DNA of 20,000 nucleotides. Source: an uncultured virus (IMG/VR IMGVR_UViG_3300010355_000481). Its lineage: Duplodnaviria > Heunggongvirae > Uroviricota > Caudoviricetes > Crassvirales. The translations under genes and the position numbers were made by a program. The notes beneath the pieces are model-generated. The model was not told the origin of the DNA. It made no database searches and saw nothing but the letters and a program-made list of their open reading frames with translations. This document shows positions 1 to 20,000 of the stretch, piece by piece. Positions within the stretch are counted from its first letter, which is position 1; the number at the start of each line of letters is the position of its first letter. The stretch lies in IMG/VR virus record IMGVR_UViG_3300010355_000481; one strand, written 5' to 3'.

Positions 1-1
1 T

Positions 2-151
2 GCTTATAATTGCACTACACTTACATTTAATAAAGCAGATTTTTTTAAATCATTTATATTTAAAGAAGAATTAGCTAAAGTAACGGCTCGTCATCAAAAT
101 GAATTATATTTGCTTAATATAAAAACACAAGAAATCTTATCATTATTATAA
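2..151 (+). CDS. 3' end of a hypothetical protein truncated by the window edge
   Basis: Open frame from position 2 (AYNCTTLTF...EILSLL) to TAA at 149-151. Confidence 0.55.
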   Translation, partial: AYNCTTLTFNKADFFKSFIFKEELAKVTARHQNELYLLNIKTQEILSLL

Positions 152-174
152 ATCTTAAAAACAAAAAAAACAAG

Positions 175-735
175 ATGAAACAAACAGTAACAGCAACATT
201 TTTATTAGCAACATTCCTTGCTGATCCAAGTAACAAACAAACGTTTGTAAAATTTAACTCTAAAGAAGAGCTTGATCGTATCTTTGATATTATCAAAGTC
301 GAAAAAATAGAAGAAGGTTTAGATGCTATTAATAAACCATTTAAAGAAAAACTTCCTTTTCCTATATTTATAAGTTTCGGATTAGGATTTGGTACCAATC
401 TATCTGTATTAATTACTGGAAGCATAGTACCTAGCGAAATCTTAGTAGCTAATACAGCACAACCTTCGCAAGAACCTAAATGTACTTGCGACAAGCCAAA
501 ACAAGTATTAAAAAGTGTAGAAGTTACACCTGATTTACTTGAATCTTTATTAATCGATGCTTTAGGTCTTAATCCTGAAAATGTCGAAGAATCTTTATTA
601 CTTGTAATAAATGATCAACGTAAAGAAATTGAATCACAATCTGATATTATCAAACAATGGAAAAACGATAATGAAGTTTTTATGGATAGAGTAGAACTTC
701 TTATGGAATTACGCGAAAAGAAAAAACAAGCTTAA
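175..735 (+). CDS. hypothetical phage protein with acidic, coiled-coil-like C-terminus
   Basis: 186-aa ORF with A-rich leader, followed by a terminator. Confidence 0.8.
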   Translation: MKQTVTATFLLATFLADPSNKQTFVKFNSKEELDRIFDIIKVEKIEEGLDAINKPFKEKLPFPIFISFGLGFGTNLSVLITGSIVPSEILVANTAQPSQEPKCTCDKPKQVLKSVEVTPDLLESLLIDALGLNPENVEESLLLVINDQRKEIESQSDIIKQWKNDNEVFMDRVELLMELREKKKQA

Positions 736-747
736 ATTAATATTTAT

Positions 748-783
748 AATTACCCTGACTATTATTATAGTTAGGGTAATTTT
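748..783 (+). terminator. intrinsic terminator-like hairpin
   Basis: AATTACCCTGACTAT-TATT-ATAGTTAGGGTAATT, 15-bp stem with one G-T pair, then a short T run. Confidence 0.7.
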
Positions 784-802
784 ACCTTAAAAACAAACAA
801 AA

Positions 803-1156
803 ATGAAGAAGAAAATCATTTATTTATGCGTAGCTATCGAAGTTAACAACAACGAAGCTTACGAACAAAAGGAGATTGATCAGAATATCCAAGCAATCTT
901 AAATATCAAATTATACGATAACGTAGATAAGAAAACAGTATCTCCATTATCTGTTGGCGAAATTAAGCCTGGTAATACAATTCAAAGATTGTTTGATCTT
1001 AAATCATCCATATCTGAACATACTGCTAAATTAGGTTTAGGGGCTTCTGGACATATTACATCTAAATTATTAAATGTAGTACAAAGTGTTATTGATGAAA
1101 GTCCATTCAAGCCTAAATTAATCAGTGATTATGAAAGAGTTTTTGGGCCAAAGTAA
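803..1156 (+). CDS. hypothetical protein
   Basis: 117-aa ORF with A-rich leader. Confidence 0.75.
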   Translation: MKKKIIYLCVAIEVNNNEAYEQKEIDQNIQAILNIKLYDNVDKKTVSPLSVGEIKPGNTIQRLFDLKSSISEHTAKLGLGASGHITSKLLNVVQSVIDESPFKPKLISDYERVFGPK

Positions 1157-1157
1157 A

Positions 1158-1319
1158 ATGCGAAAATTACTAGCTATACCTAAATTCTTACGATATACAT
1201 CTTATTCCTGGAGTTATGCAATAGATAAAACAATAACAGCAACCGTTTATAAAGAATTTTACTTTCATAACGTCGATTGTCGTATTATAAAAAATGCTAT
1301 AATTAGAAATTATGGATAA
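1158..1319 (+). CDS. mini-protein (53 aa, MRKLLAIPK...)
   Basis: ATG at 1158 directly after the upstream stop is preferred over the track start at 1125. Confidence 0.6.
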   Translation: MRKLLAIPKFLRYTSYSWSYAIDKTITATVYKEFYFHNVDCRIIKNAIIRNYG

Positions 1320-1497
1320 GATAAATATCACTTTAAAAGACAGAACCTTTCAATTACGCCTTAATCTAATGAAAGATATAAAACACCGTAATAATAAAGC
1401 TTCATTAGGTTATCGTATTTGTATTTCCACAGAACTTGCTGCCGTAATCAATATTTGTACGAATAGAGCTCGTTTACCTTTAATAAATCTCAATTAA
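1312..1497 (+). CDS. mini-protein (61 aa)
   Basis: ORF track; overlaps the upstream stop. Confidence 0.6.
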   Translation: MDKINITLKDRTFQLRLNLMKDIKHRNNKASLGYRICISTELAAVINICTNRARLPLINLN

Positions 1498-1499
1498 TT

Positions 1500-1871
1500 A
1501 TGATTACAGAATTTTTATTATTGTATATATTACTTATACATTTCTTAGCAGATTTTGCTTTACAGACTCATCATCAAGCTGTAAATAAAAGCACCGACGT
1601 AATGCAATTAACTTATCATTGTTTAGTCTATACATTTATATGGACATTAGCAGTGTTAGGATTACCATTTGTAATGGGTCCTAGTTATTTTGGATTTATA
1701 TGTTATACGTTCATTACTCATTATATTACTGATTATTGTACAAGTAGAATAGGCAAACCCTATTGGGAAAATCAAGATTTTCATAATGGGTTTGTTATAG
1801 TAGGGATTGATCAAATAATTCATTATATCACGCTCTATATTTCATTAAAATACATATTAAATATCTTATGA
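1500..1871 (+). CDS. DUF3307-family membrane protein
   Basis: Motifs HFLADFxLQT, HxxVY, HYITDY and GIDQIIH between hydrophobic helices. Confidence 0.8.
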   Translation: MITEFLLLYILLIHFLADFALQTHHQAVNKSTDVMQLTYHCLVYTFIWTLAVLGLPFVMGPSYFGFICYTFITHYITDYCTSRIGKPYWENQDFHNGFVIVGIDQIIHYITLYISLKYILNIL

Positions 1872-2026
1872 ACATTTCAAATATTCTTACTATTATCTTA
1901 TCGATAGTATTATTTAGCATAGCATGTCATTTGCTTAACCAACCATCAGATTGGGCTGCCGCATGCGGTATTCTGATAATTATTTCTTTAATTTATAAAC
2001 TTATAAAAACAATTCAAAAATTATGA
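1868..2026 (+). CDS. small two-TM membrane protein (52 aa) coupled to the SPFH gene
   Basis: Translated by hand: MNISNILTIILSIVLFSIACHLLNQPSDWAAACGILIIISLIYKLIKTIQKL; ATGA overlaps at both ends. Confidence 0.7.
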   Translation: MNISNILTIILSIVLFSIACHLLNQPSDWAAACGILIIISLIYKLIKTIQKL

Positions 2027-3057
2027 TTTCATTCGCATTAGCACTGATTATATCAGTAGTATTAGCAGCATCGTTAGGATTATTTAAATTTAAACGTTGG
2101 TCTATTTATCCCGAAAACGCTACCGTTACACAAGAGGAGTACGACAATAATCTACAATGGAAACGTGGTGGTTATGATGTCGGAGATCTTAAACCTAATA
2201 CATCTCTTAGATTTAATTATAGTCACTTATTTAAAGCTATAGGTGTATTATTTTTATTCTTATTCTTGTGGGCAGTATCACCATTAGGCTTTCAACGTAT
2301 CGATGCCCGTAATATTGGATTACAAATTAGTCGTACAGGTAATGATAAAGGTATACCTAGAGTAACTCCAGTTAAAGGATTAGTATTTTATAATGCTTGG
2401 AATAATGACGTAGAAGAAATATCTATAGGACAATTTCCCATTAAATACACTGAATTTGAAGTTCCAGCTTTAGGGGGAACACCTATACCTGTAGCTCCCG
2501 AAATGAATCTAAGCCTTAAACCGGAAACATATGCTCAATTATATGTACATGTATTAAAAGGAGGAGATTTAAGTTCATTAAAGGATAGTTGGATTAGAAC
2601 TAATGTAATTAATGCTATGGTATATGCTACTAATAAATTTACGCCCGATAGTATATTTAACTACGCAGAAACTTATCGCAATGAAGTGTATACTCAATTA
2701 TCTAAAACATTAGGATCATATTTTAACGTAGATCAAGTTAATGCAGGGCAACACCCTCCGAGAAGCATGAAAGAAGCATTACAAAAACAAGCAGATGCTG
2801 TATTAGCTACAAGACAAGCCCAATTAGATGAAACTCGTGAAATAGCTCAGAAAAATGCTAAAATAGCACAAGCACAAGGAGATTCAGCCAAAGTTGTAAT
2901 TGAAGCTTCCGCAGCTGCAGAAGCAATACGTCTAAAAACAAAAGAATTATCTAGAGAATACGTTGAATATACTAAATGGATAACAGCATCCCCTGATGTA
3001 CAGAGAGTATCTCAAACAGTATTAGGATCTGGAACGAATGTATTACTCAACAAGTAG
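2023..3057 (+). CDS. SPFH/band-7 (prohibitin-like) membrane protein
   Basis: TM helices, then RIDARNIGLQI...GLVFYNAW, and an Ala/Glu/Gln-rich coiled-coil tail (IAQAQGDSAKVVIEASAAAEAIRLK...EYVEY.KW). Confidence 0.85.
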   Translation: MISFALALIISVVLAASLGLFKFKRWSIYPENATVTQEEYDNNLQWKRGGYDVGDLKPNTSLRFNYSHLFKAIGVLFLFLFLWAVSPLGFQRIDARNIGLQISRTGNDKGIPRVTPVKGLVFYNAWNNDVEEISIGQFPIKYTEFEVPALGGTPIPVAPEMNLSLKPETYAQLYVHVLKGGDLSSLKDSWIRTNVINAMVYATNKFTPDSIFNYAETYRNEVYTQLSKTLGSYFNVDQVNAGQHPPRSMKEALQKQADAVLATRQAQLDETREIAQKNAKIAQAQGDSAKVVIEASAAAEAIRLKTKELSREYVEYTKWITASPDVQRVSQTVLGSGTNVLLNK

Positions 3058-3069
3058 TAACAATCTTGG

Positions 3070-3207
3070 TAGGTTATAGCTGAACTGGTTAGAGCATAGC
3101 TTCAAGTGAACGTTGACGATAGTGGTAAAAGACGACAATATCCTGTTCTGGTAGCTATCCAATCAGAAGTACAATGATTGGTGAGGGTTCGAATCCCTCT
3201 AACTTAA
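3070..3207 (+). tRNA. tRNA-like gene with a 51-nt anticodon loop (possible intron; possibly Leu-CAA) and a long variable arm
   Basis: Acceptor TAGGTTA/TAACTTA; D arm TAGCTGAACTGGTTAGAGC; anticodon stem TAGCT/AGCTA; variable stem CCAATCA/TGATTGG; T arm GAGGG-TTCGAAT-CCCTC. Confidence 0.75.
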
Positions 3208-3258
3208 CTATAACTCGGAGGCAATTGCTGATTGGTTATTTTTTCATCATGTTGGCTT

Positions 3259-3381
3259 TGGGCAGTGGCGAAATTGGTAAACGCACTGGTAAGTGAGTAA
3301 TAGAGTAAGCGTAAAATAGCACTGCTCCGCGCTGGAAGCGTCACGACCGGCATATTGGGGGTTCGAATCCCTCCTCCTGAA
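3259..3381 (+). tRNA. tRNA-like gene with a 55-nt structured anticodon loop; identity not assignable
   Basis: D arm TGGCGAAATTGGTAAACGC; anticodon stem CTGGT/ACCGG; T arm GGGGG-TTCGAAT-CCCTC; imperfect acceptor TGGGCAG/CTCCTGA. Confidence 0.7.
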
Positions 3382-3413
3382 CTAATAATTAATCATTAAA
3401 TAATAAAAAAACT

Positions 3414-3707
3414 ATGTATAGACCAAGTTATATCGAACCTGATAATATGAAATTATTAGGTTTTGACCTGTTAAAAGACAAAGATGGATATCTTAAATAC
3501 CAAAATGACGGTACCAAACATTATAATCCAGATTATAATTCAGAATATCCAGAACCAAAAGGTAAAGTTCTTATATATGTAAACACTACATACACTAAAA
3601 ATACATTTTATCTTAGTATACGTCAAGATGGCGATACCCGTAATTCTTACACTGGTATATGTCCGTCTGAAGAATTTTTTATCCAATTATTAAATAATAT
3701 AAGGTAA
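3414..3707 (+). CDS. hypothetical protein
   Basis: 97-aa ORF with A-rich leader. Confidence 0.75.
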   Translation: MYRPSYIEPDNMKLLGFDLLKDKDGYLKYQNDGTKHYNPDYNSEYPEPKGKVLIYVNTTYTKNTFYLSIRQDGDTRNSYTGICPSEEFFIQLLNNIR

Positions 3708-3883
3708 TGGAAAATATTCAAAATACTTTAAGGATAAGCATATTAAAACAATCTGATCGTAAAGCATGTGAAACTCTATTTAAAATGAGTGATACATATT
3801 ATCGAGAAAAAATTAAAAGAATACTTAGATCTCACCATATACCAATTTTACAACGTCAAATCGTCAATAAAAATCATTATTAA
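3707..3883 (+). CDS. mini-protein (58 aa, MENIQNTLR...)
   Basis: Translated by hand; TAATG overlap with the upstream gene. Confidence 0.6.
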   Translation: MENIQNTLRISILKQSDRKACETLFKMSDTYYREKIKRILRSHHIPILQRQIVNKNHY

Positions 3884-3903
3884 TTAAAAAACAAACAAAC
3901 ACA

Positions 3904-4473
3904 ATGTTTACAATTGTACGTCCTATAGCGACAAAATCAAAATCATCAGCAGAAACAATTGACTTACATTTAGTAAGCTTTTGTGAAGCAAATACTGATG
4001 TATTACCTCTAAATACTCCATTAATGTCTAACATCGGAGTTGATAATATAATTAGTCACAATGGTTATTTAATACCAGTAATAAATTCATATTATCAAAT
4101 ATTTGCTTCGACAGATTCATCATTAGGAGTTCCTCCGCCATCTAATTCTTTTATGAAAAAATATGCACAAGATTATAGAGATATGGAAGAAGTTCTTTTA
4201 TACTGGGAACAAAAAGATGGTAAATGGGTACCATTCGTACATCCACGTAAAGGGCATGTTATTATTAATAGTTTAGAAAAAGCACCTCAAGAAGGTCAAA
4301 TGGTATACTTCCCGTCAGATACTTTTAATGGATTTTTTCCTATTATTGAAACTATGAAAGTCGATAATCCAGAAGTAAACCTATTACATCAATATGGGGT
4401 AAAATTTGTTAATCCTTCTGATTTTTTAGATTATCATGTATTATTACAAAATAGTAAATCATTCCATCCTTAA
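3904..4473 (+). CDS. hypothetical protein
   Basis: 189-aa ORF with A-rich leader. Confidence 0.8.
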   Translation: MFTIVRPIATKSKSSAETIDLHLVSFCEANTDVLPLNTPLMSNIGVDNIISHNGYLIPVINSYYQIFASTDSSLGVPPPSNSFMKKYAQDYRDMEEVLLYWEQKDGKWVPFVHPRKGHVIINSLEKAPQEGQMVYFPSDTFNGFFPIIETMKVDNPEVNLLHQYGVKFVNPSDFLDYHVLLQNSKSFHP

Positions 4474-4631
4474 TGGTACAAGTACGTAATTTCATTGATC
4501 AAGCTTATGGTAGATTATATCAACCTAAATTTGATAAGTTAGATTACTATGCCTATCAAATATTAAAACAGGATCGATTCCTTATTCGTTTTCAAAGAAC
4601 TATTACTTATCATGCACAAACCCGAACCTAA
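4473..4631 (+). CDS. mini-protein (52 aa, MVQVRNFID...)
   Basis: Translated by hand; TAATG overlap. Confidence 0.6.
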   Translation: MVQVRNFIDQAYGRLYQPKFDKLDYYAYQILKQDRFLIRFQRTITYHAQTRT

Positions 4632-4684
4632 ATGGCCTACTATATTCTATATAATTCTTTTCTTGTTAATTTTAATATGGATAT

Positions 4685-4858
4685 ATGAAAAATCTTAATT
4701 ACAATATTTGGAATAATAAATTTTATACTGATATATCCGATGTCGATATAGATATTGATGACTATATTGATAGAAAATTATGGATGACAGTACTTCAATT
4801 AACTAGAGAAAATATTAGTCTCCCCGTATCCCAAAACTTAAAAAATGAAAAACATTAA
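4685..4858 (+). CDS. mini-protein (57 aa, MKNLNYNIW...NEKH)
   Basis: Translated by hand; 14-nt overlap with the next ORF. Confidence 0.65.
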   Translation: MKNLNYNIWNNKFYTDISDVDIDIDDYIDRKLWMTVLQLTRENISLPVSQNLKNEKH

Positions 4859-5012
4859 ACTTACTTTATGGGAGTATCATCCTCTTATACGTGAAAAAGT
4901 ATCTACAAATGTAGGTAATAAATTAGTTTGGGGGATGGATAATCCTGTTTTTCGTCAAATTAAAATTAACATTCATCTAGGTATATTTATAAACTTAAAA
5001 ACAATAAAATGA
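4845..5012 (+). CDS. mini-protein (55 aa, MKNIKLTLW...) with period-4 hydrophobic pattern
   Basis: Translated by hand; ATGA overlap with 5009. Confidence 0.65.
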   Translation: MKNIKLTLWEYHPLIREKVSTNVGNKLVWGMDNPVFRQIKINIHLGIFINLKTIK

Positions 5013-5569
5013 AACAAACAATATTAGTATGTAGTGATATCTTGACTTCTCATCAAGTATATCATTTAGTAGAAACTTGTAAAAACAAGTTTGAAAGTAT
5101 ACCATTAGAAATAACTTTATTTGATAAAGATGAACCGGTGTTCTTACTTATCCGTAAGGATGAAGAAGAAAAGTTTCATCTTGACGTAATGCCCACTTGT
5201 CGTAATCATCGAGTACCATGGGTACATCCTGAGTATTTTTATACAAATTATGCAGGATTATTGCAATTTTTAGAAGGTATTGTATGGATAGGGGAACATA
5301 AAGGTAATTTCCCAGAAACTCCTAACTATATTGTATGTAAAGGATTAACTCAAAGCTATATTTATTCTCATTATCGCGATATCCCCATGGATAGAGCTGT
5401 AAAAGAAGAATTATGGAATGGGGTTGGATTATGCGATGGTTGGACTTTAGCTTATAACAATAAATACCGACAATTAACGTATGCAAAAGAATTTCCAGGA
5501 ACTACTCTTGAAATGGGTCCTGACGAATTCTATGCTTGTAATTTTACGAAAAAACTAATTATTTCGTAA
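5009..5569 (+). CDS. hypothetical protein
   Basis: 186-aa ORF. Confidence 0.8.
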   Translation: MKQTILVCSDILTSHQVYHLVETCKNKFESIPLEITLFDKDEPVFLLIRKDEEEKFHLDVMPTCRNHRVPWVHPEYFYTNYAGLLQFLEGIVWIGEHKGNFPETPNYIVCKGLTQSYIYSHYRDIPMDRAVKEELWNGVGLCDGWTLAYNNKYRQLTYAKEFPGTTLEMGPDEFYACNFTKKLIIS

Positions 5570-5597
5570 AAAACACAAACTTATTTTTAAATCGTTT

Positions 5598-5638
5598 TTA
5601 AGTGTAGCCTGGCGATAACATCAAAGGGCGGCACTTAA
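5598..5638 (+). promoter_or_regulatory. hairpin carrying the GGCGATAANATCAA loop motif (copy 1)
   Basis: TTAAGTGT-A-GCCT-[GGCGATAACATCAAA]-GGGC-G-GCACTTAA, intergenic. Confidence 0.6.
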
Positions 5639-5661
5639 TACATAAAACTCATAAACAAAAT

Positions 5662-5880
5662 ATGAAAAAACAACATTTATTTTGGCTATTTGGATGCCAT
5701 TGGAAATTAGAATTTTATTGGTTTCTTATTCATCGTGGTATCGAACGCGAAATAGCAGCTCATATGGTCGATATTCATACTCAAGATGAATATTTAATGG
5801 AATATTTAATGCATGTACCTATATGGGAATGGAAAGAGTATACTACGTCAGATAATTATAAAAAATATGTACAATTATGA
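5662..5880 (+). CDS. hypothetical protein (72 aa)
   Basis: ORF track; A-rich leader. Confidence 0.7.
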   Translation: MKKQHLFWLFGCHWKLEFYWFLIHRGIEREIAAHMVDIHTQDEYLMEYLMHVPIWEWKEYTTSDNYKKYVQL

Positions 5881-6062
5881 TAATGTACCTTACATATTGT
5901 TATGAAGCGTATTATGAATACGCAAAATATATCGAAGATACTATATCTGCATTTTTAGCTCATAGCGCTATAAACCAATCTTGGGAAAAACCTACACGTT
6001 TCGTATTAAGTAAAAGCAAATCTACATTCATGTTACGTTACATTAATCTTTTAAAACGATGA
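5877..6062 (+). CDS. mini-protein (61 aa)
   Basis: ORF track; ATGA overlaps at both ends. Confidence 0.6.
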   Translation: MIMYLTYCYEAYYEYAKYIEDTISAFLAHSAINQSWEKPTRFVLSKSKSTFMLRYINLLKR

Positions 6063-6229
6063 TCAGCGTTGCAGGAACTAGCAATATTAAATTAAGCGAT
6101 TTAAGGTTCAATCTTAGAAGTGATATGTATGAAAATGTACATATAATAGTAATTAATAACGCTATGAGTATACATTTTGATATAAAAACTTTAATTAACC
6201 CTATATTAGATGTAATATGGAACACATGA
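6059..6229 (+). CDS. mini-protein (56 aa, MISVAGTSN...)
   Basis: Translated by hand; ATGA overlaps at both ends. Confidence 0.6.
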   Translation: MISVAGTSNIKLSDLRFNLRSDMYENVHIIVINNAMSIHFDIKTLINPILDVIWNT

Positions 6230-6405
6230 AAAACATTAAATGGGAAGTATCTAGAGAATTAATGGATAAAAGAATAGACTTTAGTACGGAAGTCAGAGAA
6301 TCTATAAACAACATAGAACATAGTATTATTACGGTTGGAATAAGAATATATCTTATGGATATTATTACTTTTATGCCTGAAGTAAATAAATGGAATTTTA
6401 AATAA
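6226..6405 (+). CDS. mini-protein (59 aa, MKNIKWEVS...)
   Basis: ATGA-coupled start at 6226 preferred over the track start at 6217. Confidence 0.65.
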   Translation: MKNIKWEVSRELMDKRIDFSTEVRESINNIEHSIITVGIRIYLMDIITFMPEVNKWNFK

Positions 6406-6455
6406 AGTTTTTACTTTAATTTGGTGATTCCAAACACTAGGTGATCTAGGTCAAC

Positions 6456-6486
6456 AAAAAAGGTTATGTTTTTTAACATAAACCTT
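6456..6486 (-). terminator. intrinsic terminator (minus strand)
   Basis: Minus strand reads AAGGTTTATGTT-AAAA-AACATAACCTT then TTTT. Confidence 0.55.
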
Positions 6487-6590
6487 AATTGAAGACACTC
6501 TACCAACTCACCGGAGCCACTGAGGCTGTATATAGTCAAATAGTCCAAAACTACATACATTTAACTTTGCTTCCATGATATCTATAACAC

Positions 6591-6605
6591 CTTGATTTTA
6601 TCGCC
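6591..6605 (-). promoter_or_regulatory. GGCGATAANATCAA loop motif (copy 2, minus strand)
   Basis: Reverse complement is GGCGATAAAATCAAG, enclosed by a CTATAA/TTATAG stem. Confidence 0.55.
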
Positions 6606-6757
6606 TATTTATAGGCATGGGGAGGGGGATTTATAGGTTTATGTCACCATCTTCGGTTGTCTTATCCATCCTTCGAGATAATTTACCCGGTAAGACTACA
6701 TTCTGCTTATTTTCTTCGCCAGAATTGCGCCAGACCACTTCCTAATGTGTTAAACAC

Positions 6758-6783
6758 AAAAAAGCCAGGCATTACACCTGGCT
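6758..6783 (-). terminator. intrinsic terminator (minus strand)
   Basis: Minus strand reads AGCCAGG-TGTAATG-CCTGGC-TTTTTT. Confidence 0.8.
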
Positions 6784-6873
6784 CTTATGTTTTCCAGGTG
6801 GAGAGACTCACCTGAAAATATCGTCGAAGAAAAACTCTTACTATATTAACTGTAAGAGTCTCTCTTTCTTACA
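6758..6873 (-). ncRNA. putative small RNA or attenuator leader of about 115 nt
   Basis: Bounded by a consensus Bacteroidota promoter and a terminator; two hairpins with complementary GAGAGACT/AGTCTCTC loop regions. Confidence 0.6.
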
Positions 6874-6875
6874 AT

Positions 6876-6906
6876 CAAAGGTAAGACAACTTTTAATAAC
6901 AACAAA
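6876..6906 (-). promoter_or_regulatory. Bacteroidota primary-sigma promoter (-33 TTTG, -7 TAnnTTTG)
   Basis: Minus strand TTTG (6906-6903), 19-nt spacer, TACCTTTG (6883-6876). Confidence 0.75.
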
Positions 6907-6933
6907 ATTTATTTAACTTAAAACAAAAAAAAG

Positions 6934-6999
6934 ATGAAAAAACAACTCAAAAAATCGGCAGTACAAACAAACATTGAGTACGAACAGTACTTGTATTAA
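6934..6999 (+). CDS. possible 21-aa peptide MKKQLKKSAVQTNIEYEQYLY
   Basis: A-rich leader (CTTAAAACAAAAAAAAGATG) closely resembles that of the gene at 175. Confidence 0.4.
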   Translation: MKKQLKKSAVQTNIEYEQYLY

Positions 7000-7010
7000 T
7001 TAACCCATAT

Positions 7011-7035
7011 TCCCCGGCGATAATATCAATGGGGA
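7011..7035 (+). promoter_or_regulatory. hairpin carrying the GGCGATAANATCAA loop motif (copy 3)
   Basis: TCCCC-[GGCGATAATATCAAT]-GGGGA, 15 nt upstream of the ATG at 7051. Confidence 0.6.
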
Positions 7036-7050
7036 TATAATTTTCAAAAA

Positions 7051-7288
7051 ATGAAACAATTAAGGTATACAATATACACAACAAAAGCTAATGCTATTAT
7101 ACGTAGTGGTTTAGGTAACGGTTTCCATGAAAGACAAGTTTTTTATCATTATAAAAAAAGAAACAGGAGTTAGTAATATATTTTCACTTATGAGAACTAT
7201 TTTATTTAATGAATTCTCAAAAAAGACAACTACGTATAAACACGAATTTACGTTACAAACCAAACCTCAAGTAAAAATAGTACTATGA
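7051..7288 (+). pseudogene. frameshifted paralog of ORF 7285-7515
   Basis: Frame stops at 7171. Removing one A from the A7 run (7153-7159) gives 78 aa ending YKHEFTLQTKPQVKIVL, versus YKHQFSLQTKEQVKIVL in the next gene. Confidence 0.7.
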
Positions 7289-7515
7289 AACAAACAAAAA
7301 TCCATATAGAATTACTTAAACTTGTACGAATTGTTTATGATTTTACTCAAGTAAGTTTTAAGATTAAATTATTAGCTTTTCAACAAGATAGTTCTTTACT
7401 TATTGTTAATGATATAATGGATGGAATTGTCAACAATGAATGTGAATTAATTGATAATAAGTACAAACACCAGTTTAGTTTACAAACTAAAGAACAGGTA
7501 AAAATCGTATTGTAG
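7285..7515 (+). CDS. small protein (76 aa)
   Basis: ORF track; C-terminus paralogous to the upstream frameshifted copy. Confidence 0.75.
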   Translation: MKQTKIHIELLKLVRIVYDFTQVSFKIKLLAFQQDSSLLIVNDIMDGIVNNECELIDNKYKHQFSLQTKEQVKIVL

Positions 7516-7516
7516 T

Positions 7517-7699
7517 ATGAAAGATATAAAACACCGTATTTATACTAATACGGCAGGAAACATTATTGATGGATTATACCTTATTTGTAATCCTAAAACA
7601 AATTGGGTAATCTGGAACAGATTAGATAGTTATATATGGGTACATATTTACTTTGAAATCAAACAAAATATATTATCACTAATTATTACTAATAGATGA
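7517..7699 (+). CDS. mini-protein (60 aa) with period-4 hydrophobic pattern
   Basis: Residues 4, 8 ... 56 are I,I,T,I,L,C,T,I,L,I,I,I,I,I. Confidence 0.7.
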   Translation: MKDIKHRIYTNTAGNIIDGLYLICNPKTNWVIWNRLDSYIWVHIYFEIKQNILSLIITNR

Positions 7700-7878
7700 G
7701 ATACACTAGTCGAACTATATATGAATTTACGTCAGGAAAGCTTGACCATACTACCGAAAGTGTATTTATTACAAATGTAAGTTGGATGCTTACTTCAACC
7801 ATAAAAACACCATTATGGAGTAGATTAATTACTCTCGTATACATCAATATTTGGCTAAACGTAAAAAATAATATATGA
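7696..7878 (+). CDS. mini-protein (60 aa) with period-4 pattern; paralog of 7517
   Basis: Residues 4, 8 ... 60 are T,I,T,L,T,F,V,L,I,L,L,V,I,V,I; ATGA overlaps. Confidence 0.7.
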   Translation: MRYTSRTIYEFTSGKLDHTTESVFITNVSWMLTSTIKTPLWSRLITLVYINIWLNVKNNI

Positions 7879-8048
7879 AATATATTCGCGTTTATTTAAA
7901 AACAAATACGAAAGAAAGGGTCAATATTGATCATATTTCAGGGTCAATATCAACATATATATGGAGATATGTCGACTATCAATTACATGGTCCACTAACA
8001 TTCCAAATTTTACGTTCAATCTCTTTAACAATTAAAACAAATATATGA
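7875..8048 (+). CDS. mini-protein (57 aa, MKYIRVYLK...)
   Basis: Translated by hand; ATGA overlaps at both ends. Confidence 0.65.
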   Translation: MKYIRVYLKTNTKERVNIDHISGSISTYIWRYVDYQLHGPLTFQILRSISLTIKTNI

Positions 8049-8443
8049 AAAGAAGAAATATCATATTAGGCAGTTTAACTGTCCTATTTATCGTAGGATT
8101 ATTAATCCTTAACCCATTAGCTTCGACAAAAAAACAAATAGTAACTATTTATACGCCAAATGATATCTATTATTTGGATGTAAATACAAATATAGTAACA
8201 TCAGAATCAGGAAAGAAAACTATGTCATGTAAGACTTTAGAAGAAGCTTCGGCATTCTTAAAGATAATCACAGCACATGATGCTAATCAACCTGCCGGAT
8301 GTGTATATAATGATGTAGATGCTATTATCGGAACCCTTAACGGGGATAGAGAAATAGATTCCGTCGTACATCAGTATATTCATTTATACAACATCACCGA
8401 TTCAACACTTATTCGCGAAATTTTAAACCGATATTATTTATGA
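8045..8443 (+). CDS. hypothetical membrane-anchored or exported protein
   Basis: Basic N-terminus followed by a hydrophobic helix; 132 aa. Confidence 0.75.
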   Translation: MKRRNIILGSLTVLFIVGLLILNPLASTKKQIVTIYTPNDIYYLDVNTNIVTSESGKKTMSCKTLEEASAFLKIITAHDANQPAGCVYNDVDAIIGTLNGDREIDSVVHQYIHLYNITDSTLIREILNRYYL

Positions 8444-8718
8444 TACACGATTTCTTTAAATTTATCTTTTATTTTATAGGGTTAGCTCCTATAATGTGGG
8501 AACTTAATGTAATTGCTGAACCTTTAAAAGCTAGAAAATTTATAAAAGCTATGGAAAATATACCATACGAAGATCGTACAGATAATCAAAAGAATTTAAC
8601 TTGGTGTTTAAGTTTGTATATTATTTGGGTATTTATCGTGTTATTATTCATACTTTTAAATACTTATCATTTTAAAATTAATATTTTCGAAGACTTAAAA
8701 TCTTTATTATGGGGTTAG
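8440..8718 (+). CDS. hypothetical membrane protein
   Basis: 92 aa with two hydrophobic segments. Confidence 0.7.
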   Translation: MIHDFFKFIFYFIGLAPIMWELNVIAEPLKARKFIKAMENIPYEDRTDNQKNLTWCLSLYIIWVFIVLLFILLNTYHFKINIFEDLKSLLWG

Positions 8719-8825
8719 AAGATATAGAGACCATTATTGCTTATATAGTTGGTTTTCTTGCTATAGCAGTATTAGTAATTATAATGATACCGTTAGATGA
8801 TGATGGACCAGACGTATATTGTTAA
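8709..8825 (+). CDS. small single-TM protein (38 aa)
   Basis: Translated by hand: MGLEDIETIIAYIVGFLAIAVLVIIMIPLDDDGPDVYC. Confidence 0.55.
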   Translation: MGLEDIETIIAYIVGFLAIAVLVIIMIPLDDDGPDVYC

Positions 8826-8838
8826 AACAAATTAGATT

Positions 8839-9111
8839 ATGATCGAATTATCAGACTTAGAAGCATGGTGTATTATAAATAGCGCTGACGTAGTTACAAG
8901 CGTCATCAACGATATTACAGAAGATCAATACAGAGATCTTATGGGTATTATTAATTTAAGTTTTCAGCTTAGATACAATCTTAAGCCTTTTCATGATATG
9001 AAAGAGGTTTATCAACATAAATTTGAAGATGTAGATGCAGCAAGAGAGTTAATCCTTGAATGTCTAGCTGACTTCTTAAATTCAATTAATTTCACACTTA
9101 AAAACAGATAA
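8839..9111 (+). CDS. hypothetical protein
   Basis: 90-aa ORF. Confidence 0.7.
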   Translation: MIELSDLEAWCIINSADVVTSVINDITEDQYRDLMGIINLSFQLRYNLKPFHDMKEVYQHKFEDVDAARELILECLADFLNSINFTLKNR

Positions 9112-9112
9112 A

Positions 9113-9427
9113 ATGTTAAATTTATTTATTATTACAATTGCAGCATTCTTATATTTATATGCAGGAATGTACTATACTATCTTTATAGATGGAGACCCTG
9201 ACGTATTTAACTTTAAACGCTTTTCTTTAGATTTTGAAGAAGATTCTCCAAACTATACAATTATACTAGGTTATATATTAATGTATGTATTTTTAGTATT
9301 TTGGTTACCGATAACATTAATATGTTTAATTTTAGAAATTTGTAGTTATAAAACCTATAAACGTGATCGTAGCCTTTATTTTAATACTTTAAAAGCTTAC
9401 TTACCATGGACGAAAAACGAAAACTAG
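9113..9427 (+). CDS. hypothetical membrane protein
   Basis: 104 aa with two TM-like segments. Confidence 0.7.
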   Translation: MLNLFIITIAAFLYLYAGMYYTIFIDGDPDVFNFKRFSLDFEEDSPNYTIILGYILMYVFLVFWLPITLICLILEICSYKTYKRDRSLYFNTLKAYLPWTKNEN

Positions 9428-9804
9428 CTTACGAGCTATTGTTGCCTTATTTTATTGACCCAGCTATTTGCGGAAGACACAATGGTTTATGTTCTTATTA
9501 TACTCCCGACGGACGTACATGTATAGCAGGAAAATGTATGATTGATCCTCAAAAATTTGCAAATTCTTCTGATCCTATCAGAAAGATTATAGAAATATAC
9601 GGGCAAATAGGTACTTTTAAACCTGATATTGTAGATAAATTTACCAACGATGAATGGAGAGGTCTTCAAAATATCCATGACGCTATAGCTACAACTGCTT
9701 TAATTTATGATAATTCTATATTTAATACAAAAGAGTTTAAAATGTATTGTGTAGAGAATAATCATACTATATACCATTCTGTTAAATTCTATGAAGACTG
9801 TTGA
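9406..9804 (+). CDS. hypothetical Cys/His-motif phage protein
   Basis: CSYYTPDGRTCIAGKC...LQNIHD, a possible metal site. Confidence 0.7.
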   Translation: MDEKRKLAYELLLPYFIDPAICGRHNGLCSYYTPDGRTCIAGKCMIDPQKFANSSDPIRKIIEIYGQIGTFKPDIVDKFTNDEWRGLQNIHDAIATTALIYDNSIFNTKEFKMYCVENNHTIYHSVKFYEDC

Positions 9805-9976
9805 TATAGAAAAATCTATCTGGCGAGGTAATTATATTCATGATAAAAATGTACGTCAGCCCGGTGGTAATACAATTTATCATATCTTGGATTATGTGCA
9901 CGATAAATTATGGAAACCTATGGAATTTTATAATATAAGTAGTTCTGTTGCAAATTCTTTTAATAAATCACTATGA
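9791..9976 (+). CDS. mini-protein (61 aa)
   Basis: ORF track; shares RxxYxHD and KLW with the ORF at 9973. Confidence 0.65.
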   Translation: MKTVDIEKSIWRGNYIHDKNVRQPGGNTIYHILDYVHDKLWKPMEFYNISSSVANSFNKSL

Positions 9977-10152
9977 ATTATATAGACATAGATTTGTTAC
10001 ATAGCAGAGCTACATATTTACATGATAGTAGTGATAATATATTATTTCCAGGAAGTGCAGATATATGGTCTACCACATATCATATTTGGCGTAAATTATG
10101 GTCTGGACGTCTTACTAAAAGATTTGTAAATCAAATAAACTATCATATATGA
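9973..10152 (+). CDS. mini-protein (59 aa, MNYIDIDLL...)
   Basis: Translated by hand; ATGA overlaps; similar to both neighbours. Confidence 0.65.
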   Translation: MNYIDIDLLHSRATYLHDSSDNILFPGSADIWSTTYHIWRKLWSGRLTKRFVNQINYHI

Positions 10153-10340
10153 ATTATACATATATTTCGCTAGTAAGCGATAGATACAAAGTTTTTAAAG
10201 GGGTTCCTTATAATATAATATATCCGGCAGAATCTAAACCTAATTCAGATGTTAACCGTATATGGAAGGTATTATGGAGTCCTCATCAATTTCACAGATT
10301 AATAATATTAATAACAAATGCGACAATTAAAGGGAGATAA
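10149..10340 (+). CDS. mini-protein (63 aa)
   Basis: ORF track; NIIYP...IWKVLWS matches NILFP...IWRKLWS of the ORF at 9973. Confidence 0.65.
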   Translation: MNYTYISLVSDRYKVFKGVPYNIIYPAESKPNSDVNRIWKVLWSPHQFHRLIILITNATIKGR

Positions 10341-10515
10341 AGATTTACTTTACCGAGTATACATCAATCATTTTGTTGATTTAAGTGAACCTGAGTTTTA
10401 TAGAACTTCACCTGCTTTTATACATGCTAATGTAACATTATGGTATAATTTTCAATCTTATTATTCATTTGTCAGAACTGTATTATACAATGAAAATTAT
10501 GAAACAACTGCATAA
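10318..10515 (+). CDS. mini-protein (65 aa)
   Basis: ORF track; overlaps both neighbours. Confidence 0.6.
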   Translation: MRQLKGDKDLLYRVYINHFVDLSEPEFYRTSPAFIHANVTLWYNFQSYYSFVRTVLYNENYETTA

Positions 10516-11047
10516 ACAATTAGAATGGTTACGATCTGGATGTATGGGATGTATGTTTGGTACTGTAATGGCTAAAGATCCTGAAAAAATTGGTTGGCAT
10601 TTTCAAGTCAACCCTAAAAATATCCTGTTTGCCGACGGATGTTGTATTTTATCTTGTATATTCCCTGAATCTGATGCCCGTGGCGTTCTTGCCTGGGCAT
10701 TAGATAATGGGTTCTTTATCGAAGAACTCGGGGATTATATAGGTTTACGATACCGTATCGGTGACAATATTGCTTGGGTGCAGTATTTTGGCCCAGACAG
10801 CCATGTTGCTACTCGACAATCACCTTATCCTATGCTTACATTCACCGTAGCATTACCTAGTGAATATTACTATAAAGTAGGCTTTACTGGTATACTTCAT
10901 TTGGCGCATGCTTCGGTGAAAGCTATAGGACTTAAAGCGAGGAATTTATTATGGGATCGTTCCCATAAATCTTCTCGTAAAATTATCGGACACGAATTAG
11001 GTTTAGCTGAATCTGCTAAAGTTACTTTTATCAAACAAAACGTATGA
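10490..11047 (+). CDS. hypothetical enzyme-like protein with a CxxC motif (start 10490 or 10499)
   Basis: About 185-aa ORF; SGCMGCMFG and FGPDSHVATRQSP motifs. Confidence 0.75.
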   Translation: MKIMKQLHKQLEWLRSGCMGCMFGTVMAKDPEKIGWHFQVNPKNILFADGCCILSCIFPESDARGVLAWALDNGFFIEELGDYIGLRYRIGDNIAWVQYFGPDSHVATRQSPYPMLTFTVALPSEYYYKVGFTGILHLAHASVKAIGLKARNLLWDRSHKSSRKIIGHELGLAESAKVTFIKQNV

Positions 11048-11238
11048 AAAAAGTAAAGGGTCAAATTAAAAATCAAGTTTGGGAGGGAGTTTGGGAGGGA
11101 GTTTGGGATCAAATTAAGGATCAAGCCAAAGGACATATTAGTGATCAAATTTGGTATCAAACTAAAAATCAAGTTTGGGGTGAACGTTGGGGCCAAGTTT
11201 GGAATCAATTTACCTCAATTAAACAAAACATATCATGA
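11044..11238 (+). CDS. QVWx tetrapeptide-repeat mini-protein (64 aa)
   Basis: KNQVWEGVWEGVWDQIKDQ...QVWGERWGQVWNQ; 12-bp DNA repeat GTTTGGGAGGGA. Confidence 0.8.
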   Translation: MKKVKGQIKNQVWEGVWEGVWDQIKDQAKGHISDQIWYQTKNQVWGERWGQVWNQFTSIKQNIS

Positions 11239-11387
11239 ATCAACTTAAAATTTCTTTTTGGATGGATAGTCATTATCTTTTATATACTGATCTTAGTCGA
11301 AATTTAGTAAAAAATCTTGAACGTGATTTAGCAATATCGATAAATAGAAAAATGAGAATTGATTATGGAAACTTTAAACCTTTATAA
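11235..11387 (+). CDS. mini-protein (50 aa, MNQLKISFW...)
   Basis: Translated by hand; ATGA overlap. Confidence 0.6.
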   Translation: MNQLKISFWMDSHYLLYTDLSRNLVKNLERDLAISINRKMRIDYGNFKPL

Positions 11388-11389
11388 GT

Positions 11390-11557
11390 ATGAAAAACGT
11401 TAAACAGAAAATCAATATAACGACGTTCGACTTATTTTATTATTCTAAACTAAACGTCAAACGTGATCTTAGCGAAGATATTATCCCAAAATTAAGAACG
11501 TATATTTACTTTTGGGCAAATAGTAATGTATCACATCCTATACAAGATAATCTATGA
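11390..11557 (+). CDS. mini-protein (55 aa, MKNVKQKIN...)
   Basis: Translated by hand; ATGA overlap with 11554. Confidence 0.6.
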   Translation: MKNVKQKINITTFDLFYYSKLNVKRDLSEDIIPKLRTYIYFWANSNVSHPIQDNL

Positions 11558-11739
11558 AATACTGTTATAAACACCATGAATGTCTTAATAATTTTAAATA
11601 TTATCTAGGCTCTGAGATTGTTCTTTGGGTATCATCTATTCAAATAACAGATTTTTTGTGGAAAAATAGACAATACGTAGAAGATCAAACTTACGTCAAA
11701 ATAATAACACCTATACGAAATGGTACAAAAAAATCATAA
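11554..11739 (+). CDS. mini-protein (61 aa)
   Basis: ORF track. Confidence 0.6.
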   Translation: MKYCYKHHECLNNFKYYLGSEIVLWVSSIQITDFLWKNRQYVEDQTYVKIITPIRNGTKKS

Positions 11740-11896
11740 AATTTTATATCAGATATATAAAACAACTCGAGACATTTGTGAAATAAATACAGATTGTGTT
11801 GAAGTAGGTATTAATAATCGTATTTTTTTCAGAACTTGGAGAACAATTAGCACACAAACTTTCCCATTCCACACTACTTTAAAAAGTAATTTATGA
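11720..11896 (+). CDS. mini-protein (58 aa, MVQKNHKIL...)
   Basis: Translated by hand; IFFRTW..I.TQT resembles IWRKTW..LIEQT of the next ORF. Confidence 0.6.
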   Translation: MVQKNHKILYQIYKTTRDICEINTDCVEVGINNRIFFRTWRTISTQTFPFHTTLKSNL

Positions 11897-12060
11897 GACA
11901 AATAACTGATAATTATATACGTATAGCTACTGAACATAAAGCCGAACTTTGTCTTGCAAATAATGTAAAAAGAGAAGTAGATCATGATATTTGGCGTAAA
12001 ACTTGGTTTTTATTAATAGAACAAACACGCATTTTATTAACTGTAAATCAAAATTTATGA
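11893..12060 (+). CDS. mini-protein (55 aa, MRQITDNYI...)
   Basis: Translated by hand; ATGA overlaps at both ends. Confidence 0.6.
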   Translation: MRQITDNYIRIATEHKAELCLANNVKREVDHDIWRKTWFLLIEQTRILLTVNQNL

Positions 12061-12242
12061 AAAAGATTAAAATACGTGATTTTATTTTGGAAAAAGTTCG
12101 TATACCTGCTGGAGATATAATTAGAAGCTGTATAGGTCCTACTAAATTCATGTTATATTCAACTAATATTAGAGATATAGTATATGATCGAACTAGTGAT
12201 ATTACTATCCTTGTAAAACTTAATCTATTAGCCCCATTATAA
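12057..12242 (+). CDS. mini-protein (61 aa, MKKIKIRDF...)
   Basis: ATGA-coupled start at 12057 preferred over the track start at 12003. Confidence 0.65.
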   Translation: MKKIKIRDFILEKVRIPAGDIIRSCIGPTKFMLYSTNIRDIVYDRTSDITILVKLNLLAPL

Positions 12243-12285
12243 GTAACTACTACAAATATTTATTCACCAATCTTAAAAATTATAT

Positions 12286-12387
12286 ATGACAGAAAAGATC
12301 CTTTTAATTGGGCAAGCGTTACCATATAATACGTATCTTTGTAAAAAAAGATCACATGGTATTATTAGAAGAATGGAAAGAAATTAA
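12286..12387 (+). pseudogene. truncated duplicate of the 5' end of the UDG-like gene
   Basis: MTEKILLIGQA versus MTEKILIIGQS at 12843; stops after 33 codons. Confidence 0.7.
12334..12341 (+). promoter_or_regulatory. Bacteroidota -7 promoter element for the HNH gene
   Basis: TATCTTTG 14 nt upstream of the ATG at 12356; no canonical -33 TTTG. Confidence 0.5.
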
Positions 12388-12850
12388 AAATTGTAATGGT
12401 AATTATTTAATTAGCAATTTTGGTAAGGTAAAATCAGTACGTAATAATTTAATTTTAAAAACAAGTCTAGATAAAGATGGATACAATAGATTAAGCTTAC
12501 GTAATAAAAATAAACCTATTTATTGTAGAATTAGTAAATTAGTTGCTACTTATTTTGTCCCTAACCCTGATAATTTGACTATAGTTAATCATATAGATAA
12601 TACAAGAAATAATGATATTTTTACTAATTTGGAATGGGTCTCTGTTAGAGAAAATACTTGTCACGGTATAAAATTAAATAAAAAATTACCAATAGGCGTA
12701 TCAAAAAGACCTAAACAAAATAAATATCGAGCAAGAATTGAAATTAATCGTAAATCAATTTCTTTAGGAGATTTTAATACTCCTGAAGAAGCATCTGAAG
12801 CTTATAAAAAAGCTTTACAAACCTATAAAATCAAAAACAAATATGACTGA
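12356..12850 (+). CDS. NUMOD4-HNH-AP2 homing endonuclease
   Basis: EEWKEIK...YLISNFGKVKS (NUMOD4); VNHIDNTRNNDIFTNLEWVSVREN (HNH); GVSKR...YRARI...LGDFNTPEEASEAY (AP2); ATG at 12356 preferred. Confidence 0.9.
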   Translation: MVLLEEWKEIKNCNGNYLISNFGKVKSVRNNLILKTSLDKDGYNRLSLRNKNKPIYCRISKLVATYFVPNPDNLTIVNHIDNTRNNDIFTNLEWVSVRENTCHGIKLNKKLPIGVSKRPKQNKYRARIEINRKSISLGDFNTPEEASEAYKKALQTYKIKNKYD

Positions 12851-13283
12851 AAAAATTTTAATTATTGGGCAAAGTCCCCCAAGCCCTGACGTCGTACAAA
12901 AAGTACCGTATGACACTACGATGTTATATGAAATGCTTTCTTGGGTAGGTATATCTAAAGATCAGGCTCAAAATTTGTTTGAATTTGAAGCTTTGACAGA
13001 TGTATTTCCAGGATATGCTAAGATGAGTGGCCACAAAGTTCCTTCTTCCGAAGCTAAAGCAATATATTGGGATTCAACCCTTAAAGATAAAATAGCTAAT
13101 CATAGTCGTATTATCTTATTAGGCCGAGAATCTCAAAAGTACGTAGAAAAGCGTTGGCCGGAAAAATATAACGATAAAAACACTTTATGTCTTATCCATC
13201 CAAGTATTCGAAACAGCGGAAAGATCAAAGAACATAAAGAAATTATTACTAACCTTTTAAAAACCTTTATATGGGACTCTTAA
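12843..13283 (+). CDS. uracil-DNA glycosylase superfamily protein
   Basis: ILIIGQSP (motif A), IILLG and LIHPS (motif B). Confidence 0.75.
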   Translation: MTEKILIIGQSPPSPDVVQKVPYDTTMLYEMLSWVGISKDQAQNLFEFEALTDVFPGYAKMSGHKVPSSEAKAIYWDSTLKDKIANHSRIILLGRESQKYVEKRWPEKYNDKNTLCLIHPSIRNSGKIKEHKEIITNLLKTFIWDS

Positions 13284-13543
13284 GCAATTTATTGTTTGGT
13301 AAACCCAGACAAGGATATCCTTTAAAACCAATAGTGGCTACATGTCCTCGCCAAATATCCGAAACATCATTCAATGAATGGGTTAAGGAATTCAAAGTAG
13401 GCTCATTATTTAATCACGAAGAATCACACGAAACATGCGAAAGACTGAAGATTTTAAAATTCCAGCGAGGACTTTTAAAGAAGGAGCTAAGTCATATACT
13501 CACAAACCCTCCCAAAAGTATCTTGACAGAAGGGCAGAGTTAG
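13271..13543 (+). CDS. hypothetical protein
   Basis: 90-aa ORF; its 3' part overlaps another ORF. Confidence 0.55.
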   Translation: MGLLSNLLFGKPRQGYPLKPIVATCPRQISETSFNEWVKEFKVGSLFNHEESHETCERLKILKFQRGLLKKELSHILTNPPKSILTEGQS

Positions 13544-13605
13544 CTTTACAAGAAGCTCGTATCGAAGAACGACGAAAAGCCAGATCATTTAGTGAAAAAG
13601 GTTAA
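13435..13605 (+). CDS. small basic protein (56 aa, MRKTEDFKIP...)
   Basis: Translated by hand; fills the gap to 13592 but overlaps the upstream ORF by 109 nt. Confidence 0.5.
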   Translation: MRKTEDFKIPARTFKEGAKSYTHKPSQKYLDRRAELALQEARIEERRKARSFSEKG

Positions 13606-13759
13606 TGCTATATATCTATGCAATATAGTTATCAATGGTTGTTCTAAATTAATAAGACCTAATAAAATTATAAGATTAATTAGGTCTCAAATATTTATCG
13701 ATCAGTATGGGATTTACGTAGATATTGTATTAAATAGACAGTATGAATCAAGTTCGTAG
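13592..13759 (+). CDS. mini-protein (55 aa, GTG start, MKKVNAIYL...)
   Basis: Translated by hand; overlaps both neighbours. Confidence 0.5.
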   Translation: MKKVNAIYLCNIVINGCSKLIRPNKIIRLIRSQIFIDQYGIYVDIVLNRQYESSS

Positions 13760-13937
13760 AAAAGTTTCTTTTATAAGTAACCGTATTACTAAACAAGGTT
13801 TTTCATCAACTGAATTATATAGTGTAGAGTGGGATCTAAGGATAAAAGTATATCGACATACTTCAATTATTTTAGAAGATGTTATAAAAATTCCTACTTC
13901 GATAATTAAATTTAATACTCATGCGATCAGTCGTTAA
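13743..13937 (+). CDS. mini-protein (64 aa)
   Basis: ORF track. Confidence 0.6.
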   Translation: MNQVRRKVSFISNRITKQGFSSTELYSVEWDLRIKVYRHTSIILEDVIKIPTSIIKFNTHAISR

Positions 13938-14067
13938 AAAACTTGATATACCTATAATTAGAATAACAGTAGGTACAGTAAGTTCAGATGTTTTAATGGA
14001 AGGAGCTACATATATGAATATTTTCTCTATAAGGGTTAAACGTGATATTTTAAATAACTCAATATGA
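13921..14067 (+). CDS. mini-protein (48 aa, MRSVVKKLD...)
   Basis: Translated by hand; ATGA overlap with the RNase H gene. Confidence 0.55.
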   Translation: MRSVVKKLDIPIIRITVGTVSSDVLMEGATYMNIFSIRVKRDILNNSI

Positions 14068-14714
14068 TCGAAATATATACTGACGGAGGTTGTGTTGGTA
14101 ATGGAAAACCTGAAGCAATCGGTGCTTATGCATTTATTGTTGTAAAAGATGGTGAAATTATCTATGAGGAGGCGGTCCGAATAGAAGCACCATGTACAAA
14201 TAATATTGCAGAATTAACGGCTTGTATACAGGCTTTAGATTATTGCCACAATGCTCCCATCAAACCTACTAATTTCTATAGCGATTCTAACTATGTCATT
14301 CGTGGTATCAACGAATGGCTTGATGGTTGGGTTCGTAAAGATTTCCGAGTAGATGATGGATTCCGTCCAAACGCAGAATTATGGAAACAAGTTGTAACTC
14401 TCCGCCCACATTTTAGAACCCTAAATTATATTTGGGTAAAAGGACATGATGATAACATCTTTAACAATAGATGTGATGAATTATGTACTCAAGCAATGGC
14501 CTTAAAGCCAAAGACAAAAAACAATTCAAAAGCCGTTAAATTTCCCATCCCAGCCTATAAAGAAGGTTATGGAGTAGGTGAAGTCAATTTAGGCTCCAAC
14601 GATTCGTTATTTGCTTACCAATTTAGCAACGAACTCGGCATTCATGGGTTTGACAACCCAAAAAACAGTGGGATTAGTGTTTTAGTCCCTTTATCAAAAT
14701 TTATTAAATCTTAA
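14064..14714 (+). CDS. rnhA: ribonuclease HI with a C-terminal extension
   Basis: IYTDGGC, TNNIAEL, YSDSNYV, NAELW, WVKGH and NNRCDEL; the catalytic D/E/D/D residues are present. Confidence 0.95.
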   Translation: MIEIYTDGGCVGNGKPEAIGAYAFIVVKDGEIIYEEAVRIEAPCTNNIAELTACIQALDYCHNAPIKPTNFYSDSNYVIRGINEWLDGWVRKDFRVDDGFRPNAELWKQVVTLRPHFRTLNYIWVKGHDDNIFNNRCDELCTQAMALKPKTKNNSKAVKFPIPAYKEGYGVGEVNLGSNDSLFAYQFSNELGIHGFDNPKNSGISVLVPLSKFIKS

Positions 14715-14726
14715 AAATCAAAAAAA

Positions 14727-15698
14727 ATGTTAACAGAATTAACAGCACAAGACGAAGCAAGAATCATTGAAGTACGTGACAAGTATTTAGCGAAGCTATT
14801 TAACTACGTATTATTGGAGAAATTTGACGCAGAAAAAATGAAAGCTGCCGTAAATGATTTGTATGCTTTTGCAAATCTTCCTTTACCAAAGGATATTATT
14901 ATTGCAGACAGCCCTAAAGCTGCCCAAAAAATCTGTAACGATTACAATCGTACATACAACAACGATCCATCTTTACCTGATCAAACTTGGGAATTTGCAA
15001 TTACAGGAGACGTATCAGATTACAACTGGTTATCTTTTTATGAATTCTTCATGCCGATGGAAGGTATCTTAACGGACGAAGCAAAAACAAACTTACAACG
15101 TATCATCGATATCGTAGATACAGGTATTTTTACTAGTATCCAATTGGAAGTATTGTGTATCCCGGTTAAAATGCCTAATTTCATTAGTCGTGATGCCGAA
15201 AACAATTTACACTGTACTAGTGGTCCAGCTATCACATTTGTTGATGGATATGGTCAATATTACATCCACGGTCGTTTCTTAGAGCAATCTTGGTTTGATA
15301 AAACTATCAATAAAACATTGACTCGCGAAGAGTACTTAGCTATTTCGAATGAAGATATCAAAGGTTGTATTAATACGATCATGGATGCTGAATTTGGCCC
15401 TCAATACTTAGCTGAGTTCTTAGGAGCTACGGAAATCAGCCGTGTAACTATAACTCACCCTACACACACAGAAGAATTAGTTTTGTTCCGTACGAAAGAA
15501 AAATTCTCTTTTGCTAGAGATAGTAAAGGTAATGAGAATGCTTCGTTAGCTTGGATTCAAATGACTTGTCCTTCAACTCAAAACATTTACATGATTTCTA
15601 CGTGTCCGACATTCGAAGATGCCCTTGAGTGTGCTAAATTTCACCGTTCAGAGTTGATTCCTAAAGATATTCCTTATATCTGGCAATCTGCTTCTTAG
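14727..15698 (+). CDS. DUF6745-like protein
   Basis: N-terminal LTxxDExRIxxxRDKY, DSP, WLSFYEFF, RDAENNLHCTSGPAITFVDGYGQYYIHG, ISNEDIK and CPST. Confidence 0.7.
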   Translation: MLTELTAQDEARIIEVRDKYLAKLFNYVLLEKFDAEKMKAAVNDLYAFANLPLPKDIIIADSPKAAQKICNDYNRTYNNDPSLPDQTWEFAITGDVSDYNWLSFYEFFMPMEGILTDEAKTNLQRIIDIVDTGIFTSIQLEVLCIPVKMPNFISRDAENNLHCTSGPAITFVDGYGQYYIHGRFLEQSWFDKTINKTLTREEYLAISNEDIKGCINTIMDAEFGPQYLAEFLGATEISRVTITHPTHTEELVLFRTKEKFSFARDSKGNENASLAWIQMTCPSTQNIYMISTCPTFEDALECAKFHRSELIPKDIPYIWQSAS

Positions 15699-15706
15699 TA
15701 GAAAAA

Positions 15707-15738
15707 TTTGTAAATATCATATAAGTAACCTACCTTTA
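15707..15738 (+). promoter_or_regulatory. near-consensus Bacteroidota promoter
   Basis: TTTG, 20-nt spacer, TACCTTTA (one mismatch), upstream of 15777. Confidence 0.45.
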
Positions 15739-15776
15739 CTTAACAAAATAAAATAAAACTTTAAAAACCACTTATT

Positions 15777-16160
15777 ATGGCGAATTCAAAATTCAAATTC
15801 ACAGGAATCATGCACCGTCAAGGTGATGTACAAATTGCTCAACTTGAAAAATTACCTACCGAGGTAAAACCAATTGAGAAACAATTCTTAGCAGCGTCGG
15901 AGCGTTCAGGCTCTATGCATGCCTTATTCGGAAACTATCAACAATACGAAGTTGAGGGCGGAATCGTTCTTGATTGTAAAGAAGATTGTTTGATGAACCA
16001 CAGTTTAACCTCACACCTTCAAGGTTTAGGTATGGATCAAGTTCGTGAATTACCTAAGAAAGATCACGGCGCTATCTCTTTACCGAAAGGAGTATACTTC
16101 GTATCGATCCAACCTCGATTCGACCCAATGCAAGGCTTTAAAACACCTGTTAAAGACTAG
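15777..16160 (+). CDS. RQGDV-motif protein, probable partner of the DUF6745-like protein
   Basis: HRQGDV...LAASERSGSMH...H...DHGAISLPKGVYFVSIQ...VKD. Confidence 0.75.
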   Translation: MANSKFKFTGIMHRQGDVQIAQLEKLPTEVKPIEKQFLAASERSGSMHALFGNYQQYEVEGGIVLDCKEDCLMNHSLTSHLQGLGMDQVRELPKKDHGAISLPKGVYFVSIQPRFDPMQGFKTPVKD

Positions 16161-16182
16161 TATTTATTTAAGATTAAATTAT

Positions 16183-16217
16183 ATCCCCTCTGGCTAACTG
16201 CTGGAGGGGATTTTTTT
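16183..16217 (+). terminator. intrinsic terminator
   Basis: ATCCCCTCTGGC-TAACT-GCTGGAGGGGA followed by T7. Confidence 0.85.
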
Positions 16218-16376
16218 ATGAAAAATATCAGTAAACACACACATCGTTTAATAGGGTTTGAATTTTGGATTAACTTTAATGTTATGATCAATAACACAGT
16301 TGAAGTTGATATAAGAAAGTACTGTTGGAGTATTATCAGTGAACCTTTAATATTAAGAAATTATGAGAAACATTGA
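16218..16376 (+). CDS. mini-protein (52 aa, MKNISKHTH...NYEKH)
   Basis: Translated by hand. Confidence 0.6.
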   Translation: MKNISKHTHRLIGFEFWINFNVMINNTVEVDIRKYCWSIISEPLILRNYEKH

Positions 16377-16527
16377 AATTACCGGAATTAAACTTGCTAG
16401 ATTACATAGTTCATTAATAACAAGAGTCTATCCTAATGTTTCATCTTTAATATATAACATAATTCATCGAACTTTATCTAGAGTAGCTCCAAGAAATATA
16501 GTTCAAACTATGATAAATAATATATGA
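16363..16527 (+). CDS. mini-protein (54 aa, MRNIEITGI...)
   Basis: Translated by hand; overlaps both neighbours. Confidence 0.6.
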   Translation: MRNIEITGIKLARLHSSLITRVYPNVSSLIYNIIHRTLSRVAPRNIVQTMINNI

Positions 16528-16709
16528 AAAATATCAATGAAGAATTGTGTTTTACAGTTCAAAATCCTTTTTACCATATACATGACCAAAATAGAGCGAT
16601 AACAGTGTCTAATCTCGTATGGGAACATGTAATAGACATTAATGAGGTATTAATCCCTGACGAAACCATTATAAACCGTATAAAACTAGTCAATTATGAA
16701 AAGCATTAG
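16524..16709 (+). CDS. mini-protein (61 aa)
   Basis: ORF track. Confidence 0.65.
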   Translation: MKNINEELCFTVQNPFYHIHDQNRAITVSNLVWEHVIDINEVLIPDETIINRIKLVNYEKH

Positions 16710-16893
16710 ATTAGATATACGACAGTCTCATCATCTTTATTGGGAAAATATAGTAGAGAAAAGTAATCCTTATTTTAGAAAAAATAAGTTTAAAAAATAC
16801 AAAAATACCAAAGTAAAGAGATTCTTTTTTATGAGATCTTTAGTTGATTTTGAGAATATTAAACGATGGATCGAAACAAACTATGCGCAGTAA
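16696..16893 (+). CDS. mini-protein (65 aa)
   Basis: ORF track. Confidence 0.6.
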   Translation: MKSIRLDIRQSHHLYWENIVEKSNPYFRKNKFKKYKNTKVKRFFFMRSLVDFENIKRWIETNYAQ

Positions 16894-17074
16894 ACACGGA
16901 CATATAGGAAATTTTATATCCCCGCTTTGGGACCAATTAGGAAATGGAACATACCTTTTCCACCACAATTACCCTATACTTAAGTTAAAAAATTTAAGGG
17001 TAATTTTTATAGACGCTGGATTTGACTTCCTTTTTACAGTCGAACTAGTTGATTACAAATTAATAAATAATTAA
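16883..17074 (+). CDS. mini-protein (63 aa, MRSKHGHIG...)
   Basis: ATG at 16883 preferred over the track start at 16844. Confidence 0.6.
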   Translation: MRSKHGHIGNFISPLWDQLGNGTYLFHHNYPILKLKNLRVIFIDAGFDFLFTVELVDYKLINN

Positions 17075-17088
17075 TAAAAAAAAATACA

Positions 17089-17661
17089 ATGAAAAAAATT
17101 ATCAACATCGTTTATGCTTTCAGCAAAACAGACAAAACATTTAAATCGATCGTTACGGCAAAAGATTACGATCAATTACTTCCTATCATGGAAAGAAACA
17201 GAGACAAAGCTTCTTGGTTTGTATACAATATTAAAGATAAAACTATCAAAGATATGTATGCACAACATAATCCAGGCAAAATTGCATTCTTTCGCGAATT
17301 AGTAGGTAAAATAGAAACTCGTAAATCTATCGTATACGCCCACGGCGTAACTAAGGATAAAAACGAATGTACTAAGAAATTCTTAGATGCACGTTTTAAG
17401 CAAAACTTAGATTACGTAACCAAAAATACCCCTAAACATAAGCTATATGCTCCTATTACGGATCCTAAAGCTGTTATCGAAGACCTACGTAAACCTTTCA
17501 CAGATGTCTTAGCGGTATCGAAATATATGAAAGAAAGACGTAAATTTACCCAACAATTAATTAAACTCCAAGATGAAACCATCGACATTACCATACTCCA
17601 ACATAAAGGATTTCAACTCAAAAGTGGAAATAGACAAAAGAAAGAGTTACAACACTATTAA
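17089..17661 (+). CDS. hypothetical basic protein
   Basis: 190-aa Lys-rich ORF with A-rich leader. Confidence 0.8.
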   Translation: MKKIINIVYAFSKTDKTFKSIVTAKDYDQLLPIMERNRDKASWFVYNIKDKTIKDMYAQHNPGKIAFFRELVGKIETRKSIVYAHGVTKDKNECTKKFLDARFKQNLDYVTKNTPKHKLYAPITDPKAVIEDLRKPFTDVLAVSKYMKERRKFTQQLIKLQDETIDITILQHKGFQLKSGNRQKKELQHY

Positions 17662-17842
17662 AGAGTTACCAACTACATCAAAGAACTATCACCAGGTCAT
17701 GGATCTGTGTGATAGTTTTTATGAATTATACGGTGATCATGAAATGTTTTTCGACCTTATCGATCACCATACTGCCATTTACCAAAAACTATGTGAATCA
17801 CCGTTACATATAGAATTTCCTTACCCTTTTAATTATAATTAA
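17573..17842 (+). CDS. hypothetical protein
   Basis: 89-aa ORF overlapping the upstream gene by 89 nt; start uncertain. Confidence 0.55.
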   Translation: MKPSTLPYSNIKDFNSKVEIDKRKSYNTIKELPTTSKNYHQVMDLCDSFYELYGDHEMFFDLIDHHTAIYQKLCESPLHIEFPYPFNYN

Positions 17843-18039
17843 TGAACTATTTACCACGATATGCTCGTAATTCTTTTAGGGATTGGATGAATCTTAATTT
17901 TCAATCTGATATAAAAGTTAAAACTATCAGTGTAGATTTAAGGTTTGAAATTAGTTCTGAATTTAGACCTTTTGCATTCAGTAAAAAATATGTTTTTGAT
18001 TTTGCAAATTTTATAGACACAGTTAAAAATAAATTATGA
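17842..18039 (+). CDS. mini-protein (65 aa)
   Basis: ORF track; TAATG and ATGA overlaps. Confidence 0.65.
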   Translation: MNYLPRYARNSFRDWMNLNFQSDIKVKTISVDLRFEISSEFRPFAFSKKYVFDFANFIDTVKNKL

Positions 18040-18230
18040 ATACAATTACACATTTATTATATTCTACGATACGTAGGTTTCAAATAAATGCAAACTTATA
18101 TGATCAACTAAGTATGTCGGTAGACCAATACGTAGATAAATTATTATGGGGATCTTTAAGTAACGCCAACACTGTATTTAATTATAAAGCACATATGAAA
18201 CAAATTACTAGACATGATGAAATACGTTGA
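18036..18230 (+). CDS. mini-protein (64 aa)
   Basis: ORF track. Confidence 0.65.
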   Translation: MNTITHLLYSTIRRFQINANLYDQLSMSVDQYVDKLLWGSLSNANTVFNYKAHMKQITRHDEIR

Positions 18231-18405
18231 TCACCGTATAAACCCTTTATTAAGACGATATCGTCTTAATGTTTGTATAGAACCTCAAGAAGTCACTTCA
18301 GAAATTGTACTTCACGCATTAAGTGAGTTAAATAACTGGTCAAATAAATTTTTTGGTTACGCACCTATAATTAGACAAATTGTTAATAATTATGAGATAC
18401 ATTGA
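18214..18405 (+). CDS. mini-protein (63 aa), paralog of 18392
   Basis: MKYVD...ELNNWS...RQI. Confidence 0.7.
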   Translation: MMKYVDHRINPLLRRYRLNVCIEPQEVTSEIVLHALSELNNWSNKFFGYAPIIRQIVNNYEIH

Positions 18406-18580
18406 TGAATTTATAGCAATCCCATTATCAAAATATTGGGGTAGTACTTTTAAAGAAACTCCTACAGTCCAAAATAATATTCAAATTCGTATAGCAAGAG
18501 AATTAAATACTTGGTCAGATATGTATTTTATTAATTATGAACTCACCCTTAAACAAATATTAGATGAATGGAGTAACTAG
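18392..18580 (+). CDS. mini-protein (62 aa, MRYIDEFIA...)
   Basis: ATG at 18392; MRYID...ELNTWS...KQI. Confidence 0.7.
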   Translation: MRYIDEFIAIPLSKYWGSTFKETPTVQNNIQIRIARELNTWSDMYFINYELTLKQILDEWSN

Positions 18581-18728
18581 AATAATTTGGGAACCATTAC
18601 GTAAAGAATTTTATAATTTTTTACAAACTGAAAAACCTGATCCTAAAATTTATCGTATGATATTTCAACCCTTAAATGAAATATCAACTTGGCATTTAAA
18701 CTCATTAGATAGCTATGAAACAAATTAA
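18564..18728 (+). CDS. mini-protein (54 aa, MNGVTRIIWEPL...)
   Basis: Translated by hand; similar to the next two ORFs. Confidence 0.65.
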   Translation: MNGVTRIIWEPLRKEFYNFLQTEKPDPKIYRMIFQPLNEISTWHLNSLDSYETN

Positions 18729-18873
18729 AAAAATAATGTGGTTACCTTTGTACGAGCTATTTTACAGTAAAATAATGTATCGAAATCGTAACAATACAGT
18801 CTATCAAATATTATTTGAAGACTTAATGGATGAAGTAAATTTTTTTGATTTTAATAACGATAATTTAGAATGA
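18715..18873 (+). CDS. mini-protein (52 aa, MKQIKKIMWLPL...)
   Basis: Translated by hand. Confidence 0.65.
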   Translation: MKQIKKIMWLPLYELFYSKIMYRNRNNTVYQILFEDLMDEVNFFDFNNDNLE

Positions 18874-19037
18874 AACAAGTTAACGGCATAATATGGGCTC
18901 CATGGAGCCCGAATTATTATAGAAGTTCATTTTGGTTTAAATTAAAGCTTAATTATGATCTTCCTCATGATATATTATATGATAAATTAGAAGACGAAAT
19001 AAGTTTTACCCAAGTAGAAATATTAAACCTATTATAA
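18870..19037 (+). CDS. mini-protein (55 aa, MKQVNGIIWAPW...)
   Basis: Translated by hand; ATGA overlap. Confidence 0.65.
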   Translation: MKQVNGIIWAPWSPNYYRSSFWFKLKLNYDLPHDILYDKLEDEISFTQVEILNLL

Positions 19038-19061
19038 AAACATTAAATCTATTATAAAAAC
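19022..19061. repeat. 20-bp tandem duplication
   Basis: ATTAAACCTATTATAAAAAC followed by ATTAAATCTATTATAAAAAC (19/20 identical). Confidence 0.85.
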
Positions 19062-19331
19062 ATGAATGATAAACCATTAGATCGCGATTATGAGCACGCA
19101 ATTAGAGAGATTGAAAGTGTCTCTGAAGTGTTAACCTCTCTAAAAGAAAAAATTGAAGCATTAGAAGAGGAAAATGAAACTCTCGAAGATAAACTATCCA
19201 CCAGAGATAATCAAATCTCCAAATTAGAGGAAGAAATTAAAGAACTTGAAGAAAAACGTGATAACTTAGACGCCAAAGTAAACAATCTTGAAATTGAATT
19301 ACAAGATTGGCAATTAGGGAATAATTCCTAA
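19062..19331 (+). CDS. acidic coiled-coil protein
   Basis: 89 aa with a continuous heptad pattern (LKEKIEALEEENETLEDKL...). Confidence 0.8.
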   Translation: MNDKPLDRDYEHAIREIESVSEVLTSLKEKIEALEEENETLEDKLSTRDNQISKLEEEIKELEEKRDNLDAKVNNLEIELQDWQLGNNS

Positions 19332-19335
19332 GACT

Positions 19336-19539
19336 ATGAAACAAATTAATCAGCAAATTAAATTAAACTTAAAAATTGCAGATTTTATTAACAATATTGC
19401 AAATTTAAGTAGTTGTATTGGTATATTTATTATTAGTCATATTCTTGCTAATTTATGGTCGTCTCATTATATGGCTATCCCTGAAACAGATACAACTACA
19501 TTTTTTAACGTTTTACATAATATTCAACGTAATATATGA
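19336..19539 (+). CDS. mini-protein (67 aa)
   Basis: ORF track. Confidence 0.6.
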   Translation: MKQINQQIKLNLKIADFINNIANLSSCIGIFIISHILANLWSSHYMAIPETDTTTFFNVLHNIQRNI

Positions 19540-19733
19540 TAGAAGTTTATAATATTATTAATGAAGACATTTTTAAACCATTTTGGGCTTGTGCTGATGA
19601 ATTAGACACTATAAATCATAAAGTTATGGTGTATGCTATTACTATATGTTGGCCTAATCATTATTTATCTTCAGAAAATAGCGGAAACGTAGATTATGGA
19701 AGAGCAGTACTTAATGTAAACAATAATGTATAA
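19536..19733 (+). CDS. mini-protein (65 aa)
   Basis: ORF track; WPNHY resembles WSSHY of the upstream ORF. Confidence 0.6.
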   Translation: MIEVYNIINEDIFKPFWACADELDTINHKVMVYAITICWPNHYLSSENSGNVDYGRAVLNVNNNV

Positions 19734-19736
19734 ACA

Positions 19737-19913
19737 ATGAATCAAATCTATATGCACTTTCGGGTACGAAAAATATTTAATAATTGTTGTATTTATTATT
19801 ATTACCATGAATATACTACGACTATATCTGAAAAATTAGTAAATGAAATTACTAAAAAACGTAGATTATTTATTACTTTTTTAAAATTTAACGATCAATA
19901 TGAGAAACATTAA
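19737..19913 (+). CDS. mini-protein (58 aa, MNQIYMHFR...QYEKH)
   Basis: Translated by hand. Confidence 0.6.
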   Translation: MNQIYMHFRVRKIFNNCCIYYYYHEYTTTISEKLVNEITKKRRLFITFLKFNDQYEKH

Positions 19914-20000
19914 TAATAAGTTTACTGAATTAATGGTCGAACTTAGAGCACCGGCATATGTTTCTATAGAAAAAAGTGCTGATTATATGTATCGTGAAGG
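19900..20000 (+). CDS. mini-protein truncated by the window edge (MRNINNKFT...)
   Basis: Open to the end of the window; same junction type as other mini-ORFs. Confidence 0.55.
   Translation, partial: MRNINNKFTELMVELRAPAYVSIEKSADYMYRE

Follow-up and report, generated by a model that had tools for sequence, protein, structure and literature searches.

The window analysed here, a 20,000-nt stretch of DNA, belongs to a tailed phage of wastewater and activated sludge, with a genome of about 139 kb (own contig, 138,596 bp). When ORFs of at least 35 aa were called, 13 nested alternate-frame ORFs removed and 7 starts refined, 69 plus-strand ORFs were found to tile 91% of the window. Forty-seven of these are mini-genes of at most 80 aa (38-76 aa), hereafter minis, lying in nine runs among conserved DUF3307, SPFH-like, phrog_34888, uracil-DNA glycosylase (UDG) and RNase H genes. 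The main features are the following:

1158-1319 and 1312-1497, plus strand: two minis
1500-1871, plus strand: DUF3307 gene, upstream of a hydrophobic mini
1868-2026, plus strand: this hydrophobic mini, 52 aa, a likely membrane protein judging by its hydrophobic stretches
2023-3057, plus strand: phrog_200 gene, downstream of the hydrophobic mini
4473-5012, plus strand: run of 3 minis
4845-4858, plus strand: one instance of the 14-nt start/stop overlap ATGARAAACATTRA, which recurs elsewhere
5662-6405, plus strand: run of 4 minis
7051-8048, plus strand: run of 6 minis, among them two groups of paralogues
8709-8825, plus strand: second clear membrane mini, read directly from the sequence
9791-10515, plus strand: run of 4 minis
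10490-11047, plus strand: conserved anchor gene phrog_34888, 185 aa
11044-12242, plus strand: run of 7 minis
12308-12850, plus strand: HNH-AP2 (NUMOD4) homing endonuclease gene
12843-13283, plus strand: UDG gene
13592-14067, plus strand: run of 3 minis, flanked by the UDG and RNase H genes
14064-14714, plus strand: RNase H gene
16183-16211, plus strand: strong terminator-like hairpin (12 pairs, then a T run), immediately upstream of the run that follows
16218-17074, plus strand: run of 5 minis
17842-19037, plus strand: run of 7 minis
19336-20000, plus strand: run of 3 minis and a fourth starting at 19900

Within the run at 7051-8048, minis 7127 and 7285 have a common C-terminal stretch of 17 aa, minis 7517, 7696 and 7875 make up the second paralogue group, and the N-terminus of mini 7051 is similar to that of mini 7517. 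Minis 9791, 9973 and 10149, arranged in tandem, are paralogues that all conserve [KD]-x-L-W, and the run at 17842-19037 contains the paralogue groups 18217/18392, to which 18036 is weakly linked, and 18564/18715/18870. Mini 11044-11238 is a Trp-rich protein with an internal 12/36-nt repeat. The overlap ATGARAAACATTRA is found again at 16363-16376, 16696-16709, 18392-18405 and 19900-19913, with variants at 9791, 18217 and 18715. Mini 4685-4858, weak kin of mini 11893, ends in NEKH, and minis 16218 and 16524 both end in NYEKH, each of the three having a 14-nt overlap with the next start. In locus L024, one of two activated-sludge loci (L023 and L024) that match the window at 99.9% identity, the mini array runs on past the window end, with QYERYYS and QYEKY C-termini. 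A side observation concerns mini 1312-1497: an ATG lies inside it at 1369, and the 28 nt that begin there share 93% identity with the start of mini 7517.

The 47 mini-genes are real. In every one of the nine runs, the share of bases covered by plus-strand ORFs of at least 45 aa is 0.90-1.00, as compared with 0-0.34 for minus-strand ORFs and with a mean of 0.03-0.07 (maximum 0.37-0.81) in 200 shuffles per run. Furthermore, 41 mini starts fall between -30 and +4 nt from the upstream stop, most often in the ATGA configuration (-4, n=18), followed by the 14-nt overlap (n=7), a 17-nt overlap (n=3) and TAATG (n=3). The frequency of G at codon positions 1, 2 and 3 follows the same pattern in minis (0.20/0.14/0.08) as in larger genes (0.28/0.13/0.09), though it is weaker in the minis. 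A Shine-Dalgarno sequence is absent from positions -16 to -1 before the 69 starts, where no position has G in more than 8 of the 69 sequences; translation of the minis would thus proceed by coupling at the stop/start overlaps. As for residue levels, W (1.8x), R (1.6x), I (1.45x) and N (1.4x) are raised relative to larger proteins, while A, G and P stand at about 0.5x, and the mini composition tracks the base-composition expectation (r=0.94). These data bear out several points of the original prediction, made from the letters alone, which had described about 40 mini-ORFs of mostly 48-67 aa, joined by short overlaps, about half of them below the ORF-track cutoff: 43 of the 47 fall within that range (mean 58, sd 6.9), against 44% of the small ORFs of related phages, and 25 are shorter than 60 aa. 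The predicted enrichment in Ile, Asn and Trp held, that in Tyr is only 1.2x, and the supposed lack of obvious transmembrane helices fails for the two clear membrane minis. The M-[KRN]-x-[ILV] start that it had pointed out is carried by 31 of the 47 minis.

Protein similarity links the phage, at a distance, to the Cellulophaga Lightbulbvirus phages, and this kinship makes a Bacteroidota host plausible. Parts of the phage were found in 24 runs from 19 wastewater or sludge studies. The early region of phages phi17:2 and phi4:1 has a similar gene order, with many small hypothetical genes on one strand, and shares with the window the anchor protein (47% identical to gp004 of both phages), the UDG (47%) and, by a weak tblastn match, the SPFH-like gene (25% over 132 aa, E 1.3e-06). 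On the other hand, none of the 47 window minis matches phi17:2 DNA, the small proteins of phi17:2 resemble ordinary proteins, and the interval from anchor to UDG holds three genes in phi17:2 as against seven minis and the HNH gene in the window. Nor did any of the 47 match PHROGs or the ORFs of 20-22 related phage loci, and 46 had no Pfam match at E<=0.01; the sole match, of mini 11044 to DUF4816, has E=0.007 and lies below the family cutoff. Two groups of minis were searched, one (alignment A5) by a word-indexed profile search and the other (A7) by a profile search run exhaustively over 1.84 billion representatives. Beyond the phage's own proteins, these yielded near-identical variants and one diverged homologue (P0133), and the A7 search also lists a 2115-aa protein, P0134 (E=5.5e-05).

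The original prediction had taken all minis for a single expanded family, and this claim finds no support in pairwise, profile and profile-profile tests. With phmmer, six of 1081 mini pairs were significant (E<1e-3; 0.07 in shuffles), all of them neighbours, and HMMs built from five clusters retrieved no other mini above shuffled decoys. The all-versus-all profile alignment that had been proposed as a check gave no pair above 50% probability among 595 HHalign profile pairs. Smith-Waterman comparison with Gumbel fits, the first 5 residues being removed, found 11 pairs at p<0.001 (1.1 expected), which define 6 families with 14 members and leave 33 singletons. Collectively, all tests put 14-18 minis, mostly tandem neighbours, in five or six small families. 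The mean z is 1.68 for adjacent minis and 0.16 for minis from different runs (p=0.003), an excess that becomes marginal (p=0.08) once the strong pairs are removed, and with trimmed termini the cross-cluster mean z is 0.18 versus 0.10 for fragments of real proteins. The idea of family expansion is thus supported for the minis with true paralogues but not for the roughly 33 orphans. The minis are also restricted to this phage lineage, and their content differs from strain to strain.

What most minis have in common lies at their N-terminus. In leave-one-group-out PSSMs the signal is confined to residues 2-5, with a held-out AUC of 0.87 when shuffles serve as controls and of 0.78 when real small proteins do; it drops to 0.62 for residues 6-9 and to 0.46-0.59 for residues 10-31. 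The start motif present in 31 of the 47 minis is found in one of 22 larger window proteins and in only three of 30 phi17:2 small proteins (Fisher p ~1e-6). It occurs in every overlap class, including 9 of the 10 minis without overlap, and is therefore not fully explained by the gene overlaps; it is a real mini-specific signature, too frequent and too specific for a by-product. A weaker shared signal is a mid-protein Trp, present at positions 29-43 in 17.4 of 36 groups versus 9.9 +/- 2.2 expected (p=0.0005 for a range of positions picked post hoc). A leave-one-out HMM joins mini 4685, the 9791 cluster, 11893 and 18036, with 0-5 of 940 decoys scoring higher, and cross-locus links connect 4685 with 11893 and 16218 with 18036. 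The start motif, the narrow length, the Trp position and the leave-one-out links fit a wider common origin than the sequence tests show. As for the small helical proteins of the original prediction, AlphaFold2 models of two clusters, with two helices (pLDDT 60.3) and three helices (pLDDT 56.9), have too low a confidence to count, and the Atlas gave no usable match. At the other end of the proteins, the 14-nt overlap encodes YE-x-x-stop, and larger genes that precede overlapping starts have the same type of C-terminus (e.g., FIKQNV, TLKNR); the C-termini of the minis would be set by the A-rich initiation region of the next gene together with the start/stop overlaps. The family look of the minis thus derives mainly from their termini.

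Comparison with strain contigs revealed that whole cassettes are missing or replaced. Contigs of run X4 join 5893 to 6215 (5894-6214 missing, minis 5877 and 6059 gone), 9473 to 10317 (9474-10316 missing, with the whole 9791/9973/10149 cluster) and 12306 to 12864 (12307-12863 missing, with the homing endonuclease gene), and the segment corresponding to 3383-3892 is replaced in this run. In a contig of run X6, the joint 11386>11575 carries 22 nt in place of 11387-11574, which removes mini 11390. The deletion joints have only 2-9 nt of shared letters. P0128, found in the database, is a chimeric protein that joins the tandem paralogues 18715 and 18870, and P0123 has a different C-terminus.

Taken together, these features probably define a hyperplastic accessory region, in which mixed small paralogue families and orphans arise and disappear by duplication, fast divergence and cassette loss. 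The five or six small families would stem from tandem duplication, the approximately 33 remaining minis being lineage-restricted orphans; turnover would include unequal crossing-over between neighbouring copies, and cassettes would be lost or replaced whole, at gene boundaries. T4-type phages have hyperplastic regions, where variable blocks of small ORFans separate core genes (PMC2839356, PMC4122927), and the resemblance is threefold: small genes of unknown function are densely packed among conserved genes for replication and repair, whole genes are inserted, deleted or replaced from one close strain to the next, and a homing endonuclease is located in the same block. The window differs in the common start motif of its minis, in an extreme density (25.5 minis per 10 kb, or 46% of bases, where related loci have 2-20 per 10 kb) and in lacking promoter-stem-loop (PeSL) cassettes between genes, for which the overlapping minis leave no spacer. 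Indeed, promoter-like sites in the window number 131 versus 126 in shuffles, a Bacteroidota-type promoter pattern has 3 matches versus 1.6 expected, all on the minus strand, and terminator-like sites number 10 versus 7.3 expected. The region is probably expressed early, and by analogy with other phage accessory regions the minis may act in host takeover or counter-defence.

It is unlikely that the minis form one hyper-divergent family, in which all or almost all descend by serial tandem duplication from a founder of about 58 aa and divergence has been fast enough to spare nothing but the start motif, the length of the unit and a Trp in mid-protein. The start motif, specific to minis and to the phage lineage, the uniform lengths, the placement of Trp and the two cross-locus links agree with such a descent; a composition so close to the base-composition expectation is that of young or fast-evolving sequence, the P0128 chimera indicates that unequal crossing-over is active, and the single diverged homologue found outside the lineage for the two searched groups speaks against piecemeal import. 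Against this stand the missing profile and profile-profile links between clusters, the lack of cross-validated signal in residues 10-31, the trimmed cross-cluster similarity at about the level of the real-protein control and the marginal neighbour excess. Furthermore, the two membrane minis and the internal repeat protein mean that at least some minis differ in kind.

With a similarly low probability, the array could be a gene nursery, where units of about 58 aa are repeatedly copied and recombined at the overlapping start/stop junctions and their bodies diverge while terminal motifs are kept as portable tags. At the N-terminus the tag would be M-[KRN]-x-hydrophobic-[KRN]-x-x-hydrophobic, and some minis would have a second one, YE[KI][HY], at the C-terminus. 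The same logic would hold in related phages, as early proteins of unrelated families there have common C-terminal ends: YE[IV][YFC], mostly YEIY/F, is the C-terminus of 33 proteins that belong to 20 sequence families in loci L003, L005, L008 and L009. Synonymous codons replace one another in this tail (TAT/TAC, GAA/GAG, ATT/ATA/ATC), so that its conservation is at the protein level. On this reading, terminal peptides would direct the shifting repertoire of early proteins in the phage clade to a single shared partner.

Less probable still is that otherwise unrelated bodies carry the N-terminal motif and, in some cases, the C-terminal YE[KI][HY] as shared tags addressed to one partner or process. 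The protein-level conservation of the tail in related loci, the independence of the N-terminal motif from overlap class and the tails NYEKH (twice), QYEKH, NYEIH and NEKH in the window, with QYEKY and QYERYYS just beyond it, argue for such tags. However, only 5 of the 47 window minis are tailed, and the ATG of the next gene lies inside every one of these tails, so that overlap alone can explain them; moreover, residues 6-9 contribute little and no partner is known. In the related phages, the YEI[YF] tail may likewise address proteins to one partner or process.

Finally, the small ORFs are hardly chance frames or frameshift-broken fragments of larger genes, given that the near-random composition, the 17 minus-strand ORFs of at least 48 aa that arise by chance in the window and the absence of homology support are outweighed by the one-strand cover, the ATG placed at the upstream stop, the codon periodicity, the 99.9% identity of independent assemblies, the frames kept among paralogues and the retention of whole runs (e.g., 6995-8634 and 14055-17942) in strain contigs that are 2-7% diverged.

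New inhibitors of host machinery and defence systems come mainly from small early proteins of phages, which makes this block of 47 minis a rich screening target. Since the minis cannot be handled as a single family, results obtained on one of them are not transferable to the others. Either the start motif of the minis or the C-terminal YEI[YF] tail of related phages could mark a common partner, and the differences between strains constitute a natural record of the turnover of a gene library.

The window is tiled to 91% by 69 plus-strand ORFs of at least 35 aa (13 nested alternate-frame ORFs were left out of the set, and seven starts were shifted to ATGs abutting or overlapping the upstream stop). 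With these refined starts, 47 ORFs encode proteins of 38-76 aa, hereafter minis and named by start coordinate, and 22 larger ones encode 89-344 aa. In each of the nine runs of minis, the fraction of bases covered by ORFs of 45 aa or more is 0.90-1.00 on the plus strand and 0-0.34 on the minus strand, compared with a mean of 0.03-0.07 in shuffled runs (200 each). The start lies -30 to +4 nt from the upstream stop in 41 of the 47 minis, with ATGA in 18 and a 14-nt overlap in seven. Their codon-position composition resembles that of the larger genes, but is weaker, and whole runs, e.g. 6995-8634 and 14055-17942, are kept in strain contigs that are 2-7% diverged. Such diverged contigs occur in sequencing runs X3, X4 and X6. 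The mini-ORFs are real genes, and the original prediction of such ORFs lying in runs and coupled by short overlaps was borne out. For 40 of the 736 strain differences, synonymous and non-synonymous changes number 5 and 7 in minis and 16 and 12 in larger genes, too few to judge selection.

The following larger genes identify the window as phage DNA:

12308-12850, HNH-AP2 homing endonuclease (family search)
10490-11047, plus strand, phrog_34888 protein, 47% identical to gp004 of Cellulophaga phages phi17:2 and phi4:1 (genus Lightbulbvirus)
phrog_200 protein, weak tblastn match (25% over 132 aa) to a phi17:2 gene annotated SPFH/Band 7
DUF3307 membrane protein (family search)
uracil-DNA glycosylase (family search)
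RNase H (family search)

The window is AT-rich (27-36% GC), with almost all genes on the plus strand. An identical phrog_34888 protein sequence is carried by a 138,596-bp contig, two loci from activated-sludge metagenomes are 99.9% identical to the window, and parts of it are contained in 24 sequencing runs that belong to 19 studies of wastewater or sludge. By megablast, the whole window matched none of 50,697 phage records, and an exact 30-nt search of viral contigs was also negative. One 323-aa protein of the window has no relatives in viral contigs or phage records. The region before the starts is A-rich and G-poor (no position from -16 to -1 has G in more than 8 of the 69 sequences), which fits the Shine-Dalgarno-less initiation of Bacteroidota, and we infer a host from this phylum. 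Promoter motifs showed no excess in the window. The motif CTTAAAAAY, a possible promoter or initiation element, has eight copies in the window against 2.0 expected, a number reached in none of 200 shuffles. Five of its seven plus-strand copies (154-162, 786-794, 4994-5002, 9097-9105, 12272-12280, 14710-14718 and 19368-19376) lie 7-21 nt upstream of the starts of larger genes, not of minis, and another precedes the TTG start of the HNH gene by about 28 nt. The sole long gene-free stretch, 6406-7050 (645 nt), has a two-way hairpin at 6760-6786, and all RNA families searched in it scored below threshold. Two plus-strand tRNA-like genes, 3070-3207 and 3259-3381, contain anticodon-loop inserts of 51 and 57 nt, respectively, and have the T-arm GGGTTCGAATCCCTC in common. 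Against the Rfam tRNA model they score 38.7 and 24.5 bits, of which only the former clears the cutoff; ARAGORN detects neither. The two genes could be tRNAs that either contain an intron or have decayed.

The minis had been proposed to form a single expanded family; this is not supported by any test run. With phmmer, 6 of 1081 mini pairs reached E<1e-3, all of them neighbours (7127/7285, 18214/18380, 18564/18715, 18715/18870, 9973/10149 and 9791/9973), compared with an average of 0.07 pairs in 30 shuffled sets. Smith-Waterman comparison without the first five residues, evaluated by Gumbel fits, gave 11 pairs at p<0.001, where 1.1 would be expected by chance. With the threshold at p<5e-4 it defined six families with 14 members and left 33 singletons, while a shuffled set gave none. 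Looser evidence extends the families to 7517/7696/7875 and 18870. All-vs-all profile comparison yielded no cross-cluster link: HMMs of five clusters detected no further mini above shuffled or reversed decoys, and none of 595 HHalign profile pairs exceeded 50% probability. When six N-terminal and seven C-terminal residues were removed, minis of different clusters were about as similar to each other (mean z 0.18, with z above 4 in 0.85% of pairs) as control fragments taken from the larger window proteins (0.10 and 0.59%). Leave-one-group-out matrices recognized residues 2-5 (AUC 0.87 against shuffles and 0.78 when the controls were real small proteins from related phages), residues 6-9 less so (0.62 against shuffles) and residues 10-31 hardly at all (0.46-0.59). 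C-terminal blocks to residue -16 gave about 0.6-0.65 in most comparisons, reaching 0.80 when residues -9 to -16 were compared with small proteins of phi17:2, and blocks past -16 gave 0.47-0.57. AlphaFold2 predicted helices for two mini clusters, but at too low a confidence to be usable (pLDDT 60 and 57), and ESM Atlas returned no usable match for the minis. The supposed lack of obvious transmembrane helices has to be amended for minis 1868 and 8709, both membrane proteins. Mini 11044-11238 is built from 12- and 36-nt repeats, its 64 aa having Trp mostly at every fourth residue (QVWEGVWEGVW...); its sole family match, to DUF4816, is weak and sub-threshold.

It is thus unlikely that all or nearly all minis constitute one hyper-divergent family, although they do share several features. 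Indeed, a start M-[KRN]-x-[ILV] is present in 31 of the 47 minis, compared with 1 of 22 larger window proteins, 3 of 30 annotated phi17:2 small proteins and, across 22 related loci, about 10% of the small ORFs (Fisher p about 1e-6). Lengths peak narrowly, 43 of the 47 measuring 48-67 aa against 44% of related-phage small ORFs, and Trp is three times as frequent as base composition predicts; in start motif, size and Trp content, the minis are as originally described. A hydrophobic residue stands at position 8 in 30 of the minis, where 13 would be expected, and aromatics are over-represented at positions 9 and 16. Trp clusters at positions 29-43, a range chosen post hoc (17.4 of 36 groups vs 9.9 +/- 2.2, p=0.0005). 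The [KD]-x-L-W set, also picked post hoc and composed of 4685, 11893, 18036 and the 9791 cluster, survives leave-one-out HMM tests, with 0, 0 and 5 of 940 decoys outscoring 4685, 11893 and 18036, respectively. Adjacent minis are more similar than distant ones (mean z 1.68 vs 0.16, p=0.003), but this excess becomes marginal once the strong pairs are dropped (p=0.08). The combination of start motif, unit length and lack of relatives elsewhere would be hard to obtain from unrelated imports. Since the start motif is found in all overlap classes, including 9 of 10 minis without upstream overlap, ATGA or 14-nt overlaps do not explain it and were rejected as its full cause.

C-termini such as K-x-N-I and L-K-x-N-L result from the ATGA overlap combined with the A-rich stretch that precedes the next start, and larger proteins with an overlapping next gene have the same kind of C-terminus. 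The 14-nt overlap ATGARAAACATTRA, found at 4845, 16363, 16696, 18392 and 19900, reads ...[YN]-E-[KI]-H-stop in one frame and M-[KR]-[NSY]-I in the other. In the related loci L003, L005, L008 and L009, 33 proteins of 58-159 aa (e.g. L009:7167-7373 and L008:11148-11501) terminate in YE[IV][YFC], in most cases Y-E-I-Y or Y-E-I-F and frequently with N in front; grouped without this tail, they make up 20 sequence families. A somewhat broader pattern occurs in 36 of 1561 plus-strand ORFs but only 1 of 1692 minus-strand ORFs. The tail is conserved as protein sequence, since its codons differ synonymously. The window has a variant, N/Q-Y-E-K/I-H, at 16364-16376, 16697-16709, 18393-18405 and 19901-19913; no paper on a YEIY tail in phages turned up in a literature search. 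Two 28-nt stretches coding MKDIKHR..., 93% identical and 6 kb apart, lie within mini 1312 (1369-1396) and at the start of mini 7517 (7517-7544), which suggests that start segments may have been exchanged or copied. Frameshifting or recoding was rejected as the origin of the minis because they start at upstream stops and consecutive ORFs are in different frames.

Relatives of the minis were sought at several levels. None of the 47 matches PHROGs, phi17:2 DNA or the ORFs of 20 IMG/VR loci around the phrog_34888 gene and two phi17:2 loci; 46 have no Pfam match at E<=0.01, and the single match is below cutoff. The profile of the 18036-19037 cluster, searched against 5.8 billion proteins, retrieved the phage's own proteins and near-identical variants only. 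When 1.84 billion representatives were searched exhaustively by HMMER, the [KD]-x-L-W set matched seven proteins: five own proteins or near-identical variants (P0129-P0132 and P0124), P0133, a diverged homologue of mini 9791, and P0134 (2115 aa, E=5.5e-05). Mini density, 25.5 per 10 kb and 46% of bases, is the highest of the set, related loci having 2-20 per 10 kb, and the array extends past the window end.

Contigs from sequencing runs X4 and X6 differ from the window as follows:

5893 to 6215, X4 contig joint, two minis lost
9473 to 10317, X4 contig joint, 9791 cluster lost
12306 to 12864, X4 contig joint with 9 shared letters, HNH gene lost
3383-3892, X4 contigs, swapped for 720 other letters
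11387-11574, X6 contig, replaced by 22 letters, mini 11390 lost

As expected, the loss of the HNH-AP2 gene in one strain contig fits a mobile endonuclease gene. Furthermore, database protein P0128 joins the front of mini 18715 to the back of mini 18870, and P0123 is mini 18217 with an altered C-terminus. The best-supported reading is that of a hyperplastic accessory region, which would evolve as genes duplicate in tandem and diverge fast, copies cross over unequally and cassettes are lost. Such regions are described for T4-type phages (PMC2839356, PMC4122927); the window appears to be of the same kind but unusually dense. By position and by analogy with, e.g., T4 55.2 (PMC4396842), the minis may serve host takeover or counter-defence.

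Follow-up and report, generated by a model that had tools for sequence, protein, structure and literature searches.

The second of two tandem tRNA-like genes found in the window (the whole 20,000-nt stretch of phage DNA that was analysed) belongs to an RNA family that is conserved among large phages and appears not to have been described before. In this gene (gene 2; 3259..3381, + strand) a tRNA-Val(CAC)-like cloverleaf carries a conserved module at the anticodon loop, and in all ten members of the family such a module, a three-way junction of 48-55 nt, is inserted after nucleotide 32. We give a probability of roughly 45% to the reading in which the working form is an unspliced, tRNA-scaffolded RNA centred on the module. 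The other gene (gene 1; 3070..3207, + strand) is a real tRNA-shaped gene of class II, with a long variable arm; its insert differs from that of gene 2 and is so far unique. Phage tRNA genes are now viewed as weapons against host tRNA-cutting defences, and short non-group-I inserts in them have been unexplained since the report on the Lak megaphages in 2019. One such insert is now defined in a testable form: its boundaries are exact, ten members are known, a covariance model has been built, and one of its helices hides the anticodon. If it is excised, bacteria or phages possess an undescribed tRNA-splicing route; if it is not, the tRNA fold serves large phages as a natural scaffold on which a conserved RNA module is displayed. 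Either outcome improves the annotation of phage tRNAs, since standard tools overlook such genes (ARAGORN in its standard mode reports no gene in the window).

Gene 1 matches the Rfam tRNA model RF00005 with 38.7 bits (E 3.9e-05 in the 20-kb window) over all 71 model positions, above the gathering score of 29 bits, and gene 2 matches it with 24.5 bits, below that score (E 0.012 in a 701-nt search). Both matches lie where the first-pass annotation had placed two tandem tRNA-like genes with an insert of about 50 nt for the 7-nt loop, and bear it out. Gene 1 consists of an acceptor stem (3070-3076/3200-3206), a D arm (3079-3095), a variable arm (3159-3181), a T arm (3183-3199) and the discriminator A3207. 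In gene 2, the acceptor stem (3259-3265/3374-3380) forms five of its seven pairs and has two mismatches; the D arm (3268-3284), the anticodon stem (3285-3289/3347-3351, with A.C at pair 27:43) and the T arm (3357-3373) follow. Both genes have the acceptor, D and T arms, including G18G19 and the T-loop sequence TTCGA, and both carry G3.U70. In the RF00005 alignment, 51 nt (3102-3152) replace the 7-nt anticodon loop of gene 1, and 57 nt replace nine model positions of gene 2, i.e. 55-57 nt stand at its anticodon loop. As encoded, neither gene has a seven-base anticodon loop in which position 33 is U and position 37 a purine, and a canonical loop arises only upon hypothetical removal of the insert. 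When introns were allowed, ARAGORN predicted gene 1 as tRNA-Leu(CAA) with a 46-nt intron, as had been proposed from the letters alone, and, at a relaxed threshold only, gene 2 as tRNA-Val(CAC), with position 32 followed by a 50-nt intron.

Insert 2 (3291..3340, + strand), delimited by its match to a covariance model of the family (R1) and by covariation, is a 50-nt three-way junction. It begins with AA (3291-3292) and the 5' strand GUGA of helix P1 (3293-3296), which are followed by the joiner GUAAUA (3297-3302), helix P2 (3303-3307/3323-3327) with its 15-nt loop (3308-3322) and the P3 hairpin (3328-3340). The next six bases, UCACGA (3341..3346), comprise the 3' strand of P1, which is U33 with the anticodon CAC (3341-3344), and then G37 and A38. 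Without 3291-3340, U3290 (position 32) and 3341-3346 make up a canonical seven-base anticodon loop. The first-pass annotation had seen no canonical U33 loop in gene 2; one does exist, 3' of the insert, and the order Y32, insert, U33-CAC-R37-A38 holds in nine of the ten members. All the pairings listed at that time (GAACG/TGTTC, TTGACG/CGACAA, GTGA/TCAC, GAGTA/TGCTC and GCGCT/AGCGT) are in the sequence. That both inserts can fold was borne out by covariation in ten sequences for insert 2; insert 1 has no comparative support, and neither folds better than shuffled sequences (z +1.18 for insert 1 and -0.08 for insert 2). Likewise, AAGTGA and GTAAAA do occur in both inserts, but the extension of this to one module class failed, the similarity between the two being within chance (101 of 500 shuffles match it) and R1 missing gene 1.

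The common layout of the family runs, from 5' to 3', through a 7-bp acceptor stem, the D arm, the anticodon stem, one base (position 32) and the insert, and continues with UCAC (the 3' strand of P1), R, A, the 3' strand of the anticodon stem, the variable loop, the T arm and the 3' strand of the acceptor stem. The insert itself is composed of R-A, GUGA (the 5' strand of P1), the GUAAUA joiner, a 5-bp P2 and the P3 hairpin. The joiner is invariant in the ten members, and the P2 loop, 15-18 nt long, is conserved as AGCGUA-(0-3 nt)-AAAU-NN-CAC. P3 is variable in sequence and is disrupted in one member (L336). P1 is formed by GUGA with U33 and the anticodon CAC, as GUGA:UCAC in nine of ten members, so that the anticodon is masked, as sequence and covariation show. 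The anticodon stem is a canonical 5-bp helix in most members and a clean one in L336-L339. In the alignment of the ten sequences (A3), 94.1% of the cells are paired and double-sided changes occur in nine of the 17 pairs; none of 500 shuffles reached any of five measures, and controls with slid strands were 28-49% paired. Covariation is seen in P2, P3 and the anticodon stem, and in the cloverleaf arms too. The first-pass annotation had named two outcomes against itself, a lack of homologues with a conserved insert and a full-length match to a known Rfam family; for gene 2, covarying homologues were found and tRNA was the sole Rfam match.

Pattern scans of IMG/VR and of metagenomes yielded nine further distinct relatives of gene 2 in large phage contigs of about 20-345 kb. 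These are located in G002 (202 kb, with terminal repeats; L333, the same place as L056, its sequence being also in G003), G009 (139 kb; L513), G004 (L334), G005 (L335), G006 (208 kb; L336), G007 (L337), G008 (345 kb, with terminal repeats; L338), an IMG/VR contig of 19.8 kb (L339) and a metagenome contig of 43.8 kb (L226). One scan gave 13 loci, mostly chance matches with one of interest (L004); another gave 67, three of them true or notable (L056, L108 and L057, the last being L004); and another gave two, both previously known. A metagenome scan matched at least 119 loci, with three notable ones among the matches listed (L216, L167, which is again L004, and L226), and in a further scan, also with at least 119 loci, mostly ordinary tRNAs with the motif in their D loops were hit, L364 and L432 being notable among the matches listed. 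In prokaryote genomes 95 loci matched, none of which survived the acceptor/T-stem filter, and tmRNA-like chance matches were seen. The family counts at least ten members with gene 2, and more exist than the ten gathered. Another scan returned 14 loci, nine true and five due to chance; in all nine true matches the module lies within a tRNA body and nowhere else, which counts for the unspliced reading.

R1, which covers the anticodon stem and the three-way-junction insert, was built on a nine-sequence alignment; it scores gene 2, one of its building sequences, at 81.3 bits (E 2.3e-21) and finds a single strong copy in each of G002, G006, G007 and G008 (79-89 bits). It has no match in G001, in gene 1, in L004 or in T4 rnaC/rnaD. 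L004, a 138-nt class-II tRNA-like gene of G001 with AAGUGA and a GGUAAAAG hairpin, has a poor anticodon stem. RF00005 gives the relatives 30.7-32.8 bits in four of eight loci, and 18.8 bits to the G002 copy. Proteins of the window had no match within 16 kb around the G002 copy, and the window is linked to G002, G006 and G008 by three scattered protein matches only, none of them common to all three; the module-bearing phages are otherwise unrelated in the parts compared. A search of the literature found no description of this module, and only the Lak papers turned up.

The conservation of the module is the first argument for an unspliced RNA. Among the ten members, mean pairwise identity is 88.6% in the insert core and 88.3% in the T loop versus 38.3% in the acceptor stem and 55.9% in the exon stems, and the 31-nt module core is near-invariant across unrelated phages, suggesting that selection acts more strongly on the module than on the tRNA around it. 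Both genes would be transcribed as tRNA-shaped RNAs, in a phage whose bacterial host probably makes no use of Shine-Dalgarno sites. As in tRNA scaffolds, the arms kept intact (acceptor, D and T) may stabilize the RNA and allow CCA addition and the processing of its ends by RNase P and RNase Z. The working part would be those bases of the module that are unpaired and highly conserved, namely the GUAAUA joiner and the loop AGCGUA..AAAU..CAC, in contact with a putative protein or RNA partner.

A second argument comes from damaged and aberrant copies. The copy common to G002 and G003 has lost the 5' half of its D arm and retains a perfect module, an acceptor stem with 7/7 pairs and a T stem with 5/5. 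In G006 the module body shared with G007 (AGTCAGGTGG...CCTGTCCTGACT) occurs 13 times, in many cases with an aberrant anticodon domain that cannot decode, such as one in which an 8-bp stem bears a 47-nt insert. Besides these, G006 possesses a full ordinary tRNA set, the acceptor stems of which differ from the repeated body and among which C34 is unusual; this too counts for the unspliced reading, as does the discriminator base, which is A in five and U in five of the ten members. The absence of RtcB and EndA in all three genomes searched, described below, is a further argument.

The strongest alternative, possible but doubtful in our view, is that both inserts are true introns of a new kind, excised exactly, either through their own chemistry or through the joint action of an RNA ligase and an endonuclease of phage or host, to give tRNA-Val(CAC) and tRNA-Leu(CAA), the anticodon being masked in the meantime. 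A more specific form of it is rather unlikely: here the three-way junction would be a new, very small tRNA intron in viruses of bacteria, its P1 masking U33 and the anticodon, and its exact removal (self-catalysed, or carried out by an RNA ligase and a candidate endonuclease from phage or host) would release tRNA-Val(CAC), and from gene 1 tRNA-Leu(CAA), which would have been hidden from host anticodon nucleases until matured. Exact removal gives a textbook seven-base loop in nine of ten family members (position 32 being U or C, and position 37 G or A) and a perfect UUCAAGA loop in gene 1, ARAGORN calls Val(CAC) with an intron in seven of the eight family loci given to it, and the cloverleaf arms covary; such points speak against the unspliced reading. 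In pre-tRNAs the intron typically pairs with the anticodon, and P1 joins the insert to U33-N36 in just this way. In G007 and on the contig of L334, the gene lies within a tRNA cluster, and there is no second Val(CAC) in G002, G006, G007 or G008, so that in the genomes examined the module-bearing gene is not redundant. The weight of the loop is less than it appears, since it is not unusual for an arbitrary cut to leave a loop that looks canonical. P1 also accounts for the retained loop bases, as may tandem purine pairs with R-A opposite R37-A38.

The relative in G009 (L513) bears on both readings. It has the same flanks as the G002/G003 copy and an identical 31-nt module core, with a full D arm, and differs from it by a compensatory change in the acceptor stem, by another P3 and by changes in P1 and the anticodon region. 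Its 5' strand AGAAGAA is opposite UCUAAC, where AGA:UCU forms three of the four pairs with a one-base slip, and ARAGORN calls its anticodon as CUA. That the 5' strand has changed along with the anticodon favours an intron. On the other side, reading TAG as sense in G009 adds only about 3% to the ORF cover and joins no long ORF pieces; with no sign of TAG recoding, CUA is not accounted for as a needed suppressor. Excision also fits poorly with an insert conserved far above its exons, with its retention in the copy with the D-arm deletion, with a module body common to 12 aberrant paralogs in G006, and with the register lacking nucleotide 26 which the intron reading of both window genes requires. 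The first-pass annotation had offered spliced introns or non-decoding tRNA mimics; this is supported in part, and both readings stand.

Genes for possible splicing enzymes are unevenly distributed. RtcB (PF01139) and EndA (PF01974) were found in none of the three genomes searched (G001-G003), which counts against excision; RtcB is present in the control genome of Bacteroides thetaiotaomicron, a point in favour of excision. RNA ligase families, which favour excision and oppose the unspliced reading, were found in G001 (69.2 and 49.4 bits) and G002 (52.5 bits), but in all five further contigs, including the complete G008 (21.3 bits), the family was absent or below the cut-off. To our knowledge there is no mechanism in bacteria for a 50-nt tRNA intron that is not of group I.

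A precedent for unexplained tRNA inserts, which favours excision, is provided by the Lak megaphages, for which Devoto et al. 2019 (bioRxiv 10.1101/356790; Table S6, PMC6784885) describe 'enigmatic' tRNA introns, in agreement with the earlier claim that intron-like insertions have been reported in huge phages. The Lak inserts, about 90 nt long, were predicted to lie at 37/38, and a piece of them, GGTTCGAATCC, is T-arm-like (bioRxiv 10.1101/356790; PMC6784885). They resemble the inserts described here in being short, not of group I, located in the anticodon loops of tRNA genes of large phages, highly conserved between phages, and without an Rfam match or a known mechanism; moreover, the Lak hosts are Bacteroidota, and the host of the window is probably of that type. 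The inserts in this study differ in their size of 46-55 nt, in lacking the T-arm-like piece (a TTCGA-type hairpin is absent from both inserts of the window) and in showing no sequence likeness. Insert 2 differs further in its position at 32/33 and in being a three-way junction.

Protein-spliced tRNA introns of archaea and eukaryotes have a bulge-helix-bulge motif and are processed by EndA/Sen together with RtcB or Trl1. In size range, place in the anticodon loop and intron-anticodon pairing, the inserts are similar to these introns; in gene 1 the insert also occupies the canonical position 37/38, and the predicted 5' cut lies in a 3-nt bulge. Unlike them, the inserts occur in phages whose hosts are probably bacterial, given the lack of Shine-Dalgarno use and a class-II tRNA-Tyr in a relative, and no EndA was found in the three records searched. 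The motif was taken as a 4-bp helix flanked by a 3-nt bulge on each strand, the cuts falling within these bulges. In gene 2 the 4-bp GUGA:UCAC is flanked by a 3x2 internal loop at one end and lacks a bulge at the other, and the unpaired bases are on the wrong side of this helix. In gene 1 a 3-nt bulge, a 3-bp helix (pair probabilities of about 0.3) and a 1-nt bulge constitute a relaxed likeness only, which still counts in favour of an intron.

Group I introns also occur in the anticodon loops of bacterial and phage tRNA genes, with an intron segment pairing with exon bases, and the same phages have them: G006, a carrier of the module, contains a true group I intron in its tRNA-Leu(UAA), which served as the positive control for RF00028 (54.1 bits). 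By contrast, the inserts have 46-55 nt versus about 190 nt or more, and RF00028 gave no match in the window at the gathering score or in 2900-3600 at E up to 10. Among the Rfam 15 ribozymes and riboswitches nothing was found over the inserts of the window and of eight relatives at E up to 10, where tRNA was the only match. Group I introns have U before the intron, within a U.G splice pair; in six of the ten family members the base before the insert is C. The species 1 and 2 stable RNAs of T4 (rnaC and rnaD), of 139 and 119 nt, are similar to the two genes in being tandem small RNAs of a phage tRNA region with tRNA-like 3' parts (a weak tRNA-Sec match), and differ in having no full cloverleaf with an anticodon-loop insert and, as mentioned above, no match to R1. 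We know of no function for them.

The Y RNAs of bacteria (YrlA, RF02553) are non-decoding RNAs with a tRNA-like module, found also in phages, and it might be supposed that the window genes likewise combine a tRNA-like domain with a helix that binds a Ro/Rsr protein. The tRNA-like body does bear a long helical extension, and a host partner could exist, because a TROVE protein is encoded in the control genome of B. thetaiotaomicron. This reading is the least probable of those considered: no Y_RNA or YrlA model matched at E up to 10, none of the five phage records contains a TROVE gene, and the topology is different from that of YrlA, the ends of the RNA here being in the acceptor stem. A somewhat less remote, though still highly improbable, explanation is that the cloverleaves act only as cut signals for RNase P and RNase Z in a polycistronic early transcript, between the ORFs at 2023-3057 and 3414-3707. 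Both genes are on the coding strand between these close-packed ORFs, with no standout promoter or terminator there, the acceptor and T arms are the best-kept parts of the tRNA, and the anticodon domains of the G006 paralogs vary freely. Cut signals would leave unexplained the near-invariant 31-nt core in unrelated phages and the constant site of the module in the anticodon loop.

Gene 1 has its own insert at 3102..3152 (+ strand), 51 nt in the Rfam register, or 46 nt (3107-3152) if it is an intron. In the latter case, it sits at 37/38, after G37 of the loop UUCAAG|A, and the loop left by its removal suits the class-II Leu body and A73. An alternative loop for gene 1 would read UUCUGGU. The minimum free energy fold has a helix at 3108-3112/3144-3148, a bulged U3152 and a weak helix at 3102-3104/3149-3151, which joins the end of the insert to U33, C34 and A35; the 5' cut would fall after the second base of the 3-nt bulge 3105-3107. 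No relatives of gene 1 were found by sequence searches and pattern scans in GenBank phages, IMG/VR, prokaryote genomes and, among the matches listed, metagenomes, and an exact 28-nt pattern taken from it had no match in IMG/VR. An origin of insert 1 from a group I intron was considered and rejected: a 10-mer is common to it and the 3' end of the G006 intron, but 8 of 500 shuffles scored as high, without correction for the many comparisons made.

The lack of relatives of gene 1 and the fold of its insert, no better than that of shuffles, would suit neutral relics, i.e. tRNA genes disabled by insertion and drifting, and the two acceptor mismatches and sub-threshold Rfam score of gene 2 might be taken in the same way. 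For gene 2 this is refuted by the ten members, the covariation and the near-invariant core. Relics are highly improbable overall and plausible mainly for gene 1, which nevertheless keeps all four arms and 38.7 bits. In addition, contigs of a variant strain, with 8-10 changes in 2985-3036, have no listed changes in 3070-3117 (X7) or 3070-3165 (X10), which argues weakly against drift.

The window has a G+C content of 30% and is densely filled with small ORFs on the + strand. Its proteins, according to PHROG and Pfam, include an RNase H, a uracil-DNA glycosylase-like protein, a NUMOD4-HNH-AP2 homing endonuclease, a DUF3307 protein and a member of phrog_200. No GenBank phage was matched with the window by blastn or megablast, and the 344-aa protein neighbouring the two genes has no relative in IMG/VR. 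A Shine-Dalgarno-like core is located upstream of only one of the 68 window ORFs, versus 7% at random positions, and the leaders are A-rich. This lack of sites, together with what is known of Bacteroidota, suggests that the host is a Bacteroidota-type bacterium. Sequencing runs labelled activated sludge or wastewater contain DNA near-identical to the window; run X2 has four contigs at least 99% alike to it, and L216, a metagenome contig, is 100% identical among the matches listed. In the contigs of four such runs no spliced or insert-less joint was listed; as contigs do not reveal its absence, this weighs for neither reading. In further contigs of X7 and X10, the match is restricted to the insert of gene 2, and the flanks differ.

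Wastewater holds more members of the gene 2 family (the tRNA-Val(CAC)-like gene of the window and nine relatives in large phages, each with the three-way-junction module after nucleotide 32) than the collections had returned. This is shown by contigs from other organisms in X7 and X10, two sequencing runs labelled activated sludge or wastewater, since their match to window 3272-3331 was confined to the insert of gene 2. One of these contigs has ACG inserted behind 3313 relative to the window, and its anticodon stem, as read from the loose ends of the contig, is CUCG/CGGG.

The G3.U70 pair, which serves tRNA-Ala and tmRNA as the identity element for alanine, is present in gene 2 (3259-3265/3374-3380), in the class-II tRNA-shaped gene 1 (3070-3076/3200-3206) and in the L004 gene of G001, and is absent from the other nine family members. 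G001 (L004, L014-L043; G001:C1:35494-54864) is a 94-kb phage fragment with 31-33 tRNA genes, among them a tRNA(CUA) that reads amber, as well as the L004 gene itself, a 138-nt class-II tRNA-like gene with a poor anticodon stem. It also encodes two RNA ligases (PF09414, 69 bits, and PF09511, 49 bits), with a distance of about 1.9 kb between the PF09414 gene and the tRNA cluster.

Phage G006, which contains the module, also has a tRNA-Leu(UAA) gene (G006:C1:151062-151345, L484 11062-11345) interrupted by a true group I intron that scores 54.1 bits with RF00028. The 3' end of this intron and insert 1, located in the anticodon loop of gene 1, have the 10-mer ATAGTGGTAA in common, a likeness for which an equal score was obtained in 8 of 500 shuffles, uncorrected. 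In phage G002, the insert of a tRNA-Leu(UAA)-like gene (G002:C1:151173-151293) is a 38-nt hairpin placed between U34 and A35, the classic group I site; this insert is much too short for a ribozyme and has AAGUGA in its loop.

In phage G008, ARAGORN reads a tRNA with the ochre-reading anticodon UUA and a 34-nt insert (G008:C1:48420-48542). A class-II-like gene of this phage (G008:C1:99175-99304) has a 60-nt structured region at the position of the variable arm, and its oversized loop contains a CUA triplet. A tRNA-Thr(UGU)-like gene at locus L364 (104-215) carries a 36-nt insert immediately 3' of the anticodon stem's 5' strand; its hairpin loop has a GGUAAAA end, as in insert 1 and L004, a likeness that is circular because the search pattern by which L364 was retrieved required this motif.

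A tRNA body, AGTCAGGTGG ... CCTGTCCTGACT, occurs in 13 copies in G006 (L477-L487, e.g. G006:C1:165459-175408), adjoined by a full set of ordinary tRNAs. The anticodon and variable regions differ widely among the copies and are mostly non-decodable; one copy combines an 8-bp stem and a 47-nt insert. The same body was also found on a different contig (L432), there with yet another insert.

Among the protein-coding genes of the window are those of a NUMOD4-HNH-AP2 homing endonuclease (12308-12850) and, immediately upstream of gene 1, a 344-aa phrog_200 protein (2023-3057), whose 28%-identical relative in G008 does not adjoin the tRNA-like genes of that phage.

Three unrelated IMG/VR contigs (L003, L007 and L012) have in common the motif GAGGGAGCTACC(G/T)ATTGA(C/T)AAGTGACCGCACA(C/A)GCGGTAAAA, located in each directly upstream of a tRNA gene, at a distance of about 45 nt, and this motif may be a conserved RNA element.

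Follow-up and report, generated by a model that had tools for sequence, protein, structure and literature searches.

In the nut sites of lambdoid phages, the boxB element is a short stem closed by a GNRA-like pentaloop of ~5 nt; the loop is read by the N protein, the stem is free to vary, and each lineage has its own loop, matched to its own N protein. The put RNAs of phage HK022 are cis-acting leader RNAs found in two copies per genome and oriented with the early operons; they fold into a two-stem structure of ~70 nt and act on the conserved host machine without any phage protein. Promoters of the T7 type occur as many near-identical copies of ~23 bp ahead of genes, together with a polymerase gene.

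The promoters of the phage N4 virion RNA polymerase combine stems of 5-7 bp with loops of 3 nt and arise by extrusion when the DNA is supercoiled, as given in the portion of the source drawn on here (PMC4496689). The bacterial ops element (ops12, GGCGGTAGCGTG) lies in operon leaders, on one strand and once per operon, and RfaH reads it as a small hairpin of the non-template strand, contacting G5 and T6, with C3 and G8 paired, according to the part of the account that bears on recruitment (PMC5995543). In the relevant excerpt on T4-type phages, the PeSL cassettes consist of a stem-loop followed by a sigma-70-type promoter (PMC4122927).

Here we describe an element of a different build, first noticed in a window of phage DNA (the whole stretch analysed, 20 kb). 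It has an invariant loop on stems that covary, and it is co-oriented with its neighboring genes in short leaders or junctions. This loop on changing stems is probably an undescribed phage RNA signal that is read by a putative factor.

Three copies of one motif in the window

The 14-nt motif GGCGATAANATCAA occurs three times, at 5611-5624 (+), 6592-6605 (-) and 7016-7029 (+), as the sequence-only reading had reported, and the sole difference among the copies is at base 9. The conserved block within the window is slightly longer than the 14-mer and extends to GGCGATAANATCAA-N-G-N-G. A scan of the 20 kb for further copies with up to 3 mismatches returned nothing beyond these three; hence, the motif is all-or-none. 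We gauged chance with a look-elsewhere test for 14-mers that hold at least 5 G/C, vary freely at a single column and recur in three non-overlapping copies, counting both strands: a comparable triple arose in 1 of 300 dinucleotide shuffles, and the real window holds exactly one, GGCGATAANATCAA. Without the G/C filter the result is much weaker, with a triple in 12 of 60 shuffles. A blind search for repeated 12-mers in the ~1.9 kb of ORF-free DNA likewise returned only GGCGATAANATCAA.

The copies and their surroundings are as follows:

5598..5638, + strand: hairpin of copy 1, with 5' arm 5598-5610, loop 5611-5625 (GGCGATAACATCAAA) and 3' arm 5626-5638
5662..6405, + strand: four small ORFs (72, 61, 56 and 62 aa) after copy 1, from the ORF lists
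6582..6614, - strand: copy 2, with loop 6605-6591 (GGCGATAAAATCAAG) and six A/U-rich pairs, 6614-6609 with 6587-6582, set back by 3 nt
7007..7038, + strand: hairpin of copy 3, with 5' arm 7007-7015 (one bulge), loop 7016-7030 (GGCGATAATATCAAT) and 3' arm 7031-7038, then AATTTTC
7051..8718, + strand: start of the gene run after copy 3, from the ORF lists
12308-12850: HNH homing endonuclease

All three copies were said to be intergenic and do lie outside ORFs of at least 45 aa, copy 2 being overlapped solely by frames of 22-49 aa. Each is co-oriented with the unit downstream of it (3/3), in the leaders of early operons and in sense orientation. The plus-strand copies directly precede gene runs, as claimed: copy 1 lies 41 nt past the stop of an ORF at 5009-5569 and its 14-mer is followed 37 nt further on by an ATG at 5662, and the 14-mer of copy 3 ends 21 nt ahead of the ATG at 7051 that opens a long plus-strand gene run. 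A hairpin at 6760-6786 that scores as terminator-like on both strands precedes copy 3. Downstream of copy 2 comes a minus-strand unit, closed by a hairpin with a T-run near 6480-6455. The four ORFs of 5662..6405 match no Pfam or PHROG family and the gene run at 7051..8718 no Pfam family; 55 small ORFs gave no family match in scans that are blind to small arginine-rich (N-type) proteins. At the motif sites, the Rfam 15 covariance models gave no match in the window at E up to 1.

Stems of the window copies

The sequence-only reading held that a stem encloses each copy. We compared the flank-against-flank duplex energy at each copy with that at 13,304 window positions, and the claim holds beyond chance for copies 1 and 3 on the plus strand and fails for copy 2 on the minus strand (fraction 0.20). 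The stems of the window are thus graded: clear in copy 1, moderate in copy 3 and weak in copy 2. The flanks of copy 1 form a duplex of -15.6 kcal/mol (fraction 7.5e-5), and its RNA fold of -16.2 kcal/mol (z -3.59) is equaled by none of 200 shuffles; the antisense fold reaches -11.6 kcal/mol, so that the sense strand is better by 4.6 kcal/mol. For copy 3 the flank duplex is -9.9 kcal/mol (fraction 0.009) and the RNA fold -9.7 kcal/mol (z -0.44). The flank duplex of copy 2 is just -4.4 kcal/mol, and no stem encloses its motif in the minimum-energy fold; the copy is in register with the family alignment described below.

Among the variant strains of the sequencing runs, no difference is listed for the run X2 strain in 5507-5781, around copy 1 (14 of the 15 differences for 5306-5893 being listed), and all three differences in a run X6 contig covering 6269-6757 fall outside copy 2. 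The only substitution in a run X6 contig covering 6784-7112 is G7016A, at loop base 1 of copy 3, a natural variant of one strain. None of the listed sequencing runs that contain the region is recorded as RNA; one is possibly RNA, represented by contigs only.

Indels lie close to copy 1. Run X4 has 11 nt in place of 5540-5586, one X6 contig diverges after 5674, and the wastewater strain of run X2 lacks 5894-6214. These wastewater-strain indels, the make-up of the region from ORFan mini-genes and the HNH homing endonuclease in the same window raise the question of whether the motif is a footprint or target of DNA mobility, that is, a cassette boundary or recombination site in a hyperplastic region, or the target or scar of a mobile element. 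The X2 deletion, however, does not fall at a motif. A PeSL needs a sigma-70-type promoter beside its stem-loop, going by the excerpt cited above, whereas here the conserved part lies inside the loop and no conserved hexamers are seen.

The same loop in other phages

Searches for close relatives of the window returned little. There was no near-identical DNA among GenBank phages, no exact match in IMG/VR to a 23-mer of copy 3, and none from IMG/VR protein-guided searches with three single window proteins. A first scan of genome contigs found nothing, and a metagenome scan found an identical 18.4 kb contig (with sequence for 1.7 kb) and one remote match without the motif. An alignment-based scan gave 20 IMG/VR loci that have only a two-gene module of the window, and the motif is absent from them at up to 1 mismatch. 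It is also absent from Cellulophaga phage phi17:2, the only named relative (~47% protein identity). A literature search for the motif 14-mers (three sense variants as DNA, the RNA form and the reverse complement) found no paper, and matches to 8-mers were unrelated to the motif.

The 15-base loop is present, on differing stems, in IMG/VR contigs that share no protein with the window phage. Among the matches listed, it is carried by G005, G006 (3 copies), G007, G008, G010 and G011-G013, and contig C116 of G015, a phage-like contig of a bacterial assembly, has 3 loop copies. Four copies (G006b, G006c, G015A and G015C) were found by the motif alone with their flanks ignored, and all four are stemmed. 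No protein is common to the contig groups, which fits a host-encoded or otherwise unlinked reader. The carriers span 24-50% G+C, with and without Shine-Dalgarno-type leaders, and have 1-3 copies per contig; a complete 32.8 kb phage and two relatives that are 82-90% complete have a single exact copy and no copies with 1-2 mismatches. At 11 of 14 sites a same-strand ORF of at least 40 aa begins 16-61 nt downstream. The next such ORF is distant in G005 (177 nt) and G012 (412 nt), and the contig of G008 ends before one is reached. In G015 all three copies fall within 1.08 kb of non-coding DNA, at least 290 nt from the next ORF.

Rfam 15 also gave no match at motif sites at E up to 0.1 (6 loci) or up to 10 (13 loci). 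A covariance model built from the family copies and run over 612 kb found nothing new: it recovered 13 of its own training copies, a tRNA-like site at 18.7 bits and two matches near E = 1. In two contigs the same 15-mer adjoins the T arm of a D-arm-less tRNA-like RNA. As a separate observation, the G006 hairpins may alternate with hammerhead ribozymes. G014, L246 and L282 are doubtful members, with poor flanks or positions inside long open frames.

Two broader interpretations of the matches were rejected. A wide spread of the element in bacterial genomes is not borne out by the 17-mer loci listed, at least 120: nearly all lie in long open frames, the best 30 flank energies among them all fall in frames of at least 107 aa, and a hairpin of this kind is seen among them at L417 (G015) alone. 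The motif was likewise dropped as a coding signal, as 13 of 19 copies have no in-frame upstream start codon and the open frames are short; the variable loop positions fall mostly at every third base, in a frame that reads G-D-N-I-N/K.

The sequence that follows the stems bears on whether the hairpins simply end the upstream unit, as factor-independent terminators of the ordinary sort or as 3'-end structures, with an apex kept by folding or descent and read by nothing. Many copies have a GC-rich stem followed by a T-rich tail: at least 5 T occur within the 9 nt after the stem in 8 of 19 copies, and T makes up 72 of 171 tail bases overall against a background of 0.21-0.38. In G006 and G005 a stop codon lies 16-22 nt ahead of the hairpin start, and the three G015 copies sit amid four other units of hairpin and T-run. 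However, a 15-nt loop is far beyond the 3-8 nt range of the terminator scan and weakens the hairpin, and a T-run is absent after window copies 1 and 2 and after G010 (within 9 nt, copy 3 has four T, copy 2 three and copy 1 one). The identity of the loop across phages without a common protein, and between G007 and G011-G013 despite diverged stems and flanks, shows that descent alone is insufficient as an explanation. We regard a plain terminator as an unlikely account of the element.

Stem pairing and covariation across the family

We aligned 16 well-stemmed copies from at least 7 unrelated contig groups and scored the 7 bp of stem adjoining the loop. All 16 copies have a 15-nt loop, with an apical triplet of AAC or AAU in 14/16. 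Pairing in the stem covers 91.1% of cells, compared with 50.6 +/- 3.8 in shuffles (0/500 as high), and the 91.1% is inflated because most members outside the window were picked partly for their pairing flanks; a slid-partner control on the 16 copies gave 40-47%. Both-side changes occur in all 7 pairs, with a covariation score of 1.025 versus 0.264. A broader comparison of IMG/VR motif sites finds a flank duplex of -10 kcal/mol or lower at 15 of the 118 distinct sites listed versus 94 of 2360 control positions of the same loci (odds ratio 3.5, p = 1.4e-4).

One case is that of G007 and G011-G013, which have 24 proteins in common as well as synteny. Between them 15/15 loop bases are kept, and the stem changes from GCTCCC/GGGAGC to GCGGCC/GGCCGC, which amounts to two compensatory pairs. 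The ORFs 3' of the hairpin in G007 and G013 could not be matched as homologues by BLASTP (only E = 0.13), so the case rests on synteny instead. Wobble pairs fall on the sense strand, with 12 G.U versus 5 A.C among 144 stem cells, and 4 of 16 copies close the loop with U.G. The idea of the sequence-only reading that a fixed loop on a variable stem denotes an RNA element is hence much better backed by the wider family, through its 91% pairing, covariation in 7/7 pairs and sense-strand wobble, than by the window where it arose; the protein-binding role that it put forward, in boxB/nut-like antitermination or translational control, is a candidate function. The compensatory stem changes and sense-strand wobble also point to selection on the folded strand, which argues against a mobility footprint and makes that origin very unlikely.

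Promoter-like and ops-like alternatives

The motif could instead be a DNA signal: a promoter used by a polymerase or sigma factor that the phage specifies, perhaps extruded as an N4-like hairpin, or an operator of a DNA-binding regulator. It has a high information content and is asymmetric, all-or-none and oriented like the units downstream; copies 2 and 3 both sit between a terminator-like hairpin and the next unit; and N4 too has three early hairpin promoters in the portion of its description cited (PMC4496689). On the plus strand of the window there is no match to a strict Bacteroidota-type promoter pattern, and sigma-70-family proteins are encoded in 3 of 5 distantly related contigs, of which L134 has a dense promoter-like repeat.

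At the level of DNA, however, the hairpins of copies 1-3 are weak, at -7.2, -4.0 and -4.5 kcal/mol with z of -1.95, -0.39 and +0.19, and the wobble pairs favor one strand. The single exact copy in the complete 32.8 kb phage and its relatives, the absence of a second conserved promoter block and the lack of a protein common to the carriers all speak against such a signal. No -35/-10 hexamers are conserved beside the motif, and 5000-8000 contains as many sigma-70-like matches as expected from shuffles (20 vs 20.1). A sigma-70-type or Bacteroidota-type promoter laid over the motif was rejected, there being no steady spacing to a -10-like or -7-like box. The PF00940 polymerase was found in 0 of 10 records, in a scan whose control was silent everywhere, the window phage's genome being known over 20 kb; no T7-type polymerase was found in motif-bearing contigs, with the same silent control, and such a reader was set aside. 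The hairpin promoter offered as an option by the sequence-only reading is thus disfavored by the weak DNA folds, the single copies and the T7-type polymerase search without a match (control silent), and we judge a DNA-level promoter or operator improbable.

A further alternative is a recruitment site of the ops type. The motif agrees with ops12 at 7 of 12 positions (1-4, 6, 7 and 11), and its leader position and low copy number are as in ops as that element is portrayed in the cited part of the source. This likeness is modest and was noticed post hoc, and the motif differs at G5, G8, G10 and G12, so that the 12-nt element as there defined is not present. The changed bases include those read by RfaH or paired in C3:G8 (A in place of both G5 and G8), and the pause ends in TC where ops has TG. 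The covarying 7-bp stems on both sides of the motif have no role in the ops mechanism as there described, and the bubble, at 10-11 nt, is far shorter than the complete hairpin (PMC5995543). A search of 5 motif-bearing phage records for a NusG N-terminal domain gave no match, with a control positive in 10 of 14 genomes (phage side only), and a phage NusG paralogue was accordingly dropped as candidate reader. We consider an ops-like site highly doubtful.

Proposed reading and significance

We propose that the element is a sense-strand RNA hairpin of leaders and junctions, with the loop as a putative recognition module that acts on read-through, processing or stability, and assign this reading a probability of roughly 0.5. 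The chances are about even, too, that the window copies belong to a previously uncatalogued phage family of such hairpins. A stem of free sequence, 5-12 bp long, would display the invariant 15-nt apical module GGCGAYARNAUCAAN, within which GAU and AUC may pair as a 3-bp mini-stem tipped by 3 nt. The loop would be recognized by a trans-acting factor, protein or RNA, whose gene is not next to the hairpin; since unrelated phages carry the loop, this reader may be a conserved host component. Binding is predicted to set the fate of the transcript as the downstream unit begins. Because many copies are followed by a U-rich tail, the choice between read-through and termination would be the most likely outcome, with processing or protection of the mRNA end as the alternative. 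Against the recognition hairpin count the presence of the U-rich tail in just 8 of 19 copies, with none in copies 1 and 2, the lack of a convincing stem in copy 2 and the G-to-A variant at loop base 1 in copy 3. To these are added the copies that lie far from the next ORF, the failure to find any candidate reader, and the absence of the motif from phi17:2 and from the 20 loci with the shared gene pair.

A more speculative version, which we deem unlikely, takes the loop as a cross-phylum RNA 'address tag' read by a universally conserved host machine and not by a phage protein. It might be a put-like module that reprograms RNA polymerase where gene runs begin, or a T-box-like or kissing element whose apical triplet would dock with a tRNA anticodon loop; the D-arm-less tRNA-like RNA beside the 15-mer could then be its natural partner or model.

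Almost nothing has been mapped of gene control in phages that infect Bacteroidota or other uncultured hosts, and conserved cis elements are a rare culture-free handle on it. The identity of a 15-base loop across phages of 24-50% G+C without a common protein implies a common, probably host-encoded reader, for which the hairpin could serve as bait. Should the recognition hairpin indeed control read-through at the start of early gene runs, or what becomes of their mRNA, it would offer a small and portable regulatory part as well as a marker of transcription-unit boundaries in metagenomic phage genomes. If it is merely a variant terminator, it would add one modest entry to the known RNA motifs.

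Comparison with known systems

The element resembles the N4 promoters, as far as the cited portion describes them, in its three copies, early location and conserved bases within otherwise variable inverted repeats, and departs from them in its 15-nt loop, weak DNA folds and strand-biased wobble (PMC4496689). A promoter set of the T7 type is not seen, with 1-3 copies per contig and no copies at 1-2 mismatches in the 32.8 kb genome. Like ops as depicted in the cited part, it has a GGCG.TA start, a leader position, strand specificity, a low copy number and a possible mini-hairpin; ops itself requires no flanking stems, which the hairpins here possess (PMC5995543). With the PeSL of the cited excerpt it shares the character of a short conserved intergenic module amid ORFan mini-genes in a plastic early region, but the conserved block here is the loop itself and there is no conserved -35/-10 pair (PMC4122927).

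Among RNA elements, it is like boxB in being a small, sense-oriented hairpin of early leaders with few copies per genome and a variable stem, and unlike boxB in its 15-nt loop and in the recurrence of one loop across phages without a common protein. The idea of a boxA-like partner 3' of the hairpin was dropped, the A/T-rich leaders being uninformative. Like put, it would be a cis-acting leader RNA in few copies, oriented with the operons that it precedes. With respect to put, the elements here are single hairpins as against a two-stem structure of ~70 nt, and contact with RNA polymerase is a feature of put; a put-like action on a conserved host machine would nonetheless explain the conservation of the loop across hosts.

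A 14-nt motif repeated in the window

As the sequence-only reading had claimed, the motif occurs in three exact copies whose sole difference is base 9:

5611-5624, plus strand: copy 1
6592-6605, minus strand: copy 2
7016-7029, plus strand: copy 3

In these copies conservation continues past the motif as N-G-N-G, and no further window site comes within three mismatches of it. This occurrence is non-random: in a look-elsewhere test for any 14-mer triple with one column left free and a minimum of five G/C, 1 of 300 shuffles gave a triple (12 of 60 without the G/C filter). A blind search for repeats in the ORF-free DNA of the window returned the motif alone, and a coding signal was rejected, the motif being non-coding.

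The window has a G+C content of 30% and is dense with small plus-strand ORFs that have A-rich leaders and lack Shine-Dalgarno sequences. Few products belong to a family (an SPFH-like lipoprotein, a uracil-DNA glycosylase, an RNase H and an HNH/AP2 homing endonuclease), and 55 small ORFs gave no family match. The only named relatives are the Cellulophaga phages phi17:2 and phi4:1, with ~47% identity in two proteins. We read the window as the early and plastic part of the genome of a large phage with a Bacteroidota-type host. An 18.4 kb contig identical to it comes from an activated-sludge metagenome, and wastewater sequencing runs contain near-identical strains. The strain of run X2 lacks 5894-6214 (two mini-genes) and shows 55 differences and 7 gaps across 6215-6999; that of run X4 has 11 nt in place of 5540-5586, and one contig of run X6 departs from the window sequence past 5674. 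A tandem repeat with a 12-nt period (11049-11212) lies within the ORF at 11044-11238, whose product resembles a repeat-rich frame in another locus (L137). The window also carries two tRNA-like genes:

3070-3207, plus strand: tRNA-like gene 1 (Rfam tRNA, 38.7 bits; variable arm of ~22 nt)
3259-3381, plus strand: tRNA-like gene 2 (Rfam tRNA, 24.5 bits)

ARAGORN detected neither of these. In both, the anticodon-loop region is interrupted by an insert of 51-57 nt; inserts this short are unusual in bacterial or phage tRNA genes.

Stems and surroundings of the window copies

The stem that had been proposed around each copy is outstanding for copy 1 (fold of -16.2 kcal/mol, z -3.6; flank-duplex fraction 7.5e-5) and moderate for copy 3 (fraction 0.009), but weak for copy 2, which has just six A/U pairs set three bases back from the loop (fraction 0.20). 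Copy 1 lies between two plus-strand ORFs, with a stop 41 nt before it and an ATG 37 nt after. Copies 2 and 3 point outward from the 410-nt ORF-poor stretch between them, which contains hairpin-plus-T-run sites and the following feature:

6752-6910, minus strand: TTTG-N19-TACCTTTG box, then three hairpins forming a 121-nt RNA candidate

We take the box (~6906-6876, minus strand) to be of the Bacteroidota promoter type, judging by the consensus for that type. The RNA candidate (6872 to 6752; MFE -50.3 kcal/mol, z -7.9) has a hairpin plus T-run (6786-6760) at its end and is likely a phage small RNA within an otherwise plus-strand gene array. Owing to the elements of this stretch, copy 3 comes to lie 3' of a hairpin scored terminator-like on both strands; it is 21 nt ahead of the ORF opening the next long plus-strand run. 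Copy 2 precedes a short unit on the minus strand that has a terminator of its own:

6450-6590, minus strand: second structured unit, 3' of copy 2 (z about -2.9)

Within this unit are a TAGTTTTG box (6553-6546) and, near 6480-6455, a hairpin with a T-run; its frames are only 22-49 aa long. One wastewater strain bears a natural G-to-A variant at the first loop base in copy 3, which would convert a possible G.U closing pair to A-U and indicates that the loop is not strictly invariant.

Carriers among other phages

Scans of IMG/VR gave 32 singleton hits with an 18-base degenerate pattern and at least 116 with a second, complementary pattern. Most of the matches listed lie in long open frames on higher-G+C contigs, and the majority look like chance occurrences; a minority are non-coding, with the motif again set between complementary flanks whose sequence is new. 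Among the matches listed, a flank duplex of -10 kcal/mol or better is found at 15 of 118 distinct sites versus 94 of 2360 same-locus control positions (odds ratio 3.5, p = 1.4e-4). A 17-mer scan of bacterial assemblies gave at least 120 loci; nearly all of those listed are within genes, where the motif translates as G-D-N-I-N. One exception among them is G015 C116, a 44 kb contig with phage-type genes and Bacteroidota-type promoter-like boxes. The carriers include:

G006: three copies in a span of 2.4 kb, one bearing a C3-to-A change
G005: a single copy
G007 (complete genome of 32.8 kb, terminal repeats): a single copy
G011, G012 and G013 (relatives of G007): a single copy in each
G008 and G010: a single copy in each
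L431 2190-3272, minus strand: G015 C116, 1.08 kb non-coding stretch flanked by a gene of 419 aa and a small helix-turn-helix gene

The last holds seven serial hairpin-plus-T-run units, three of which bear the motif loop, two with single changes. All-against-all protein comparison separates the window, G005 with G006 (joined by one weak protein match), G007 with G011-G013, G008, G009 and G010, and finds no protein common to any two of these groups. Such a spread over unrelated phages suggests a conserved host component as the putative reader of the loop.

The motif is absent from phi17:2 and from 20 IMG/VR loci that have in common with the window only a pair of genes (323 aa and 127 aa). Sigma-70-family proteins are encoded by three of five contigs of this gene-pair group. 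One contig with such a protein (L134; 20.6 kb examined) has 18 plus-strand copies of TGTAACAT, a bipartite, promoter-like repeat that differs from the motif; the copies are located 5' of small genes, and most have a CGTATAAT-like box 15-17 nt further on, with one copy inside an 8-bp hairpin and one after a terminator. These proteins and the repeat indicate that phage-specific transcription signals exist in the broad group.

A covarying stem around a constant loop

Anchored on the 15-nt loop, all copies align without gaps. Across 16 copies the seven loop-adjacent pairs are 91.1% paired, against 50.6 +/- 3.8% in shuffles (none of 500 as high) and 40-47% with slid partners. All seven show double-sided changes (covariation score 1.025 against 0.264), and a looser set including three doubtful members gives the same pattern more weakly. 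Most outside members of the alignment were chosen partly for pairing flanks; the four copies that were located through the motif only (G006b, G006c, G015A and G015C) all have stems. Between G007 and its syntenic relatives G011-G013 (24 proteins in common), 15/15 loop bases are kept and two stem pairs are exchanged compensatorily. There is a strand bias: in the stems, G.U cells are more numerous than A.C cells (12 against 5), and copy 1 folds better by 4.6 kcal/mol in the sense direction. The DNA folds of the hairpins are weak. Together these results favor a sense-strand RNA hairpin, in support of the proposal that a conserved loop on a variable stem marks an RNA element.

Position and orientation recur as well. 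A same-strand ORF of at least 40 aa begins 16-61 nt 3' of the motif at 11 of 14 sites, the exceptions being G005 (177 nt), G012 (412 nt by the same ORF rule) and G008 (contig end); for the G015 copies the next ORF is at least 290 nt away. Upstream ORFs lie 16 to 341 nt from the motif. Five or more T within 9 nt past the stem are found in 8/19 copies, and T makes up 72/171 tail bases overall. The G006 hairpins are located at gene junctions; an equivalent junction in that contig has the following match, and then a leader identical to one after a motif hairpin:

L171 4287-4374, minus strand: RAGATH-1 hammerhead-like match, sub-threshold (43.6 bits; cut-off 56.3)

The best-supported reading is an RNA hairpin with an invariant apical module as a putative recognition surface. 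Once transcribed, as we infer it to be, the hairpin would act in cis where the unit downstream begins, and binding of its loop might bring about conditional termination or read-through, or else the processing or protection of mRNA ends.

A tRNA-like RNA with the 15-mer was found on two contigs:

L175 4139-4228, minus strand: tRNA-like RNA lacking a D arm and ending in CCA
L159 276-365, minus strand: tRNA-like RNA lacking a D arm and ending in CCA

It has a 7-nt anticodon-like loop containing TCT and the 15-mer directly 5' of the T arm; between the two, the acceptor and anticodon-like stems covary (8/27 pairs compensatory). The 15-mer may be there by chance, since about one non-coding chance match is expected among the scan results, or it may be a clue to the loop reader.

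Comparison with known systems

No Rfam family matches at the motif hairpins, and a literature search with five 14-base strings of the motif gave no occurrence. No NusG-type domain was detected in five motif-bearing phage records; a search of 10 records for a T7-type polymerase, whose positive control was silent, likewise gave none. The motif is identical to ops12, the RfaH recruitment element (PMC5995543), at 7/12 positions; an ops element is unlikely, as the bases that are contacted or paired in ops are not the same here, and flanking stems play no part in the ops mechanism. N4-type hairpin promoters have 3-nt loops and are extruded from DNA (PMC4496689), as against the 15-nt loop here, and are likewise disfavored. 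In the PeSL cassettes of T4-type phages (PMC4122927), the promoter lies beside the stem-loop and not within it, whereas here the conserved block forms the loop itself.

Follow-up and report, generated by a model that had tools for sequence, protein, structure and literature searches.

The DUF6745-like gene of an uncultured wastewater phage, which forms a two-gene pair with a gene for an HxQGDVQ protein, belongs to the phage DUF6745 superfamily, of which it is a divergent, repeat-less member, and tetrapeptides of the kind that many of its relatives carry as an internal tract are encoded in a separate mini-gene of the same 20,000-nucleotide stretch of DNA (the window; Table 1). In the early regions of phages, tiny genes of obscure origin and role abound. 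Our best explanation of the data as a whole, which we find plausible without going so far as to call it probable, and which draws on analogy, is that a repeat-less DUF6745/partner core would use detached tetrad mini-genes as exchangeable target-binding modules. It builds on the homology of the core gene, the insertion site of the tract, the complementary distribution of tracts and mini-genes, their matching dialects, and the decayed skeletons of further small genes, all of which are observed and are described below.

An earlier first-pass annotation had singled out the core gene as a DUF6745-like copy without an internal repeat. A period-4 identity detector returned a tract length of 0 for the 323-aa protein (sequence stretch IIADSPKAAQKICNDYNRTYNNDPSLPDQTWEFAITGDVSDYNWLSFYEFF), in agreement with that description. 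Pfam DUF6745 (PF20530) matched residues 147-210 only, with an E-value of 0.01 and 15.6 bits against a gathering cut-off of 27 bits, which makes the protein DUF6745-like and leaves it outside strict Pfam membership. Since its own Pfam match is weak, the DUF6745 label stands on transitive evidence. Profile A1 reached 3923 cluster representatives at E<=1e-3, a large family for which we found no published function in the literature searched; DUF6745 was matched by 21 of the 30 scanned homologues at E<=0.01, 10 of them scoring at least 27 bits. In the Atlas, the protein obtained a feature score of 0.97 against clusters with PF20530 in 82-92% of members, and a structure TM of 0.56-0.68; taken over both kinds of look-alike, PF20530 is carried by 81-93% of cluster members. 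The profile search and these Atlas look-alikes establish homology to accepted DUF6745 members, so that the suggested family assignment was upheld by a route other than the Pfam score.

The tract lies behind the DSP motif in many homologues, as the annotation had stated: alignment places their tetrapeptide tract, 60-200 residues long, right behind DSPxA, at about residues 65-90 of the 323-aa protein. There the AF2 model (pLDDT 93.7) shows a helix at residues 63-77 followed by a loop at 78-95, and the sequence is a non-repetitive linker of 25-30 residues. One x-Q-V/I unit is kept at this site in all repeat-less proteins. Foldseek found no PDB fold for the model at E<=0.001, and the best VIA-align wide result (Z 4.8, a beta-propeller blade-like piece at residues 234-314) is under the meaningful level; PDB sequence profiles gave no match. 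Megablast of positions 12000-17000 against the phage collection gave no match and tblastn of the 323-aa protein a single weak one, a profile search of genome contigs with A1 found no relative, and the metagenome search for close relatives yielded nothing beyond one stretch of 100% identity (L075). Alignments A2 and A4 proved too diverse for pattern scanning.

The annotation had also stated that such proteins are often encoded beside an RQGDV-motif protein. The partner gene of the window starts 78 nt downstream of the DUF6745-like gene, and its product carries H-R-Q-G-D-V-Q at residues 13-19. We found 22 homologues of this protein, and a partner HMM detected a copy near DUF6745 in 37 of 49 clusters, mostly directly downstream, which bears this statement out. 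Residues G16, D17, E42, H48 and H97 are invariant in a 30-sequence alignment. The AF2 model is all-beta (pLDDT 86.9), and the pair consists of a small all-beta H-x-G-D protein encoded beside a DUF6745 gene. The partner had no match in a Pfam scan, none by tblastn in the phage collection and no PDB fold at E<=0.001 (Foldseek); its best VIA-align wide Z, 3.8, was tied between the Mis18 Yippee-like domain, Nup133, astrovirus spike and cereblon, under the meaningful level. The two genes are the last ahead of a terminator-like hairpin, one of only two terminator-like sites in 10300-16500. In the literature searched we found no paper that names DUF6745 or PF20530 and none on either core protein; for that literature, the surmise of an undescribed system stands.

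Table 1. Features of the window discussed in the text
Feature	Position	Strand	Size	Details
Mini-ORF, start-anchored period-4 skeleton (candidate)	3707..3883	+		p = 0.004; register at tetrad position 4
Mini-ORF, start-anchored period-4 skeleton (candidate)	4685..4858	+		p = 0.008; 71% hydrophobic at tetrad position 4
Three chained mini-ORFs, degenerate tetrad skeleton	7517..8048 (7517-7699, 7696-7878, 7875-8048)	+		shuffle p = 0.014, 0.000, 0.008
Mini-ORF with period-4 signal (candidate), register not start-anchored	9791..9976	+		p = 0.004
Free-standing tetrapeptide-repeat mini-gene	11044..11238	+	64 aa	14 tetrads x-x-Q-V/I
Repeat-less DUF6745-like gene, putative constant core	14727..15698	+	323 aa	
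HxQGDVQ partner gene	15777..16160	+	127 aa	
Terminator-like hairpin and T-run closing the DUF6745/partner unit	16183..16218	+		12-pair stem, 7 G-C pairs, then TTTTTTT
Array of five chained mini-ORFs	16218..17074	+		begins 7 nt past the terminator-like site
Mini-ORF, start-anchored period-4 skeleton (candidate)	18564..18728	+		p = 0.002; 62% hydrophobic at tetrad position 4

The mini-gene at 11044-11238 encodes an array of tetrads [W/K/S]-x-Q-[V/I] that is anchored at the start codon and closed by a short cap. Its period-4 hydrophobic power (z = 10.3) was reached in none of 500 shuffles, and what had been described as a stand-alone repeat ORF is indeed one. Blastp gave 130 matches in 32 loci, the best of which was the internal tract of the L052 DUF6745 gene (45% over 53 aa, E 5e-11); this match persisted with SEG filtering, and its score was equalled by none of 200 shuffles. 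No homologues were found among proteins of 35-112 aa, and an all-vs-all BLAST gave no link to the other mini-ORFs of the window. With its start-anchored array, a related dialect and a repeat-less DUF6745 gene nearby, 11044-11238 is a free-standing tetrad mini-gene and the only clean tetrad copy of the window, the other candidates being degenerate. Its repeat has an internal 12-nt periodicity only; we found no second copy of it (a DGR-like template) in the 20-kb window, and no reverse transcriptase among the 10 window ORFs scanned with Pfam or the 27 scanned with PHROGs.

We regard as highly implausible a reading in which this periodicity serves as an element at the DNA level, for instance as a protein-binding array or a recombination hotspot, with only an incidental ORF over it. 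Such an element would be in keeping with the fact that all six reading frames are open over clean tracts in relatives and with the 103-aa ORF on the strand opposite 11044. However, the plus-strand frame has an ATG that overlaps the stop of the upstream ORF 10469-11047 (ATGA), and it ends at the start of the next gene. Furthermore, the tetrads run in start-codon register both in the window and in the listed relatives, variable codons take turns with the fixed ones for Q and V/I, and relatives carry the tetrad unit inside the DUF6745 reading frame.

It is also quite unlikely, in our judgement, that the link is historical only, with 11044 a decaying remnant of a lost DUF6745 tract and the mini-ORFs ordinary fast-evolving early-region ORFans that have no functional tie to the core. 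At the DNA level TRF found just two runs of 2.8 copies in 11044, which indicates that the repeat is old and is a point for a remnant; the frame, however, is intact, with a perfect start-anchored register over all 14 tetrads, and among the matches listed, contigs from other runs carry the gene unchanged or almost unchanged. In these matches, which come from contigs (not reads) of four other runs, there was no length change and no sign of hypervariability, a point against our main proposal. The phage occurs in runs from wastewater and activated sludge; no confirmed RNA source of the stretch is on record, two runs being RNA by guess only.

The first-pass annotation had proposed to test whether repeat-less DUF6745 genes occur together with mini-ORF expansions. 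On related viral contigs, 19 clusters held a repeat-less gene in complete form, and 35 were repeat-bearing, with a tract that spans 40-234 residues. A free-standing tetrad mini-gene was nearby in 14 of the 19 as against 2 of the 35 (Fisher p 3e-7), and on inspection both exceptions proved to be non-tetrad low-complexity ORFs. The tract state changed at least six times on the core tree, and free-standing tetrad genes, of 45-125 aa and near the pair, recur in at least five separate repeat-less lineages, a recurrence that argues against 11044 being a mere remnant. Their dialect is that of the internal tract of the nearest clade: x-[D/N]-Q-V in the branch of the window, and x-S-Q-L, x-S-E-L, x-x-N-V or x-x-S-V elsewhere. 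A kinship-corrected sign test on 4-5 independent pairs gave a median p of 0.25, then about 0.125; after this correction the association has the right direction but is underpowered and not significant. The co-occurrence is borne out by the counts and the dialects and weakens once kinship is taken into account.

The gene orders bear on a further possibility, on the unlikely side but one that we weigh seriously: the tetrad peptides would act alone, in fused as well as in free form, perhaps as host-protein decoys or inhibitors, with DUF6745 as one of several carriers, no contact with the core needed, and the complementary pattern a matter of dosage or redundancy. The mini-gene 11044 is separated from the pair, which follows 3.5 kb downstream, by about 14 ORFs (one a mobile HNH endonuclease gene), is translationally coupled to the unrelated ORF 10469-11047 (phrog_34888), and sits in a position different from the mini-gene slot in L022, L045 and L063. 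No mini-genes lie within about 10 kb in the repeat-less lineages L047, L048 and L103, mycobacteriophage Tweety gp54 bears its tetrapeptide tract on unrelated flanking domains, and cyanobacterial DUF6745 proteins have a different repeat module, LRR; each of these is consistent with peptides that need no core. Against this, arrays of mini-genes lie between or adjoining DUF6745 and its partner in L022, L024, L045, L063, L090, L092 and L096. The order is DUF6745, 17 mini-genes, partner in L045; DUF6745, one mini-gene, partner in L022; DUF6745, about 14 degenerate mini-genes, partner in L090; and partner, DUF6745, four mini-genes in L063, while in L092, L096 and L098 tetrad mini-genes stand directly behind the partner gene. 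In addition, the tetrad dialects track the DUF6745 tree, which likewise favours modules that work with the core over peptides that act alone.

The many mini-ORFs around the pair had been proposed as the variable part of a split system. Small ORFs are plentiful in the window (55 non-nested plus-strand ORFs of 40-110 aa), but most show no link to the repeat. In a shuffle test 9 of the 55 gave a period-4 signal at p<=0.01, about 45, with 9973 and 18214 among them, show no tetrad signal, and the all-vs-all BLAST joined neighbouring paralogues only. That most have neither a tetrad signal nor a homologue in 73 related loci is what a purely historical link would lead one to expect, as is the clean absence of mini-ORF 11390-11557 in a related strain, which is typical cassette turnover. 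The participation of the other 45 or so is not part of the support for our proposal. Besides 11044, however, about seven or eight of the approximately 55 keep a period-4 hydrophobic skeleton, and the absence of this excess from control loci (1.7%) argues against ordinary ORFans. Across the related loci, a period-4 p<=0.01 was reached by 85 of the 442 non-clean mini-ORFs of repeat-less loci (the window contributing 7 of 55) vs 10 of 589 in repeat-bearing ones; the excess stems mostly from the window's own clade.

ORFs 3707, 4685, 7517, 7696, 7875, 16363 and 18564 show the period-4 skeleton and nothing further of what defines a tetrad gene. Counted from the start codon, tetrad position 4 is hydrophobic in 73% of the tetrads of 7517 and 80% of those of its paralogue 7696, and 7875-8048 starts in tetrad register and then shifts by one. 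ORF 18564 is the first of three paralogues (18564, 18715, 18870). The array at 16218-17074 lies where other phages have their tetrad mini-genes, and its member 16363-16527 has a period-4 p of 0.002. Junctions of the YEKH/MKNI type are found at 16362 and 16696, as they are in L045 with its clean tetrad array, and the C-terminus of 4685-4858 (...NEKH) overlies the MKNI start of the next gene. We considered the MKNI and ...YEKH caps and junctions as signs of common descent and down-weighted them, as the same A-rich start context is found before unrelated larger genes; common N- and C-caps and junctions may reflect only A-rich translation start signals. The context of the start sites gives a slight hint of a putative Bacteroidota host. 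ORF 8440-8718 also gave a period-4 signal and was rejected as a tetrad gene, as it looks like a hydrophobic membrane protein.

Returning to the core with exchangeable modules, we read the data in the following way. In most relatives the helix behind the DSP motif is expanded into a hypervariable tract of tetrads, two positions of which are fixed while the other two are free. Lineages without the tract encode the same tetrads as free-standing genes near the pair, 11044-11238 being one of them, and some seven or eight more mini-ORFs of the window keep just one hydrophobic residue in every four. The mini-proteins may be helical rods on which each tetrad exposes two variable residues, and may serve as exchangeable target-binding modules working with the DUF6745/partner core, probably by docking on it; by analogy with the Tweety gp54 tract, the set would act in early phage-host conflict. 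For the split system that had first been proposed, the complementary distribution and the matching dialects are in its favour, and the unlinked majority of mini-ORFs and the kinship-corrected association count against it. A broader and more doubtful version is that several lineages turned one hypervariable DUF6745 helix into a library of free mini-genes that plug back into the constant core as specificity modules, with diverging copies losing the repeat and keeping the period-4 skeleton, so that early-region ORFan mini-genes would have a birthplace in the tetrapeptide repeat. If true, some of the tiny genes of early regions go back to a variable, repeat-built segment that came away from a conserved core of two proteins, which would amount to a modular recognition system that needed no retroelement and to a testable route from repeats to new small proteins.

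Among studied proteins, mycobacteriophage Tweety gp54 comes nearest, and does so in architecture only. Together with Che8 gp57 and PMC gp51 it is described as having a central tetrapeptide tract, rich in W/G/Y/S, with two fixed and two variable positions; it is non-essential, and its repeat number varies between phages (PMC2884959). Changes in that number are reported to allow escape from the Phrann gp29/gp30 prophage defence (PMC9262239), so escape from a bacterial defence is tuned by the one protein of comparable build that has been studied. As a homologue gp54 was rejected (no Pfam match; hhalign probability 0.2% against A1). Its unit is A-A-x-x and its tract always internal, and neither free-standing repeat genes nor an HxQGDVQ partner are described for it. 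Variable region 2 of bbp36 in Bordetella phage BMP-1, a variable-number in-frame repeat in a non-essential gene, is named as a parallel (PMC2884959); compared by its description only, it differs in its 24 bp unit and, as far as that paper says, is unrelated in sequence. The closest match in build is to the tract-bearing DUF6745 proteins themselves (L027, L052, L015), which share with the 323-aa protein homology both in the N-terminal helical part and in the C-terminal part (identity of 26-40% to the viral relatives found), the motifs DSP, W-SFY-FF, DGYGQYY-GR and CPST, and the same HxQGDVQ neighbour. They differ from it in their internal tract, whereas the gene of the window is tract-less, scores under the Pfam cut-off and has its tetrads encoded apart, at 11044.

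The 323-aa product of the gene starting at 14727 was expected to be a DUF6745-like protein without an internal repeat, and only a short, non-repetitive stretch spans its DSPKAAQ and WLSFYEFF motifs; a period-4 identity detector found no tract in it. Its tie to the family, for which a profile search had been proposed, came through homologues. Pfam DUF6745 matched the protein itself at E 0.01 (15.6 bits, below the 27-bit cut-off), and a profile built from it and four homologues, searched against 1.84 billion proteins, returned 3923 cluster representatives at E≤1e-3. A Pfam scan of 30 of the best 150 representatives gave DUF6745 at E≤0.01 in 21, of which the cut-off was reached in 10, and no match in nine. 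ESM Atlas neighbours of the protein belonged to clusters with PF20530 in 81–93% of members (feature score 0.97; structure TM 0.56–0.68). Given the sub-threshold Pfam score and the profile and Atlas ties to PF20530, we call the protein DUF6745-like, meaning a divergent relative whose score stays below the family cut-off. One bacterial Atlas cluster consists of cyanobacterial proteins of ~682 aa with DUF6745 fused to leucine-rich repeats, a second type of repeat module on this core.

The first-pass annotation had also stated that an RQGDV-motif protein is often encoded beside DUF6745 genes, and this was borne out: an HMM of the partner, which carries H-R-Q-G-D-V-Q close to its N-terminus, detected a copy in 37 of 49 DUF6745 clusters, mainly directly downstream. 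Its homologues (n = 22) are 52–99% identical, and G16, D17, E42, H48 and H97 are invariant in 30 sequences. The AF2 model of the partner is all-beta (pLDDT 86.9), and an Atlas structural neighbour is assigned to a newer Pfam family, PF31129. Neither core protein had a meaningful fold match in the PDB by Foldseek (E > 0.1) or VIA-align (best Z 3.8 for the partner and 4.8 for the DUF6745-like protein), and PDB sequence profiles gave no match.

The pair lies in an AT-rich window (G+C 27–36%) built as a nearly continuous + strand chain of small ORFs with frequent stop/start overlaps. Its recognisable genes are phage-like, and no near relative was found among 50,697 deposited phage records. No Shine-Dalgarno sequence was visible before the starts at 175, 803, 5009, 9113, 12843, 14727, 15777 and others, and an A-rich CTTAAAAAC-like motif stands ~8–15 nt 5' of many start codons, which are frequently ATGAAA. 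The missing Shine-Dalgarno sequence and the A-rich motif hint at a host that does not depend on it, e.g. Bacteroidota.

Features of the window and their coordinates
Feature	Coordinates	Remark
Membrane protein and phrog_200 protein		farther upstream in the window
phrog_34888 protein	10469-11047	
Free-standing tetrad gene	11044-11238	64 aa
Mini-ORF missing from run X6	11390-11557	
HNH/NUMOD4/AP2 homing endonuclease	12308-12850	
Small uracil-DNA-glycosylase-family protein	12843-13283	
RNase H	14064-14714	
DUF6745-like protein	14727-15698	323 aa
HxQGDVQ partner	15777-16160	127 aa
Strong terminator-like hairpin	16183-16211	3' of partner; followed by a T-run
Heptad-repeat protein	19062-19331	89 aa

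A strict period-4 tract was present in at least 37 of 153 top representatives, a lower bound because the tract threshold was strict. As the first-pass annotation stated, it follows the N-terminal SP motif: in viral contigs it lies immediately after DSPxA, ahead of the W-SFY-FF helix. The AF2 model of the 323-aa protein (pLDDT 93.7, 43-row alignment) places a helix at 63–77 and a loop at 78–95, and every repeat-less protein aligned retains a single x-Q-V/I unit at the tract site. We infer that the tract is an expansion of helix 63–77.

The stand-alone QVWx-repeat ORF reported at 11044 is indeed such a gene, with 14 tetrads of the form [W/K/S]-x-Q-[V/I] running from the start codon into a short cap (period-4 hydrophobic power z = 10.3). 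It matched 130 ORFs across 32 loci, and its top match, also with the low-complexity filter on, was the internal tract of a DUF6745 gene (locus L052; 45% over 53 aa, E 4.8e-11); in a shuffle control 0 of 200 exceeded 28 bits, compared with 51 for the real sequence. Furthermore, free-standing and internal repeats have matching tetrad dialects within clades: x-S-Q-L and x-S-E-L mini-genes occur in the same clade as internal x-S-Q-L tracts, and x-N-Q-V mini-genes, including 11044, in that of internal x-[D/N]-Q-V tracts. There is thus good support for an evolutionary connection of the free-standing tetrad gene 11044 with the DUF6745-like gene that lacks the repeat.

We examined co-occurrence in 103 loci from three scans of viral contigs; the first 74 were thinned so that each contig and each 90%-identity cluster contributed a single locus, 12 later contigs were screened for near-identity, and truncated genes lacking the tract site (L033, L071, L072, L074, L097) were left out. 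Counting same-strand, free-standing tetrad ORFs within 6–10 kb each side, 14 of 19 clusters with a complete repeat-less gene had one or more, versus 2 of 35 repeat-bearing ones (Fisher P = 3.3e-7, raw counts). On reading, the calls in the two repeat-bearing exceptions (L067, L073) were hydrophobic or acidic low-complexity ORFs and no tetrad genes; P fell to 3.6e-9, again on raw counts, once they were dropped. Five repeat-less clusters had no clean copy. Two of these have degenerate arrays: L060, with a period-4 signal in 10 of 36 mini-ORFs, and L090, where ~14 chained mini-ORFs (7654–9901), in which no more than faint traces of x-x-E-L survive, occupy the gap between DUF6745 gene and partner, the slot taken by clean tetrad genes in L045. 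The other three (L047, L048, L103) had neither a clean tetrad ORF nor a degenerate array within the region covered. Kinship was addressed on a tree of DUF6745 cores with tracts removed, which showed at least six tract-state changes and only four (50 rows) or five (60 rows) independent pairs on well-supported branches. For the mini-gene trait, a mean of 2.6 and 3.5 pairs, respectively, ran in the same direction versus 0.1 and 0.0 in the opposite one; sign tests over four and five pairs gave median P-values of 0.25 and 0.125, with significance out of reach. The proposed association is therefore real in raw counts and consistent in direction, and falls short of significance once kinship is allowed for.

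Gene order around the pair varies. The DUF6745 gene is followed by one 123-aa NQV mini-gene (L022) or 17 mini-genes (L045) and then the partner; elsewhere the order is partner, DUF6745 gene and four mini-genes (L063), the pair is flanked by one mini-gene per side (L024), or mini-genes lie immediately 3' of the partner (L092, L096, L098). In L072, 12 short ORFs (98–157 aa; 8528–13702) stand in tandem and all match the DUF6745 core HMM, as if a piece of the central DGYGQYY region had been multiplied.

Of the many surrounding mini-ORFs suggested as the variable module, only a minority could be tied to the putative split system. Among 55 + strand ORFs of 40–110 aa, nine reached shuffle P≤0.01 for period-4 hydrophobicity versus 0.55 expected (3707, 4685, 7696, 7875, 8440, 9791, 11044, 16363, 18564), and 7517 and 11554 were added at P≤0.05. 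A hydrophobic residue occupies tetrad position 4 from the start codon in 3707, 4685, 7517, 7696, 11044 and 18564; 7875, 4845 and 16363 begin in this register and shift afterwards. In a control on mini-ORFs other than clean tetrads, positives numbered 10 of 589 (1.7%) in repeat-bearing loci versus 85 of 442 (19%) in repeat-less ones (7 of 55 in the window), the excess coming largely from the window's own clade (L049 16/53, L050 31/49, L059 10/39, L060 10/36). We read about eight window mini-ORFs as decayed tetrad genes; the other ~45 showed no link. Besides 11044, only 3707–3883 had a homologue in related loci, one weak match. BLAST among window mini-ORFs tied none to 11044; it grouped 7127/7285, 7517/7696, 9973/10149, 18214/18380 and 18564/18715/18870, and linked 4685 to 11893 and 11390. 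Since adjoining mini-ORFs are paralogues (7127–7515, 9973–10340, 18214–18580, 18564–19037; E 3e-8 to 7e-5), the blocks grow through local tandem duplication. The window (16362, 19899) and the clean L045 array have caps (MKNI... / ...YEKH) and the junction TATGARAAACAT in common; we give this likeness little weight because the same A-rich start context precedes unrelated larger genes. The heptad-repeat protein has a very strong 3.5-residue periodicity (z = 9.6) and is a coiled coil amid the mini-ORFs, with no relation to tetrads.

Parts of 10400–16300 were found in 24 runs, which belong to 18 wastewater, activated-sludge and digester studies, and four runs were compared as contigs. A 5.7-kb contig of a related strain, from run X3, contains the DUF6745-like gene and partner, differing at 60 of 2246 bases, and exactly lacks the endonuclease gene (joint 12306 to 12864, 557 nt skipped). 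Given this precise absence, the gene is a mobile element inserted between the uracil-DNA-glycosylase-like gene and the block of mini-ORFs. A contig from run X6 lacks one mini-ORF (joint 11386 to 11575); 22 other letters take its place and restart the following ORF, so that one mini-gene has been gained or lost in the manner of a cassette. No indel inside 11044 was among the differences listed for records 2, 15 and 24, in contigs, which drop rare variants. Taken together, these variants show gene-cassette turnover among the mini-ORFs and no sign of repeat-number change in 11044.

As a reading of these loci, a putative split system that functions through exchangeable modules would be plausible. 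Our literature search found no paper naming DUF6745 or PF20530, and none joining tetrapeptide repeat, phage and hypervariable. For gp54 of mycobacteriophage Tweety, PMC2884959 describes 40–48 A-A-x-x tetrads between unique ends, with third codon positions invariant and coding positions variable, and a repeat number that differs in Che8 and PMC; according to PMC9262239, mutants that escape the Phrann gp29/gp30 defence have an altered repeat number. Tweety gp54 had no Pfam match, and its profile comparison with the DUF6745-like family showed no similarity (probability 0.2%). The two are alike in build, without common descent, and gp54 is the closest studied analogue by build only.
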